Source: Marsupella aquatica | Lineage: Eukaryota; Plantae; Marchantiophyta | Length of the DNA stretch: 64,000 bases | NCBI GenBank assembly: GCA_973895155.1 | Contig: OZ316899.1 | Span: 2,625,455-2,689,454, forward strand | Direction of reading: 5' to 3' | Program-made: the position numbers and the translations under genes | Shown here: piece after piece, positions 1 to 64,000 of the stretch | How positions within the stretch are numbered: position 1 is the first letter of the stretch | Layout: each line of letters starts with the position of its first letter | The notes under the pieces: model-generated | Told to the model about the DNA's origin: nothing | Seen by the model: the letters and a program-made list of their open reading frames with translations, nothing else | The model's database searches: none

Positions 1-152
1 TATGATCTCTTAAGAAATGGAGCAGCGTGGTCCACAGAGCCTGCTGTGAACCAAGAGGTCTTCTGTGTGGATAGTGGTAAGCTTTGTACCATCGTTGGTA
101 CATTTAGACATTCTGACTGTATGTAGGGTATGAGGGGCTTGGCTTTGAAGAC

Positions 153-2604
153 TTGACTTGTGAGAAGTGTTTTAGCATTACCACAGAAGAGGACTTTAGA
201 GCACGAGTGCATAGAGAGTTCAAGGCGCCTGAGAAAAGAGGGACAAGAGGGACTGGTAAGGGTCATCGGATAGGTTACTTAACAGTTCCTGAGCTGCACA
301 TTCAAGCTGGAACATACAAGAAACAGATCTTGACTATGCAGAGAACAGAGAGAATGCTTTTACATAAAGTGCTAATGATGAAGAGTTGGGTCCCGAGTAT
401 CAGTGAAGTGTGTCTTCACTATCAAGAGCCAAATAAAATGATAGTATTCAAGTTTTGCCAATCCATAGTTTTGGCACATAAAAATGGTGCATTCGGTGGA
501 AGAGGTGCTCTATGGGATTTGTTATCAGACATAGCTTCTAACCTAAACAAGAGCAAGGAGGGATATAGGTTTAAGCCAGGAACAAAGCTTTTGTGCCAGA
601 CACTATTCTTGCATGGTGGTCGGTGCGTTGTTGATTGCCTCACGAGTAATGGAATAGGCCCTAGTCTAAACACCCTGCAACGCGACAAGCAAGGTATGAT
701 AATATTTTGAGTTGGTGTCCATGCTGAGCAGTTCCAATTTATTGCTGAGGTGTACTCACAAATCAAAACTCGACTGAACATATCAGGGCCTATTCCCTGC
801 TATTTGGCAGAGGACAAAACCTGTGTAAAGCGAACAGTCAGGTGCTTTGTTCTTCCTTTCTCTCTTGGGTAATGAAGGTCTGCCATTCTGTCATTTGAAA
901 TTGCAGAGTTATGTGTGAGCACTGAATGTAAGGGCACTTCTGCCGTTGCTTGCAGATGGTTGCCAAAACATGATACACTCATTGGGTTTTGTGGTCGCAA
1001 AGTCAACCATGAATGTAAGGTCGGCCTGGAGATACCAGTGGGGGAGGGAGAAGGTGGCTTCAACAACATTGTTGAAGCTTTGGGTAATTCCGTTGTAGGG
1101 CATCAGGCAAGGTGTATCATAGTGATTCCCCTGGCTGAAGGGTTTCCTCACTTGTGTGTTGTGGCCAGTACGACATGCAATACGTTTGATGATGCTTTGG
1201 TTAGAAGTGGGTGGGTGGAAGTAGAGGACTTGTGGACTACTCATTGCCTTGAGAAAGTGGGTCCTATCTTGGGGCATGCAAGTGATGGAGATTCTCGAAG
1301 GAGGAAGCTCATGTTGCAGGATTATGTAGGGAGAGGGATAGCAGGCCCAAGGCAGAACCTCAGGTGGGAAGGCTGGCAATTGACACATTCGATGACCACT
1401 AATACACCATTAATTCACGCTGTGGGGCTACACGATCAAGATTATATCCACAATGGGAAGAAGCTAGTGAATCCATTGGATTCTACTTCTAGGACTTTGA
1501 AGTTAGGATCACAAATGGCAAATTTGAGTCACTTAATACACCTAGAGGAGTTATATGATGTAAGTGAGCATGGTCTGAATAAGGTTGACATAAAACAGAC
1601 TGATAGGCAAAACTGGGCTAGTGCACAACGGCTCTGTAGCCAGAAAGTGAGTCAGACACTAAGGGCATTGCGGATGCGCTTGGATGCAAGAATAGAGCTC
1701 ACTCTTGGGACAGAGGTTTACACACAAATATGTGCAGATTATTTGGACATATTCTGAATACTAGACTCACTTTGCGAGCAGATTGTGTTGTGTGCAAAAG
1801 TGGGCTTCTTTCTAAGGCTTTGGCATCTGTGGTGTTTCCATGGGAACCAGGCAGTGGGGGGAAACACTCAACGGATAACTTTTTCCAAAAATTGCATACC
1901 CATGCAGACTTTCCTTGACATTCAAATGTTTGTTCATTTTGTAGTCCTCTTGATAATCCAGTTTAGGGATGATTTTAGACATCTTGCAGTGCCTACATAC
2001 CTGACAGGGTCAGATGCTTGCGAACAGTTCTTCTCCAAGGTAGGAGGCATGAGGGGGAATGAGCGAAGCTATGACATAGCAGAATTAGTGGACTGTGCTA
2101 CAAATCTGAACCGATTGGTTGCGATGGATCTGGCTGAGGGAATGATGGGGGCTGGGAAGAGCCATAAGAAACACTCAACCATCTGGATGGATCTTCATCC
2201 GGTAGCCAATCATAGGGAGGCAGATCAAATGAATTATACAGGAATCGAGACTAATGTAGAAGTCGTGAATGCTCTACAGGAGGGCTTTGTATTGGCCCAA
2301 GGTGCTGCAATTGAGTTAGAGATGAATCCCTCCACATCTTGCAGGGACCAGGTCTGGTGGAAAACTCCCTGGAAGATTGAAGCAAAAGGGGTAAAGTTTG
2401 GTGGATGGTGTGATATCAATGACTGTGGATACTTTGGTATCTTCTTTGGATGATTCTTTGGGTCCACAATTGAGTGTAGTGGTTGCAAATGAAGGTGAAT
2501 CATCCGTTGCTGTTGTGAACAAGGGTGTAGTAGTTGCACAGGAAGGTGCATTACCTTGTGCTCCTATGGAAGAGGAGGCTATTCCTGACGTCTTTACTGG
2601 TTAG
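153..2604 (+). pseudogene. P-element/THAP9-like DDE transposase, nonsense-disrupted, intron 842-955
   Basis: Motifs in P-family order: GPSLNTLQR, YLAEDKT (D1), GHASDGDSRRR (D2), DQDYIHNGKKLVN (D-x2-H), DRQNWASAQRL, TGSDACEQFFSKVGG (E). Splicing GT842..AG955 gives VR|WLPKHDTLIGFCG. In-frame TGA at 708, 1755 and 2451. Confidence 0.7.
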
Positions 2605-2845
2605 GACATAGAGGTAGTGTGTGCTCAGGTGTCCGCTACTATGAACATTCTGCATTCTGACTTGCTGTATGGGGCAGCAAGAAAGGATGTGAAACCAACT
2701 GTAAGTTACCAAGATCGACACATCTACAAGAGCACATTGGTTAGTCAGTTGGGAACCCTCATCTTAGTAAGTCGCTTGACCCGTGTACGATAGAGTATTT
2801 ACTTCAACAATTTAGTGGACAAACATTCGGGAAGGTGTTCAAACT

Positions 2846-3367
2846 ATGTTCATGACGGTAGGCAATGACTGTGGAGTGTTTTTTCTTGATGAAAGTGAGC
2901 AGATGACTAGGACCACCAGGAACACAGTGGCATTATCACGAGGTAATAAAGGGAAGGGAAAAGGAAAGAGGTTGGCAGAGCCAAGCAGTCAAACATCAAA
3001 GACGCCAAGAGGAGAACTTGTACAGGTTTCTTCTATTTCCAGGGGAAAGTATGTTTGGTGGATTGGGAGAGTGCAAAGCATCCATGGAAAATATGGGAAT
3101 CATTTAGCCAGGTCTAGGGAAGCATTAGATTTACTTGATAGGCCTAGTGCCAAAGACTGTTGTCAAGTGGTTTTCAATTGGTTTACTCTGATTGGGAGCA
3201 ATAAGCACAAATTTGCCTACAATATGGTAGATCCACACTCCATTGACCTGGATTGTGTGATGTTAACAGTGAATTTTACAGTTGATCTACTATACCCAAC
3301 AGTCTTCAAGTTGCATCCAGATGATGTAACTACTCTGGACAATTTTGTCACAAACAAGATTGTGTAA
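2846..3367 (+). CDS. Probable C-terminal exon of the P-like transposase, or a linked ORF
   Basis: 173-codon open frame, same strand and composition, with a basic KGKGKGKR stretch; no domain recognised. Confidence 0.4.
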   Translation: MFMTVGNDCGVFFLDESEQMTRTTRNTVALSRGNKGKGKGKRLAEPSSQTSKTPRGELVQVSSISRGKYVWWIGRVQSIHGKYGNHLARSREALDLLDRPSAKDCCQVVFNWFTLIGSNKHKFAYNMVDPHSIDLDCVMLTVNFTVDLLYPTVFKLHPDDVTTLDNFVTNKIV

Positions 3368-3428
3368 TTTTGATCATTAGGGTAAGGCTACACCAAAGTG
3401 TATATCATCTGATGGTTACATACTTAGT

Positions 3429-4184
3429 GTGAGCTTGCTTTACATACCTGGTTTTAAATGTAGTATGACTAGTATATATTGCGATTGTACTCGTAATTCA
3501 AACTCTGATATTCCTACTGCTATTGATATGTGCTTCCTTGGTCTATTGTTGGATCAGTTTGATTTGCTTGCTAGAATGGCTTCTAACAGGTACATGATTG
3601 CTACTTGCAATAATTGCTTGGAGCCTGTGGTCGGGCCTGTGGATTCAATTCTAAGTCAAGTGGCAACAACAAAAGATCCTCAATTGCATAGGATCGATGA
3701 TGAAGCAAAATGGAGCTACATGGAGAATGACATGCAGATGGACGTGCATACAAATGGATCCTGTGGGCTTCTTCTTAGCCCAATCGGGAGTCCAATACAT
3801 GGGTGTGGAGGTGAACATGTTGTCTCAGATGAGGTTTGTGTATCAGAAGTGGCAGGTGTGGAGGCCCCAGTGGAGGCGAGACTAGAAGGGTTCTTTAAAA
3901 TTGTTCTTGGTTTGGATTCCAATTTCATAACTAGTGTTGTACCAACACACTTCCTGCAACAACTATTTTGGCGAGCTGGATTGCCTCCTGGGTGGCCTGC
4001 AATCTGCTGTCCTACAAACTCGCCTACAAATGATGATGAGGATGGGGATGAGGATGATTTTGATGAGATTCTTTTCAATTTGTCTAATGATAGTTCTGTA
4101 GCCCATTCTGTAGTTGGGGGACACCCACTGGATACTTTAGTGTCCCAAGTGAGTCCTTCTGTTAGTACCTACACCTGCACCTAG
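3429..4184 (+). CDS. Unknown ORF with acidic patch inside the P-like element
   Basis: 251-codon open frame (TTG start in the ORF track) with a DDEDGDEDDFDE tract; no family recognised. Confidence 0.35.
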   Translation: MSLLYIPGFKCSMTSIYCDCTRNSNSDIPTAIDMCFLGLLLDQFDLLARMASNRYMIATCNNCLEPVVGPVDSILSQVATTKDPQLHRIDDEAKWSYMENDMQMDVHTNGSCGLLLSPIGSPIHGCGGEHVVSDEVCVSEVAGVEAPVEARLEGFFKIVLGLDSNFITSVVPTHFLQQLFWRAGLPPGWPAICCPTNSPTNDDEDGDEDDFDEILFNLSNDSSVAHSVVGGHPLDTLVSQVSPSVSTYTCT

Positions 4185-4679
4185 ATTAGTTGTATCTTAG
4201 CTTGATTCTCTGGTTTGTAATCCGGTTTGTAATAGTCTTTCTAGGCCAATGTAGTGTGCAGGCCCTGTGCAGGCCCTGTGCAGGTAGTGCCCATGCTTGT
4301 GGGGATGTTGCTACTTCCCACCTATCTTGCCTAGTCTTGCCTATACCAATTTAGCCAAACTGATAAAACATATATAAATTGTATGCATTATTGTATACCC
4401 CATTGGGGTCCCGCTGTAAGCATCATCATTTTGAAAACTTGTGTATCTTGTAAGTTAGCCCTATCTTGGGGTTTTCTACTTATAATTCCTGAATGGGTTT
4501 TTAAATATATATTTTGTCTGTTTTATAATTCACTTAAGGGTGCCAAAAATGATCATAAAGTAAATTTTTAGATATAATAAGGGTAATGTAAATGAGGGAA
4601 AAAATACTAAGAAGGGGTAGGCAAGGGGACTCCGGTTGCAAGGGGGTTCACTTAATATACATAGACTGAGAGCCCAGGG

Positions 4680-5520
4680 AGTGGGCATTTCCAAGATGGA
4701 TACCACCTTGGCCCAGTGAGCCATGGTTCCATTTGGAAGAATGCGATGCCCAAGATATACTACTGATCTGACAGCAAATTCACACTTCTTGGGGTGTATC
4801 TTTAGGTTCACCTTCTTAAGCCTCATGAATAGCTCCTCAGGGTCAAGTAGATGCTGGTCAAAACCTTTGCTGTGGACCAACACATCATCAATGTAGCATT
4901 TTAGAAACTCAGCACCTTGAAGAACCTGGTCCATGACTCTTTGAAAGAATATGGGTGCATTCTTCAAGCCAAAATGGCATCACCAACCACTCCCATAGTT
5001 GGTTACTACCTTGGAAAGCTGTTTTCTTGCGGTCCTTTGCAAGCAGCAAAATCTGGTTAAAGCCTTGCCTTAAATCCACAAGAGTGAAGATGTCTGAGTC
5101 TCCAATGCTGTCAAATAGCTCCTCTGGCCGTGGCATGGGATACCTATCTTGGGGTGTGACCAGGTTCAGTGGCCTGTAATCCCCACACATGCGCTTCTCT
5201 ATCCACAATCCACTGGAATCCTTCTTTGCTGGCATCACTGTAGCTGCTGCAAAATCTGATGTAGATGGCTGAATAAGACCAACTTCATAGAGCTCTTGGC
5301 ACCTCTCATCCACCAGCTGCCACTCATGCTTACTCACACGGTGTCTCCGCCTGAAGATAGGTGTTTCATCAGCCAACTCAATGGAGAACTGCATAGTCTT
5401 GCACTTACCCAAGTCCTTCATAGAGAAAGCAAACACGTTCTCATGCTTGAGGAGCAAATTCAGCAGCTGGTCCTTCTGTCTTTTACTAAGGTGGTTGCCC
5501 ATGATGAATGCGTAGTTGGC
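4680..5520 (-). pseudogene. Ty3/gypsy reverse transcriptase
   Basis: KRMCGDYRPLN, DRYPMP, VDLRQGFNQI, VMPF(fs)LKNAPIFFQRVM, CYIDDVLVHS, KCEF, YLGH; frameshift near 4970. Confidence 0.95.
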
Positions 5521-5859
5521 AACACTAGGAATAGGACCTAGCGTACTTGTGCTTGAAGAACCAGAAGTGCTAGCCTCTTCAATGTCCAAGCTGCTAGCAT
5601 GCTGCTGATAAGGTGATGAGGCCTCTCCAAGGCCTGTTGTACCTGCTGATCTGAATTTCTCCACACCATGAACTCAGAAATAATGTCAGCCACATTACAA
5701 GGGACCTCTTCCCCCCCAACACTTGGACTAAAGCGGTGAGTGTTGAATAGAGGTAAGTGCACCTGGTCTGGATGCCATGTAGCAACACCATGGAGTGGTA
5801 AGGCTGGAACTCCTGATTCTAGATGAATGTACATCTGAAAAAGGATGCAAGTGACTAGA

Positions 5860-6880
5860 AGCCAAGTGAGAGCATTAAGATCCATTACCCTACCAAGTAA
5901 AGCATTCTTGGCCAGCCTGGTGATCTTGGTGTGACCTGTAGTACCGGGTTGGAAGCCCATAGCCCGTTCTCTCTCCTCAAGACTAGGTTCATCCCATGTA
6001 CCGGTAGAATGTCAATAAACCTGGCCAGGACCATCACCCTGAAAAGCATGTGCACCTGGAAAGGACACAAATGTAGGCCAAGCAGCACGGGGCTGTCCAA
6101 TGGTATTGGCTGGATACCAAGGTGTTGACTCTTGTCGTGTAACTGGTTGGCAAGAACTATCAGGATCCAAAATCTGGTCCACTATGAGGTTAGTGTCCTG
6201 AGATGTGTGGTGAAGAGCTAACTCTAGCAAGGAAGGTGGTGCAAGGTTAGTCCAAAAGTTACAAAGACGATGTGCATAAGAACCACAGTGCACTGCATCA
6301 ATGAGAAGGGGTGGTCCCAAGTAGTGCTCAACCACACTGAAATCCTCTTTGACCTATGGACGCTGGTCAAACTGAGATGGAGTATTCTCAATGATATAAC
6401 CAACAGTAGGGTAAAGGGATTGAGCCTAGGTGAGAACCTAAACCAATGCTGTGAAAAGGCCAGAACAAGAATCATGCAGTCCAGCACCGTGACCAATAGT
6501 TGAAACCCCTTGGCATTCCCAACCAACTATGATCAAATCAAGGGAACCAAGAAGGGTTAAGTGTCAATGCTGGACAAGCTGGATATCTGGACGGAAGAAA
6601 GAAAATGCAGACTTTCATGCACTGTTTGGAAACTGCTGGGGAAATCGCTCTAAAAATTCCAGCAGACGGGAGTCAGCCACTTGCCTTGCACCTGGATCAA
6701 TCTCCACGTAGATGTACTGCTTCACCACCATGCCGGACTGTAGGAGAGCTTCCAGGCTTGTAGAAATGCCACCAAAAATCTCAAGCAATGTAAGGCCATC
6801 CGGAGGAGGAGTCCATGTAACTAGTGCGTTCAAGATTGGGGCTACTGGTTGTCCATTGTGCTGCCCAAGGCCGTCAAACA
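5860..6880 (-). pseudogene. DNMT3-like C5 cytosine methyltransferase domain inside pol
   Basis: One frame: LEIFGGIS (I), YVEIDP (II), PDIQLV (III), DLIIVGWECQGVS (IV), YIIENT (VI), DAVHCGSYAHRLCNFWTNL (VIII), ERERAMGFQPGTT (IX), LLGRVMDLNAL (X). Interrupted only by TGA/TAG codons. Confidence 0.9.
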
Positions 6881-7089
6881 TGCGCAATGCAACCACCAAA
6901 GGTCCATGGGCTGCCTGGAACCGTTGTAACACCTTTGGTTGATGATCCACGTTGCTGGAAAAGTGCTGCTATACGTGGAGCAGCATGTGCAGCAGCCACC
7001 TCATTGTCATCCTCCTCAATTCAATCCTACAATGGGTGGTTGATATAGGCAACTGTGTGCGCTTCTTTCAACACAAAATGATGAGCCAT

Positions 7090-7480
7090 GGGTGTATGGG
7101 CACCATGTAGATCAAGGGGAGTGTAGCCCAAGTGTGAGCCATCAGTATGCCAATCAACTTTGTACTATGCATGCTCATGCCAATTGTCAATGGTGAAACC
7201 TGGTGGGAACAAAGCCTCCTGGCCAATGAGTACATCATATGTAGTGGCATTTGTAACCAAGCATATGACTGGGAAATGAAGCTCCTGATCTATACCTCAA
7301 TTAAAAGTGAGGATGAGTAAAGTAGAACTCTCACCCAACACGTCCTCCATAGTGCCACTAGCAGTCCAAATGTGCCACCTGGATTGCTATAAATGATCAG
7401 TCAGTAGTCCCATCTTCTTGGCAAACTGAATGCCCAAGATCACTGGTTGAGTGCTTGTGTCTAGCATGACCACCTGAGGA
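7090..7480 (-). pseudogene. Retropepsin (aspartic protease)
   Basis: My translation: VVMLDTSTQPVILG...TYDVLIGQEALF; DTS is at the catalytic DTG position; three internal stops. Confidence 0.8.
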
Positions 7481-8459
7481 GTGTGACCCCTCCAACTTGA
7501 CTATTGAATTCCTATTGTCAACAATGGCAATGGTGGTGGAAACTAAAGTCCTGTCACTAGGCACCACTTTTGGCATATGATGAGGTACCTTGTGAAGGGA
7601 GTTAGTGTCCACGGTATGTCTTCCCACTCAACAACATAGCCAGGAAAGATGGAGTAGCATGACCAAAATCAAGTGTAGCTCTGGTCACACAATCTACAGC
7701 AATACTGTCATCTCTACCACTGGAAATTGGTACAGGGATAGCCAAACCAGTGGAAGCATGTAATGGAGAAGAAGAAGGTCCAGTATGTACATGAGATTGG
7801 ACCTCCAAAACCAGTGTCATAGGGGCTGATGAAGAATGCAATGAGCCTGCTAGCGCTCTGATGACAGCTCTAGCATCCAGCCGTAAATCATGGCAACTGA
7901 AAAGTGGAGTTGTAAGAATTCTTTGTGCCATACCGGAGGTGAAATGCTCAAGCAACTCAGGAGAAACAACTCCCTATGAAATGTTAGCAGCACCTGGTGG
8001 TGGAATGGATGTAGCTGCAGCTCCCTCCCCCCTCACCAACAAGGTGCGCTCTTCAACAAGTCTGAGTGGCTAAAAAGATTGGGGCATGACAACCCAAGCT
8101 CCCCTAGCTCTAGTCATAGGACCAGCAGCAAGACCATCAGCCTGTACAATGCGGCGTGTGGGAGTAGTACGGGAGGCAGCACTGGCCTGCTGGTAAGCAA
8201 AATAGGATGGGGAGAGTGAATCTGAAAATTATGTTGTAAGGCCAGGCTGTATAGCAGTGGACAGCACACACTCACCCATATGAGCATCAAATGGCAAGCC
8301 ATAGAAAGAGCGGGGTAGAGGTGTTGAACTGTCAGTGGTTCCTAGGCCAGGGATGGGTTGCACGTGACCAGCCGGTTGAGAAGGACCAGAAGAGGCAGTT
8401 GACTTGCCTTTGATGTTGGCAAGTTGGGCACGTAAGGACTCAACCTCATGAGTTAGAGA

Positions 8460-9797
8460 CTAGAGTTGAGTTGCTTGTGCGTTGTGAGCCTCCTTTTGAG
8501 CTGGTTGCTTCTGTTGCTGCTTGGGCAATTTGTTAGCACCGGGTGCTTTGCCACTGGAAGGAGAAGCAATTGAGGCAATAGGAGCCCTCCTAGCTGGTGG
8601 GGGAGTGGAAGCAGGAGCAGGATGAGTGGCTTGCTGTTGTAGTTGCTTCCTCTCTAGGAATTTGGCAAAACAAACTGCCTCCGAGTGGCCCACTTTCCTG
8701 CAAAAATCACAAGACATGTCCTCAACAACAATATCATATTCATTAGCCTTGTGATCAGGGTTATCACAGTAGTTGCAAGATGGCAGCATGAAAGCAACAT
8801 GAGCTGGCTTGGTCTTGGAACCATACTGTGGCACATGGGAAAGAGTGGTCAATGTAGGGGCAGCAGCCTGGTACCTGGATCACGGTGGACGTGCAATACT
8901 GGCCTCATACTGTGCATGGGCCAACTCAAGTTTCTCAGCAGTGTCATAGACAGTGAGCAATGTGTAGCTGTCTCCAAACTCTGAAAATACTTGCTGCAAC
9001 ACTTGCGAATGGAGAGCTGGTGTGCCCTCCAATGCACAAAGATAGCAATGAGCAGCCTCCAGGTCAGTGATGCTCTGGGTGTCCTCCTTCAGCTTGAGAA
9101 GCCGACGATACATCATCTTCAATGTTTCATCGCACTGCCTCACAAAGGTGGCCAACTGCATGATTTTGTCAGCCCTATTGATTGGGAATTCCAATTCAAG
9201 AACCTGGAAAAACTCAACCACTAGATCAACAAAGGCAGGGGAATCAATGGTGGGAAAAATGCCCGATATAGCCTGTGCCAAGACAGTGGGAGTAACTGGC
9301 ATAGTTGTAGGAACTAGAGTAGGAGGGGAAGTGGCAGGAGTAGCAGCATGGGCTGCAATGGCATTCTGTAAGGCCAATTGTGAGGCTACCGCAATTGCAC
9401 TGGCATAGGTAGGGTTGGGCAATTGCGTGACAGCAAGCAACCGTTGAGAGTGCTGCTCACATCCAAAGCCTCATGGTGCACATACCTGGCTAGTTGCTTA
9501 AATACAAATGTATTTGTGAAATTGCTGCCATACTTCAACTCCAATTCGTAAACAACAGTGTAAAAAGTGGATTTGAACTCACGCAAAGAAATAGTGCTTG
9601 GCCGCCCACTGAAGCGCTCAATGCGGCCAGATGAGTGGCTGGCATCCATGCTGTATGTCGGTGAAGCTGGAACAACCATTGATGAAGATGGAGTAAAGGG
9701 TAAAGATGTAATAGCAGGCTTTGGGGTAGTGGTGAAGCGACCGCCAAATGTAGCAGAAGGGTTGCGTGGTGTGGGTGCTGCTGCTATCTGCTGACAT
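8460..9797 (-). pseudogene. gag with two zinc-knuckle-like motifs
   Basis: ERFSGRP..SLREFKSTF..ELELKYG, a helical core, and CNYCDNPDHKANE / CDFCRKVGHSEAVC; frameshifted. Confidence 0.75.
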
Positions 9798-10507
9798 CGT
9801 CAAAATTGTCGAGATTCCAATGAAATTGGCACCAATAGTTGTGGATCACTCTGTAAGTGGTACCGGGGTGTTGGTGGCGGGGAGCTGCTACCTCCCAGCT
9901 TAGCTGACATGTTGTGTGACAGTACCCGATGTACCCAAAATGTGCAAAATGTGTAAAGATTGAGAAAACCCGTCACCGTCAAAAAACCATCAGGGAAAGG
10001 GACCCTTAAAACCTCAAATTGTGTCCCCATCGCGCTTGCCTATGTGTATACATAGGCAATGTCGGATTGTTGTCCCATGTGTATACCACGGGCCCGTAGC
10101 CCTATGCAGATGACCGTCGGCGGCAGCAAAGAAATCCGCAAAGAAACGGCCAAAAAAAATGTGAAAGGGGGGGGCCCTTAAGTGTATACGTCGGCCCTGG
10201 CGTGGACCCAAAAATGGACGGAAGGCGCGCGTCGACGGAAAAGAAAAATCAGGTGGGGACCGGCAACCAAGAAAGTGTGTATACACACTCGGGGGCACCG
10301 TTGTTGCGAGGACAAGAAGTTCGGGGCTCCTCGGGTAAATTGTGCATTTCTGGCTGCGACTGGGACAGGCAACAAGCATTTTTTGGAGCGAACTCTCACT
10401 CCTTTATTATTTTTACTTTTCTCTCAATGGTTACAATGGGTGCCCTCAAGTAAGCTTGCTTGCAAGAGTTTGGTAGCTGATCCTACGGCGAGCCGCTACC
10501 TCTAACT

Positions 10508-11051
10508 TGTCAAACTGAACTCCTCGAGTGACTATTTACTCAAAATCTGATGGAAAAACTCTCCTCCTTAGCTCACAAAACCAAAACTTGACTAGCTACT
10601 CGACTAGTCCTAACAACTCACAAGAAACTCGAGCCTGGATCAACGAGACTCCAAGCTTGAGAACCTACACCGGATCTAACACTTGCACAAAACACCAAAA
10701 TTGCAGCACAACAGTCAAATTCCGCAGAATGCAATGGAACTCATAGAACGGAACACAACAAAACTCAACAGACAACCGCCAACCGCAATGAGCCAAAGCC
10801 CAAGGCTTAAATAGCATCCGAAACCAACCTTCCAGTCTGAGCCAGCTGCCATCAGCAAGGCTCATCCAAACTCCAAGCCCGGTGACTCACCCAAACACGG
10901 AACCTGGTGACGACGAGTCACCCAAACATCAAACCTCAATCCATCCAACCAAGCAACCCCTCCGAGTCAGCATGCATGCAACTGAATAGGGATGCCTCGC
11001 CCATCAGTTCCTATAAAAGCCATTCCTGAGCCAAAATCTTTTGGCATGACA
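10508..11051 (-). repeat. 3' LTR of gypsy fragment A (may extend to ~10430)
   Basis: On the minus strand, polypurine tract GGGGGAGGA (11052-11060) is followed directly by TGTCA at 11051; matching TGACA ends at 10508. Confidence 0.7.
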
Positions 11052-11245
11052 TCCTCCCCCAGTAAACCTGAGCAGCCTCCGGTCTGCTCCAATCCATCAG
11101 ATTTCCTATAAGTCTGAGTCTGAACTCAAGCCATGCGCTTGGACCACTTCCTCCTTAAGAAACTCAAAACCAAAGCCTTCAGACTTGGCCTTAGGCACTC
11201 CACTTTCCAGAAACTCAAAATCCAACTCATCCAAATCAGAACCAG

Positions 11246-11812
11246 TCAAGATCTTTTGAAACTTAAGTCCATCGGATGCGCCTGGACCAGCGCCTCGTCT
11301 TCAAATTCACTCAAGTCGGAACTTGAGTCCATTCCCTTCTCGGTCCTCTTGAAGATCTTCACCCTTTTTCCTGCGTAAGGTACTTGGTGAACCGTTCCAT
11401 CCAACTCCCGAATAGTGTAGGTCGCATTCGCATGAACAACAACCACCACATACAAACCTTGCCACCTCCGAGCAAACTTGTTTCGGCTCAAGTGTTGCTC
11501 GTCCAACTTACTCTCATAAATCAGAACCCAATCCCCTTCCTTAACCAAGACAGGCCTCAACCGATGAGTCCTGTCAAACCTGCCCTTATTCCTTAACCTC
11601 GCCATCTTCAATTGCTTTCGAGCCACCTCAATCTTTGCAGGTAACAAGTTGAAGTGTTCGATCCTTTGAACCAGCAACTCCTCTCTCAAAACTTCATCTT
11701 TCCAACCAATCAGTCGCCAGCTACAAACATTATCCACCGGCCAATTCTCTTTTTGAAACACCTTTGGATTCATCAAGTTGATCTCTGAGCCAGTATCAAT
11801 GAGCGCCCGCAC
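11246..11812 (-). pseudogene. Gypsy fragment A: protease N-terminus fused in frame to the integrase C-terminal tail
   Basis: VRALIDTGSEINLM runs after ~30 aa into RLRNKGRFDRTHRLRP..EGDWVL..RRWQGLYVV..TYTIRELDG; RT, RH and IN core are absent. Confidence 0.8.
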
Positions 11813-11885
11813 TTTGCCTTAGTCGCGGAACTCGACTACCTTAACACTTAGCTCCGGCGTCGCTAACTCCGACGCCGAGCTCCCT

Positions 11886-13170
11886 TATGGTCCAGGCCCG
11901 GATAGGCCATCCGGGGAGGACTTAGCATGGGGAGACTTTTGGGCAATGAGACGTGGCACTAGCGAGGCAAGGAGCCAAGCTGGGGACACACACTAAGGAC
12001 TTGGACTAACTGATAGTTGGTCGGGTCAAGGGGAAATGGGCCGGGCTCAAGGATGGCCGTCCGGACCTTCGGATGGACTTTGAGTTCTAAGGGCTTGAGT
12101 GTGAGATCCTCTTGGGCCCAAGGCCAATGGAGTTGACGCCATGGGCAACGGACGCTTGGGGCGCAAGTTAGGGCCCGAGCTGGGTTGGGCCGGTCGGGGG
12201 CCCTGAGCGGCGAGGAGACCTGAGGGCCTAGGCATGGGCACTGGGTCGGCCCATTCACAACGGGCTAAGGCACTCCGCTTGCGGATGCCTAACAAGAAAT
12301 TTATGGGCGTTGCCAGTTGGTGGCACGCCCATTATGCGCGATAGGATCCGAGTCTGGGGGCCGCCAAACGGAAATGGCAATATCTTCCTAACGAGAAGTC
12401 CATTGGGGGACTTCTTGGGTGCGTTGGAAAGCTCTCGAGGAGGGCTATGCCCTTTTGAGCTCAACTGTGCCTGGGGGCACCATGGGTTCTTGTGGTTTGC
12501 GGGTGTTAGCTCACCCGCTTGCCAAATCCTGCCGAACAGTAGCCAAGCCGCGTTCAGTCTCCCAAGGGAGCTTGCGTTGGGGAGGAAAGGCCAAGTAGGT
12601 GTGGAGACTGAGTTCCAAGGGTGCTCGGCCCCTAGACCATCAGTGGGGCAAATCGGGAGTTGGTTGCTAGAGTCGGGGCCGTTCTGGTCTCGGCGTGTTG
12701 GGACAAGCTTGGGACAAGCTACGCTAATTGGGCCATGAGCATGTCCTGGGGTCAGGGCGGTTAGTTGGTGATGGATAGGTGCAAGGGGGAACCCGGGCTG
12801 CGCCCAATGAAGGAGTTGTCCTGGACAGATAGTGGGCGTGGGTTCTGGTTCTGGCTTATGGCATAGGGAGGACCTATCGCTGAGACCTATTTACCAACAT
12901 CTGTTGAGCTTGAGTAGGATGCTAGACGTGGCGAGTTCTAGATCCTTAAGGGTTACTTACCGAGGTGCTTGGTTGCTTGTGGAGATAGGGAGGACCGTTG
13001 AGTAGCGGTCGTGTTAGAGAGCAAGTGTGGCTTTGTATGGGAGGGGCCGCTGGCGGTGCAAGGGGCACTAGTTTACTTTCTCAAGGTATTCCATGGAGGC
13101 GTCCGGGCACCAGGGGCACTTAGGCGTGAGTGCTGGGATTGGTGAGGGCGCTGGGTGGCAAGGTCCACCA
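11886..13170 (+). repeat. 5' LTR of gypsy element B (left edge approximate)
   Basis: GC-rich 1.3-kb block that interrupts element A's protease frame at ~11885 and ends in CA four bases before a PBS. Confidence 0.65.
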
Positions 13171-13174
13171 CTTG

Positions 13175-13186
13175 TGGTATCAGAGC
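13175..13186 (+). promoter_or_regulatory. Primer-binding site for tRNA-iMet
   Basis: TGGTATCAGAGC, the canonical plant PBS. Confidence 0.9.
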
Positions 13187-13300
13187 GATTACTGGCATAG
13201 ACACCGGGCCGGGGTTGTGCTAAGTCGGATTCCAAAAATCTTAACGGATTTTTGCGGGGACTTAGTGCTTCAACGTGCCTGGGGGGTCGACTGTGGGAAC

Positions 13301-13474
13301 ATGGCTAAAAACACTCAATCAAAGAGTGGCAAACAGGCTCCCCCCACCAAGGGGAGAGCCCAAGTCCAAGATGAATAGAAGGAGGACGGATCGACTTCCC
13401 TAGACGAACGTTACAAGCAGGATGAAGAAGATGCAACGCCCAAACTGTCAACCGTTGCGGCGAACACGTCAAGT
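13301..13474 (+). pseudogene. Start of element B gag, cut by CACTA-1
   Basis: ATG 13301 (MAKNTQSK...) lies ~115 bp after the PBS and ends abruptly at CACTAG 13475. Confidence 0.55.
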
Positions 13475-14479
13475 CACTAGAAGAAAACCTGTGTTTTACT
13501 ACTACAAGCCCTGCAACTACTTTGCCTAAACAACTCATACGTGGTGCCAACCACTGTTTTTTTAATGGGTTGTAATAATCTGCATTTTATTACTCTACTT
13601 AGAACTATGTTACCTTAATCACTGATTATAACTCTTTTTTTTGCCACTAAAACTTAGATCACTTGAATTAGAGTTGTATATTACACAAATTTACAAATCA
13701 CTACAATCCACCGTCCATTACACCGTCGATGTTTACAACTCTATTTTCAACTAAGATTTTACTACTGGCCGAAATCACTAAAAATACAAGTACCACCAAT
13801 ATTTGAATGATAAAGGTGCTTTTTCAATCAACTCCCAATCAAGTGAATTTTTTCCAAGTGATCTTAATTACTTGAAATAATGTCATTTGTGAGCACACCT
13901 TTTGTTACTATAAATATCACCAATAGTGGAGTCACAAATGAATTTTGGCAAAATCACTTAAAATATTTTAGTGACAAAAAAATTCTTACAAACAACTTAA
14001 GATTGAGCGAATTAATTGTCAGTGTACAACATTTCTTTAAATAAAGTCATTATTATCACAAATTGTCTGACTACAAATACCACTAATATTAGAGTCCAAT
14101 AAATATTATTTGAATGATGCAACTTCAAACCAAGCGTCACATCCTCCTTAGTCCAAAATCACTCTAAAGAATGTCATTCTCTTCGCACATTTTAGTGACT
14201 CCAAATGCCACTAAGAGTAGAGTGTCAATGCAGAACCTTGCAAATGACTTGAAATAAAATAGATCATTTTCTATTCTCAGAAATCACTATGAATAATGTC
14301 ATTTTTTAGTTTTGACAAATGACTGAAAATTGAACAGATTATTTTGTGATGTCCAAAACCTCTCCCAATGATGTCATTATCAACACACATTTTCAGTCAC
14401 GATATGCATGCCGCCGGAATTATAGCGACAAAAAAAATAAATTATTACAAATTGTACCCAAACCACTACACAACAGGTG

Positions 14480-15960
14480 CTTTGAGGGTTTTGGGCACCT
14501 GTCACTTGAAATACCACCATGTTTTGAGTTGGGAAACTTATGTGTTTGAACTTCCAATCAAGTGCATTGGTAAATACGAGCCCAAACCACTTAACATAAG
14601 GTCCTTTCGGGCTCTCGTCTTCTTGCAACTACAAACTGCACCCATATTTGAGTGATGCAACACACATTGGTGCTACCACTTGCCATGAACTAGTGCTAAA
14701 AAGAGTGAATTGTGTGGATGCATCACATAAGCCCTATATTTGTAATTCCATAGAGTCTTGGAGTGATTTGTGTGGAGTTCATGATGTTGCTGCATCACTT
14801 GGGTGCCTCAAATCTCTCCACCTTGGCAATTTATGCGTCACAATCTCATTATTGTTGCTATAACTAGTTGGCACACGTGATGGGGGTGTTCCATGGCTTC
14901 ACCATGGGGGGCTAACACGGAGGAATTGTGGTGGCGGCGGGCCCAACCCTCCTCCTTTAATCATGGCCCTCCGAGAATTGCGGCAAGGTGGATCCACTTC
15001 TCATTATCCATTGTAAGTTTGTTACTCCCCAAAACACTAAAAACCGTGTTCTTCAAAGCCCTAATTTCTAGCGACTAACACTATCACTCAAGCTGGGGTG
15101 GTACATAACGCATCCCTCTAAACCACTTCTCATGAAGTGGTAGTCCTAGGGTGATTGGGGGGCAAACCACTACAAATGAGGTGGTTTTAGGGTTTAGGGC
15201 AAATGCAACTTAAGATACCACCTTTATTTGAGTTGAGAAGTAAATTGGGCGCAAACACTTGCAATGAAGTGTACTTATATGTACACGCCCAATTGACTCG
15301 GAAAAAGGTCCTTTAATTTTAGGCCCTCGCCTTTTGGCAACTACAAATTGCACCCGTATTTGAGTGATGCAGCACACTTTAGTGTGACCACTTGCCATGA
15401 ACTAGTGCTAAAAGGAGTGAATTGTGTGGATGCATCACATAAGCCCCATATTTGTAATTCCGTAGAGTCTTGGAGTGATTTGTGTGGAGTTCATGATGTT
15501 GCATCACTTGGGTGCCTCAAATCTCTCCACCTTGGCAATTTATGCGTCACAATCTCATTGTCGTTGCTATAACTAGTTGGCACACGTGATGGGGGTGTCC
15601 CATGGCTTCACCATGGGGGGGGGGGGGCTAACACGGAGGAATTGTGGTGGCGGCGGGCCCAACCCTCCTCCTTTAATCGTGGCCCTCCGATAATTGCAGC
15701 AAGGTGGATCCACTTCTCATTATCCATTGTAATTGTGTCACTCCCGAAACTACTCAAAAAGTGTGCTTCAAAGCCCTCATTTCTAGCGACTAACACTATC
15801 ACTTAAGCTAGGGTGGTACATCACGCATTACTCCAAACAACATCTCATGAAGTGGTAGTCCTAGGTGACCATTGTTCCCAAACCACTACAAATGATGTGG
15901 TTTTAGGGTTTAGGGCAAATGCGACTTAAGATACCACCGTCATTGCTGTTGACAAACCCT
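14480..15960. repeat. ~710-bp tandem unit (about 2 copies) with embedded (TTTAGGG)2
   Basis: GATGCATCACATAAGCCC recurs at ~14717 and ~15429; TTTAGGGTTTAGGG at 15186-15199 and 15902-15915. Confidence 0.85.
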
Positions 15961-18900
15961 AAACCCTATGCACCAGCCCAAACCACTAGAAATGAGGTGC
16001 TTTGGAACACTCACCTTTTGGCCACTACTATTATCACTCAAGGTTGAGTGGTACATGGCACAAATATTTGGACTCAACAAAGTTACAATGAAGGTCGGCA
16101 AGGTATATCTATTGTATACTACTCCAAACGATGGGATACCACGCTCGGGACTACGCCCTCTCCAAAGTGCAACAACAATGTCTCTAACATTTGAATAAAT
16201 AATACATTACACATTCATGATAATGACTTGTAACCAAGTAGTGGATCTTTTTAAGACTAGCCAAAACCACTTTGAATAAGGCTTTTCCAAAAGTTATCTG
16301 TAAAAACATAATAATTACTACCTCAATGTGACAATGGTCTAATAGAATGCTCATATTTTTGGTTAATTCAAAAGGGGTACCCATGAGACAGTATCACTTA
16401 ATTATTACTCCCCAAATCACAAAATATAATGCAGGGGTTGGGGAAAGTGTTTTTAAGAACATAATAATTGTGTGTCCATATATATATGACATCTTCAGCT
16501 TCCTTGCTACAACCTTTTTTAACACATTGACATGTTTGTATGCACTTTGCATAGGTATGGGTTTAATTACATACTCAATTGGTTTGCACAACTAATTAGG
16601 CAAACCCCCAAATGCAAAAACAATATTGTTCCCACAACAATATTCCACAAAGCCCAATGCAAAAAATGTGACAACAAACCATATTGTTCCAAACGCCAAG
16701 GTCAATGTGGATGGGCAAGGTTAATGGCAAAGGGCAAAGGGCCCAAGTCACTAAATTATCACAATCCTTATTAGATTAGAGTAGAGTATTGATACTATGT
16801 ACCTTTATGCCAACGGCTGAGATCACTCAGGGCAGCCGAGAACCATTGGATGCCCAACGGCATTGTTCCCGCCAGACCAAGTTCCGTGATCCCTTTCTAG
16901 CCTCTTTACTTTGGAATCCCTTTTCCCACAAAAATGTCGAGGCCCAACGTTCGATGTTGTGGTTTTCCTCTGCGTGCAGGACTTTGGAGATTGATAGCAG
17001 GGTTTAGTGGTATCACGCAAGGTTGAGGGGTGAAGGTCATCAGATGCGGGAGCTTGGTCAAACATTGGAGGCTTGAAGGTCATCAGTCAAGCTCACTGTT
17101 ATCGGCTTTAGCCAATGTAGTTGCGGATTTTTGAGGGCTGCATTTTTTGCCTCCAGAGCTATGGAGTGTGAGCTGCGATCAAAGCTCGTCGATTTCCTGA
17201 AGTGGATTGTGGAATGCGGGAGTGAATGTGGGCACGGTGCGCTCAAGGCTCAAGGCTCGTGCATTCTTTCTAAAGTGGACGCGGAGCTGCAGGAGTGCGG
17301 AGCTGCAGGAGTGCGGAGCTATAGGAGGGCGAAGCGCAGGAGTGTGGAGTGTGGGATTAAGTGCGGGAGCGCTGTAGTGCGGGAGTGCAGAGTGCGGCTG
17401 TTTAGGGCAAGGCATTGCTCTTGGAACTGCCATCAGTTCCAAGACAAGCTTGGACTGCAGCTTGACGAAGGAGCTCCCGAAAGTAGTCGAAGGAGGCTCA
17501 GCATACTCGCCACTCGTTTGTTTGGAGGTTAGTGTGCTTCTTTCACTTCCTGGCCATGCCCTGTATTTCTTTCAGCTTTCCCAAACCAAGTCTTGGGTCT
17601 GTCCTTTCCTAAAACAACTGTTGGGTCTCCATTTCCATGGCCAACTTCAGTTGCGCCTTGCTTTTTCTCATCTACAGAGGTACTTGCTCTCTAAGTCTAC
17701 AAGTCTGGGTCTGATATCGGCTGTTTGAATGTCTTGGTTGTTCTGTGCTATGCCTTCCCAAATGTATTGTTGAGGCTGCATTGCAAATTAGACTGTTACA
17801 TTTTGGATCAAATAGTAGGTGTTGACGCAGTTGGATTGTGATTGAGCTATAGCATGAAGGTTTGTTGAATGTAAAGACCATGGTGCTAACTGATGGGTGC
17901 TGCATATATTTGCCTAGCGAGTGCCAAAATCTAACTTTGGTTTGAGCTCATCAGCGAGGAGTTTTGGGTTGTAGTAGTGGTCACTCATGGAGACCAAGAG
18001 TGCTGTAGAAGTCCTGGTAGAAGTATGCGGGGCTGAACTGTCCTTGCTGTAGTAGGAGAGATTGTCGCGAGGTGTCACTCTTCCTCCTTGAGCTGTTGAA
18101 GTGATATTCTATCTAGGGAGAAAAGGTTGCTTTCTCATAGTGGCATATATTTCTCTCGGGGTCTAGCTCCTCTAGCTCTATTTCATTATTTGTCTTACGG
18201 TAGTCCTAGGGTGACCCGTGGATTGTAGTGCGCCTGCTGTCATTGTGCACTGATTGAGCTGCTTTCATTTGCATTGAGATGGAGATTGAGTTATCAGCCT
18301 TCAATGGTGGACCTTCACCAAGTAAGTTCCGTGATCAAGTGGCGTGGAGCTGGAGTTCACTGCTGCGCATGATTGTTGGCCCTATCCTCTGTCCCTCTGC
18401 TGGCGTCCCTATCCTCCGTCTGCTCCATTTTGCTCCGTCTTGTCCTCCGTCTGCTGCTGTTGTGATATGCTTGAATAGTTCCAAGGATTGATCAGGTTGC
18501 ATGACCAGCAGATCTATCATGATTCTCTTTAAACATAATCCTTCTATTCAGTGCTTAGTTATTTCATTCTTGTATCTTAGTTTTCAATCATGTAATGCTG
18601 AGTCCAGACAGATTTAGCGGCAGAGTTAGCAGGAACAGATGCATCCTCATCAAATGAAATAGGTGGAGGACGTCATTTGCAATTGTTCCGAGCAGATCCA
18701 TTGCTAGTTCTTCTATTTTGCGCAATGTGCATTATGCCTGTCTACTATCGATTTGTATGGTAATATGTTTTTGTTTTCAGTCGTCTGTTACAAAGTGATT
18801 CTGCGCACGTACTGTTGTTGCTGTCTCTAACTTCCGCGCTGCCTCCGTAAAGCTGTAGTTAACCCTTAAAGTTGCTTTTGATCAAGCTGTCTAGTCAAGC

Positions 18901-19640
18901 CTTCAAGCTGCCTCCAATCAAGCTTGAAGGCAAGCCTTCAACAGTGGAGCTAAGTGATCTAGCTCTGTGGAGCTTGAGTACATCGGAAGGACCGAGGTGA
19001 GTTTCCCTAAGTAACCTCTATTGCGTGAGCAATCTCCAAGTGCAGAGTTGGCGTTTACTTATTCAGCATACTGGTCTTTGCGTTATGTAATTGTACATGT
19101 GATTTGAGTGCAGTCTTCCTCTCCATGTCCCACATTAATTGTTTAAATAGAGACTGTCTACTGATTCACAGTTGAAATAGAGACAAACTGATTCTGATTG
19201 ATTGGCAGTTTCATTGAGAGCTCTACTTCATTGCCCTCTACATAGAGATATGGCCAGATCAGTCTTCTTGGCTGATCATGGTTGTGACGCCGCCGGTATG
19301 GTGGGTAATGAGTGATTCGGCCTAACACACGCGTTGGGGGTATCTTAGGCCGTATTTATTAGCATAACGACAGTATTTAGGTAGCCATTATGAGTAGAAA
19401 ATCATTAGTCAATAAGGGGCATTCGTGTTCGGGCTGGCGGCGGGTCGCCATTCGCATGCCCGGGTTGTGAGCGTGTAATGGGCCCTCCACTCTTTCCCCT
19501 CGGGTCCGTATAACAAATTTTGGGAGGCGGCCACTGACACGTGCTGACCCGGACTGGCGGAGTGACCGGTACACTGCAAGCGTGAAAGTCTCGGCCTATA
19601 AGCAACGAGGAGGCGACAAGCGATCGACGAGCTCTTAGGG

Positions 19641-19647
19641 TATAAAA
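19641..19647 (+). promoter_or_regulatory. TATA box in unit D
   Basis: TATAAAAGGGG ~100 bp upstream of the coding stretch. Confidence 0.5.
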
Positions 19648-19749
19648 GGGGGTCGATCCTTTGCAGTGCACCAGTTCTTCAAACCACGCGCCAACTTTGA
19701 TCCTAGTTCTCTTGCTTATCCTTAGTCGCCTTCCATCTCCTCTGAATGT

Positions 19750-22350
19750 TGCACACGATCCTTTCCAGTTCGGCCATACAATTTTGGACGTAGTTCCTGT
19801 CTATCGGAGGGCACTTGGCCGACTCGTTGAAACACGCCAACCCGCGATGATACAAGATTGAATGCGAGTACAAGAGAGCCATCCGCCTAGCAGACCGCCA
19901 TCACTATCTCCTTAACTTTGATTACCCGTCCCAGAGCGAGCTTTACCGACCCGAAGAAATATCAGGGTACTTCTTTGACGGAGGCAAATATATCGGCTTT
20001 TGGGAGGCATTGCTTTGGCTCCCGGACAAGGTCGTCAATATCCCGGGCATGATCGACTTACAGCGGCACCACTATGACCACATCCCCGCTCGGGTCCGGG
20101 ACATCCTCAACAGCAAGTCCAGCGCTACCCGATCTACAAGGGCGCCTACACTTGCGTCAGAAAACCTCTACCGGCACCTACAGAATTTCATGGCAACCCA
20201 CCATCGACCATCGGTGCCAGCCCAGCCGTGCCCGCACCAGCACCAGCTCAGGCTCAGGCTCCACCTCAACTTAGCCAACCCCCGCCCCTACAGGTCAGAT
20301 CCGTCATCAACGCTGTGGACCTCAGCGACGACGAAGAGGCTACCTTACTCTTGCTCAGGCGGCCTAGAGGAGTAAGTACCCAGGGAGCCAGCACTACATC
20401 GCCCCTTCCCTAGGCCCGGACCAGAGTAGCGGCTCCAGCGGACAACACGGTGACCGTAGCCACCCCGGCCCCAATACTAACGGCAGTGGCACTACCTACA
20501 CCCGATCAAGAGGATGGGGAGGTGTCACCCTCCCCAAGCCAGTCTCAGGGAAGGAAGAGCAAGGAACCGCAGCTATATCCGGGCTACCCATGGCCACGGT
20601 AGCCGCGGCCAAGGTAACAATGCACCGCATGGGGGAAAATGTGCATAAGAACATCCTCCACCCCAAACATGCGGTGTACTTGAAGACTCAGGGGTTCGAG
20701 CACCTTGCCTCTCTCCCCTAGAACACCTACAGATACTACGGGGAGGACATGACGGAGTTTGTCAAGAATTATGACGACGTCCGTCAGCATACCGGGCTGC
20801 GGGGGAGGAATATGTCCCTCACAGAGGAACGGCTCAGGATGATCTTTGGGCTACCCAAAGGCGATCACCGAGTCGAATCACAGGCTCCCAGGGGCAAGGG
20901 AGCCAAGTACCAATCCTCAAGTTTTCCCTCCGAGGGGTCAGTGGACAACGGGTTCGTGATGAGGACCTGCCTCATCCCCAAGATAGCTGAGCGGCTGGAG
21001 TTCCAAAGGTACGCCCTCCACATGATGGAACCCCGGGGTGAGATCTCCGCTGCCCAGGTTATCCAAGTCGAGAACTATCGACCTAGGAAGTGGGCTTTGT
21101 ACTTCGCTAAGAAGTTCCATGAAGAGATGGAGCGGTGAAGGAAGTCGCTATACATCGGCGGGAAGGTGTATTTTGCGAGCCACATCAAGATCATTCTCGA
21201 GTGGTACGCCCAATTTGATCGACGAACCCTTCCCCGGGTCAACGTAACTAAGTTGATTCCGACTAAGTGGATCTTCCCGACCTTGGAGAGACGGCCTTAA
21301 CCCAAGGCCCAAAGTCCGGTGGCGACGTAGGCCTCACCCATTTAACCTCCACAGGTAGCGGTAGCCGTGGCCGAAGAAGTACCGGAAGAGGAAGTGATCG
21401 CAACCTTAAACGCGATCAACCAGGCCGGGCCTGGTGCAGAAGTCGGGGCGGTGCATGGAGGCCTTGCCCAAGCCCAAAGGTCCAGAAGACCCACCAGTGG
21501 CTATTCCAGAGGACGGCCCGATGGTGGAGGAGGACACTCCAGCCCCTTCCAACACTACATCCCCAGGGCTGGATGTCACTACCCTGGCTCCCACGCGAGT
21601 TAACGTCTGCCCGTGCCCAACTCCAGACGGGCATAACCTGGACCACCCAAAACTCTTTGTATCGGGTACATTTCTAAATGGGCTTTTGGGAGATTTCTCC
21701 CAACATATAGCCCGGGATACCGGGGAGTTCATGGCTTGGAAGGTAGCCTACTTCTTCAATCAGGAGTTGGTTGCCGTAGTAAAAGTAGGTAGGGCTCAAT
21801 TGGAGGCCCTTCAGCGGATAGAGCGGTACCGGGTTGAATCCGTGTACCTAAAGGATGAAGTTGCAGCTCAAGAGGCTGAGCTTCTACAACTACGACCCAA
21901 GGTTGCAGTCGAAGATGAGTTGTTAGCAAATGCGCATGCCCTTACCGCCTTGGCCGAACAAGCCAAAGCTGGGAAGGAGGCTGAGATTGCACGGCTCCGG
22001 ACCCAGGTTGACAGTTTGAAGAACCAAACTATCATCTGGCAGAAAGACCTAGAGGAGGGCCGAAGAGCGGGCCCAGCGTGACACTAAGGAGATTGCCACC
22101 CTGCAGGCCGAAGTGGCACGGCTTCAAGCTGAAGTCGAGAAACAGACCCAGGTGGTGGACAACCTAATGAGCAACGCCCAGCAACTAGAAGAGGCATGCC
22201 AGGAGGCAGCTGAGGAGACGGACGTGGCGAAGTGAGAAAACAAATCTCTACTGGACCAAGTCCAGCTCCTCAAGGCGGACAACGATAGACTCCGTAGGCA
22301 ACGGGATGGCCGCTCCTACTCGGACGGCTCTGGCAAGCGCACCAGACATT
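19750..22350 (+). pseudogene. Frameshifted retroelement accessory ORF (Pro/Ala linker, globular domain, coiled coil)
   Basis: Consecutive + frames 19661-19861, 20010-20375, 20228-20413, 20749-21138 (EFVKNYDD..LTEERLRMIFGLP..WALYFAKKFHEE) and 21434-22081 plus downstream coiled coil. Confidence 0.6.
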
Positions 22351-25168
22351 AGCGGAGGGTTAGGCTTAGAATAGACTTAGGAGTAGCTAAAACAGGCTGG
22401 TAGGAGAAGTGTCGGTCAGAAGATAGCGGCGCTGACACATTAGCCAGCCTGTGTAGAATAGGTTAGACTAATAGGACAAGCAAGCACCAGCTTAGTAGGG
22501 ATATAAGTTAGCGTAGATTCGGGCACGAGGCCAGGCCGGTCCCCAGCCCTTAGTATTTAGCGGCCCCCCTAGTAGAGGTTAGGGAGGGGGATTTTAGACT
22601 CAGAAGTTGGCCATTCGTAGTATGCACGGGGAGTCCCAAACTCGGTGAAGTACCGGAGTACCAAGGGGAGGGTATACGACTAAGCTTGCTAGGTGAGTGC
22701 GGAGCCGGGCTCCGTTGTAGTGTATACTCCTCGGCCTTGGGCCCGGTCGTTCATGAGGTGTCGGATCAACCAAATTGTAAAGTGTATGATCACAAATGAA
22801 TGAAATCCTTTCTCCTTAATTCCTTCGTGTAAATCAAGATTTCTGTTATGTATGTATGCATGTATGAGTCTCGTGTGCAAGTATCAATGTCGGGCCGAAC
22901 ACATTATGCCAACTGTGCACAGGGTGCAAGATATGGGTACGAGGTTGCGAGCCCGGGTTGAGCTTTTGTACTAACGGATCCGGATCAAAGGCGGTAACAC
23001 GAAGGCTTAGAAGTCCGTGAGCCGGGGTCAACCCCTGTCGACTAAGGTACGTTCCGGCGGCGAAACACAAACTATGCCTAGGAGGTGTCTGTACATAACA
23101 GTAAGCGCTAGTTTACATGAATTAGGAGCATTCCGTGCGTCCCTCCCTGTCCAAACCCTCATATTCACAAAGGATGTGCCTGTCTAAGCCAAAGCTTGGG
23201 TTAAGGCCTAGGCTGACGACGTGACAATGGTTTGAGCTAAAATGTGAATGTGAAGGACTATTGGTTTCTAAGTATGACCAGTTTAATATATTAGCGAGAG
23301 AAACAAGTCTGTGCCTTATGCCCATTGAAACCGAGAATGAATGTTGACAATTAAACTACAGACAAATTGTGAGTCTATAGACAAGAAGCCATGTACTTGA
23401 AAACTGCAATCTCACTTTTCTGGGAGCTCTCTCTCACTTCCTTCACAGTTTCTCTTTGGCTGCTCATCCTATGTGCTCTTTCTCTCTCTCTCTCTGTTTT
23501 GTGCATTGCATTGTTCGACAGGACGTCTGCTGTGCTCTGCCTAAGATGTACCTGTACTCTCGTGAATGTGCTTGCAAGATAGCACTAAATAACGTTGCCC
23601 ATGCTCATCATGATGTGCCTCTGCAGTTCCTTCCTCAAAACTCCGAGGTCTCCCACGGATACTGTCTAGTGTGGACGGCCCCTGGAGAGCTGGAAGCCTT
23701 GAGCTTTGCTCATTTTGTTGCTCTCACCTTGTGTTCAATACCTGTGCTGCACTTTTTTCAACCATTCCCTGTGGAACTACCGTAAGACAGCATGCAGGCT
23801 ATATTTGAGTCCCCTTATTCATCTACATAGGAGAATATTCATTTTCACCTATGCTGGTTGGCTGGCTGTAAGTTATGAATTTCAAAGTCTGTTTCAAGGT
23901 CTGTTTTGAGTTTCCTCATCTTGTCTCATGTTGTTGCTTCTCTTTCTATGAATCTTGGATCAATGCTACCTGCTCCCTAGGTCAGCCTCCTATTCAGTAC
24001 ACTGGTATGGTTAATGGAGTCTTGTTTGTGTGCGGGGTAAATAGAATTACCATCTGTTGGAATTTCAAAGTCTTCAGCCTGTCTGAGCTTGTCCTTTAAA
24101 ACGTTTACTGAATTCAGGGTCAGTCATGAAATCTCTAGTTTTTTAACCATGGTCTTATAGTTTCAGGAGCAAGTGGACCTGTTGTGGATGTGGGCAGAGG
24201 ACGTGTTCAACAATAGCTATGGAGGACTCGCAGCACTCACTTTCATAGTCTTGCAGGCACTGCAGAGAGATTGCGTCTGGAGTTTGACATTTTAATCTAA
24301 GATGTCACCAGTCCACTCACCATCTTTGTTCAATGACTCTATTCCAGAAGGCCCACAATCTACTATTAAATGAATTTAGAATGCAATACTTAAAGTCTCT
24401 GTCAATGACTCCCACTCCCCCCCGGCAGATATGCCTTATGGCTCTAGAGTATTGTGAATGAAGAAAGTTGAAGAGTGTCCATGTGATGTTTGTCCATGCA
24501 TAGTCCTTTCCAACTCAAACCAATGCTCTATGTAGTGGCTCCATTTAAACGATACAATATTCATGTCCATGGCTTAGCTGCTCACTAATCCTTTGGTAGC
24601 AATTTGACCCTGGCTCTGTAATCTACTGGTCATTTAAATGGTGTACCAATCGTTTGGTAGTAGTCTGAGTGTGGCTATGTAATTTGCTCTAAAACAAAAC
24701 TAGAGAGCGATTACCCACATTCAAATTTGTTTGGGTTTTTCCCAACTGACAAAAGTTATGTCTATATTTTTCTGAGTTTAATGGCAAGCCTATTGTTCTC
24801 TGTAGAATTGGAATAGTACTCCATGAGTCTCAGGTAACCTTTAGGTACAGAAGGAGTTTGAAACAAAACATCAGATGCATGTATGTACAGTCCAATGACT
24901 CTTTTGTGTCACATTTGTGTTGTTGCAGATTATCAATCATTGTTTTTACATCTTGTGATGTGAGAGGAGATTGAGATCTACATCTGAAATTGATCAGGAC
25001 AATCTCCCAATTTCATTGCCTTCCTCTTGGTTGAGTACAATTGGTGAGTCCTCTGCATTCTGGCCCCACATTGGATTGCAATATGGGAGTTTGTGTACGT
25101 GTTATATGACATCCAATGTAACAATTTAATAACTCTTCAAGTTTTCTTGTTCATGTCCAGTGGTCATA

Positions 25169-25822
25169 ATGGCTAGGACCAAGCATAAAGCCAGAAAGAA
25201 TGATACTCAAACGAGAAAGGAGGAAGATGTGTTGATGATTGAATTGTGGTCAGACATTGAGAAACGTCAGTGTAGTCCCCAACTTTGTGGCATTTGTGAT
25301 TGGCATGGAGATCTGGCCATGTGTGATGGGGCTTGCCATCGACACTTCCACCATGTTTCCAAAGTTGGTGAGGCTGTCGGCAGGTGCCCTGCCGTATTTA
25401 TTGCACCAGGCAAGGATGACAATCCTTGGTATTTTCCAGAGTGTAAGGATAACACATATAGGTGTTTTTAGTGTGGCATTGTCTCTGCTGCAGCCAAGCA
25501 GTGCCCCCAGCCATATTGTGTTTGTTTTTATTGTCATGGATGCTTGCCACTTGATGTGGAGTCTTGCCCCATCCATACATGTGTTGCCTGCCAGCAAGAC
25601 CATCGTGACCCTCATCTGGCAGAGGCCGTGCAGTGTTTGAGATGTCCCAAAACTTGACATTGTACTTGCCTAGCCAAGAGCCAGCGTGAAGGTTTTGCAC
25701 CGGACAGAGTGCCCTGGCATCATATTGCACATGACCAGGGATGTTGGATGATTTACTGTCCTGACCATCCTATTGACCCTGCTCTAGGCATAGCGGCACA
25801 TGATCACATCTCTTGGCTTTGA
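25169..25822 (+). pseudogene. EDM2/NSD-type triple-PHD protein with H3-tail-like N-terminus (CACTA-1 cargo)
   Basis: Single 218-codon frame with two internal stops: MARTKHKARK..CGICDWHGDLAMCDGACHRHFH..CPIHTCVAC..CLRCPKT*HCTCL..IYCPDHPIDPALGIAAHDHISWL*. ATG follows a splice acceptor at 25160. Confidence 0.85.
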
Positions 25823-26433
25823 TTGACGTGCCTGGTCCATTTTGGTTCAAATACATCAATACTACTATAGACATCGATACACTTAGTTAATGGAACAATG
25901 ACGTTTTGTCTGCATCACTTATTTTCTTCACACATTTTGTTCACTGTGTGAATGGTTAGCACGAGCATGGATCGAGACAATGCTCCGGGTTTAATTGACT
26001 AAGGCTCCGGAAAATCAAAGTACTCAAACTGGACTTATTTATTTGGTAATTATTATGTATACCAGTATGAGGACCATCCCAGTTGATGTTTATGGATGTC
26101 AATACTGTGGATGTGATTGAACTAATTGGACCCAGTGTTTATACGGTTGTCTTGGTTGTTGGGTGTCATGGATGGGGCATTGTCAATGGGGTATTTTCTT
26201 CAACCTGCTGTCTGTGGGTAGCAATAGAGTTTCAGGTTTGAAAGAAGCATCCTAAACACATGAAACGTAAGACATAAAACGTAAAACCTTTCTGCAAATA
26301 AAAATTCACAGTATGAACTCAAAGAGACAACTACGGAGTGGCAAGTACAGATTATGAGGGAGCTGAGCTTACTGTTGTGTCTATGTTGTAGGTTGTCACC
26401 AATGAATGTTGGAGGTGAAACACTACACTCGGT

Positions 26434-26958
26434 ATGTCGTTTTTTCTAGACTGCCACACCATATGTAGACCCCTCATACGGGTGGGTACATGGATGTATT
26501 TTGTGGTGGTTTGGCTGGTTGGTTTGGTAATCCGACAATTTGTACCCCCACCTGGAAAAATCATTGTCAACCTTGAATCTGTTTTACAGTATTGTAGGGA
26601 AAATGAGGAGGAGGTTTACTTTTCGGCAGATGAGTGTGAAGCCGGGTGTGAAGAGGATGATGAGGAATGTAGTAGTTTGCTACATGTTTTGCCATATGAT
26701 TTAGTAGTCACAAATGTATGGCCTAGGGTTCTTTCCATGTCATCAGCACAGGACATTTGCCAATATCGACTCATTAGTACCCAATGGAGGGACTTGGTAG
26801 CCATGTCCCCACCATGGAAGGCATTGAAACCACTACTTGCAGGCACAGATCGTAGACCACCATGGCATGATCTTGGGTTAGACTTAGATGACTTAATGTA
26901 CCTGCCTGAGTACCTGAGGGTTGACTATCATCGAGCACAGGAGTGGTATTTGTACTGA
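26434..26958 (+). CDS. F-box-like protein (CACTA-1 cargo)
   Basis: Open 174-aa frame; LPYDLVVTNVWPRVL..ICQYRLISTQWRDLV fits the F-box pattern; homologous copy in CACTA-3. Confidence 0.6.
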   Translation: MSFFLDCHTICRPLIRVGTWMYFVVVWLVGLVIRQFVPPPGKIIVNLESVLQYCRENEEEVYFSADECEAGCEEDDEECSSLLHVLPYDLVVTNVWPRVLSMSSAQDICQYRLISTQWRDLVAMSPPWKALKPLLAGTDRRPPWHDLGLDLDDLMYLPEYLRVDYHRAQEWYLY

Positions 26959-27303
26959 TTTGATAAGATTCACAGATCTGATATCACTCTAGTGAAGTGG
27001 GATTCTATGACTATACACCATTGTATTCTGATATGGTCATGGATGTACGTGCAGAGTAGCCTAGAGGTGTGGAGTCCAGTGCTGGTACCATTAGAGTGGA
27101 GGATTGCAGTATCCAGAGAGCTTGGAGAGGTTGCAAGGTACGTGGGTCCTCTGCATTCTGGCAAATTGAGTGGAAGACATTGATTGGATTGACTTGAAGT
27201 GGCTGAAACAATGTTGAGGAACTTTCGTGGTAGTCAAGATGACTTGAATAGGAGGGATGATAAGTTATGGCGTTGACAGACTGCAGCTTGTAGAGCTGCT
27301 GGG

Positions 27304-29946
27304 ATGACAAAGATAAAATGTCCTTGCTACATTTGCAACTGTAGGGGTAATCGTGTGAGTCTAGGGACGGTCAAAAAGCACCTCATTCAGAATTCTCGCC
27401 ACCCATCGCAAAGGTATTGGTGGGGAGAGGACTGTGACTCTTCTGATGATGAGTGGAATGCACGTTGTATGGAGGGGGATGGTGCATTTGAGGGCCCTAT
27501 GGACAATGCAAGATGTGCAGAGGAACTTGCCAATGATATGGATTGTGGCATAGATATCCCTGGGATACTAGAGGACCTGGCAATACCAAGTGAAACTGCT
27601 AATGCCAGTGAACCTGTCCAAGAAACCACTACAGAGGAGCCCACTCTGCAGGAAAGTGAAGATGGTCTCTTCAACATGGATGATCTTCTGGAGGCGGACA
27701 GTTCATCTGGAGAAGCAACACCTCAGATTTGGGACCAACAGGCAGAGGAGAAGATGATGCAAGCATTTGAAGAGGCGTGTGCCCCTTTGTATGAGGGGTC
27801 CACTACTTCCCAATTGTCATTTGTGTTGACATTTCTAAACACATGCCATAATCATGGTTTCACCAACTCTGGAGTTGATGAACTGCTTTTGTTGATGGGG
27901 AAACAGTTGATGCCTGCTAAGAATCTGCTGCCTAAAAACCTGTATGCATGCAAGAAGCTGATCAGTCATGCTGGCTTGGATTATGTCAAAATTCATGCTT
28001 GTGAGATGGATGTGTCCTATTCAGAAAGGAGCATGCTGATTGCGATGAGTGTCCACTGTGCAAAAAGCCTAGGTATAAGCAGGTTGGGCAATCAAAGCAA
28101 CCTGTGAAAGTCCTTCAACATTTCCCCCGACAGGTTGAAATGAATGTATAGGTGCAAGGCTATTTCAGAGTTGATGACATGGCATAAGGACAGTAAAAGC
28201 ACAGATGGAAAGGTCTGGCATGTTGCAGATTCTAGGGCATGGAAGGAGATTGATACAACAATTGATCCAACATTTGAAGCAGAGCCTCGCAATGTACACC
28301 TTGGATTGGCTCTGGATGGTGTGAATCCCTTTGGGGAAAACAACCTCAAGCATTCTACGTGGCCTGTGGTATTGTTGAATTACAATTTGCCCCCTTGGTT
28401 GTCCACCAAGAAGTTCTTCATTATGTTATCTTTGCTGATCCTTGGGCCCGATTCAGTGACTGACCGCAACATTGACATTTACATGGATCCATTGTTGGAG
28501 GAGATTTTGGAGCTCTGGGAGGGAGTTCCATGCTTTGATTCACTTGATAGGCCTGGCCTGAATAAGTGGTTCAATCTGCGGGCCATTCTATCGTGGACAG
28601 TGAATGACTATCCAGCTTTGGGTCTCATATTGGGTCAGGTCACAAAAGGATATCATGGATGCATTGTGTGTGGTCCCAATGTGAGCTGCAGAAGGTCTGC
28701 TGCTCTATCCAAGAATGTATTTCTGGGGAGTAGAAGGTGGTTGGAGGAGAACCATAAGTACCGCTCCCAAAGTTATGCAACAAAATTTGATGGGGAGTGC
28801 GAGCCACGGGGGCCTCCACCAAGGATGACTTGTGAGCAAAAATTAGCCTTTGCTGCTGAGGTGGAAGAGTACTTGAAAACACCTGGGGCCAAACAAGGAA
28901 GCAAGAACTGTCCTTCGAAGCTTCATGGGGTGAAGAGGACACAAGGTCTTGCAAAGCTGCCATACTGGTCGGTGAGTAAAATCACACTTGCATTCACGTT
29001 TCTTACTTAGAGATATTGCAACCAACATTGTACACACATGTCAATTTGCAGTTGGACTGATTTTCTTTTTGTTGTTTGCATGCAGAAACTTCTGATCAAC
29101 CATGTGCTGGATCCCATGCACACAGAGAAGAATATTGCTCAGAATTTGATTCACACGACTTCTGGGAAGAAGGATACCACTGCTGTGCGGAATGATATGG
29201 AGGCTGAAGGCATTCACGAGCAGCTATGGATGAAGCCTCATCCAAACAATAAGAAGGATCACTTTGTGAAGCCCAAGGCACCCTATGTGATGAGCGAACT
29301 AGAGCTGGAGAAGTTTCTGGGCACTTTGAAGAACTTGAAAGTTCCCACAGATTTTGGTAGCTCATTGGCAAAGTGTGTGAGAGCCAGCAATAAGTTGGCT
29401 GGTCTCAAGTCTCATGACTACCATTGCCTGATGCAGCAAATACTTCCCTTGGCATTGAAGGACTTGATGGCAACAGGACCTCGAATGGCTATCATTAGTG
29501 CGTGTTGTGTGTGGCATAAAATTTGCTGTAAGGTCTGGGACCCTAGCACTAAGGATGAACTGATGACGGATGTGGCACATACTTTGTGTGCTCTAGAATG
29601 CATTTTCCAGCTTTGTTTTTTGATGTCATGACACATTTGATGGTGCATATAGTGGAAGAGCTAGATATATGTGGACCTGTATCACAACGGTGGATGTATC
29701 CAATCGAGAGATACCTGACAAACCTAAAGGGTTTTGTAAGAAACAGGGCACGACCAGAGGCATCTATGGCTGAGGGTTATATCCTAGAGGAGGCATTGGG
29801 ATTTCTCATAGAGTATATATGGTTCAGTGCCAAGTAACTCGGCAGCGGGTCTGGGACTCTGAAGAAGAGGCAGGGGTTAAAGGTGTGGTCCTGGAAGGGG
29901 CCTCAAGTAAACTGTCTCTAACTGTTGCTGATCAAGATGTTGCCCA
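27304..29946 (+). pseudogene. CACTA Tnp2/TnpD transposase, 5' part
   Basis: CPCYIC..VKKHL, LGLALDGVNPFG, WPVVLLNYNLPPW, LDPMHTEKNI, LKSHDYHCLMQQ, MYPIERYL, RPEASMAEGY; intron ~28972-29085; cut by the Mutator. Confidence 0.95.
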
Positions 29947-30496
29947 GAGGCTTTTCACGGTGACAGCAAACAGCAAACAGTAGAGCTCATAGCAGCAAAT
30001 GTTTGCACCAAAAAAATCTTCCCTAATCCGACATCTCTCGTAAAATGAGATCAAAACCTCTAAAATCCATCATTTTGAAACACATCGGAATACTAGTGCC
30101 CAGCGCTACAGTCCTGAAACAGTCCAAAATACCCGAACCCTCATTCAAAACATCTATATGCAAAAGTATCCCCAAAAACATATGTATACTAGCGCCCGAC
30201 GCTAGTATACAGACCTCAATAACAGACTTAAAAACAGAGATCAACTAAAGACCATCAGATGCCAATTGATGAAACATTGGGAAAGGGGGAAGTCGTATTC
30301 TAATATCACCCAATTGTAATACATCCCAAGTTAAGATTGTTCGCTTCACAAAGGAAAGTTTAGTCAAAAAACAATGTGGACAGTCCGTCTCACTTTATAA
30401 ACACCCATCAATATTACATGTGTTCACAATAGCGCCAAGCGCTATTTTGTAAAATAGCCAATATCTATATCCCCAAAATATAGTTTTAAAGTCTGG

Positions 30497-33400
30497 CTAG
30501 CCATCAGATTCTGAATCAGTTGAATCTAGTTCTGATTCTTCTTCACTACTTTGTGATCTATCAGTAGACTCAGCTTCGTCGTCTACATACTTGCTCGGGA
30601 CGATGTCATCGACATAGCGATTCTTCATAAACTTTCTATCAGAGCCCCTTTTTAGCCTCAGGCCTTTGCTTTCCCAAGTCAGCATTCTCACAAAATCTGC
30701 TTTTCGAGCCGCCTTTTCTGCATAAGAAGGCAAGACAAACGGCTTCTCCAGGGTTTCTATTGCATTCCTAACGACTTTCCTCCATAGTTGAAAGCGCTTC
30801 CAAAGATTCCATTCAGACCTAGAAAGTTGAATCCGATATCTTTAGTCGGGTCCGGGAAAATGGTGGAATGTTGGAGACACTAACGTCACACTTAAAAAGA
30901 AAAAAAAGACAGGGAAGCTAAAGATCATTACTCAGAAGACTCTTCACTATCCTCAGATTCAGAAGACCCGAGGTTCACCACTTTCTTGGAGGCCCCATCA
31001 TCTTTGGACTGTTGCGTACCATCGCCTCCATCATTGTCCTCGTCAGAATCAAAATTAAGAACAACACGGAGTCTGTCCTGCTTCTTACTCCCCACCTGCC
31101 GGTGCGGAGGCGTGGACGTGGAGGCCTCTTTATTCTCGAGAAGTCCAAAGAAAACTTTTGTGGCAGTGTCGAGAAACTCTTTACGATTTTCAATCCCGAC
31201 TACAAACCTCCCACAATGATCTCCAGCCACAAATGTACTTCCGGCCCCAATAGTCCAGTCCATGACAATATCCCCAGGGAGGGTAATTAATTCTAGAACG
31301 GACTGCATGAAACCCACAGGCAAACGTAAGCTCCGACAAATGCAAGCTCCGGTAGAGGATCATTTTTTGGCACGGGAAAACCAATGAGATTGGTTATTGA
31401 AGGATCCTCTGTATGTGAAAGAGGCCGAAATTTGGGATCCTTAGGGACCCTACCTTTGGACGAAACACGCCCAAAAACATTGAGAGTGAGCGTAAAAATC
31501 TGCACATCGAATAATGTTTTGTTCATAATAAACATCAGATGCTACGTCGAGAATACGGAAACATTTCACGAAGAGGATATTCCACACTAGCGCCTGGCGC
31601 TAGCATCGCCGTCAATCTCCAAAGGAGGACACCAAACAGAAACTTTGGAATAGCGCCAGGCGCTACTATACATACCTGCATATCCGAGCGAGGCCTGTAC
31701 ATTGGAGTGCCCATAACAACATTGTGTGTCGAGATACACTGGAATTTCTGTGAATCTGGACAAGCTGCAATGACCTCGGAAACTTGGTCATAGTCGCCTC
31801 TGTGCAAAATCGCTAACAATCCATCATCTGCTAGGAAAGGATCCATTGTTCTGAAAAAGGCACTTGGAATCATATAATCTTGAAGGTTCCATTTAGGAAC
31901 CTTCCTATCCACAAGTGTTGGTTTCAACCCAGTCGGAAGATATATGAAACCAGCATCAACTCCAAAAGCTCTTTCTTTTCCCCCTCGGACAACCCCTTTT
32001 TCTCGATCCCCAGACTTCACCAGCTCTTTCCCCCAACCTTCAATATTAGAAACCCAGTCCGGCTTTTCTCCCTTGTTAAACAGGGAATCAAAACATTTTG
32101 TAACACTCGACTCCACAAAACAATGTCGAGTACACTTTTGTTTGAAATTCCCCACATCTCTTTGCAATCCAGTAGACGCAACTGAATCTCGGGACGAAGA
32201 TCCGAGCCTATCCTCAAGTGTTCCTCTCTTTTTCTTCTTCTTCATACTTGTCGCGTCCACTGGAACCACTGCCTTTCCACTCTCCCCAGGGGTTCCCTGA
32301 TCTGGTGTATTTTCCGCACCAGTGTTAGCTTCAGAGGCCTGAGGAGTAGCGTCCTCTTTTACATCACCGGTAGCATCCGACTTCCTTCCCCCTGAAAGAC
32401 GGAGAGGCGTTACTCAACGGAACTAGTTCTCATAATAGCGCTCGGCGCTAGTATCAATTGGGGGAAAATACGTCATACAAACAAGAGCGGGAATACTTTA
32501 CTAAATCCTAAGAGGCAAAATTTTTTAAGCGATCGAGTTGATTCACTGGGAGCTGCAGATTCATTCTTGGCCTTCACTCTTGGCTTTCGGCTCCGGTCAA
32601 CATGCACGACGACTGTCTCACATTTCTTCTGCAGTTCAGTTGTCGAAGCGTCCACTTCAATCGCAAGACCCTGCTTCATCTCCGATATGTACCTTGCTGG
32701 GATTTGCAACTTCTGTAACTTCATGAAAGCGTCTTTCTCCACCTCGTGGAAAGGCAGATCCCATTTGTCAGTGTCAAGATACCATGGGCAGTGGAGTCTC
32801 TCCCACTCTGACAAGGCGCGAGGTGGGAACTTTCCCTCAGCTGGGTACATCGAATACAGATCAACAAGGTGGTCACCATCTTTGATAATCACCCACTTTT
32901 GAAATGCACCAGGGTAAGCCTACAAAACCTCAGGAGATCGCAACTCCATCCACATGTAGAAACGGTAAACGTATCGCTTGGCTCGTTTCCGGTTCCGCTC
33001 AGTGTAGTCCTCCTTGTCTGCATACTTTGATGGCCACATTATGTTGAAAAATTTAGCCTTGACAAGGTCTCCAAATGATTTGAATTCTTCGATAATGGAC
33101 TTCATGAGAACATCCAGGGACTCACAACCAGACTTGACAAGATGATCATCTGGCATGCGATCCAAAACCTGCTCGAGCGAGGTGAGGATCAATCCAGTAG
33201 CAATTTCCTCCACTGAATTCCAGATATGCCAGGTATGGCACCATTGTTTTACAGGATCGTCGTTCACACTAGCCGGATGAAAGAACTGTTTCCGAATCTC
33301 CGGAGTGCAATGGGCAACGAGAAGGGTACACCTTAACTTTGGATCGAGATAAGTAACTGCAGTAAACAGACGAGCACGGTCCATAGTGCAAACAACTGTA

Positions 33401-34599
33401 TCGGGCTTTTTTTCTCTTTTGTTCTTCTCTGTGACGGGAAACATTTCGGCACATGTAGCCAAGTAGTCACCAAAATCAGGGTGCAGTAATGGAGTGATCT
33501 TTGTTACTTTGATAGCCCAGTCTTTTGTCGCTTCCTTCATCATAGCTTCATGCCTCTTCTGCGTCTCCTCTTCGGACCACGGAGTCCCCTAGGAGGCTAC
33601 AAAATCCATGTCCACTTTGAACTGGTTTGTGTAAGATTTAATCTTGTTCTCACACAAAATGTAGATGAGCGCGTCTTGTGGCATCTTGTGTGTATACCAA
33701 GAACCCTTTCGAGTCTTCTTTCAAATGGCTTCAAACTTAGCATAACTCGTAGCATCAATGAGGGGTTTGTAGTGCTCTAGGTCACGGGATAAAAGATGAG
33801 AGATTCTGTCGGCATCAAGAATCCAAGATGGCTCGACCACAGCTTGTCCCAACCTACGTCAAAATTTAAATGTAAATTAGCAGCGCCGGGCGCTAGTAAA
33901 ACACCAAAGATAATATCACATCCAAAATCCATCTTGAACTAGTACGTCATATTAAATGAGGTTGTCCTGAGGAATGGCTTACTGGTTGACAGCGTGCATG
34001 GCAGCCTCGAGCTCCACGAGGGAACCTTTATCTCCATTGAAAACAATGCAAGTCACACGAGGGTGGTACTTAATGTTGTCCGGATGCTCTGCTGTCACAA
34101 TCAACCACAAATACAAACGGTGATTCCATCGAAGACACAAAACATCTTGTCCTTCAAAACTCTGAAATCAGGATCAGCGTCACACTCTTCCTCGAACTTG
34201 TCATTCTCGGAAACCCAGATTGGGTCCCAAGAGGCTCTAATCTCATTAGTGCAAATCTGTGGAACCCCATCCGCATTCGTTGGCTGTACGTAAAATGGCA
34301 TGCCCATGCGCGAATTGTATCCAGAAATCCGGAATGACTCCTTCAATTTGTCGAATCCCAAAGGACAAGACATGCTTGGAAATGTAATCGTCCATTGAAA
34401 GTCCAGCAACACCAAAATCAACTCGAGCAACTTCCTCACTCGTGTCCATTCTCCCCCTTCTTGATCGCGCAGTCCGAAGAGTTGAGCCAATGTCTGAATG
34501 TGAATGAGACGCAGCGGACCGAGTCACGCGACGGGTGTACACAGGACCTGAAAAAGAGGACTGTGAGGACTCGGAATGACCGGCATGACTATCTCCCAT
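30497..34599 (-). pseudogene. MULE accessory gene: ParB/Srx-like N-terminus plus beta-class amino-MTase-like C-terminus
   Basis: KMFCVFDG(N)HRL with a 1-nt deletion at ~34115. C-terminal region: DAGFIYLPTGL..VPKWN..PFLADDGLLAILH | intron 31675-31500 | PVGFMQSVLELITLPGDIVMDWTIGAGSTFVAGDHCGRFVVGIE. Several C>T-type stops and frameshifts; exon ends approximate. Confidence 0.72.
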
Positions 34600-34882
34600 C
34601 CTTGTATTACCCCACTGAGAGATGGCGATGGCGTTGAGCAGAACGTCGGACAGTATCATACAACTCTCCCAGAGCCCCTGATCCAATACGGAGTAACAGA
34701 CTTAGGTATAGAATGTCACGCTCGAACAGGCTGCTCCAGGAGAATCACGTCTCTCCCACGAGCGCCAAGCCTAATCAGAAGGTTAAGACATGGAGTCTTG
34801 AGCACATTAGAGTGTTGCTCAACGGTAACACCAACAGATCTGAACACTTGGAAGATTACCATTGGACCAGAAACCGTCTTAT

Positions 34883-34958
34883 GTGACCAGCAATCCTCAA
34901 TGTTATGCGTGACCAGCAATCCTCAAGGTTACGCGTGACTAGCAATCCTCAGTGTTAC
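34883..34958. repeat. 26-bp tandem repeat, 3 copies
   Basis: GTGACCAGCAATCCTCAA(T/G)GTTA(T/C)GC units upstream of the accessory gene. Confidence 0.85.
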
Positions 34959-36579
34959 CGTTAAAATATGACCGTTGATCGTTTTGGCCTTATTGATAGC
35001 GCCAAGCGCTAGCAAAAACAACTCCATATTACCTGATTCAAACTACGTACTAATTTCAATAGCGCCAAGCGCTAACAAATCTCCCACGCATATATATTTT
35101 ACACAATTCAAATGGAATTCATGGATAGATGGACAAAATGGACATTATTTGGACCATTTTATCCGTAAGCGTTATTAGCGCTCGGCGCTATCATAAATTG
35201 CATCCAAATCGATGTTACTCATCACTAGAGAGTAATACAAACTCTTACATATCCACAAATATTTAAGAATCCATCTGGTGTTAGAAGCATAAGTTTGAGC
35301 ATTCCAATGCTAGCGCCGAGCGCTAATATGGAACCTATCACGGTTAAGACCACTCCATCAAAAACTACAAGCATTACGAAGACTTTCAAAAGACATTTGG
35401 TCAAAAGATTTACTCATTCCCGTAAGGCAAAACATCAAAAAACACAAACTGAATAATGAAAAATGCATAAGGGAATGGCTAATAGATTCAAACTCCATTT
35501 AATGGTATCGGCTTTACTTCACAACACTAGAAGAAAACCTGTGTTTTACTACTACAGGCCCTGCAACTACTTTGCCTAAATAACTCATACGTGGTGCCAA
35601 CCACTGTTTTTTTAATGGGTTGTAATAATCTGCATTTTATTACTCTACTTAGAACTATGTTACCTTAATCACTGATTACAACTCTCCTTTTTGCCACTAA
35701 AACTTACATCACTTGAATTAGAGTTGTATATTACACAAATTTGCAAATCACTACAATCCACCGTCCACTACACCGTCGATGTTTACAACTCTATTTTCAA
35801 CTAAGATTTTACCACTGGCGGAAACCACTACAAATACAAATACCACCAATATTTGAATGGTAAAGGTGCTTTTTCAATAAACTCCCAATCAAGTGAATCA
35901 TTTCCAAGTGATCTCAATTACTTGAAATAATGTCATTTGTGAACACACCTATTGTTACTATAAATATCACCAATAGTGGAGTCACAAATGAATTTTGTCA
36001 AAGTAACTTAAAATATTTTAGTGACAAGGACATTTTTACAAACAACTTAAGATTGAGTGGATTATTTGTCACTGTCCAAAAGTCTTTAAATAAAGTCATT
36101 ATTATCACATATTGTACAACTACAAATGTCACTCATATTAGAGTCCAATAAATATCATTTGATGCAACTTTAGACCAAGTGTCACATTCTCCATAGTCCA
36201 AAATCACTCTAAAGAATGTCATTCTCTTCATACATTTTATTAACTCCAAATGCCACTAAGAGTAGAGTGCCAATGCAGGGCCTTGCAAATGACTTGAAAT
36301 GAAGTGGATCATCTTCCATTCTCAGAAATCACTATAAATAATGTCATTCTTTAAATACATTTTGCAACTACAAATGCCACCAGCATTAGAGTGTCAAAAC
36401 AATTTTGACAATTGACTAAAAATTGGGCAGATTATTTTGTGATGTCCAAAACCTCTCCCAATGATGTTATTATCAACAAACATTTTCAGTCAAGATATGC
36501 ATGCCACTCGAATTACAATGGCAAACGAATTATATTTTACAACTTGTACCCAAACCACTATAGAACAGGTGGTTATAGG

Positions 36580-38560
36580 GTTTTGGGCACCTGTCACTTG
36601 AAATACCACCGTGTTTTGAGTTGGGAAAATTATGTGTTTAAACTTGCAATGAAGTGCATTTATATGTACCAGCCCAAACCACTTCACATAAGGTCGTTTC
36701 GGGCCCTCACCTTTTGGCAACTACAAATTACACCCGTATTTGAGTCATGCAACACACATTGGTGCGACCACTTGCTATGAACTAGTGCTAAAAGGAGTGA
36801 ATTGTGTGGACGCATCACATAAGCTCCATATTTGTAATTCCGTAGAGTCTTGGAGTGATTTGGGTGGAGTTCATGATGTTCCATAACTTGTGTGCCTCAA
36901 ATCTCTTCACCTTGGCATTTTATGCGTCACAACCTCATTGTCGTTGCTATAACTAGTTGGCACACATGATGGGGGTGTCCCACGGCTTCACCATGGGGTG
37001 GCTAACACAGAGGAATTGTGATGGCGGCGGGCCCAACCCTCCTCCTTTAATGGTGGCCCTCTGAGAATTGTCGCAAGGTGGATCCACTTCTCATTATCCA
37101 CTGTAAGTTTGTCACTCCCCAAATCACTAAAAACTCTGTTCTTCAAAGCCCTCATTTCTAGCGACTAACACTATCACTCAAGCTGGGGTGATACATCACG
37201 CATCCCTTTGAACAACTTATTGTGAAGTGGTAGTCCTAGGGTGATGGTTGTTCACAAACCACTGCAAATGAGGTGATTTTAGGGTTTAGGGCAAATGCAA
37301 CTTAAGATACCACCGTTATTTGAGTTGAGAAGTTAAATTGGATGTGAACACTTGCAATCAAGTGCATTTGAATGTACCAGCCCAGTTGACTCGAAAAAAG
37401 GTCCTTTTGAGCCCTCACCTTGCAAATACAAATTGCACCAGTATTTGAGTGGTACAACACATATTGGTGGAACGACTTGCCATGAACTAGTGCTAAAAGA
37501 AGTGAATTGTGTGGGTACATCACATAGGCTCCATATTTGTAATTCCGTAGAGTCTTGGAGTGAGTTTTGTGGAGTTCATGATGTTCCATCACTTGTATGC
37601 CTCAAAGTTCTCCACCTTGGCATTTTATGCGTCACAACCTCATTGTCGTTGCTATAACTAGTTGGCACATATGATGGGGATGTCCCACGGCTTCACCATG
37701 GGGGCGCTAACATGGAGGAATTATGATGGGCGCTGGCCCAACACGCCACCTTTCGTTGTGGTGCTCCAAGAATTGCCGCAAGATAGATCCCATTCTGTTA
37801 TGCATTGTAAGTTTGTCACTCCTCAAACCACTCAAAACAATGTTCTTCAAAGCCCTCTTTACCAATGACTCAAACTATCACTGAAGCTTGGGTGGTACAT
37901 CACGGATGACCATTGTACCCAAACCATTACAAATGAGGTGGTATGAGGGTTTAGGGCAAATGCAACTTGAAATACCACCATGTTTTGAGTTGGGAACTAA
38001 ATTGTGTGTAAACACTTGCCATAAGTGCATTCTTATGCAAGTTCTTATGCACTAGCCCAAACCATTACAAATATGGTCCTTTGGAACCCTCACCTTTTTG
38101 GCACTACAAATTGCACCCATATTTTAGTGATGCACAACACAATGGTGCAACCGCTCGCCATGAACTAGTGGTAAAAGGAGTCAATTGTGTGGACGCACTA
38201 CATTAGCTCTATGTTTGTAATTTATAGAGTCTTGGAGTGATCTGTATGAAGTTCGTGATGTTCCATCTCTTGTGTGCCTCAAAGCCCTCCACCTTTGCAT
38301 TTTATGCATCATATATAACTCCATTGCCATTGTTCTAAGTGGTTGGTACACGTGATGGGGGTGTCTCCCCGCTTTACCATGGAGGGGCTAATAGGGAGGA
38401 ATTATTATGGCCGCCGGCCCAACACTCCGGCCCCTTTGGTTGTGGCCCTTCACGAAATGGTACAAGGTACTACATCCATGGCTCTTGGGATTGTCCTCAT
38501 GAACTACTGAAAACCATTGCAAACAATGTTGTTCCAAACCTTCACATGTATGCCACTACT
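36580..38560. repeat. ~680-710-bp tandem unit (about 3 copies)
   Basis: The unit seen in CACTA-1 recurs at ~36808, ~37513 and ~38191; TTTAGGG at 37278-37291 and 37950. Confidence 0.85.
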
Positions 38561-40554
38561 ATTATCACCTATCATTGAGTGATTCAATACATGATAAAAA
38601 TGTTCTAGCTTCCAAATAACTCACAATCATGTAGTGGGTGTAGACCTACTCGGGTGAATACCACTACAAATGACGTAGTACCAGACCGTCACCAAAGTGC
38701 AACAAGAATATCACCAATATTTTAGTGATCCATTACACAATATGTGAAACAACTTGCAGCCAAGTAGTGAGCCTGTGTTAATCAGGCCAATTTAACCACT
38801 TTGAATGTGGTTGGTCCCAACTCCCTTGTTTGTGACACATTACACTTTCTTTGAAACAACTTACAATCAAGTACACACTAGTCTGGATCTTTTTGGGACT
38901 GGCCAAAACCACTTTGGGTGTGGTGTTTCCAAACCATCATACCTGCAGGACTACAAATACCACTAACATTGATGGACTGGCTAAGTGACCAAAGTAGTGC
39001 TTTAAGGAGTGATGCAAAGGGTTGAATGTACCCAAATTGGCAATTCAAGAAAAGTTATTTTTTTCTCAAGTACTATATAAATTAAAAGGTGTTTGCATTC
39101 TCAAGAAATGTTTGGCATTTATTAGGACTCATATGGATCACGTCATTTCTTGTGGATTGAAGGTGAATGACTTGCACTTCTGGACCTAGCTTCACTCCAT
39201 GATTGACAAATTGAGCACTAGATTTAGATAGGATATCTCTGACTTTGCTTCACTCCATGATTGACACTTGGGGAGTATGTGACATATGCAGTATTAGGCA
39301 ATTTTGATTTACGACAACTCCAACATTTGAATCAATCATATCCGCCCAATTTTTGTTGTTGGCAATCCGTGTGTGGGATCGATTGGAACCTGGAAGGGAA
39401 TCACTTTAGACAAGAGGCTTTTGTTCTTGGTCAAACTCAATTAAACTAGATCAGGCTAGAAGCTCTATACCAACTTCATCTTTGAAGCTGTCCTTGTAAA
39501 GCCAAGAAGGACACTACTTTTTATGTGGAGTTCTGACAGGGACTCACATGCTTTGTGAACTGTTGCACTTCTCAATGCGCTGTTGCACTAAGACCAGGAT
39601 GACCATGTTGGCAATATTTCTGTTCAATGATTCAACTTTGGTGACAGGAGGATATTTTTGAGAGACCAAGCCATTGACCTCAATGGTTGCAAGAAGTAGT
39701 TCAGGTACATGAAGCAACATAGGTGGTGTTTAGTTTGCTTGCACAGCATTAGTATACAGGCAATTCAAGTGAAGCTAATCAACTTAAAGTTGTATCATCG
39801 TCTTCTAAACTAGTACTACTATTGCATGTGATGCTTTCATTTTGGAATTCTGCTGTATGAATCTGTAACGTGAACCAGGATGGTTGTCTAAAATTCTTGT
39901 TGCCTGTTCGTAAACTACTTTGTAGAAGACAACTCTACAGAAGAGCAAGCACCTGCAGGGCTTGGCAGTGCTCAAACATGTCAAACAAGTGACACTCATT
40001 TTTTGTGGACTCGAGGCAGAAACTGATGAGGAAGTAGGACTTGCATTTGAGACTCCTAGGGATTGAAGAAACCTATAAATTCCCATGTAGGGAATGGACA
40101 TCACTGTTATAGGATAGTAAGTGTTTTTGGATTCCCACTTTTGGAAATATGTACCAGCCTTGGCATTTTGCTAATTTTGTATCGAATGATGATTCTGGGA
40201 ACATTGTATTGTGTATGAATCTGCATGTGAGTGTATGTATGATATTGCATGTGGTCCTTCTATTATTGTCCATAGATATTTAGGGTTTAGAGTTCTGGAG
40301 CTTTGAGTGAATAACTCAAATTCTAGTGATTTAAAACATCAGATTTCTATTGTCATTCAAGTTTTATAATGAGCGACTCAAAATGCAGCGATTTGAAACA
40401 ACGGAATCTACTCTCATTCAAGTTCTATAACATTTAAATCACCACTACTAAAGTGATCTTGGACAATGGTCATACCACTCCAATTACGGTTGTCTTACAT
40501 ATGATGTTTACAATCACTCATTGCAAAGTTGTAAATTAATCATAAATAACACTC

Positions 40555-41140
40555 GAAGCCTAGTCACATAACAAGTAGTAAAGGACACTCATCCCAAAGT
40601 TGTAAATGTATAACACTTGAAGCCTAGTCACATAACAAGTAGTAAAAAATGCATTGTTATGGTTGCAAATCTATTCATATAATAAGTTATAAAAATTGTA
40701 AACTTATAACCTCAATTATAGTTATATAACAAGTCATAAAAGTATATGAAAGTTGTATAGTTATTACTTCAATTCTAGATTTATACCAAGTACTAAATCA
40801 ATACAACCTCAAATCTAGTTGTATGTCAAGACTTGTAACAAGTACTAAAGTATAGTTACAACCTCACATATAGTTGTATAATAAGTGGTAAAGGTTATAA
40901 TGTTATGGTTTCAATTCCAGTCATAAAACAAGTACCAAAGGTTCAAAAAGATGATTGTTATTATTTGAAATCTAGTCATATAACAAGTCATAAAAGTTTT
41001 ACTGTTACGACTTCAATTTTAGTCATATAATAAGTAATGAAGGTGCTAAACAATGCATCTTTACAACCCCAAATCAAGTCATATAATGTCGTCATACAGT
41101 TTGTATATAGGTACTACTGTAACTTTAGTCATAAGAGAAG
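40555..41140. repeat. ~57-bp degenerate subterminal array (about 10 copies)
   Basis: Recurring TAGTCA(C/T)ATAACAAGT..TAAA near the CACTA-2 right end. Confidence 0.75.
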
Positions 41141-41789
41141 TTCTAAAGGTGCTTCCCATGTTTTTGGAAAAGTTACATTGACCAAGTTGATAGTGGAGTC
41201 ACATGTTACTTTCCAATGTTCCTGGAAAAGGTACATTGACCATGTGACATCTTACCCCAATGTTTTTGGAAACTGCCACATGTCTAGTTATCATTTGTCA
41301 ATAAAAGTCACAATAATAGTTGTTTTGGACAATACCTAAATAACTATTTATTCTTGAGTTGTTTAGGACTGTTAGGCTTGAAACCGACGGTGATGTAAAC
41401 TACTCAAACATTTTGAGTTATTGTCATAAACCACTCTATGCTCAAAGCAACTACTTGTCTAAAGCGACTGACATTAGTGCACTCAAACCTTTTAGTTGTA
41501 AATTGTTTGTTAATACTCTAAAACAAGTTAATCATGTAGTGATAAAATCCCAGTTTCCTTCTAGTGCAAAGTCTTGAAATATTGAGTAAAAACATGAGAG
41601 TAACCTCCCAATAGATTCCGAGACTATCGTGCTGGCAAAAGATTGACTACCATTTCTACCATCACTGCATCAACTGGTCGTGACTGTCAACATTGAACTC
41701 CACCAAATGAGGTTGGTAATCTACTCAGGACTACTAGGTTCTCCAGGATCAAACGGTCCATGCGTTAATCTCCAGGATCAGTTGATCAG

Positions 41790-42227
41790 TTAATCTTCCC
41801 ACCAGCTTGGCTTGTACGTGTCCGAATCATCGTTGGAATCGCTAGAACCAACGCCCCAACGAAACCCACCCCGACTGCAAGAGGAGTCGTCGTTGGACCC
41901 CGACTCGTCGTGGGTCCCTGCATCATTGTTTGTATCCTCGCCTTCACTTGAAGAACTTTTTCCATGTCTAGGTGATGGGTTTGACAAAGATAAGCCCGCC
42001 TTCGACACCCGACATTTCTGCACGACGGGTTGAACTTCTGCTTTAGCCTAAGGAGCACCATCTGGTGCGGATACAACCCGGGTTTTCGCAATTACTTTCC
42101 CCTTTGCTGAGATCGGGACATTCGAATGAGAAGGAGGCTTCACGAGAGACTTCTCCTCAGTGCCCTCTCCATCGCTACCGCTTCAAAATGTAACCTGCGC
42201 CTTCCCCTTAGCTCGTGGTGGAGCCAT
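41790..42227 (-). pseudogene. Ser/acidic ORF in the MULE (third gene or displaced 5' exon)
   Basis: ATG 42227 MAPPRAKGKAQ... stays in frame through two stops (TGA, TAG) into the 41790-42023 ORF. Confidence 0.45.
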
Positions 42228-42874
42228 GGAAACTTAAACAAACGACTCTGAACGATCAAGATTGAACAAAAGTTTCTCGTATGAAACCGGACGCGGGAGC
42301 GCAAAAAATGTTTCTGAGAACAAAGAACTTCAAATGGTGAGAGACAGACTCGCCGACCAGGTTTTGAGGACAGAGGTGAGAACGTTCGGATTTCCGTGGA
42401 CGTCTCAAATGTAATGGTTTCCGATCGTGCAATTGACGTCCGAGATGCGTCGATTGTGAAAACTTAAATGCACACGTGCGTACTTGGACCGAGTCACGGA
42501 TTTTCTGCCCGTTGTTAGAGGTATAACGTACGAGCTTTGATGATAGCGCCGAGCGCTATTATTACGATCTGAGTTTTCCCTGTCCTCCTTGCCATGCGGT
42601 ACTATATTTGGTCGAGAGTCATGCTTCCATTGTCAAGTTGTTCCCCGTTCACAAAAGTAGCGCCCGACGCTATTAAACTCCCCGACAATTAAGCTGGTTC
42701 AATACAGCCGTTGAATAACGACAAAATTCAATTGATTTACATCGTCCAAACCATTAACGTAACTTTCTTTGTCATTATTCAACGTTCGTTTATACTGTCG
42801 TTATTAACCTCGTACATCAAACAAGCCTTAAACCGATTGGGGAAGTGAGACATCGATTATTATCTTCCGCTGAA

Positions 42875-45800
42875 ATGGGACGATCGATCGTAGTGAGACG
42901 CAAGGACACACGGGATGTCATCACGGTTATCGTATCCCCTGAATCTCAGTCAAGGAGAGTTTCGGATGAATACTTGGGGTTGAGATTTGATGTTTCCAAA
43001 GAGTGTATTCTCTCTGTGTCCCTCCTCCCTAAGGATTCAAAGGCAAATACCATCTTCTATGATGTCATTGATGGACTCAGGTTTTGGACGATGTATCCGG
43101 AGAAAGTATACGAGGTCTTTGTTTTGGAAGATTCTAAAGCATCGGAAGATCTATGTCCTGTTCCCGGTGGTGTTGATGTTGTCAATCTGTCTAAAACTTC
43201 GGAAGACGACGGGAAGAATTTGCCCCTTTCCTTTGATGTCCCGAAAAGGATCTCAGTGGATCCCTTGGTGGTGAAGATGGAGGTTCAAGATGTCCCAATT
43301 GTATATCGGCAAAGTGTGATGGATACTATCCTAAAATCGAAGGGACATAGCGAGTTATCTCGTTTCATCAGGGAGAAGGATTTCACGCATCAGATAGTTC
43401 CCAGCCTCCCGATGACATACAATGGGAATGTTGTGTTTGAGTTGCCTCCAGTTGATTGCGTGAATTCGAAAGGGGAACGACTGAAGGACATGGACCGCGG
43501 GAAGGATTGCTATTACTGGACGCGCATTGTCAAGACATCTTTGAATGTTTTACCAAAGAAGATGTGGGATTTTGGAAAGGTTCAGTGTACCGGTTCTCTT
43601 GAATGTCGGAACAATTCTTGCCAATTCTGAAGAGACAAAAAGACTAGGAACAACCAAGTCTGGGCGAGATCACCAAAACTATCAGGAACCTTTCGAGTTG
43701 GAGAACTCATACCGCAAGGTGGTATTGTCTGTCACCACTATTCTGAACCTCCGATGTGTACAAGATCGTGTCCGGCCATGATGTTCTATATGTATCCTTC
43801 GGCCAAAGTGGATTCAACTCATTTGGCGTATATGTCCTGGCTGGCTGTGCACATGGAATTTCACAACCATCCCAGTCGTCAAGTGTGGTCGAGAGAGGCT
43901 GAAAAGGTTGCTAAGACTCACCTCGCAAAGGAGTTCTAGGCTAATCCACGAGCTACGCCTGCTGGGATAAAGAATGCGGCTACAGACTCTCTAACCAATG
44001 CCCTCTGTGAGGAATCCATGGAGGAAATGTCTTCGGAAGAGGAGAAGGAGATCTGGGAGTCCCTCATGGTTGTTGCTACCCCACAAAAGTTTGCTTTTGT
44101 TTTGCGAAGTGTGAGACAAGACCAGAAAGGCAAAGGTGAGCTTGAATATTTGGTGCGGATGCAAAAGTGTGTGAGACTTCCCTTTCTTCATAGGTATTTG
44201 CTTCCAGGCCAAGGATGTCGAGACGAAAGTGCTCACATCTTCAAGATGACTGTGAAAGGCGAAGGATCTGGGATCGACCTTCTCCGGAAAATGCAGACCG
44301 GTGGTTCATTAGAAGGGTCATGGGTGAGTTTCGACGTCATGCATAGAATTACATCGGACTGGCTAACTTTTAGTGTTCATGTATATGATCATCACTATCG
44401 GGCGCTTTGTACAATTTTCACTTGTGAATTAAAGGCTGAAGACACCAAGTCCTTAGAGAGAGTGTGGCGATTGATGATAGAAGTTGCGAGTGAAAATGGC
44501 CTAGAGAACATTCAAATTCGAGGATTCATGGCGGACAATGCCCAGGCTGGATGGAATGCGGTGCAAAATGTTTTCTTCAATGGGGTACCTGATCCTTACC
44601 GAGAGCGATCAGATGCGTTTCATTTTTATCAGTCATTTCGTCAGCATTCTCGCAAAGGTGTTCCAGAAGGAAAACTCGAAGAACACAAGAAGATGTGGGA
44701 CGGTCTTCGTAACGCAAAAACATTTTTGGACGCATATCATATGTCAAGAGAGATCGACGATTGGTGGAGAGCTGGAAATTGCCATCAGGGGAAGCTTTGA
44801 ATGTTGCAAGGGTGGCTCTCATGGTGGGTCGTCCGTTGGAGACAATGGGGAAACTTCATTAGGCTGGTAAGGATTTTCTTAGATTCATGATAGTCCGTTA
44901 CCATTGATTTGTAATAGCGCTCGACGCTAATATGGAAAATGATTATTCTGACTCCAATTCCTTGTTACAGTATAGTAGCGCCAAGCGCTAGTATGAACAA
45001 GCACACTTTTGCAACTATGAACATGGCAGTGATGTAAGAGATTTGATAGCGCCAGGCGCTACTTATATATTAGAGAGTCCATATTGCATAAATACAAACT
45101 ACATTTGTCGTGAATTACTGTAGTTACTAAATTTTGTTTCCGATGACAGAGCAAGAGTGCCGAGGAGGCAGGTATGATTCCGAATTGTACTGGTTCGGAA
45201 TCGGTCCATGCAGGCATGAAGGCGTGGCAAATGAAGAAGCGGGTTGGCCTCATGGAGGGGTGCAAAACTGACCAAAACCGAGCCATATGTCAGATAGCAG
45301 CATATACTGCATACGGTCGAGGATTACATTGGGGAACTGGACCCACTATCTTTGAGCTGGCTTTTTTATCTGACGACATGACAGGGTCTCCACGTCTATT
45401 TGAAGAAGCAACCAATCTCCTTCTTTCCAACGCAGCTGAATTTGATTTGGAAAGAACTGTTCCATTGAATGGAGACTTCATAACTCGATCGGTGAAGCGA
45501 AAAGGTAATGCAAGTGGGAATGTCTCGGCACAAGACTCTCACAGGCATGATACTATCCTTGTGACTTCACCAAATACAAGGGGTTTGAAGAGAAGAAACC
45601 TCCATTCCACAGACTTTGAGAAGATGTCTTCCACACCTTCTGCTGGTGGAAGTGGCGTTGTTAATTTGTCTCAAACTGAGAGTGAAGATTCTGAGGAGGT
45701 CGTCATCCTTGAGACACCCTCACGTCGGACGACAAGATCTTCTGTTCCTCCCGTAGGACATCAAGCTGAGGCCGCGCCTGAGGAATCTCTTCTCCCAATG

Positions 45801-46670
45801 GAAACTGACATAGCTCCAGGTCTCTGGCAGCTCCGACAAACTGCAAAACGCGGTGCTGGTCCAGCTTGTAATGGGACCCTCGGTTGGAGAGGAAGCCGCG
45901 ATGAATGTCAAAATCGAGTAAAGAAGGTTGGGTTTCCAAATCCAAAAGGAGTTGTTGCAATATCTGTAAGAGGATGTAGACTTTTTAGAGGAGAACCTCA
46001 TCCGGACCAGATATGGTTTTGCCCAAACAACAAATGTCACAAAAGTCGGCCAAGAAGAGGTGTTTCAAACATTCCCAATATACCATCCGTTCTTCCCATT
46101 GCGAGAGGGACCAATCTCCAGGAGGGCGAGATCCAATTCTTGAGAGAACAAGGTCTACTTGGTACAGGAGAGGTAAGGGAAGGTCAGGAGCCATCCCCGT
46201 CTGAGTTACGCATCGATGTGAATTTGTTCCAAGAGAGGATCAATTTAGCGGACCCAATTTTCAAATGTGGCTCTAGGAATGGAAGGAAGTGCTTGCAGAG
46301 AGTGAATCTAACTCAAACACATTACAAGAAGATCGAAGCATCCGAAACAGAAGTAATGAGGCTCGTATGCGAGAGAGATGTCACGAGTGGGAATGCGTGG
46401 GGGAAGCAGTATTGTATCAGAACACATGAACATGAGAGGAATGCTGCCTCTTATTGGGTGCAGATTTGTTGTTTCCCTTGCTGTTCATGTGAGGATTTCT
46501 ATCGGAGGCACATTTATAGGAAACCTTACATGCCTTGCAAACATCTATATTGGGTATTCAGGACAGTGTTAAAGTTGAGTCTTCACGATTCGACACTATC
46601 TAGTCAACCAGTTCTGACATTGGGCGAAGTCCGTTACCTGCTTGATCGACAAAATGGAACGGACATGTAG
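42875..46670 (+). pseudogene. MULE transposase with GCM-like N-terminus and C-terminal SWIM finger
   Basis: DCYYWT..CTGSLEC..CPA..HNHP; WVSFDVMHR; FMADNAQAGWNAV; DAFHFYQS; intron 44867-45148; SWIM CSCEDF..PCKHLYWV. One frameshift (~43626) and two stops (43937, 44798). Confidence 0.88.
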
Positions 46671-46974
46671 TCAATTTGGTGCCGTTCAACAGCTTTAAGT
46701 GGCATTTGTCTTTTCTAACGGGCAGAAGATGTACCCGTTTCTTATCTAGAAAAATGTGTTGTCTGTTGGTAGCGCCTGGCGCTAGCCAAAGTTTGAAACA
46801 CATAGCAAATATATTGACTATTAAATAAAGCGTGTCTTCTTATAATGACCTTTATATTGCCCGTTTATTATCATTGAATGGTGGGCCCCATTATGTTAGC
46901 ATTTCAGAGAGCGCTTATATGGTTGTTATTTTTTAACATCGAGCCATTTTTTTGAACTTTGAATAACCTATAAA

Positions 46975-47095
46975 ACTCATACAAGTAAATAGTTTCTCGT
47001 ATGAGTAAACAGATTTTTTGCTATGAGTCATTGAAAGCCTCATATGAGTAAATTTTTGCTCGTACGAGCAAAAAATTTGCTCGTAACAGCAAATC
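46975..47095. repeat. MULE right subterminal ~20-bp motif array, including a perfect 22-bp palindrome (47053-47074)
   Basis: CTC(A/G)TA(T/C)GAG(T/C)AAA-like units; TTTTTGCTCGTACGAGCAAAAA. Confidence 0.75.
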
Positions 47096-47128
47096 TATTT
47101 ACTATTTGCTGTCACGGTGGTTATACCC

Positions 47129-48234
47129 TGTTGCCCACACCTATTACCTAGAGAACCATGTACAGGTTGCACCATGGCTCAGGTACATGATAACTACATC
47201 ATTTTGTTTATGGCTGTCTCAGTGTTCAGTAATGTAGTTCTAAATGCATTTTCACAATATGACAGTATTTCTTTTATGATATCTAACATTGTTCTTTGCT
47301 TGCTTGGAAGGTTGTATGAGTCAGAAGAGGAGAAGCAAAGGATAGAAAGGGAAGATGTTGTAAGACAGAATAATGCAGAACAACAACAAGGCAGAGTCAA
47401 GCAATGGCCTGTCCTACTGAATTTGCTTCCATTCCTTTTGGAGTGTGGTTGAGGGATACAATACACAAGGCTAACCTGGATGACAATGAGGACAAGTCAT
47501 TGTTGACTGCAATTTCTTTTCCACCAAGCCAGAAGGCTTTGTCTTACAATTCAATGAAGGCTTTTGGGAACCATTACAGAGTGATGCGCTGCAAAGATAG
47601 GAATGGTGAATGGTGTGAGATGTCCACTCTTAGGGACACTGATTGTCAAGGATATGCTACATTCAATTCAGGGGTGGCCACAACTTTCCATGAGCAGATC
47701 AGGGAAGAAACTAGGGTGAATTTGGCCAAGCTTACATATGTGGGGGTTCTAACACAGATACTTGTGCTTGACTATGAACCTCTGTTACATTCTGAACCAG
47801 CCATAATCTTGAAGGCAAAGTGGGTGTGGTCTAAGTGGGGAGAGGAGAGGTCTAATCCATCAATGAAACATGATGAGACTGGCCTATGGCTTGCTAATTT
47901 TAATATGCCTTATCCCTCAGCTGAGAAATTAGATTATGTCTTGCCCAGTCAGATTGAGCAGGTTTTCTTCTACCCAAACACAGCCAGGGCCTCTTGGAGA
48001 CATGTTCTCCATAAGGAAGGGAGGTCTCGACAAGTTGTTGAGGGTATAAATGACCTTGAGTTTAATGATCTTGTGGATCGTCATGAGGCTGTTGAGGCTG
48101 AGCTTGTTGCAGCAGCTAACAGACGAGTGTCCTTGGATGAAGGAGAAATTCTAGTTTTTCAGGAGATGGTAGTGTTGACAAGAAGTGATAGTGATGATGT
48201 CTGGGAAGACGAAGAAGATTCAGATGAAGAGTGA
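47129..48234 (+). pseudogene. CACTA-1 Tnp2, 3' part
   Basis: Resumes after the TSD; KAFGNHYRV, YVGVLTQILVLDY, ILKAKWV, YVLPSQIEQVFF, WRHVL. Confidence 0.9.
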
Positions 48235-48309
48235 GAATGTGCCTCTTGGGGCAGGAAGTACTGATTGCTCTTTGGTGATAGTGTTTTTTTTATGCAGTTT
48301 TGAATTGAA

Positions 48310-49159
48310 ATGCATGATCGGTCTGGGGTGAAAGGTTCTGAGAATGCCTATGAGGCACAGAGGAATAGGAACATAGCAGCCAACAAAGCTATACTTGACC
48401 GGTTTGTAGGAACTGTTGCAAGTGATTTAAAGTATGTACTCTATCCCTATATAGTTTTGAATTCATGCCTTGACTTTATTACTAATGGTTCACACTCATG
48501 ACATTGTCAGGGTGATTGTAGTTTACAGGGAGAGGCAAGGCGCAAGCGTCTATCTAAGTTGTCAAAGAAGACTGAATAGAATCAGCCGTCTGTAGCAAAG
48601 CGTAGGAGTTCACGATTACTTGGCAGGCACTTGGAGAAAATCATGGAGAGTGACAACAGTGGGAGTGATGGGTCTGAATAGTCAGCTGACACAAACTATG
48701 GGGCAGGTTTAAGTGATGGCGTTGAATCAGATGGTGTTGAAGAGCCACGTAAGGTAGGAGAAGACTCACTGTCATTTTTACTTCAATTGAAGCTAATTGC
48801 ATTAATTGTCCAATTTCTGTATATCTTGATTTGGTGCTAGTGTTACTAATTACTTGAATGTGCACAGTGTCATCCACAGGCTCCCCGACAGTCAAGAGCT
48901 AAATATTATGTGGATCCTAGGACAAAGGAAGTGAGTTTATGTAAGTAATTATTCATTACCTCATTTGCCATGAGCTTGTTTTTGACTTGCCAAGTGATTC
49001 CCGAGTTCAGAGATTCTCACAATTGCAGATTGACTGTCACTAGTTACATTAATATTTGACTTGCTAACAGGATCTCTTTGGTTGGTTGTGGTAGTTACAC
49101 CCTTGCCAAGAATCTACTCGTGATCTGGATGATGGAATTGTCATAGAAAGATCAGAACA
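48310..49159 (+). pseudogene. CACTA-1 second gene (multi-exon), cut by CACTA-3
   Basis: MHDRSG..AYEAQRNRNIAANKAIL followed by short GT-AG-bounded exons; position is typical of the second CACTA gene. Confidence 0.5.
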
Positions 49160-52100
49160 CACTAGTAGAAACCGGGGCAATTTAGACCATACCTTATAGG
49201 ACTAAGCCCACTAAGCCCTTTTTCCATACTTAAAACAACTCATACCCATTGCACCGGTTTTGTTGAAGACTACAAAAGACTATTAGTGTTTTATGGTTCA
49301 CTAAAAGACTATGAAAAGTAACCTTGCTACTTTGTGAAGGATGAATAGTCTAGCACATCATGGGTAATGACCACTTATGCTGAGGAGGGGTAATTCTATA
49401 AAGAGGGTGATAGCAAGGGGCAAAAATCATTAAATGGCCTTATTTTGTGACCAAAAAGATTTTGGGTTTAATGAAGTGAGGTTCATGGAGGGTGGACTAC
49501 AGAGGGATGGTCAACATATTCTTGGCCATTACTAAATCCATCTATAAAAGGCCGAGATGCACAAAGGTAGATTTGTACCGGTCTCAAGGGGGTGTGGGTC
49601 AGTAAAGGGGCACGTCCAGCCGAAGAACACTCGATTGAAATAGTGACGCAACGGTTTAGGGTAAAGGAACATGGACCGTGAACCCTAACTTGTTTGCTGC
49701 CTTGGGAGGATCTTGAGAGCCAGAGCTTGCAAGCGGCGCTCTAAATGGATGACCCTGGCATTGCAAACATAGTGTGGCCACAGTCGAGTTGTCCTAAGCA
49801 CATTAGGGGGTTTATATGTCAAGGCTAGGGGGTGGCTGGGTTTTCACTAAAGGGGGTTAAGGGGGGGTTTGATGTGAAGGGTCGGGGGTTGCATGTTAAG
49901 GGGATGGGGGTTTAGGGACCATTGGATCGTTGGCATCCATCCCCACCATCAAAAAATTGCCCGTTCCCGCGTCCTGTTCCCCCTTCCCGTTGTTGGAATG
50001 GCATGTCGTCCCTTCCTTTGGTCCCGATCCTTTGGTTTCCCGATACTTTGGTTGCCTGGCGCTAGGGACTTTGTTTTCTGCCTCAATGTTTCCTCGTTCT
50101 TTTGTGACAGCTTTGAGGTTGTTTGAGTAGAGTCCATCGTTCACTGTCAATGTTGTCGCTGCCCGCCCCGTTGCTGTGTGTTCGATTGAAGTTGCTTCGG
50201 CAGAGGTGATCGCTCCTGCTGTAGAAGGCATTGAACGAGAGGGAGCAAGCTTGCTGGTATTGCGGAAGGTGATTGCAACTCTTTGCGAAAGGTGATTAGT
50301 GTGGATGTGAAGGGAGGTGATTGCTTTGTTCGATCTATAAGGTGGACTGCGAAGCTCACAGAGGTAGTGAAACTTTAGTCGCGGCGCGGACTAAAGTGAA
50401 GCTTGGGAGCTTAGAGTGGGCCAACGCCAGCTGAATATAGTGCAGGAGTTGTGTCGCAAAGGTGAGAGCTTATGGAATTAGGGTTTTGGTAGTGTCCGAG
50501 CAGGTTTTGTTTGAGCGTTGGCAACTAGAAGATAAGCTCGGGGTTTTACAAAGGGTAATGTTGTTGGTGTTGCGGACTTTCCCTCCTGCGTGTCTTCATT
50601 TGCAGCTTGTTTGTGGATTGCAACGATTGCACTTACTGTGATTGACCACCTTGCATGATCTCCATCCGTGGGCTGGACCCCAAGAAGTAGATTTTGGCGG
50701 CTACTTGCAGAAGGGATTGAAGAGATTGGAGTGCTTGCTCTCTTTGTCCCTCCCCTTGAAATTGTGGGCCTTAAAAAGGTTAGTTGGCTTTGTAGTTTTT
50801 CTCCCCTCCGCTATGTCAATGTGCGCATGTCCGCTATGTCAATGCGCATTTTTTCCCTCCGCTATGTCAGTCGCCGTTTGCCTATAACCGGACTGCTCAT
50901 TTGATGTCCTCTCGTTTGATGTAATGCTTCCTGTTGCCATTGCTGAAGGTTTGATGTCCAGATTTCTTGCCAAACAAAAGTCCCCATGTTTGCAGTGTCT
51001 ATCCTAGTCTCTTGGGCAGTGCTCGGCGTAGTGCCCATGATTCGATAGGGAACTGATTCATGAACTGTGACTACTTTTATGCTCTGCCGTGTGAATATGT
51101 TGGCATTTGCTGCACTTGGTGTTGACAGTTTTTGTTAAAACTTCAATTTAAGTACGTGGGAGACAGACGGGAAGCCGGACGGGGAGGCAGAAGTGCACGG
51201 GAGACAGACGGGGAGACAGGAGGTAGCGAGCTATTGATTTGCGCCTTACATGACACCGCCCAACATTCACCTGCTACAATGACTCATCTTGGTGCGCTTT
51301 GAGAATCTCCGTGCTACAAGGTGAGACTCTTTCCTAGTCGTGAACTTATATATGCCCTCTCATAGTCTCATTTAATATTGAGGAATGACTATATATGCTT
51401 TCGTGACATGGCTCATCTGTCCATTTTTTACAGCGTGATTGACGTCAGCTATGGCTTAGTCCACCTTCTTGTAACAAAGCAGGCGGTGATTGGACCAGAC
51501 CGTGTAGTTGGAGCTGCCCCTATCCAGCTGAAGGAGCGTCAAGCACTCTAAGGCAAGAGTTTCTCCTGCATTGTTACCTGGTTACACGGTTACTCTAAGG
51601 CAAGAGTTTCTCCTGCATTGACAACTTTCCCATGTCACCTTCAATCAGTTTTCCTTTGCACCTTGGCTTGATCATTTCAAAAAACCTGTCACATTGAGCA
51701 CAAAATCTATCGCCTTTCAGCCTTTTAGCTTTTCTTCGGACTGTCACATAGCGAGTCGGTCGTGCTACCGGAAGTACTACCACTTTTACTATACGGTTCA
51801 TCTCAGTGCCTTTTATGGAATGCTTTCTTGTTCTTCTACTCGGCATGGCATCATCCTGATTGCCCGTCGTTGTGACCAGCAACGGAAAGCGTAGACTCGC
51901 ATTTGGATTCAGAGTCTAATCCAGAGTGGAAGGCTCTGAGCAAACCATAATAGGAAGCCTGCCTGATTCTCTAGCCGATCCGACAGAGAGCCATCCTTGC
52001 AGAACCTGTTTGAGTGTGTTCCCAGTGTTCTAGTGTTCAGCTTTCGAGTGGGTTTTGTTATGATTTGATTTGGTGATTGTTTTGGAGTTGTAGCCGTGGT

Positions 52101-53618
52101 CAAACGCATGTCTATTAAAAACAAATTCATGGAGCTCAGGTTGTTGTTGTATATAAAGCGCAGCAAGGTCCAGAACTGCCTGCAGTCCCAGCAAATCATA
52201 CATGCTAAATCACAGGATAGGAGATCAAGAAGTTTTCACAGTTTCTCATTTTTGTAGAATCTGAGATGTTGTTGGCCCAAGAGATGAGTTTCCCTTAAGA
52301 GTCAGGGATGTCAGCAGTGTGGGCCATGTAATACAGTTGAGAATGATGGCAAGTATAATTTGTTAATGGGTCCAATGCCATGTTTGTGAGCTATTGAGTT
52401 GGATAGGAGAAAAAAACCAAAACATTGTCGCAACTGCTTCCAGAACAATCATTCATGGTTAGACTAAGCTCGGATGAATACCCCTTGCTTGCATGGGGCG
52501 GACACAATGCGGAATAGGCTATCATGGAGTTATCAAATGGATCTTCAGTTTTCATGATAAATGTCCTATGTGTAGATTTCAGAATTAGAACAAAACTACT
52601 CTTAAGAATACTGTACTTAGCGATTCTTCTTTTCTTGTGAAGACATTGCCGCAAATGTTTCCTTGAGCTCCTGTCATACCAGTGTTTCCCATGCCGTTTT
52701 CAGCAACTACTGACGGAGTTGGCACCGTAAGTTAAAATTTATAGGTCTCATTACTTCAATCCAAAATTCTATGTAAAAAGACATGAACTAGCCTTTGTGC
52801 TTAATTGCTATATTCTATCTGACTTGATTTGATTTCACTGCTGCCTGAAATTTGTATTTCTTGCTTGAGTCCCAGTTTGCTGGAGTTTTGTTGCTCTCTG
52901 TGCTATGTTGTGCACATTGTTGTCTTTGCTTTGTTTGCTCTGATCAGTCTTAGCCTGCTGCAGACAAGATAGGCAATGAAACCTGTCTGTTCAATTTAAA
53001 ACTTGAGAACCAATGCTTTGCTGAAAGTCAATTGTTATTTGTTCTGTGTTGCCCCTACAGATTTTAAAAAGGCAGGGTGAGCGACCCTGCTGGATAGCAA
53101 GCGAAGGGTGTGTGCTGCATTTTGATCTGGACAACCAAGTGTAGAGTTGACTCTTTCTGAATGTTGTAGTCTGTTTTGCCTTGAACTGGGCCATGGATGA
53201 ATTGAGCTGGTGAACAGTTTTTTTCTTTCCCATCTTCCTGAAGCTTTGTCTGCTTTCTGCCTCCTCAGTGGAGGTTCACTTGCACAACACAACAACCAGT
53301 GAGTTCTCTCTTTGCTGCAACCTGCAAGGTGAGACTTTCGATCTGCCTGGATGAAAAAACAGGATCCAATTTATATGATTTATGTACATGTCCATGGTGA
53401 ACATGGTTTTATATACATGCTCTTTGTCTTGGGAACTCAGCATCAAATATGTACTATGCACTTTGCATGCTATGTGTATACTGTGACCTGTCGTTGGAAC
53501 CAATTTAGTGAGTGGGAACTGATAAGTGCAGGTTGGTTGTTGTGGGCAAGGCAAGTCGACCTCCTACTCACCTTGCTCATCAAAGGACGTGAATAGAGGA
53601 CATCACAACAAAAGCAAC

Positions 53619-54068
53619 ATGGTGAGGACCCGCAACGCTGAACATGTGCGGCTTGCACGCAAGGCAAAGATGTTGCACCTTGAGTATGTCAGACTGGGGA
53701 TCCTTCCAGCCCAGTCTGCATGGTACTTTGAGTACCCTGTTCTTGCCAGGAACAACTACAGCCGGCCTCTACCTGCTTCAGTACCCTTCCCGACATCCTT
53801 GGTATTTGTGTCTCTTGTACATGACCCACCACAAATTAGGTGCCAAGGGTGTGTGCATAGTTGCCAATATGACTGTCCTGCCTGTAGCGCTTCTGGCCCA
53901 AAGTTGGATGATCGTTCTCTTGGATGTCGGTTTTTGCATAGAGCACAATGTATCATCTGGAACCACTCGCCATCCTGCAGTGTGCCTGGCGATGTCACTT
54001 GTCCTGCCCTCCCAGACCCCACCACCGGTGACTTTGGTGTCTACACATGTTTGGATCACACGCTCTAG
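53619..54068 (+). CDS. Small Cys-rich protein (CACTA-3 cargo)
   Basis: Intact 149-aa ORF MVRTRNA..RCQGCVHSCQYDCPAC..GCRFLHRAQC, downstream of a splice acceptor at ~53531. Confidence 0.5.
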   Translation: MVRTRNAEHVRLARKAKMLHLEYVRLGILPAQSAWYFEYPVLARNNYSRPLPASVPFPTSLVFVSLVHDPPQIRCQGCVHSCQYDCPACSASGPKLDDRSLGCRFLHRAQCIIWNHSPSCSVPGDVTCPALPDPTTGDFGVYTCLDHTL

Positions 54069-54726
54069 AGGACCACTTGTCACACCGCATGCACAGACCA
54101 GAGACCATTGACCTATAACTTAACACTCTGACTTGAACAGAGAGGATATTTACTTAAAATTTTGAATTATGAGCAATTTTGGGTCCAGGGTTTAGGGTCA
54201 ACAGTACATAACTTATCCTATTATGGTTGCACTAAGTCGAATATCCTAATTTAAGAGGCTAGCAAGCTCACTTTAAAGTCTCCTTTCAAAGACTGGAATT
54301 AATGGGCCATGTGATAACCTGGAAAAAGTGATTTATGCCTAACTTATTTGTCTTATTCACTATTTAGGATGTATAAATCACAACCCTGATAACACTGCTT
54401 GATACCAATCCTATTCGAAAAATGCCTATTTTACATGTCACGACTATTGTATGTGATTCAAGTGCATTAAATCTTGTTGCAGATCTCCTTTAGTGAATCA
54501 TAGCCACAAAATTGAGGTGAAGGTGGAGCTATTGTACTAGGGGATCAGTTTTCATTGTGGGCTTAACAAAACCAAAAAGTATGTCTACTCTGCATCTATG
54601 TGTGATCATTTCATTGCAGTAGCAATTGCCACTCTAGTCTATATGCTACAGTGTACTTTTTGTACACTGCTAAATTGTATTGTCTGTGCACTCTGCTAAA
54701 TTGTACTATCTGTCTCATGCGTAGGC

Positions 54727-55406
54727 ATGGCACGCCCTAAAATCCAAGCCAAGAAGCAGGGGACAAAGGTGAGCAACACAGGTGTAGTTGGGCCAAATGG
54801 TAGTAACTTCTCCGTGCGTCAGATTTTCCAAAAGGCAGCTCATTATTGTGCCATTTGTGACGATGGTGGGGGCTTAGCCATATGTGAGGGCCCTTGCATG
54901 AGGCATTTCCACCTCAACCCAGAGTCTAACCTTGCTGCAGAAAACAACTGTCCAGGGGTGGGCCTCCCGTCAGCACACCAAGGAGGCTGGATGTGCACTG
55001 ATTGTTTGGAGAAGCAGGCTAAGTGTGCACAGTGTGGGATGTTGGGGTCTTATGAGGGCTCTGTTGATGCTCCACCACTTGTTAGGAAATGCCCTGACAG
55101 ATATTGTGTGAGGTTCTTTTGTTTTTCATGTTTGCCCGATCTGCCACAGCTTGCCCACTTCATAAGTGCAAGGCATGTGGTCAGCACGATGAAGATTTCT
55201 GGGTGGACATAGTCCACTATGTTAGGTGTCCCACCATGTGGCACTTTCATTGTTTGAAGGAGTGTCAAGCAGAAGGCTATGCTTGTGACAGACACATCTA
55301 TCATCACTCTGCACATGGTGTTGATCGATGGATCTTCTATTGTCATCGCCATGCCATAGATCCTACTTTGCACACTCCCATGAGAGATCACATTTCTTGG
55401 CTTTGA
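54727..55406 (+). pseudogene. EDM2/NSD-type triple-PHD protein (CACTA-3 cargo)
   Basis: MARPKIQAKK..CAICDDGGGLAICEGPCMRHFH..WMCTDC..CAQCGMLGS..(fs ~55137)..CPLHKCKAC..RCPTMWHFHCL..FYCHRHAIDPTLHTPMRDHISWL*. Confidence 0.9.
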
Positions 55407-56003
55407 ACCTGAATAATGTATATGCATAGTGCACCTGATGTGGATACCTTGGAGATTGCAGACATTCCAATTTTGAGAAGAAGGACCTTTGTAGGAGAGG
55501 ATGCTTAGGCAACAAGTACCCTAAGTTCATTACTTGTTCCTGGGTACATGCCTTCAAAAACTCCCCTTAAGCCTTCTAGGAACTATTTTAACTCTGCAAT
55601 CATTTTGATCACGACTTACATGACACTGCTTAAATTAAATCAGGACTTCTCATTATGAGCATATAAGTTACAAGGCTATTTAATTTGCGAGAATGCGTAG
55701 AAGTGTACCAACATTTTGAATTCTCATTGAATGTCTGCCCATTTACAACATCTGTATGTGGCATCACAAAACAATTGCACTTGTCACCTTCAATATTGTG
55801 AAGGCACATATTCAACCTATGAGGTGCATCCTTGCAGGTGTCTAGTACGTTTGTCCCAATATTTCTCCCGTTTGGAATCGGAGCAGAGACTCACCAAACG
55901 ACAGGACTGGACCAAGTTATAAACGCAGCATTTTAGGGGCCCTTCGATTATCAGGTGAACACATTATCTTCCGGTCTGTAGTGATTAGGTGGGGTGTGTG
56001 TAC

Positions 56004-56852
56004 ATGGCCTCTAGGAAACGTACGCATGTTGACCACCCGCCTCTGTTGGCTGGAATCAAAGCCATTTTGATTCCTGGCCACTATGGGTTCACCCAAGTGA
56101 GTTGGCCAATCGTACAAAAACGATTCTCAGAGTTCCATGGGACTGAAGTCAAGGACATCACTCCACAGACTACACATGTTGTTGCGGGGACATGGCTGGA
56201 TGTGATGAACAAGTGGTCGTGGTCCTTCATTGATTCTGCCATTACCAACCAAGGTCTAAAAGTAGTTGAAGTCTCTTGGCTGACCGATTCTGTTAAACAT
56301 AGGTGTGTACAGAGTACTGAGCAATATGAGTTGTGGGAGAGTGAGGAGGGCACTGCAGAGGCTTTGGCTGAAAAGGAAGCCTATGAAGCAACGGCAGAGA
56401 AACCCAACTTTGCTTCTGTCCAATATGGACCTGTTGTCAACATAGGACACCATCCTATGCGTGCAGATGCTATATTGAATGAGCATGGCAAGGAGAGAAT
56501 TACCATTATGAAGGGGTTCAGTGTGGTATTTGCAGAAGAGGGAATTGGGGAGACTAAGTGCAGACTATACAAGTCCATAGTTGTTGAGCTAGGTGGGACA
56601 GTGGAGGAGAGTCTAACAGAAACCTCCACTCATGTTGTAGGTCTGTCATACATGAAAATATGCAGAAAATTCTTTAAGACAATAGTGCGTCATTTTGTCA
56701 TGAACAACAATCTTTGGGTGCTTTCCCTTGATTGGCTTCTGGAATCAGCAGCGAGAGGGAAGCGACAGAATGCTTGGGACTTTGATATTTTTGAGGCCTG
56801 GCCCTCCAAGATTCAGCGGAGATGTATGCTTAGCAATGGTGGGAGAGAGTGA
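56004..56852 (+). CDS. Intact tandem-BRCT protein
   Basis: Two repeats ending TTHVVA..VVEVSWLTDSV and GGTVEESLTETSTHVVG..VLSLDWLLESA; 282 aa with no stops. Confidence 0.85.
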   Translation: MASRKRTHVDHPPLLAGIKAILIPGHYGFTQVSWPIVQKRFSEFHGTEVKDITPQTTHVVAGTWLDVMNKWSWSFIDSAITNQGLKVVEVSWLTDSVKHRCVQSTEQYELWESEEGTAEALAEKEAYEATAEKPNFASVQYGPVVNIGHHPMRADAILNEHGKERITIMKGFSVVFAEEGIGETKCRLYKSIVVELGGTVEESLTETSTHVVGLSYMKICRKFFKTIVRHFVMNNNLWVLSLDWLLESAARGKRQNAWDFDIFEAWPSKIQRRCMLSNGGRE

Positions 56853-56992
56853 GGAGTAGGAGTCCCTCATATTTTTGTATAAATCACAATTTTGTAATAA
56901 ATGTGATCCTTGAACTAACTCATCTTGTCATGGTTGGTCGCAGTTGAAGTGATTGTTGTTTCCTATTGCGTGGGGTGTGACTGTGAATCTAC

Positions 56993-59310
56993 TTGTTGGG
57001 CTCTGTTTGGCTGAAGACTTTGGTGGGTATGCTACCTCTTCCAGACCGACAGGCCCTATGTAGGGTCCTCCTACGGGTTGCATCGTGCATGGCTACTGCT
57101 TGGGCTTACATGTGTGGATTGGTAACCAGACAGAGTGTAGCTCCATCCGAGATAATGCCTGCAGACCTTGGATGTGTTGTGAATGCTGTGGTGAATGAGG
57201 ATGCACAGTCCAAAGAGGACATTTACTTTTCAGCAGATGAGTTAGACAAGCACGATGTTGTAGGTGGTTCCTTGTTGCCTGATTTGGCAGATGATATAGT
57301 TCTTACACATGTCTGGCCGAGGGTTCTTGTGGTGTCTGGCGCACAATGTAGTATCACACTAGGGACATAAATGAACATTTAAGATCCAAAACTCGGTATT
57401 CGTTCCCATGGAAGAACATGAAAGGAATGATTTTCTATGATTTAGCACTTATAAATGAATAAAGTAACAAAAACACAAAGTTGAGCCTTTTACTATGGTT
57501 TCTCATCAAGGCATAGTTTTAAATGTCTGTTTGACATTAAAAATAAAATTAACAAATGGAAAAAATTAATAAAACACAATGAAAACCTTGAGGTATGGTG
57601 AGGGAGTTAGGAAACAACCAAGGTGACTCCTCAACATAACTTCATTTGATATGATTTAGGTGGTATATCCGCAAGAACATTTCTGGAAAGGATTATGGTA
57701 CTAGGATGGTTACTAAAATTCCGTCAACATGTCTCAACTTTTCCTTCCAAGGTACTGAGTGGAGACTAGTAATCAATGACTTCTGTATCCAATCGATACT
57801 TTGTGTCACAAATAAGAGACACCATCATAATCAAATTTGAAGCCATAAGTAATTGGTAAGTAACAATCTTTGCATCCCGTGCACAAGCAATGTCACGCCA
57901 AAAACTATGCATCAAGAACTAAGGAATATGTGAAACATCACCAACAAGGAATCTATTTCCACATACTCAAAAGATTTAACAATCACAATAATTTTACTTC
58001 AAGGGTCCAAACTTCTCATTCATTTAGACTTGAAGGGGGAAGAATTCCTTTGTATTAAGTACTCATATGCAATGGAGTGCTTGCTACAAATGGAGATAAC
58101 AAAGTTGCAATCTTGCAACTAAGCGCTCATGAAATTTCTTCACACTAAAAGTGACATAAATTCAACTACATATAGGGTGGCAGGAACTAAAGAGAAAAGA
58201 GATAATGAAAGGACATGCCCTTTCATATCTTAAGGGTGATAAACTAAAGTAAAAAGTATGAAAATATGCTATAAGAGTATTCAAGGTTCACTAGAATGTT
58301 GCTGGAATGAAAAACTAACCAAAAAGTTATCCCAAGTGTAAACTGGAGTAAAAGTGTTTTTTGCATTTTTGTGGTAAAACTAATAAATAGTGAGTTTATT
58401 GGAATTTTAATTTCTAACATAAAAGTCAAATGGGGTGAAAACTTTCCTAGGTGGAATATTTATATAAATGCTACATGCTGGCAAAATTGTAGACTTTTTT
58501 GAGGTGTCTAAGTGCCTTAATAAAATCGGTGAAAAGTGTTGTTGGATAAAAAATACACTATTCCGGAAAAATTTCTAAGTGTCGGAAACGCCGTTGCGCC
58601 TTTGCGCACTCACGCTACTGGAAAACTAAAAATGCTATAACTTCTAAACTACATGTTGGTTTTGGCCGATACTTTCAGGGTATGGTCTGCTACATAAGGG
58701 CTATCTCTTGAAAAAGTACGAGACTTTCCTAACTACTTTAACTATTTAACTAAAATTGCAGAGATCGGCTGATCTTAACTATTGTCGTAGGAGAACTAAT
58801 CTTGTTGGAGTAGTGTTGTCTGATCTGGTTGCTGAACTCTTGTGTAGGTATTCTCTTGCATAGCTTCTTGAATTACATCCATGTCTTGAGTGTGATGCCG
58901 ATGAAAGGTAAAGACTTCCGCTGTCGTTCAATATCCAGAACAGGAAGTAGTTTCCGGTGTAGCATGACATTAGGTAAAGTGTTCAGTTGATCTAAATTGC
59001 TACAAAAAGTAACTATACTGCACCTTTGAGTTAGAAAAAGTTCAAAATTTATAATTTTCTATCATTTCTAACTAATGTACTGTATTACACACAAGATATC
59101 TGCAAATATAGACTAATTAGTACCCAGTGGAGGGACTTGGTAGCAACATGTGCACCGTGGAGGGCACTGCTACCACTACTTGTAGGCACGGATTGAAGAC
59201 CACCATGGCATGAGCAGGGTTTAGACCTTGATGACTTAATGTACATGCCTGAGTACCTCAGGGCTGAGTGGCATCGACAACAGGATTGGTATCCGTATTT
59301 GATGTGGCAG
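56993..59310 (+). pseudogene. F-box-like gene split by solo-LTR-like unit E
   Basis: EDIYFSADE..LADDIVLTHVWPRVL..GAQ | insertion | DICKYRLISTQWRDLV; matches 26434-26958. Confidence 0.75.
57347..59089. mobile_element. Solo-LTR-like unit E (1743 bp, AT-rich)
   Basis: TSD CACAA at 57342-57346 and 59090-59094; termini TGTAGTA...TATTACA. Confidence 0.8.
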
Positions 59311-59640
59311 TAAGATGAGGACATCTCACACCGGTCTCGCACCTGGCACCTGTGTCTATGACTATACATGATTGGACTCTGATATGGTCATGGATGTACG
59401 TGTAGAGGCAGTACATGTGAGGACACCGGAGGAGTTGACACCCTCAAACATTTAGGAATTTTGTCTCATTCACTTGAGAATAGTACATGACTCGGGCACC
59501 TATATTTTTTGATTTTTTGTTTTTTTGGAACGTTGTGCTACGTCTTTTGGCAAGTACAGTCGGGGGTGAAATCCTTAACAGGGAGTGTATTTTTCACTTG
59601 CATAATAAAATGACAGGGCGCTGAGTGCGTGTGTATAGTG

Positions 59641-62600
59641 ATGGCTCCAAGGTTGCCTCTTCACAACCCATTTAGGATTAGGCATCATGATTCTAAATTG
59701 TGGATGCGTGAACAAGCCCGGGCCGCCCAAGGTAGGAGTAGGAGGATGAGATGCCCATGCACACAGTGCCAAGGATTCAAGTCATTGAGTTTGAACACTG
59801 TGCACCTTCACTTGCTGCGGCATGAAAGGCACCCTCGATGGAGGGTTTGATATGTACCAGCAAAAGAGGACTCCTCTGATGAAAAGTGGAGAGCTGACTT
59901 TGTGGATTCTAATACAGCTAGGCGTAGAGACTACGTACAGTAGGACATAGACGGTGCAAAGGATGGTCCTGGGGTACAACATGAGAACGTGGATGACCAA
60001 GATGGAGATGCAGTCACTGAGGACGGTGGGATGGATGTCCCAAGAATGGTTCAAGAGATTTTTGAAGACCTTGATGCTTTTTACGACACAGTGGAATCGA
60101 AAGAGGACAATGAACCGCAGCCACACATTGGAGTAGGCCCACCTGAACCTGACTTTGACATCGGGGAAGGTGCAGTGGAGAGGGAGTGGGTGTTTGGGGG
60201 CCCAAAACACATCAAAGAAGCTTGCATTCCTATCTACGAGGGGTCAAATTGCTCCAAGCTAGGTTTTGTTGTGTTGTTGTTGAACACTTGTGGCAATCAC
60301 AATGTTCCCAATATATTTGTGACAGAGTTGTTGACCTTCCTGCACTGAAATGTGTTACCAGATGGTAATTCAATTCCAAAAAATATGTACAAGGCTAGGA
60401 AATTGATGTCTAACCTTGGGCTGAACTATGTGTCTATTGACGCATGCCCTGATGGGTGTGTTCTCTTTCGCAAAGAGCATGCAGATAAATTAACATGCCC
60501 TCATTGTGGTAAGCACAGGTACAAGAATGTAGGGAAATGTACACACCCTGCCAAGGTTCTTCATCATTTTCCTCTCATTCCTAGACTACAACGTCTGTTT
60601 AGATGCCCTGTCATTTCCAAGCTGATGACATGGACTTCTGATAACAACAGCAGTGATGGCTTGCAGCGTTACATTGGAGATTCCAACCATTGGAAATTTG
60701 TTGATGAGAGGTGGCCACAGTTTGCTGCAGAGAAGCAGAACTTTTGATTTGGTCTATCACTGGATGGAGTAAACCCATTTGGAGACAAAAACAACCGTTA
60801 TTCATGTTGGCCAGTTACGCTGCTAAATTACAACCTTCCCCCATGGATGACTACAAAGAGGTTTTTTGTGATGATGGTGCTGCTAATCCCTGGACCAGCT
60901 TCTGTGACCAAGCAATTCATAGATATCATGTTGGCTCCAGCAGTGGAAGAGTGGAAGACTTTGTGGATAGAAGGGGTGTTAACCCATGATGTTCTGAAAG
61001 GGCTTCTTCGACCCAGCCCCTTTAGACTGCATGCAATTTGTTTGCTGGATATAGCAGATTACCCAGGCCATGGCATCATATATGGACGAGTGACAAAGGG
61101 CTATGTGGGGTGCACACCATGTGGGAAAAATGTGACAAGTGAGTGGTCGCATGCCCTGCACAATATGAAATTTCAGGGGCATAGAAGGTATCTGCCTGCT
61201 GATCATCCTTACAGGCACACACGGTCTCAAATTGCACACTTCAACAACAAAACAGAGCTTCGTGGCCCACCACAGAGGGTCACCAGAGAACAAGTCCTGA
61301 GGTGGGCAGCCAGGAAGGCTGATTGGGACAAGAGAAGTGCCACTGATCGAGAACCTGAGGATCCAATGGTGAAACACGGTGTGAAAAGACAGACCTTGAT
61401 GGACTTGGAGTTGGAGTACTGGAGGGTAATGTACTTAGCCTTCAGCCCCTGTATGATCTACATTATAGATTGGAGCAATGGTGGATTGATGTTGGTTACA
61501 ATCCTCCTATTTGGTTAATTAGTGTTTCTGTTGTTGAATTCTTTGCTTTGTGGAGTGCAGGAATTTGAGCCCAGCAAACACACTGTGGACGTCATGCACA
61601 TTGAGAAAAATATTTGTGAGAGCTTGCTGAAGTTCTTGTCGGGTGAGAAAGATACATGAGCAGTTCGAGCTGATATGCAACAGAAGGGGATTCGCCCTCA
61701 CCTTTGGTTGAAGCCCCATGCAAGCAATCCCAATGTACTTCTCAAGTTCCAAGCTCCCTATGTGTGCACACAGGAAGAATGGAAGAATTCTTGTATAGAT
61801 TGAGCTGTCTGAAAGTGCCCTCTGGCTATGCTGGTGCCTTCAAGAAGCATATTACAAAGAATAAACTTGGCAGTATGAAAACACATGACTACCATGTGTT
61901 GATGCAGCACATTTTGCCCCTATGCCTCAGAGGTCTCATGCAAAAACCAGTCCGTAATGTCATTCTTTGACTGTGCAATGTATTTCGCCGTATATGTGTG
62001 AAAGTGTGGGATCCCCAAGGATTGGAGCAGTTGAAGCAGGATGCTGCTTATGTCCTCTGTGACTTGGAGATATACTTCCCCCCTACTTTCTTTGATGTTA
62101 TGACTCATCTCCTAATCCATGTGGTAGAAGAGCTAGGGCAGTATGGGCCAGTCAGTACGAGATGGATGTACCCTATGGAGCGATACATGAAGTTGTTGAA
62201 AGGTCATGTGAGAACATACTACAGGCCAGAGGCTTCCATGGCATTGGGGTACATTAAGGATGAGACGTTGGGGTTCCTAACAGAGTACATGGCTGGGTCT
62301 GGTGAAGCTATGACAAGAGTTTGGAAATCTGGTGAAGATGATGGAGTGAGTGGCGAGGTTGTTGAAGATGTGGGACGTGCTGTGCAGCCGTCTGTTGCGA
62401 TTTGAGACAAGGCTCATTCATATGTGCTGGCAAACACAGAGCCTATGCAACCATGGTGGAGGTGAGTGATTGAATTGACTTGCCTTTGTTGTGATGCTTC
62501 TTGTCTATTCCAAGGGTGATCTTAGGTTGTCATGTGTTGTTTAGACCTAACTATGCCTGTACCTCATATTGCAGGGAATATGATATGCAAAAAGTTGCAC

Positions 62601-63333
62601 ACTCTGGGCAGCAGGATCCCTTCCCACAGTTTGAGCAATGGATTTGGGTGGCAATTCGAGAGCATAGTAGACATCACCCAAATATGGAGAAGGATTTGTA
62701 TCTCTATCTGTGCCACCACGATTGTCTATTCTGACCTACAAACGGATGAGAGCTCATGGAAATCATTATCGAGTGAGGGATGAGCAGGGTGACCATTGTG
62801 TATCATATGATTGTGGTTTGATATCTGTGTTTGAGCAGAGAACCTCTGAAGAACAAAGGGGGTGGATGAAGATGGGTTACGTGGGGGAGTTGACAAACAT
62901 TTGGGTCTTGAATTATGGTGACACAAGTGTCCCTGTAATATTGATGAAGGGAGCATGGGTGAAATCATAATGGCAGAGGCCAAGGGCCACCATGAAGCGT
63001 GATCCTGATGGGTTCTTGTTGGCCAATTTTAGGTCCAGAGTACCAGAATGGTCTGAGCCTTTTGTTTTCCCTAGCCAAGTTGAACAGACTTTCTTTCTAG
63101 ATGTGGAGGGGTCACATGACTGGAGGGTGGTATGCCATAGCCAAGCACGGAACAGGCGGATGGATGGAAGTAAAGTAGAGTTCAGTTTGGACGACCATGT
63201 TGCATTCGAGCATCCTAGTCAGGAGACTGTAGTTCCAACTCGAGCAGGGACCGACTTCATCTCGTTAACATTGAGAGAGACATATGATGAACCTGGGGAG
63301 ATGGAATATGATGAGGTTGATGATGTGCAATAG
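59641..63333 (+). pseudogene. CACTA-3 Tnp2/TnpD transposase
   Basis: RCPCTQC, IDACPDGC, LSLDGVNPFG, NYNLPPW, VDVMHIEKN, MKTHDYHVLMQ, WMYPMERYMK, FVFPSQVEQTFF; introns ~61427-61560 and ~62462-62575; many nonsense codons. Confidence 0.95.
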
Positions 63334-63509
63334 CAACAGCTGGCGATTGGCAAGTATGAGGTTGAGGATGACTACCTGCACAAAGTCACAGAACGGGAAT
63401 TGCTGCCTGGAATGATGTTTAGGATAGTTGGATATGCATGAAATTGATTGATACTTTGAATCTAGTGTGCTGATTCTCCCTGTTTGGTTGTGGGTGCTGT
63501 GCAGAAGCT

Positions 63510-63881
63510 ATGGGAGAAGAGGGTGAAGACATGGAGATAGACATGGGGCTTGGAGAGTGGGGTGAAGAGGAAAGATTGGATATGGATGGAGATCCAGATG
63601 CAGGGGGCTCACAGAAAAATGCACCTGTGCAGGATGCACAGGGCCCTCATCAAGTGCCAGGTAGGTGGGCAGCCAGAGAGAAATCACATAATCCATACCC
63701 TAGAAGGAGCCAGAGTTATTGGCAAGGGACGCCTGATGATTATGATGATGACTATGATGGAGCAGAAGATGGATGGGATGAATATGAACACCCAGAGCGT
63801 GGTAGAGACGGGTACAGAGGGCAATGGAAAGGCGAGGAGGATGATTGGACAAGTAAGTGCCTTGTGCTAGTGATTTTGTGA
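63510..63881 (+). CDS. Start of the CACTA-3 second gene (acidic, Gly-rich exon)
   Basis: ATG downstream of Tnp2, with a probable donor GTAAGT at ~63852. Confidence 0.45.
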   Translation: MGEEGEDMEIDMGLGEWGEEERLDMDGDPDAGGSQKNAPVQDAQGPHQVPGRWAAREKSHNPYPRRSQSYWQGTPDDYDDDYDGAEDGWDEYEHPERGRDGYRGQWKGEEDDWTSKCLVLVIL

Positions 63882-64000
63882 TGGTAGTAGAGATTTAGCT
63901 CAATATGGACTTATCTGATGTCTAGCTAGGGCAAAGAGTTTATCTTACAGGTCCATCAGTGTGGCATGTACCTGTTGGTATGCAGACTCTGATTGGGACA

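What the first reader, a model, noticed from the sequence alone, without database searches (positions are those of the whole stretch)
25169..55406. Two diverged CACTA families both carry an EDM2-like triple-PHD reader gene
Seen: homologous ~220-aa genes at 25169-25822 and 54727-55406 in the same position upstream of Tnp2, both ending DHISWL*. From memory they match the PHD cassette of plant EDM2 (CPLHxCxxC, RCPxxxHxxCL, IYCxxHxIDxxLxTPxRDH). Established: EDM2 reads H3K9me2/H3K4 marks and, with ASI1 and AIPP1, allows full-length transcription through heterochromatic introns. Inference: a maintained TE gene that reads or competes for silencing marks, not random Pack-CACTA capture.
Basis: partly seen in the sequence, partly recalled or inferred. 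Interest (0 to 1): 0.8.

Follow-up and report, generated by a model that had tools for sequence, protein, structure and literature searches.

The report
Transposon-borne EDM2-type triple-PHD gene
Two old, now broken copies of a small gene for a histone-tail-reading module, related to the PHD part of the plant anti-silencing factor EDM2, sit at the head of two diverged CACTA transposons; intact relatives elsewhere show that the transposon lineage acquired this gene once and has kept it under selection, which suggests the element uses a chromatin reader of its own.

Summary
Homologous ORFs of about 220 aa lie at 25169-25822 and 54727-55406, both ending in DHISWL and both upstream of Tnp2 transposase in collinear elements. 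Both window copies are pseudogenes: copy 1 has two in-frame stops and copy 2 has a 1-nt deletion.

Intact relatives of 205-245 aa exist in Logan, JGI and ENA assemblies. Six further assemblies keep the gene at the head of the same element. Five show PHD, usually followed by BRCT, then Tnp2; the sixth ends after a weak BRCT-like ORF.

A profile search finds EDM2-family proteins as the nearest long relatives. An AlphaFold model (pLDDT 87) matches Arabidopsis EDM2 residues 207-431 best.

The 18 transposon-type sequences form one clade (100/100) on a long stem. dN/dS is about 0.26 (0.16-0.45). The gene has no introns, whereas a Marchantia relative splits the cassette over at least five exons.

So this is one old acquisition that has been maintained, not two recent Pack-CACTA captures. 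It is not an EDM2 orthologue, because it lacks the RFD-like N-terminus and the long C-terminal part of EDM2.

Histone binding and any anti-silencing role remain inference, and I could obtain no RNA evidence. First-stage notes report other copies elsewhere in this genome. I found no paper describing this gene.

The parts
25169..25822 (+). PHD gene copy 1 (subfamily of P0003 and P0165). It is a pseudogene with in-frame stops at 25469-25471 and 25655-25657.
   Evidence: It is 69-76% identical in protein to the intact relatives P0003 and P0165.
54727..55406 (+). PHD gene copy 2 (subfamily of P0001 and P0002). It is a pseudogene with a 1-nt deletion after 55141 that shifts the frame.
   Evidence: It is 75-83% identical in protein to the intact relatives P0001 and P0002. 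Contigs from other runs carry one extra base at 55141.
26434..26958 (+). F-box-like ORF of element 1, between the PHD gene and the transposase.
   Evidence: Pfam F-box E 4.9e-4, 20.3 bits against a cut-off of 20.5. It is 75% identical in protein to 59092-59298 of element 2. A homologue lies in L011.
27244..29895 (+). Tnp2 transposase region of element 1. Homology to element 2 and to L006 stops at about 29820-29900, so the element is cut off there.
   Evidence: PF02992 E 2.5e-67 on 28144-29010. Collinear with element 2 and L006.
55989..56852 (+). BRCT ORF of element 2, directly downstream of the PHD gene.
   Evidence: PF00533 E 8.8e-12. The same PHD-then-BRCT order is seen in L006, L011 and L012, and weakly in L003.
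56993..57341 (+). 5' part of the F-box-like ORF of element 2.
   Evidence: tblastx to 26422-26751. The joint 57341 to 59090 appears in all four runs.
57342..59089 (.). A 1748-nt insertion that interrupts the F-box-like ORF in this copy. Related copies lack it.
   Evidence: Contigs in X1, X2, X3 and X5 join 57341 to 59090, and depth over the segment is lower. Collinearity with element 1 breaks here.
59090..59407 (+). 3' part of the F-box-like ORF of element 2.
   Evidence: 77.6% nucleotide and 75% protein identity to 26747-27056.
59650..63207 (+). Tnp2 transposase region of element 2: a Transpos_assoc-like start, PF02992, DUF4218 and a DUF4216-like part. The element continues towards the end of the window.
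   Evidence: PF02992 E 1.6e-29 on 60847-61518. DUF4218 E 1.3e-27 on 61998-62405. tblastx to L006 and L004.

Best explanation
The two ORFs are decayed copies of a genuine accessory gene of a CACTA/EnSpm (Tnp2) transposon lineage. The gene encodes a stand-alone nuclear protein of about 220 aa with four parts. First comes a short basic N-terminal motif (AR[P/T]K.KAKK, probably a nuclear localisation signal). Next is a flexible linker. Then comes a compact triple zinc-finger module (PHD1, atypical PHD2, C5HCH-type PHD3). The protein ends in a conserved ...TPxRDHISWL tail. The module is homologous to the PHD cassette of plant EDM2-family proteins and, more distantly, to NSD PHD1-3. It entered the transposon lineage once, most likely from a host EDM2-family gene and possibly through a processed copy, because it has no introns. 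It was then inherited as the lineage split into the subfamilies of copy 1 and copy 2, and purifying selection has kept it intact in active lineages. Shown here: homology, single origin, selection, conserved position, and the decay of the window copies. Inferred: the protein binds histone H3 tails as the EDM2 cassette does (H3K9me2 and other marks, per Lei et al. 2014 as cited in PMC7472560) and acts for the element at its own heterochromatic copies. It lacks every other EDM2 domain. My preferred reading (about 35-40%) is therefore a minimal reader that occupies or masks the silencing mark, or otherwise favours full-length transcription of the long transposase gene. The next best reading (about 25-30%) is that it tethers the transposition machinery, together with the neighbouring BRCT protein, to particular chromatin.
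For: Intact ORFs of 205-245 aa ending in HISWL occur in many independent assemblies. Position at the head of the element recurs. L006 has PHD, BRCT, Tnp2, DUF4218, DUF4216. L004 and L005 have PHD then Tnp2. L011 has PHD, BRCT, F-box-like, Tnp2 and L012 has PHD, BRCT, Tnp2. L003 has PHD then a weak BRCT-like ORF and ends there. The nearest long relatives are EDM2-family proteins with DNMT1-RFD plus the PHD_NSD architecture, one of which NCBI names ENHANCED DOWNY MILDEW 2; the closest of all are liverwort proteins. The AlphaFold2 model has pLDDT 87 and pTM 0.80. Its best Swiss-Prot fold match is Arabidopsis EDM2 207-431, E 1.3e-13, TM 0.68. Among solved structures, the sequence profile finds NSD2 and NSD3 at E 2e-17, and the fold search finds PZP and NSD PHD5-C5HCH histone readers. 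The core zinc-ligand Cys and His of PHD1 and PHD3 and the first two Cys of PHD2 are invariant across 54 cassettes; the remaining ligands are conserved in at least 90%. The transposon-type sequences form one clade: 9 rows at 100/100 with a stem of 1.68, and 18 rows at 100/100 in all bootstrap trees. dN/dS is 0.26-0.29 for P0001 against P0002 and 0.26-0.33 for P0003 against copy 1; bootstrap intervals are 0.16-0.45 and never reach 1. The PHD region has repeat depth of the same order as the transposase region in four runs. The Marchantia relative Mp1g03210 splits the cassette over at least five exons, while the transposon gene is one exon.
Against: Both window copies are dead. In run X1 no contig covering 55141 carries the extra base seen elsewhere, so many copies may share the frameshift. 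Amplification therefore does not need the gene in cis. No transcript evidence was obtainable: the runs found behave like DNA skims. I could not locate the element termini (CACTA inverted repeats, 3-bp target duplications), so that the gene lies inside the element rests on conserved order and repeat depth. Pfam hits on the window copies are below the gathering scores. Where the transposon clade attaches among EDM2 lineages is unresolved, and the tree has no NSD outgroup, so donor and direction are inferred. Histone binding was not tested for this protein. PHD2 carries Cys where EDM2 has His, and the linker between PHD2 and PHD3 is shorter, so specificity may differ.
Confidence: 0.8

Rival explanations
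1. Pack-CACTA-style passenger. A fragment of a host EDM2-like gene was picked up and is carried along without any function for the element, and the apparent conservation is hitch-hiking.
For: CACTA elements are known to capture host gene fragments (established knowledge; review PMC13317346 listed). Both window copies are broken. The frameshifted form may be the common one in run X1.
Against: dN/dS is 0.26 with intervals that exclude 1. The zinc ligands are conserved across subfamilies that are only 40% identical. Start and stop positions are conserved. There is a single clade on a long stem. The gene is a single-exon ORF covering the whole cassette, not a chimeric fragment. The elements are autonomous-type and carry a transposase.
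Confidence: 0.08
2. The PHD ORF is not a separate gene. It is a 5' exon or alternative product of the transposase transcription unit, as TnpA and TnpD arise from one En/Spm transcript, and it serves as the chromatin- or DNA-binding part of the transposition complex.
For: It has the same orientation as the transposase and is always the first ORF. It lies only about 420 nt upstream of the Transpos_assoc/Tnp2 ORF in L004. En/Spm is known to use alternative splicing (established knowledge).
Against: The stop codon directly after ...HISWL is conserved in both subfamilies. Other complete ORFs (BRCT, F-box-like) lie between it and Tnp2 in most contigs. No splice evidence exists either way.
Confidence: 0.1
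3. Two independent, recent captures of host EDM2 PHD sequence by two unrelated CACTA families.
For: The two copies are only about 40% identical, and the flanking non-coding DNA is not alignable.
Against: Both fall in one 100/100 clade separated from all host-type cassettes by a stem of about 1.7 substitutions per site. They share derived features: the N-terminal basic motif, Cys for His in PHD2, a shortened PHD2-PHD3 linker, and a stop after HISWL. The transposases have diverged to a comparable extent, about 55% identity over the tblastx segments.
Confidence: 0.02

Closest known systems
EDM2 (ENHANCED DOWNY MILDEW 2) family of plants, PHD cassette
   Same: It has the same three-finger cassette in the same order, with the same ligand spacing and the same ...YCxxHxIDxxLxTPxRDH tail. 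EDM2 is the best structural match (Arabidopsis EDM2 207-431) and its family gives the best long sequence matches. The EDM2 PHD fingers bind H3K9me2 and other marks, and EDM2 acts with AIPP1 and ASI1 at heterochromatic introns (PMC7472560, PMC7529245).
   Different: The transposon protein is only the cassette, about 220 aa against about 1300. It has no RFD-like N-terminal domain (PF12047 in EDM2 hits) and nothing of EDM2's long part downstream of the cassette. It is carried by a transposon, has no introns, has Cys in place of the PHD2 His, and has a shorter PHD2-PHD3 linker. Identity is 31-37%.
NSD1/2/3 histone methyltransferases, PHD1-3 and PHD5-C5HCH modules
   Same: The zinc-finger cassette is homologous. 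The profile finds NSD2 and NSD3 at E 2e-17. Pfam names the families PHD-1st_NSD, PHD_NSD and PHDvar_NSD. Fold matches to NSD PHD5-C5HCH have TM about 0.6 on the target.
   Different: There are no SET, PWWP or AWS domains. The relationship is more distant than to EDM2.
Chromodomain of chromoviral (Ty3/Gypsy) integrases
   Same: A mobile element carries its own histone-mark reader.
   Different: The fold is unrelated. It belongs to a retrotransposon, not a DNA transposon. It is fused to the integrase, not encoded as a separate gene.
VANC anti-silencing proteins of VANDAL (Mutator) elements, and TET/JBP genes of fungal KDZ/EnSpm-like transposons
   Same: These are accessory genes of DNA transposons that act on the host's epigenetic silencing (PMC10398659 and PMC12730594, listed). 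The TET/JBP carriers include relatives of EnSpm-type elements.
   Different: VANC binds DNA motifs and is unrelated in sequence. TET/JBP is an enzyme that removes a mark. Here the product is a reader module with no catalytic domain.

Membership tests
EDM2 family | Triple PHD cassette (PHD1, PHD2, C5HCH-type PHD3) with conserved zinc ligands, followed by the TPxRDH motif | tested here: met
   Alignment of 54 cassettes: the core Cys and His ligands are invariant and the rest are conserved in at least 90%. The profile hits named EDM2 at 3e-27. The top Foldseek hit is EDM2 207-431.
EDM2 family | N-terminal RFD-like domain (PF12047) upstream of the cassette | tested here: not met
   EDM2-type hits carry PF12047 at residues of about 10-135. 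The transposon proteins begin about 35-40 aa before PHD1.
EDM2 family | Long region downstream of the cassette (about 800 aa in EDM2, including a methyltransferase-like domain, from memory) | tested here: not met
   The ORF stops 0-10 aa after ...HISWL in all intact members.
EDM2 family | Binding of H3K9me2-marked H3 tails and partnership with AIPP1 and ASI1 | not testable with these tools
   This needs peptide arrays, ITC and pull-downs. Background is in PMC7472560.
CACTA/EnSpm superfamily | Tnp2-type transposase with its associated domains (PF02992, Transpos_assoc, DUF4218, DUF4216) | tested here: met
   PF02992 at 2.5e-67 and 1.6e-29. DUF4218 at 1.3e-27. The same set is found in L006.
CACTA/EnSpm superfamily | Terminal inverted repeats beginning CACTA, with 3-bp target duplications | tested here: inconclusive
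   Element 1 is truncated at about 29900 and element 2 runs past the end of the window. No convincing terminus was found upstream of either PHD gene or in L006.
Pack-CACTA (non-autonomous carriers of gene fragments) | No transposase; the captured fragments are chimeric and evolve neutrally | tested here: not met
   A transposase is present. The ORF covers the whole cassette, and dN/dS is 0.26.
NSD histone methyltransferases | A catalytic SET domain together with the PHD cassette | tested here: not met
   Pfam finds no SET domain in the ORFs or in the EDM2-type hits.

The most novel reading that the evidence does not exclude
The protein is a transposon-encoded decoy of the host's own heterochromatin reader. 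As a minimal EDM2 cassette, it binds H3K9me2-marked nucleosomes on silenced copies of the element. It either shields the mark from the CMT/SUVH reinforcement loop or substitutes for EDM2 to let RNA polymerase II read through the long, methylated transposase gene. Together with the co-carried BRCT and F-box-like genes it would form a mobile counter-silencing and repair toolkit. In some copies the N-terminus (MARTKHKARK in copy 1) might additionally act as an H3-tail-like pseudo-ligand.
Probability: 0.3. Interest if true: 0.85.

Novelty: new variant of a known kind. Interest (0 to 1): 0.62.

Why it matters
Mobile elements that carry parts of the host's epigenetic machinery are rare, and they reveal how the contest over silencing is fought. 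Known cases are DNA methyltransferases in retrotransposons, TET/JBP in fungal transposons, VANC in VANDAL elements and chromodomains in chromoviruses. Here a very abundant DNA transposon lineage has kept, under selection, the reader module of EDM2. EDM2 is the host factor that deals with heterochromatic transposons inside genes. If the protein binds H3K9me2 chromatin, it gives a small (about 25 kDa), naturally isolated EDM2 cassette for structural and biochemical work; a sequence-profile search of the Protein Data Bank found no solved EDM2 cassette. It also makes a question directly testable: can a transposon blunt or redirect H3K9me2-based silencing, or choose its integration sites, with a borrowed reader? 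The recurrent PHD-then-BRCT pairing suggests a conserved accessory module that has not been described for CACTA elements.

Tried and rejected
1. RNA evidence. Both run searches returned only runs of unknown kind. These behave like low-coverage DNA skims, with contigs of 100-400 nt, word depths in the thousands and longest contigs of 15-67 kb. The one read-laying run therefore gave copy-variant information but nothing on transcripts or splicing.

2. Element termini. A scan for CACTA motifs and repeat searches upstream of both genes and in L006 gave no convincing inverted repeats.

3. Continuation of element 1 beyond about 29900. I found none in 29500-54000.

4. Identity of the organisms. Run names are coded, a search of papers for the sample accessions found nothing, and cluster look-ups give no names for the transposon-type proteins.

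5. Donor lineage. Liverwort EDM2-like proteins score best, but the trees leave the attachment point unresolved and no NSD outgroup sequence was available as a usable id.

6. H3-tail mimicry at the N-terminus, an idea from another scan note. Copy 1, P0008 and P0057 have [A/T]RTK. Most relatives have ARPK, and several start MPSARPK or ...FTSRKK, so a free Ala-1 is not general. I rank a nuclear localisation signal above mimicry.

7. Literature. Four searches found no description of a CACTA-borne EDM2-type PHD gene. Subscription journals are not covered.

8. The first homologue search, with the 140-aa window piece, found only 3 proteins. The profile searches were needed to find the rest.

Full report
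OBSERVATION

Copy 1 (25169-25822) is one reading frame of 217 codons that ends ...HDHISWL then stop. It is interrupted by TAG at 25469 and TGA at 25655. In the intact relative P0003 the corresponding codons are CAA and TGG.

Copy 2 (54727-55406) ends ...PMRDHISWL then stop. It shifts frame once because of a 1-nt gap after 55141 relative to intact relatives.

tblastx shows that the two surrounding elements are collinear. The shared order is PHD gene, a region at 26422-26751/57017-57346, an F-box-like part at 26749-27056/59092-59407 (75% protein identity), then the Tnp2 transposase region at 27244-29895/59677-62365. Element 2 additionally has a BRCT ORF (55989-56852, PF00533 8.8e-12) and a 1748-nt insertion. 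Tnp2 (PF02992) scores 2.5e-67 and 1.6e-29, and DUF4218 scores 1.3e-27. Element 1 stops being homologous at about 29900 and does not resume in the window.

WHAT THE GENE IS

On the window pieces, Pfam gives PHD-1st_NSD, PHD_NSD and PHDvar_NSD in order, all below their gathering scores. A word-based search found three intact proteins of 226, 220 and 217 aa that end in DHISWL.

A profile of these three, run against 1.84 billion representative proteins, gave 378 hits:
- The top hits are short proteins of 166-245 aa of the same kind.
- Next come liverwort proteins of 690-770 aa (Calypogeia, Riccia, Marchantia Mp1g03210).
- Then come many proteins of about 1250 aa with the match at residues of about 220-440.

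Sampled members of the last group have DNMT1-RFD plus PHD_NSD and PHDvar_NSD domains, and NCBI names one of them ENHANCED DOWNY MILDEW 2.

An alignment of 54 cassettes shows the core zinc ligands invariant and the remaining ones conserved in at least 90% of rows.

An AlphaFold2 model of P0001 is confident (pLDDT 87, pTM 0.80), with a disordered stretch at residues 9-25. Its best reviewed-protein match is Arabidopsis EDM2 residues 207-431 (E 1.3e-13, TM 0.68), ahead of a Dictyostelium PHD protein and NSD3, NSD2 and NSD1. In the PDB the sequence profile finds NSD2 and NSD3 (2e-17). The fold search finds PZP domains and NSD PHD5-C5HCH, all of which are histone H3-tail readers.

IS IT A TRANSPOSON GENE?

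The gene sits at the head of the same kind of element in six further assemblies:
- L006 (ENA metagenome contig, 13 kb): PHD, BRCT, Transpos_assoc/Tnp2, DUF4218, DUF4216, and a weak Transposase_24 hit.
- L004 and L005: PHD, then Tnp2 420 nt downstream.
- L003: PHD, then a weak BRCT-like ORF.
- L011: PHD, BRCT, F-box-like, Tnp2.
- L012: PHD, BRCT, Tnp2.

Laying contigs of four public runs on 54300-60200 shows that the PHD region has repeat depth of the same order as the transposase region. It also shows that most copies lack the 57342-59089 insertion, and that contigs with one more base at 55141 exist in three of the runs.

ONE ORIGIN AND SELECTION

In maximum-likelihood trees of the cassette, the transposon-type sequences form a single clade. 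Nine rows give 100/100 with a stem of 1.68 substitutions per site. Eighteen rows give 100/100 in all bootstrap trees. Copy 1 and copy 2 sit in different, well-supported subclades. Where the clade attaches among EDM2 lineages is unresolved.

Shared derived characters are the basic N-terminal motif, Cys in place of the PHD2 His, a shortened PHD2-PHD3 linker, and the stop directly after HISWL.

Pairwise dN/dS is 0.26-0.29 for P0001 against P0002 (dS about 0.5), 0.27 for P0001 against copy 2, and 0.26-0.33 for P0003 against copy 1. Bootstrap intervals are 0.16-0.45 and never reach 1. Deeper pairs are saturated at silent sites yet keep 40-55% protein identity.

The Marchantia relative Mp1g03210 encodes the cassette on at least five exons. 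The transposon gene is one uninterrupted exon in genomic DNA. This argues against a recent genomic Pack-type capture and fits a processed-copy origin or an old one.

MECHANISM

Shown: a conserved, selected, stand-alone EDM2-type triple-PHD module encoded at the 5' end of Tnp2 elements.

Established background: the EDM2 PHD fingers bind H3K9me2 and other marks. With AIPP1 and ASI1, EDM2 promotes read-through of heterochromatic introns (PMC7472560, PMC7529245).

Inferred: the transposon protein is a nuclear H3-tail reader that works at the element's own silenced chromatin. It lacks every other EDM2 domain. I therefore favour a mark-occupying or read-through-promoting role (about 35-40%) over chromatin tethering or integration targeting with the BRCT partner (about 25-30%). 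A passenger without function is unlikely (under 10%).

One caveat applies. In run X1 no contig covering 55141 carries the extra base, so many copies may share the frameshift. This shows that the gene is not needed in cis.

COMPARISON AND NOVELTY

The gene is not an EDM2 orthologue, because the RFD-like domain and the C-terminal region are absent. It is also not an NSD enzyme, because there is no SET domain. It is best described as a new accessory gene of CACTA elements, derived from the EDM2 cassette.

Functional analogues are chromoviral chromodomains, VANC proteins and the TET/JBP genes of fungal transposons. Four literature searches found no description of it. First-stage notes of this scan report further copies in the same genome, one said to be intact and some next to a TET-like gene. 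I could not read those stretches.

LIMITS

- I obtained no RNA data.
- I did not locate the element termini.
- The organisms are coded or unknown.
- The tree has no NSD outgroup.
- No binding data exist for this protein.

Noticed in passing
window 55989-56852; L006:3587-4402; L011:2983-3948; L012:1577-2053: A stand-alone BRCT ORF follows the PHD gene in element 2 and in three unrelated contigs, and weakly in L003. PHD-then-BRCT therefore looks like a conserved accessory pair of this CACTA lineage. Element 1 and L004 lack the BRCT ORF.
   Followed up: partly
window 26434-26958 and 56993-57341 plus 59090-59407; L011:4491-4712: An F-box-like ORF (Pfam F-box 20.3 bits against a cut-off of 20.5) is the most conserved segment between the two elements (75% protein, 77.6% nucleotide identity). 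It recurs in L011 but not in L006 or L004. It could be a transposon-borne adaptor for the host SCF ubiquitin ligase.
   Followed up: partly
window 57342-59089: A 1748-nt insertion splits the F-box-like ORF of element 2. Contigs from all four public runs join 57341 directly to 59090, so related copies lack the insertion. I did not identify its nature.
   Followed up: partly
window 25169-25198 and 54727-54756; N-termini of P0001-P0009, P0025, P0057, P0143, P0165-P0174: A basic N-terminal motif, AR[P/T]K.KAKK, is conserved. Copy 1 reads MARTKHKARK, close to histone H3 ARTKQTARK. Most relatives have Pro at position 3, and several begin MPSARPK or ...FTSRKK, so a free Ala-1 mimic is not general. 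A nuclear localisation signal is the simpler reading.
   Followed up: partly
window 25469-25471 and 25655-25657: Of the two nonsense codons in copy 1, TGA against TGG in the intact relative P0003 is a G-to-A transition. TAG stands against CAA in P0003 and is a single C-to-T step only through an assumed CAG intermediate. These are the changes expected from deamination of methylated cytosines in a silenced element.
   Followed up: partly
window 54661-54712: A tandem 26-nt duplication (85% identical) lies immediately upstream of the start codon of copy 2.
   Followed up: no
window about 29900-30094: Homology of element 1 to element 2 and to L006 ends here, in the middle of the transposase region. 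A scan note places a Mutator element at 30094-46784, which may have truncated element 1. No remainder of element 1 was found downstream.
   Followed up: partly
window 13475-15938 and 35525-37979: A 2.5-kb repeat at 85.5% identity, with internal tandem-like sub-repeats at 14452-15955 and 36544-38459, is unrelated to the CACTA elements.
   Followed up: no
L013 (Marchantia polymorpha Mp1g03210 locus): Liverworts have a short EDM2-like paralogue of 690-770 aa that ends soon after the cassette (...RDHIRFP...). It scores closest to the transposon proteins. Its cassette is split by at least four introns.
   Followed up: partly

Follow-up and report, generated by a model that had tools for sequence, protein, structure and literature searches.

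The window, the whole 64-kb stretch of DNA analysed here, contains a MULE-like DNA transposon that is bounded by terminal inverted repeats (CACGGTGACAGCAAA / CACCGTGACAGCAAA) and target-site duplications. Its insertion splits a tnp2 transposase gene of CACTA type, to which homology picks up again at position 47503. The element carries two divergently transcribed genes, a SWIM-type MULE transposase and an accessory gene, and is itself interrupted by a nested CACTA-type element, of which a further copy with 85% identity lies at 13475-15938 (Table 1). The MULE copy in the window is dead: two in-frame stops interrupt its transposase, and its accessory gene has lost 1 bp. Any recognition of this copy would need to act in trans. 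The CpG observed/expected ratio is 0.91 in non-coding and 0.71 in coding DNA of the MULE, whereas the nested CACTA has 0.32 and the remaining window 0.42; related elements of Calypogeia fissa show 0.66-0.78 against 0.30-0.66 in their flanks. Insertion age is a confounder of this contrast, which is not present in Riccia.

Table 1 Features of the MULE and positions of its internal palindromes, in window coordinates.
Feature	Position	Strand	Remarks
MULE-like DNA transposon	29947..47128		17,182 bp = 11,140 bp own DNA + nested CACTA
Left target-site duplication	29938..29946		TGTTGCCCA, perfect 9-bp TSD
Right target-site duplication	47129..47137		TGTTGCCCA, perfect 9-bp TSD
Left terminal region	29947..30010		AGCAAA-type repeats (29965, 29972, 29994), distinct from internal palindrome
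Right terminal region	47010..47128		TTGCT-N6-AGCAA units (47056, 47077) and TTTGCT repeats
Nested CACTA-type element	35525..41566		Outside the system, palindrome-free; ends CACTAGAAG... / ...CTTCTAGTG; 3-bp TSD CAA
Accessory gene, broken	30530..34686	-	ParB/Srx-like region, helical middle, methyltransferase-like C-terminus
SAM-binding motif I	31159..31323	-	Beta-class N6A/N4C DNA methyltransferase fold; PF01555 positions 166-220/221, E 8.4e-08
ParB/Srx-like segment	33985..34358	-	LKESF..GY..., FDG-NHRL; 1-bp deletion; alignment A2
MULE-type transposase pseudogene	42764..46652	+	SWIM-like C-terminus; in-frame stops 43628-43630 (TGA), 43937-43939 (TAG)
Palindrome 1	30094..30108		TAGTGCCCAGCGCTA; subterminal, 3' of accessory gene; sole mutated core CpG
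Palindrome 2	30190..30204		Subterminal
Palindrome 3	30430..30444		Subterminal
Palindrome 4	31588..31602		Accessory-gene intron A6|A7
Palindrome 5	31651..31665		Accessory-gene intron A6|A7
Palindrome 6	32436..32450		Accessory-gene intron A5|A6
Palindrome 7	33881..33895		Accessory-gene intron A1|A3
Palindrome 8	34997..35011		Divergent spacer
Palindrome 9	35060..35074		Divergent spacer
Palindrome 10	35176..35190		Divergent spacer
Palindrome 11	35311..35325		Divergent spacer
Palindrome 12	42544..42558		Divergent spacer (transposase side)
Palindrome 13	42658..42672		Divergent spacer (transposase side)
Palindrome 14	44915..44929		Transposase intron T1|T2
Palindrome 15	44976..44990		Transposase intron T1|T2
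Palindrome 16	45047..45061		Transposase intron T1|T2
Palindrome 17	46770..46784		Subterminal, 3' of transposase gene

The transposase shares 42-46% identity with the proteins P0045-P0051 and 34% with a SWIM-domain protein of Riccia sorocarpa, and its ten best language-model neighbours having a family all belong to MULE/SWIM families; Pfam searches gave no match for it, nor could a DNA-binding domain be recognised. The accessory protein comprises about 1000 residues, and nine coding segments of its gene are kept in the Calypogeia, Riccia and metagenome loci. Its methyltransferase-like part, in the open reading frame 30928-31323, matches motif I of the Pfam N6_N4_Mtase family with 32.9 bits (cut-off 26.7), accompanied by weak matches to NCBIfam PRK13699 and CcrM, while the N-terminal half matched no family or solved structure. 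At the motif IV position, where (D/N/S)PP(Y/F) is expected, the protein reads LPTG (alignment A1), and each of the 12 homologues in the alignment has [LF]-P-[TNHL]-[GSN] in place of (D/N/S)PP(Y/F/W), the placement being an alignment reading. As the catalytic motif is absent, the methyltransferase-like fold probably does not stand for methylation. Towards the N-terminus, a ParB-like identity is suggested by the DGNHR motif, at whose DG|NHR junction (~34123-34125) the frameshift lies, and by language-model neighbours from the ParB_N, DUF6551 and DUF3723 cluster sets; this part has no match in Pfam, NCBIfam or a PDB profile search, and its AlphaFold model has a pLDDT of 40. The model of the helical middle domain (pTM 0.58) found no structural match, and neither a helix-turn-helix (HTH) nor any other DNA-binding domain was identified in the protein. 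Of the ParB-methyltransferase-like protein proposed in the earlier note, the large protein with a SAM-binding motif thus stands, whereas the ParB assignment was not confirmed and the catalytic motif is missing.

A scan of the full 64 kb with TAGCGCNNNGCGCTA, allowing at most one mismatch, returned 17 copies of the palindrome TAGCGC-N3-GCGCTA, every one of them within the MULE, against 0.01 expected by chance (dinucleotide shuffles; largest shuffle count 1). The same scan found no copy in the other 47 kb or in the nested CACTA, and 2-mismatch versions were not found in the window either. Coding segments were delimited by protein-level conservation against liverwort relatives, and none of the 17 copies falls into them; with non-coding DNA accounting for 39% of the sequence that belongs to the element itself, such a placement has a chance probability of 1.4e-7. 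The earlier note had reported the same 17 positions (30094...46770), divided into four subterminal, seven intronic and six divergent-spacer copies and absent from exons, the nested CACTA and the rest of the window, and each of these statements held. The core is better given as TAGCGCY-N-RGCGCTA, and the full motif forms a 23-bp palindrome, WTRN-TAGCGCY-N-RGCGCTA-NYAW; the sequences flanking the 17 copies are mutually unrelated. Only one of the 34 core CpGs is mutated, again as claimed, by a T at 30097. Every other contig aligned there, from four sequencing runs, reads C, which makes the T private to the window copy. By comparison, the inner position of the palindrome is T in 10 of the 34 half-sites. 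The ends of the element are free of the palindrome, the first copy lying 148 bp inside the left end and the last stopping 344 bp inside the right end; they carry AGCAAA units and two TTGCT-N6-AGCAA copies instead, in agreement with the earlier distinction between the two motifs.

The related elements examined come from five loci of Calypogeia fissa, a single locus of Riccia sorocarpa and five contigs from metagenomes. Each holds 4-24 copies of its own variant of the palindrome (L004 and L006, for example, 20 each against 0.00 expected), 20-28 bp long in the different lineages and built on the common core TARCG-N4/5-CGYTA (CAGCG in Riccia). In the window and ten loci together, 170 sites share the same compartments, namely the spacer T1|A1, introns A1|A3, A5|A6, A6|A7/8 and T1|T2, and both 3' flanks, with none of the 170 in a conserved coding segment. 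A motif-versus-locus matrix (7 x 11) is almost purely diagonal, cross-occurrence between lineages being almost nil, and the relatives' ~10-kb flanks contain no palindromes. It is the presence of such lineage-specific variants in the same places of the relatives that is newly seen here; as a signature of co-evolving cis sites, it fits the analogy to the VANC proteins of Arabidopsis VANDAL elements drawn in the earlier note.

Several observations indicate that the sites themselves are under constraint. Inter-site spacers and flanks are no more similar than shuffled sequence, and no tandem arrays of sites were found; as the spacers are unrelated, the sites represent selected islands and not duplications. 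The C. fissa copies are 66-88% identical where blastn aligns them and mostly unalignable between, and the same 22-28-bp palindrome is kept throughout. In L006, the central CpG has decayed in 13 of 20 sites with all 40 half-site CpGs intact, providing an internal control for constraint on the core. Palindrome CpGs of older C. fissa copies do decay by CpG-to-TpG/CpA changes, which argues against lasting protection from methylation.

We consider it somewhat probable that the 17 palindromes represent cis-acting sites maintained by selection in this liverwort MULE family, serving an element-encoded dimeric protein in a self-recognition system comparable to that of VANC. We postulate that a homodimer, putatively and most probably of the accessory protein, which is our favoured candidate binder, would bind the palindromes and thereby recognise members of its own lineage over their entire length, also in trans and with dead copies included. 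Such recognition may serve anti-silencing or self-marking. The termini, which the transposase has to engage, bear a different motif, and this speaks for the accessory protein as the candidate reader. The CpG contrast given above is also in line with the self-recognition reading, subject to its confounder. All loci found via the accessory gene have palindromes, and the Riccia locus, found via the transposase, contains the accessory gene as well.

The motif bound by VANC21 is family-specific and lies in non-coding DNA, namely in introns, between genes and at the ends of the element (PMC5735166), and for VANC of the VANDAL MULEs both binding and hypomethylation have been demonstrated experimentally (Hosaka et al. 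2017, PMC5735166; Sasaki et al. 2023, PMC10398659), whereas both are inferred for the liverwort element. In both systems a MULE carries an accessory gene next to its transposase, and in both a short family-specific motif, rare elsewhere, is concentrated in intronic, intergenic and terminal non-coding DNA and differs among related families, so that protein and sites appear to co-evolve. In contrast to the 9-bp, non-palindromic VANC motifs, which have a single orientation and are made as tandem repeats, the liverwort sites are palindromes of 20-28 bp with unrelated spacers, and the accessory protein has a methyltransferase-like C-terminus and no VANC-type domain by Pfam.

ParB-methyltransferase genes in transposons, and the idea that their products bind their own element, have already been published for algae. 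Sola1-1_Ec32 of Ectocarpus carries a ParB+MTase gene whose protein is proposed to bind and modify its own transposon (PMC12477816), and red-algal Plavaka elements combine ParB-domain accessory genes with adjacent inverted-repeat arrays; PAG2/PAG3 are described for Plavaka and Mutator of Bostrychia/Chondrus, with Chondrus Mutator homologues reported (10.1101/2025.02.11.637652). These elements resemble the liverwort MULE in being DNA transposons whose transposase and large accessory gene lie on opposite strands, with ParB-like and DNA-modifying domains and with inverted repeats adjoining the accessory gene. The algal cases, however, concern other transposase superfamilies (Sola1, Plavaka/EnSpm of brown and red algae) and not a land-plant MULE. 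Their arrays are tandem and lie beside the gene, whereas the liverwort sites are dispersed over introns, spacer and flanks with a conserved core and lineage variants. The catalytic methyltransferase motif is lost in the liverwort protein, the algal proteins being compared by description only.

The earlier note had also likened the sites to bacterial parS. Palindromes of similar length occur several per replicon in ParB-parS systems (Iyer et al., PMC4738411), and phage and plasmid fusions share the order of a ParB-like part followed by a beta-class methyltransferase (PMC4738411), the ParB/Srx fold being unconfirmed here. Bacterial sites are few and near the origin, in contrast to 10-24 sites over about 11 kb, and no ParB HTH, ParA partner or parS sequence similarity was found in the liverwort MULE. 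The analogy is also weak in its logic: in ParB, parS is read by the HTH domain and not by the ParB/Srx N-domain, and no HTH was identified in the accessory protein.

An unlikely alternative is that the palindromes are additional sites of the MULE transposase, used in transpososome assembly or by the transposase as a sequence-specific activator of its own copies, with the accessory protein doing something else. MULE-derived FAR1/FHY3 proteins read CG-containing sites. In a 2026 preprint, the AtMu1 transposase is reported to be sufficient for sequence-specific activation of cognate copies (10.64898/2026.08.24.746577). The transposase gene is present in every palindrome locus where the relevant DNA is available, and L010, a transposase contig, has six of its nine palindromes in the transposase intron. 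This co-occurrence extends to both genes, which are present in every relative unless the locus is too short or truncated to tell, and are separated in no locus, so that co-occurrence favours neither gene. Against this reading, the palindrome is missing from the terminal 150-340 bp, a necessary transposase target, where a different motif is repeated; the transposase has no recognised DNA-binding domain; and the algal inverted-repeat arrays and ParB-type genes accompany unrelated transposases (Plavaka, Sola1). Subterminal repeats of Ac/Ds, En/Spm and MuDR are likewise short repeated cis-acting motifs inside a DNA transposon, but they stay within a few hundred bp of the ends and correspond to the footprint of the transposase, whereas the palindromes fill introns and the central spacer.

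It is decidedly improbable that structure matters and not sequence, the sites forming cruciforms or hairpins in DNA or, within introns and UTRs, hairpins in RNA, with a structure-specific factor as reader or a palindrome-generating or -correcting process maintaining the symmetry. Wherever lineages differ, the change appears symmetrically in the two arms, and the arms co-vary at degenerate flank positions within lineages (55 symmetric against 32.5 expected in C. fissa, 13 against 8.0 in the window), although this statistic is inflated by orthologous sites in related copies that are not independent. A stem of 9-11 bp closed by a 4-nt loop would be possible for the C. fissa version, but the window version permits just a 6-7-bp stem with a 1-3-nt loop. 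Pure structure would require neither a sequence that is nearly invariant among the 10-24 sites of a lineage nor a TARCG core common to lineages, and sites are also present in the subterminal DNA, beyond the conserved coding segments of either gene. Arm co-variation at degenerate flanks is not predicted by a plain homodimer model and counts against it, as does the 1-bp shift in half-site spacing between lineages (N4 versus N5), which a rigid dimer would not easily accommodate.

We find it highly improbable that the palindromes are targets of an active element-encoded methyltransferase modifying adenine or N4-cytosine within them: the motif I match above the gathering threshold, the weak CcrM and PRK13699 matches and the Ectocarpus proposal (PMC12477816) would suit such an enzyme, but the model match is confined to positions 166-220/221 and the altered motif IV is shared by 12 of 12 aligned homologues. 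That host transcription-factor sites or independently mobile micro-palindromes accumulated in the element by chance is hardly credible. Loose-pattern TAGCGC-N3-GCGCTA pairs do occur in unrelated metagenome repeats, showing that the core is not unique in nature, but the neighbouring transposable elements, the nested CACTA and the relatives' flanks are free of sites, the site flanks are inverted and not direct, thus no TSD, the variants track element lineage, and the extended motif occurs in just one of 28 metagenome matches, L037, which itself encodes fragments of both element genes.

Our analysis shows that the palindromes of the MULE-like element form a set of cis elements under selection, which co-evolve with the lineage that carries them. 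Seventeen matches to TAGCGCNNNGCGCTA, with at most one mismatch, lie inside the element and none in the remainder of the window; matches with two mismatches were absent from the 64 kb. The re-search thus returned the same 17 copies that the earlier note had reported as restricted to the element, where dinucleotide-preserving shuffles of the window predict 0.01. When the 34 half-sites are symmetrised, the full motif spans 23 bp and reads W-T-R-N-TAGCGC-Y-N-R-GCGCTA-N-Y-A-W. Its core positions are kept in 33-34 of the 34 half-sites; at the inner position 24 half-sites have C and 10 have T, and a strong bias is seen at flank positions -11, -10 and -9. The 40-bp sequences flanking the 17 copies are unrelated among themselves.

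The limits of the element are set by the perfect 9-bp duplication that brackets it. Together with imperfect terminal inverted repeats (TIRs), this target-site duplication (TSD) is of the kind that defines the Mutator superfamily (9-11-bp TSD and TIRs). The insertion interrupts a CACTA tnp2 transposase gene, and the divergent spacer between the two MULE genes is itself occupied by a non-autonomous CACTA-type element, the subtraction of which leaves 11,140 bp of the MULE's own DNA. Coding segments were delimited by translated comparison of the window with its relatives, and the two divergent genes are conserved across the liverwort loci. All 17 palindromes fall between or outside the conserved coding segments, for which P = 1.4e-7 by chance, as the non-coding share of the element is 39%. 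The claim that exons hold no copy is thereby borne out for segments conserved at the protein level. The terminal 150-340 bp are also free of the palindrome and carry AGCAAA/TTTGCT units instead, including two TTGCT-N6-AGCAA palindromes, which agrees with the distinction drawn previously between internal and terminal motifs. The window copy is dead; its transposase frame contains two stop codons, and its accessory gene has a frameshift inside the conserved FDG-NHRL block. Four sequencing runs gave fragmented contigs of many diverged copies, and most of these contigs have one extra base at the frameshift. They show a high copy number of the family in two organisms and gave no evidence of splicing.

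Features of the window and of related loci (L numbers, loci fetched from relatives or metagenomes), with the palindrome variant of each lineage
Feature	Locus	Position	Strand	Detail
MULE-like element	window	29947-47128		
Target-site duplication	window	29938-29946; 47129-47137		perfect, 9 bp, TGTTGCCCA
Palindromes	window	30094-46784		17 copies
Accessory gene	window	30530-34358	minus	nine conserved segments
ORF with N6_N4_Mtase match	window	30928-31323		
Nested CACTA-type element	window	35525-41566		non-autonomous; in MULE divergent spacer; CACTAGAAG... ends; 3-bp TSD CAA
Internal repeats of nested element	window	36544-38459		about 700 bp
Copy of nested element	window	13475-16291		85% identical; upstream
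GC-rich stretch	window	41786-42228	minus	between nested CACTA and transposase start; ATG at 42228, then GT; 101-aa ORF; no conservation in relatives
Transposase gene	window	42764-44878; 45147-46652	plus	conserved with relatives
Stop codons in transposase frame	window	43628; 43937		TGA; TAG
ORF with SWIM-like motif	window	45174-46670		transposase C-terminus
Terminal units	window	47056-47092		TTGCTCGTACGAGCAA and TTGCTCGTAACAGCAA
Host CACTA tnp2 transposase	window	28144-29870; 47503-48234		Pfam Transposase_21/tnp2; protein homology to second CACTA copy ends at 29870 and restarts at 47503
Second CACTA transposase	window	about 59000-63300		diverged
ORF with tandem BRCT domains	window	55989-56852		Pfam; in or beside CACTA-type DNA; domain and ORF paired by listed order
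ORF with F-box	window	26434-26958		Pfam; in or beside CACTA-type DNA; domain and ORF paired by listed order
Palindrome variant	L001, L003, L004, L005, L011 (C. fissa)			(ATA)TTGY-TAGCGAG-CTCGCTA-RCAA(TAT); 11-24 copies each, at most 2 mismatches
Palindrome variant	L006 (metagenome)			ATTA-CTAACGAYRTCGTTAG-TAAT (L006-type site TAACGAYRTCGTTA); 20 copies
Palindrome variant	L007 (metagenome)			TGC-TAGCGCC-GGCGCTA-GCG; 4 copies
Palindrome variant	L008 (metagenome)			GGC-TAACGG-NN-CCGTTA-GCC; 17 copies
Palindrome variant	L010 (metagenome, transposase contig)			GAGGC-TAGCGG-NN-CCGCTA-GCCTC; 9 copies
Palindrome variant	L009 (Riccia sorocarpa)			CCAGCG-N5-CGCTGG; 12 copies
Palindromes	L004 (C. fissa)	1061-12966		two flank types
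Tandem array	L009 (Riccia sorocarpa)	8577-9854		in divergent spacer; exact 106-bp period; second GC-rich palindrome GCCGGCGG-N3-CCGCCGGC
Gap between two HSPs	L009 (Riccia sorocarpa)	11929-12662		three sites scored in T2
DUF659 (hAT-associated) ORF	L006 (metagenome)	6035-6946	minus	tail-to-tail with accessory gene, just past last palindrome
Fragments of last exons of both genes	L037 (soil metagenome)	205-1113		

The DNA around homologues was fetched and scanned blind for recurrent palindromes. The resulting motif-by-locus matrix is almost purely diagonal, with seven variants that are each nearly confined to their own lineage, and the shuffle expectation is 0.00 both for the C. fissa locus L004 and for the metagenome locus L006. 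Common to all variants is the core TARCG-N4/5-CGYTA (CAGCG in Riccia). The Riccia locus was reached via the transposase and contains the same divergent gene pair; none of the fetched loci long enough to judge has one gene without the other. From lineage to lineage the sites keep to the same compartments, namely the divergent spacer, the accessory introns between segments A1 and A3, A5 and A6, and A6 and A7/8, the transposase intron that precedes the last large exon, and the 3' flank on either side. Conserved coding segments hold 0 of 170 sites and the element flanks hold none, the three Riccia sites scored within transposase segment T2 being counted as non-coding, as they lie inside a gap between two HSPs. 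C. fissa copies are 66-88% identical where blastn aligns them and most of the DNA in between is unalignable, yet the palindrome is still kept. A search for TIRs of the C. fissa elements did not find any.

The spacers between sites are no more similar than shuffled sequence, and the dispersed palindrome forms no tandem arrays. Descent from a single duplicated block or from decayed tandem repeats is ruled out by these unrelated flanks and spacers and by TRF, which detected no arrays. The earlier note had named a separate micro-element with its own TSDs as one of the cases that would overturn its reading; this is excluded by palindrome flanks that are inverted, not direct. Chance origin is ruled out by the shuffle expectations for the window, L004 and L006. 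The only tandem array seen is that of the second GC-rich palindrome in the Riccia spacer. The hAT-type ORF beside L006 was dropped as an informative feature, as it lies outside the palindrome range and says nothing either way.

A metagenome scan with the paired-motif pattern yielded 28 matches, of which 27 belong to unrelated repeats, many of them located in sequence of high GC content. The sole relative is L037, a 1.3-kb contig of soil metagenome Ga0066793, with three palindromes that have the window centre, TAGCGCY-N-RGCGCTA, between flanks of the C. fissa type (ATATTGC...GCAATAT). Four other contigs (L023, L026, L017 and L039; ENA ERZ1023xxx, GC about 0.40) contain several copies each of an unrelated repeat family around CTAAGCTGCC-TAGCGCTAAGCGCTA-AGCTG, which has no homology to the MULE genes.

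Within the sites, constraint is unevenly distributed. The L006 sites show decay of the central CpG to TpG/CpA in 13 of 20 cases, whereas the half-site CpGs are intact in 40 of 40; the window sites show the same contrast between a variable inner position and a kept core. Most departures from the consensus in the older C. fissa copies, judged by eye and untallied, resemble CpG transitions, which suggests that copies undergo methylation and decay once inserted. Among the best-supported 40 differences between copies in the four sequencing runs, C>T and G>A dominate. The CpG observed/expected ratio in the window is 0.91 for MULE non-coding DNA, 0.71 for MULE coding DNA, 0.32 for the nested CACTA and 0.42 for the remainder. 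Compared to the window, the contrast is weaker in C. fissa (elements 0.66-0.78, flanks 0.30-0.66), and none is seen between element and flanks in Riccia. These ratios fit a lineage that is unmethylated during its active life, a contrast that is confounded by insertion age.

The simplest mechanism would be the binding of the palindromes by a dimeric protein encoded by the element. We favour the accessory protein in this role, because the element termini carry a different motif and because the ParB-domain accessory genes of algae, which have inverted-repeat arrays beside them, occur together with unrelated transposases (PMC12477816; 10.1101/2025.02.11.637652). The same two observations make the transposase itself a less probable binder. 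A recent preprint describes a MULE transposase acting alone as a sequence-specific activator (10.64898/2026.08.24.746577). For the window transposase, all ten of the best language-model neighbours that have a family are MULE/SWIM. A SWIM-like CxC...CxH is visible at its C-terminus, and its homologues include a Riccia sorocarpa SWIM-domain protein. Pfam returned no match, and in particular no MULE DDE domain, for the transposase ORFs of the window, for proteins P0053 and P0047 or for a 690-aa ORF of L010.

The accessory protein supplies the sole curated family match in the element, Pfam N6_N4_Mtase (PF01555; 32.9 bits, cut-off 26.7). This match covers model positions 166-220 of 221, corresponding to SAM motif I; three homologues (P0006, P0015 and P0018) score lower than the window ORF, and NCBIfam gives weak CcrM and PRK13699 matches on the same stretch. 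An exhaustive HMMER search with the 244-aa exon against 1.84 billion representatives returned only 39 clusters, of which those with a name all come from Calypogeia fissa. In alignment A1 of the C-terminal region, 12 of 12 homologues have the block D.GFI.[LF]P[TNHL][GSN] where motif IV, (D/N/S)PP(Y/F/W), is expected, a position placed by reading the alignment and not by profile alignment. If this placement is right, the replacement by [LF]-P-[TNHL]-[GSN] leaves the methyltransferase-like domain catalytically dead. The N-terminal two thirds of this domain found no match in the Pfam or PDB profile searches. For the ParB-methyltransferase-like protein proposed earlier, the methyltransferase part stands as far as SAM motif I, which exceeds the cut-off; motif IV appears to be missing, and a full-length match is absent.

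The N-terminal region of the protein contains conserved LKESF..GY and (V/F)xDGNHRL blocks (alignment A2), which look like ParB/Srx. This region had no match in Pfam, NCBIfam or PDB profile searches, and its AlphaFold model (pLDDT 40) was unusable; the one search that points to ParB is that of language-model neighbours, which returned DUF3723, ParB_N and DUF6551 cluster sets. Profile searches of the PDB with A1 and A2 gave nothing, and the 207-aa exon yielded no informative language-model neighbours. The middle region of about 300 residues is conserved (alignment A3) and modelled as all-helical (pTM 0.58), with no convincing match in the PDB (Foldseek, VIA-align wide) or the AFDB clusters. From this model no HTH domain was found, an absent match that weighs little.

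The analogy with VANC, the anti-silencing protein of Arabidopsis VANDAL MULEs, holds in part. Both systems have an accessory gene beside the transposase of a MULE, a family-specific motif in introns, intergenic and terminal non-coding DNA that is rare elsewhere, and different motifs in related families, as in the seven variants of the liverwort MULE lineages. In contrast, VANC motifs are same-orientation tandem repeats, whereas the liverwort sites are palindromes with unrelated spacers and no tandem arraying; nor was a VANC-type domain found, as Pfam searches of all exon pieces and homologues gave N6_N4_Mtase only. The comparison with ParB/parS likewise holds in that the gene is accompanied by palindromic cis sites about 16 bp long. 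The MULE sites are unrelated to parS in sequence and far more numerous and dispersed, and beside the missing HTH no ParA-type ATPase was found, as the element has two conserved genes only and no ATPase family in the ORFs scanned. Compared by published descriptions, the algal ParB-domain accessory genes resemble the liverwort gene in belonging to a DNA transposon, lying on the strand opposite the transposase and having inverted repeats nearby. Genes with ParB-like and methyltransferase parts have been published from eukaryotic DNA transposons of brown, red and green algae (PMC12477816; 10.1101/2025.02.11.637652; see also PMC4738411), and the ParB-methyltransferase papers suggest that the proteins bind and modify their own element (PMC12477816; 10.1101/2025.02.11.637652).

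By analogy with VANC and ParB, the outcome of palindrome binding could be anti-silencing, self-marking or a spreading ParB-like clamp. To our knowledge, self-recognition by transposons and their escape from silencing are understood mechanistically in very few systems, the clearest of which is VANC in Arabidopsis. Our literature search found nothing on liverwort MULEs with ParB. New are a ParB-like and methyltransferase-like gene in land-plant MULEs, the ParB part of which is predicted, the apparent loss of the methyltransferase catalytic motif, and the long, dispersed palindromes, which share a core, differ between lineages and keep their positions. Tentatively, we can imagine, without thinking it probable, that a ParB/Srx-like, catalytically dead methyltransferase dimer at the palindromes coats or marks the whole element. 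The TARCG core with its lineage-specific centre and flanks might then serve as a private, evolvable lineage code, and the ParB-domain genes of Mutator, Sola and Plavaka elements, from algae to land plants, might all follow this principle, as a eukaryotic re-use of parS/ParB logic for epigenetic self-recognition.

The family offers a concrete, testable cis code of long palindromes with an invariant core and at least seven lineage variants at conserved positions, and its hosts are sequenced liverworts in which experiments are feasible. If the binder is a dead methyltransferase-like protein, a DNA-modifying fold would have been turned into a sequence reader, and the protein could become a programmable locus-targeting tool.

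A complication arises from arm symmetry. At degenerate flank positions the two arms match more often than independent sampling predicts, with symmetry at the first flank position in 55 of 80 C. fissa sites (32.5 expected) and at the fourth in 13 of 17 window sites (8.0 expected), a statistic that is inflated by the shared ancestry of orthologous sites. In L004, sites of the T type (ttgT...Acaa) lie mainly in the intron and 3' flank of the transposase gene and near the 3' portion of the accessory gene, and those of the C type (ttgC...Gcaa) in the spacer array and in a single intron of the accessory gene at 9.3-9.7 kb. Two binding specificities could underlie the symmetry and the site classes, as could a local origin of groups of sites, a structural role or symmetrisation of the palindromes. 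The outer arms TTGCT...AGCAA of the two terminal units of the window element are also common to the internal palindrome of C. fissa, which may be coincidence or common origin.
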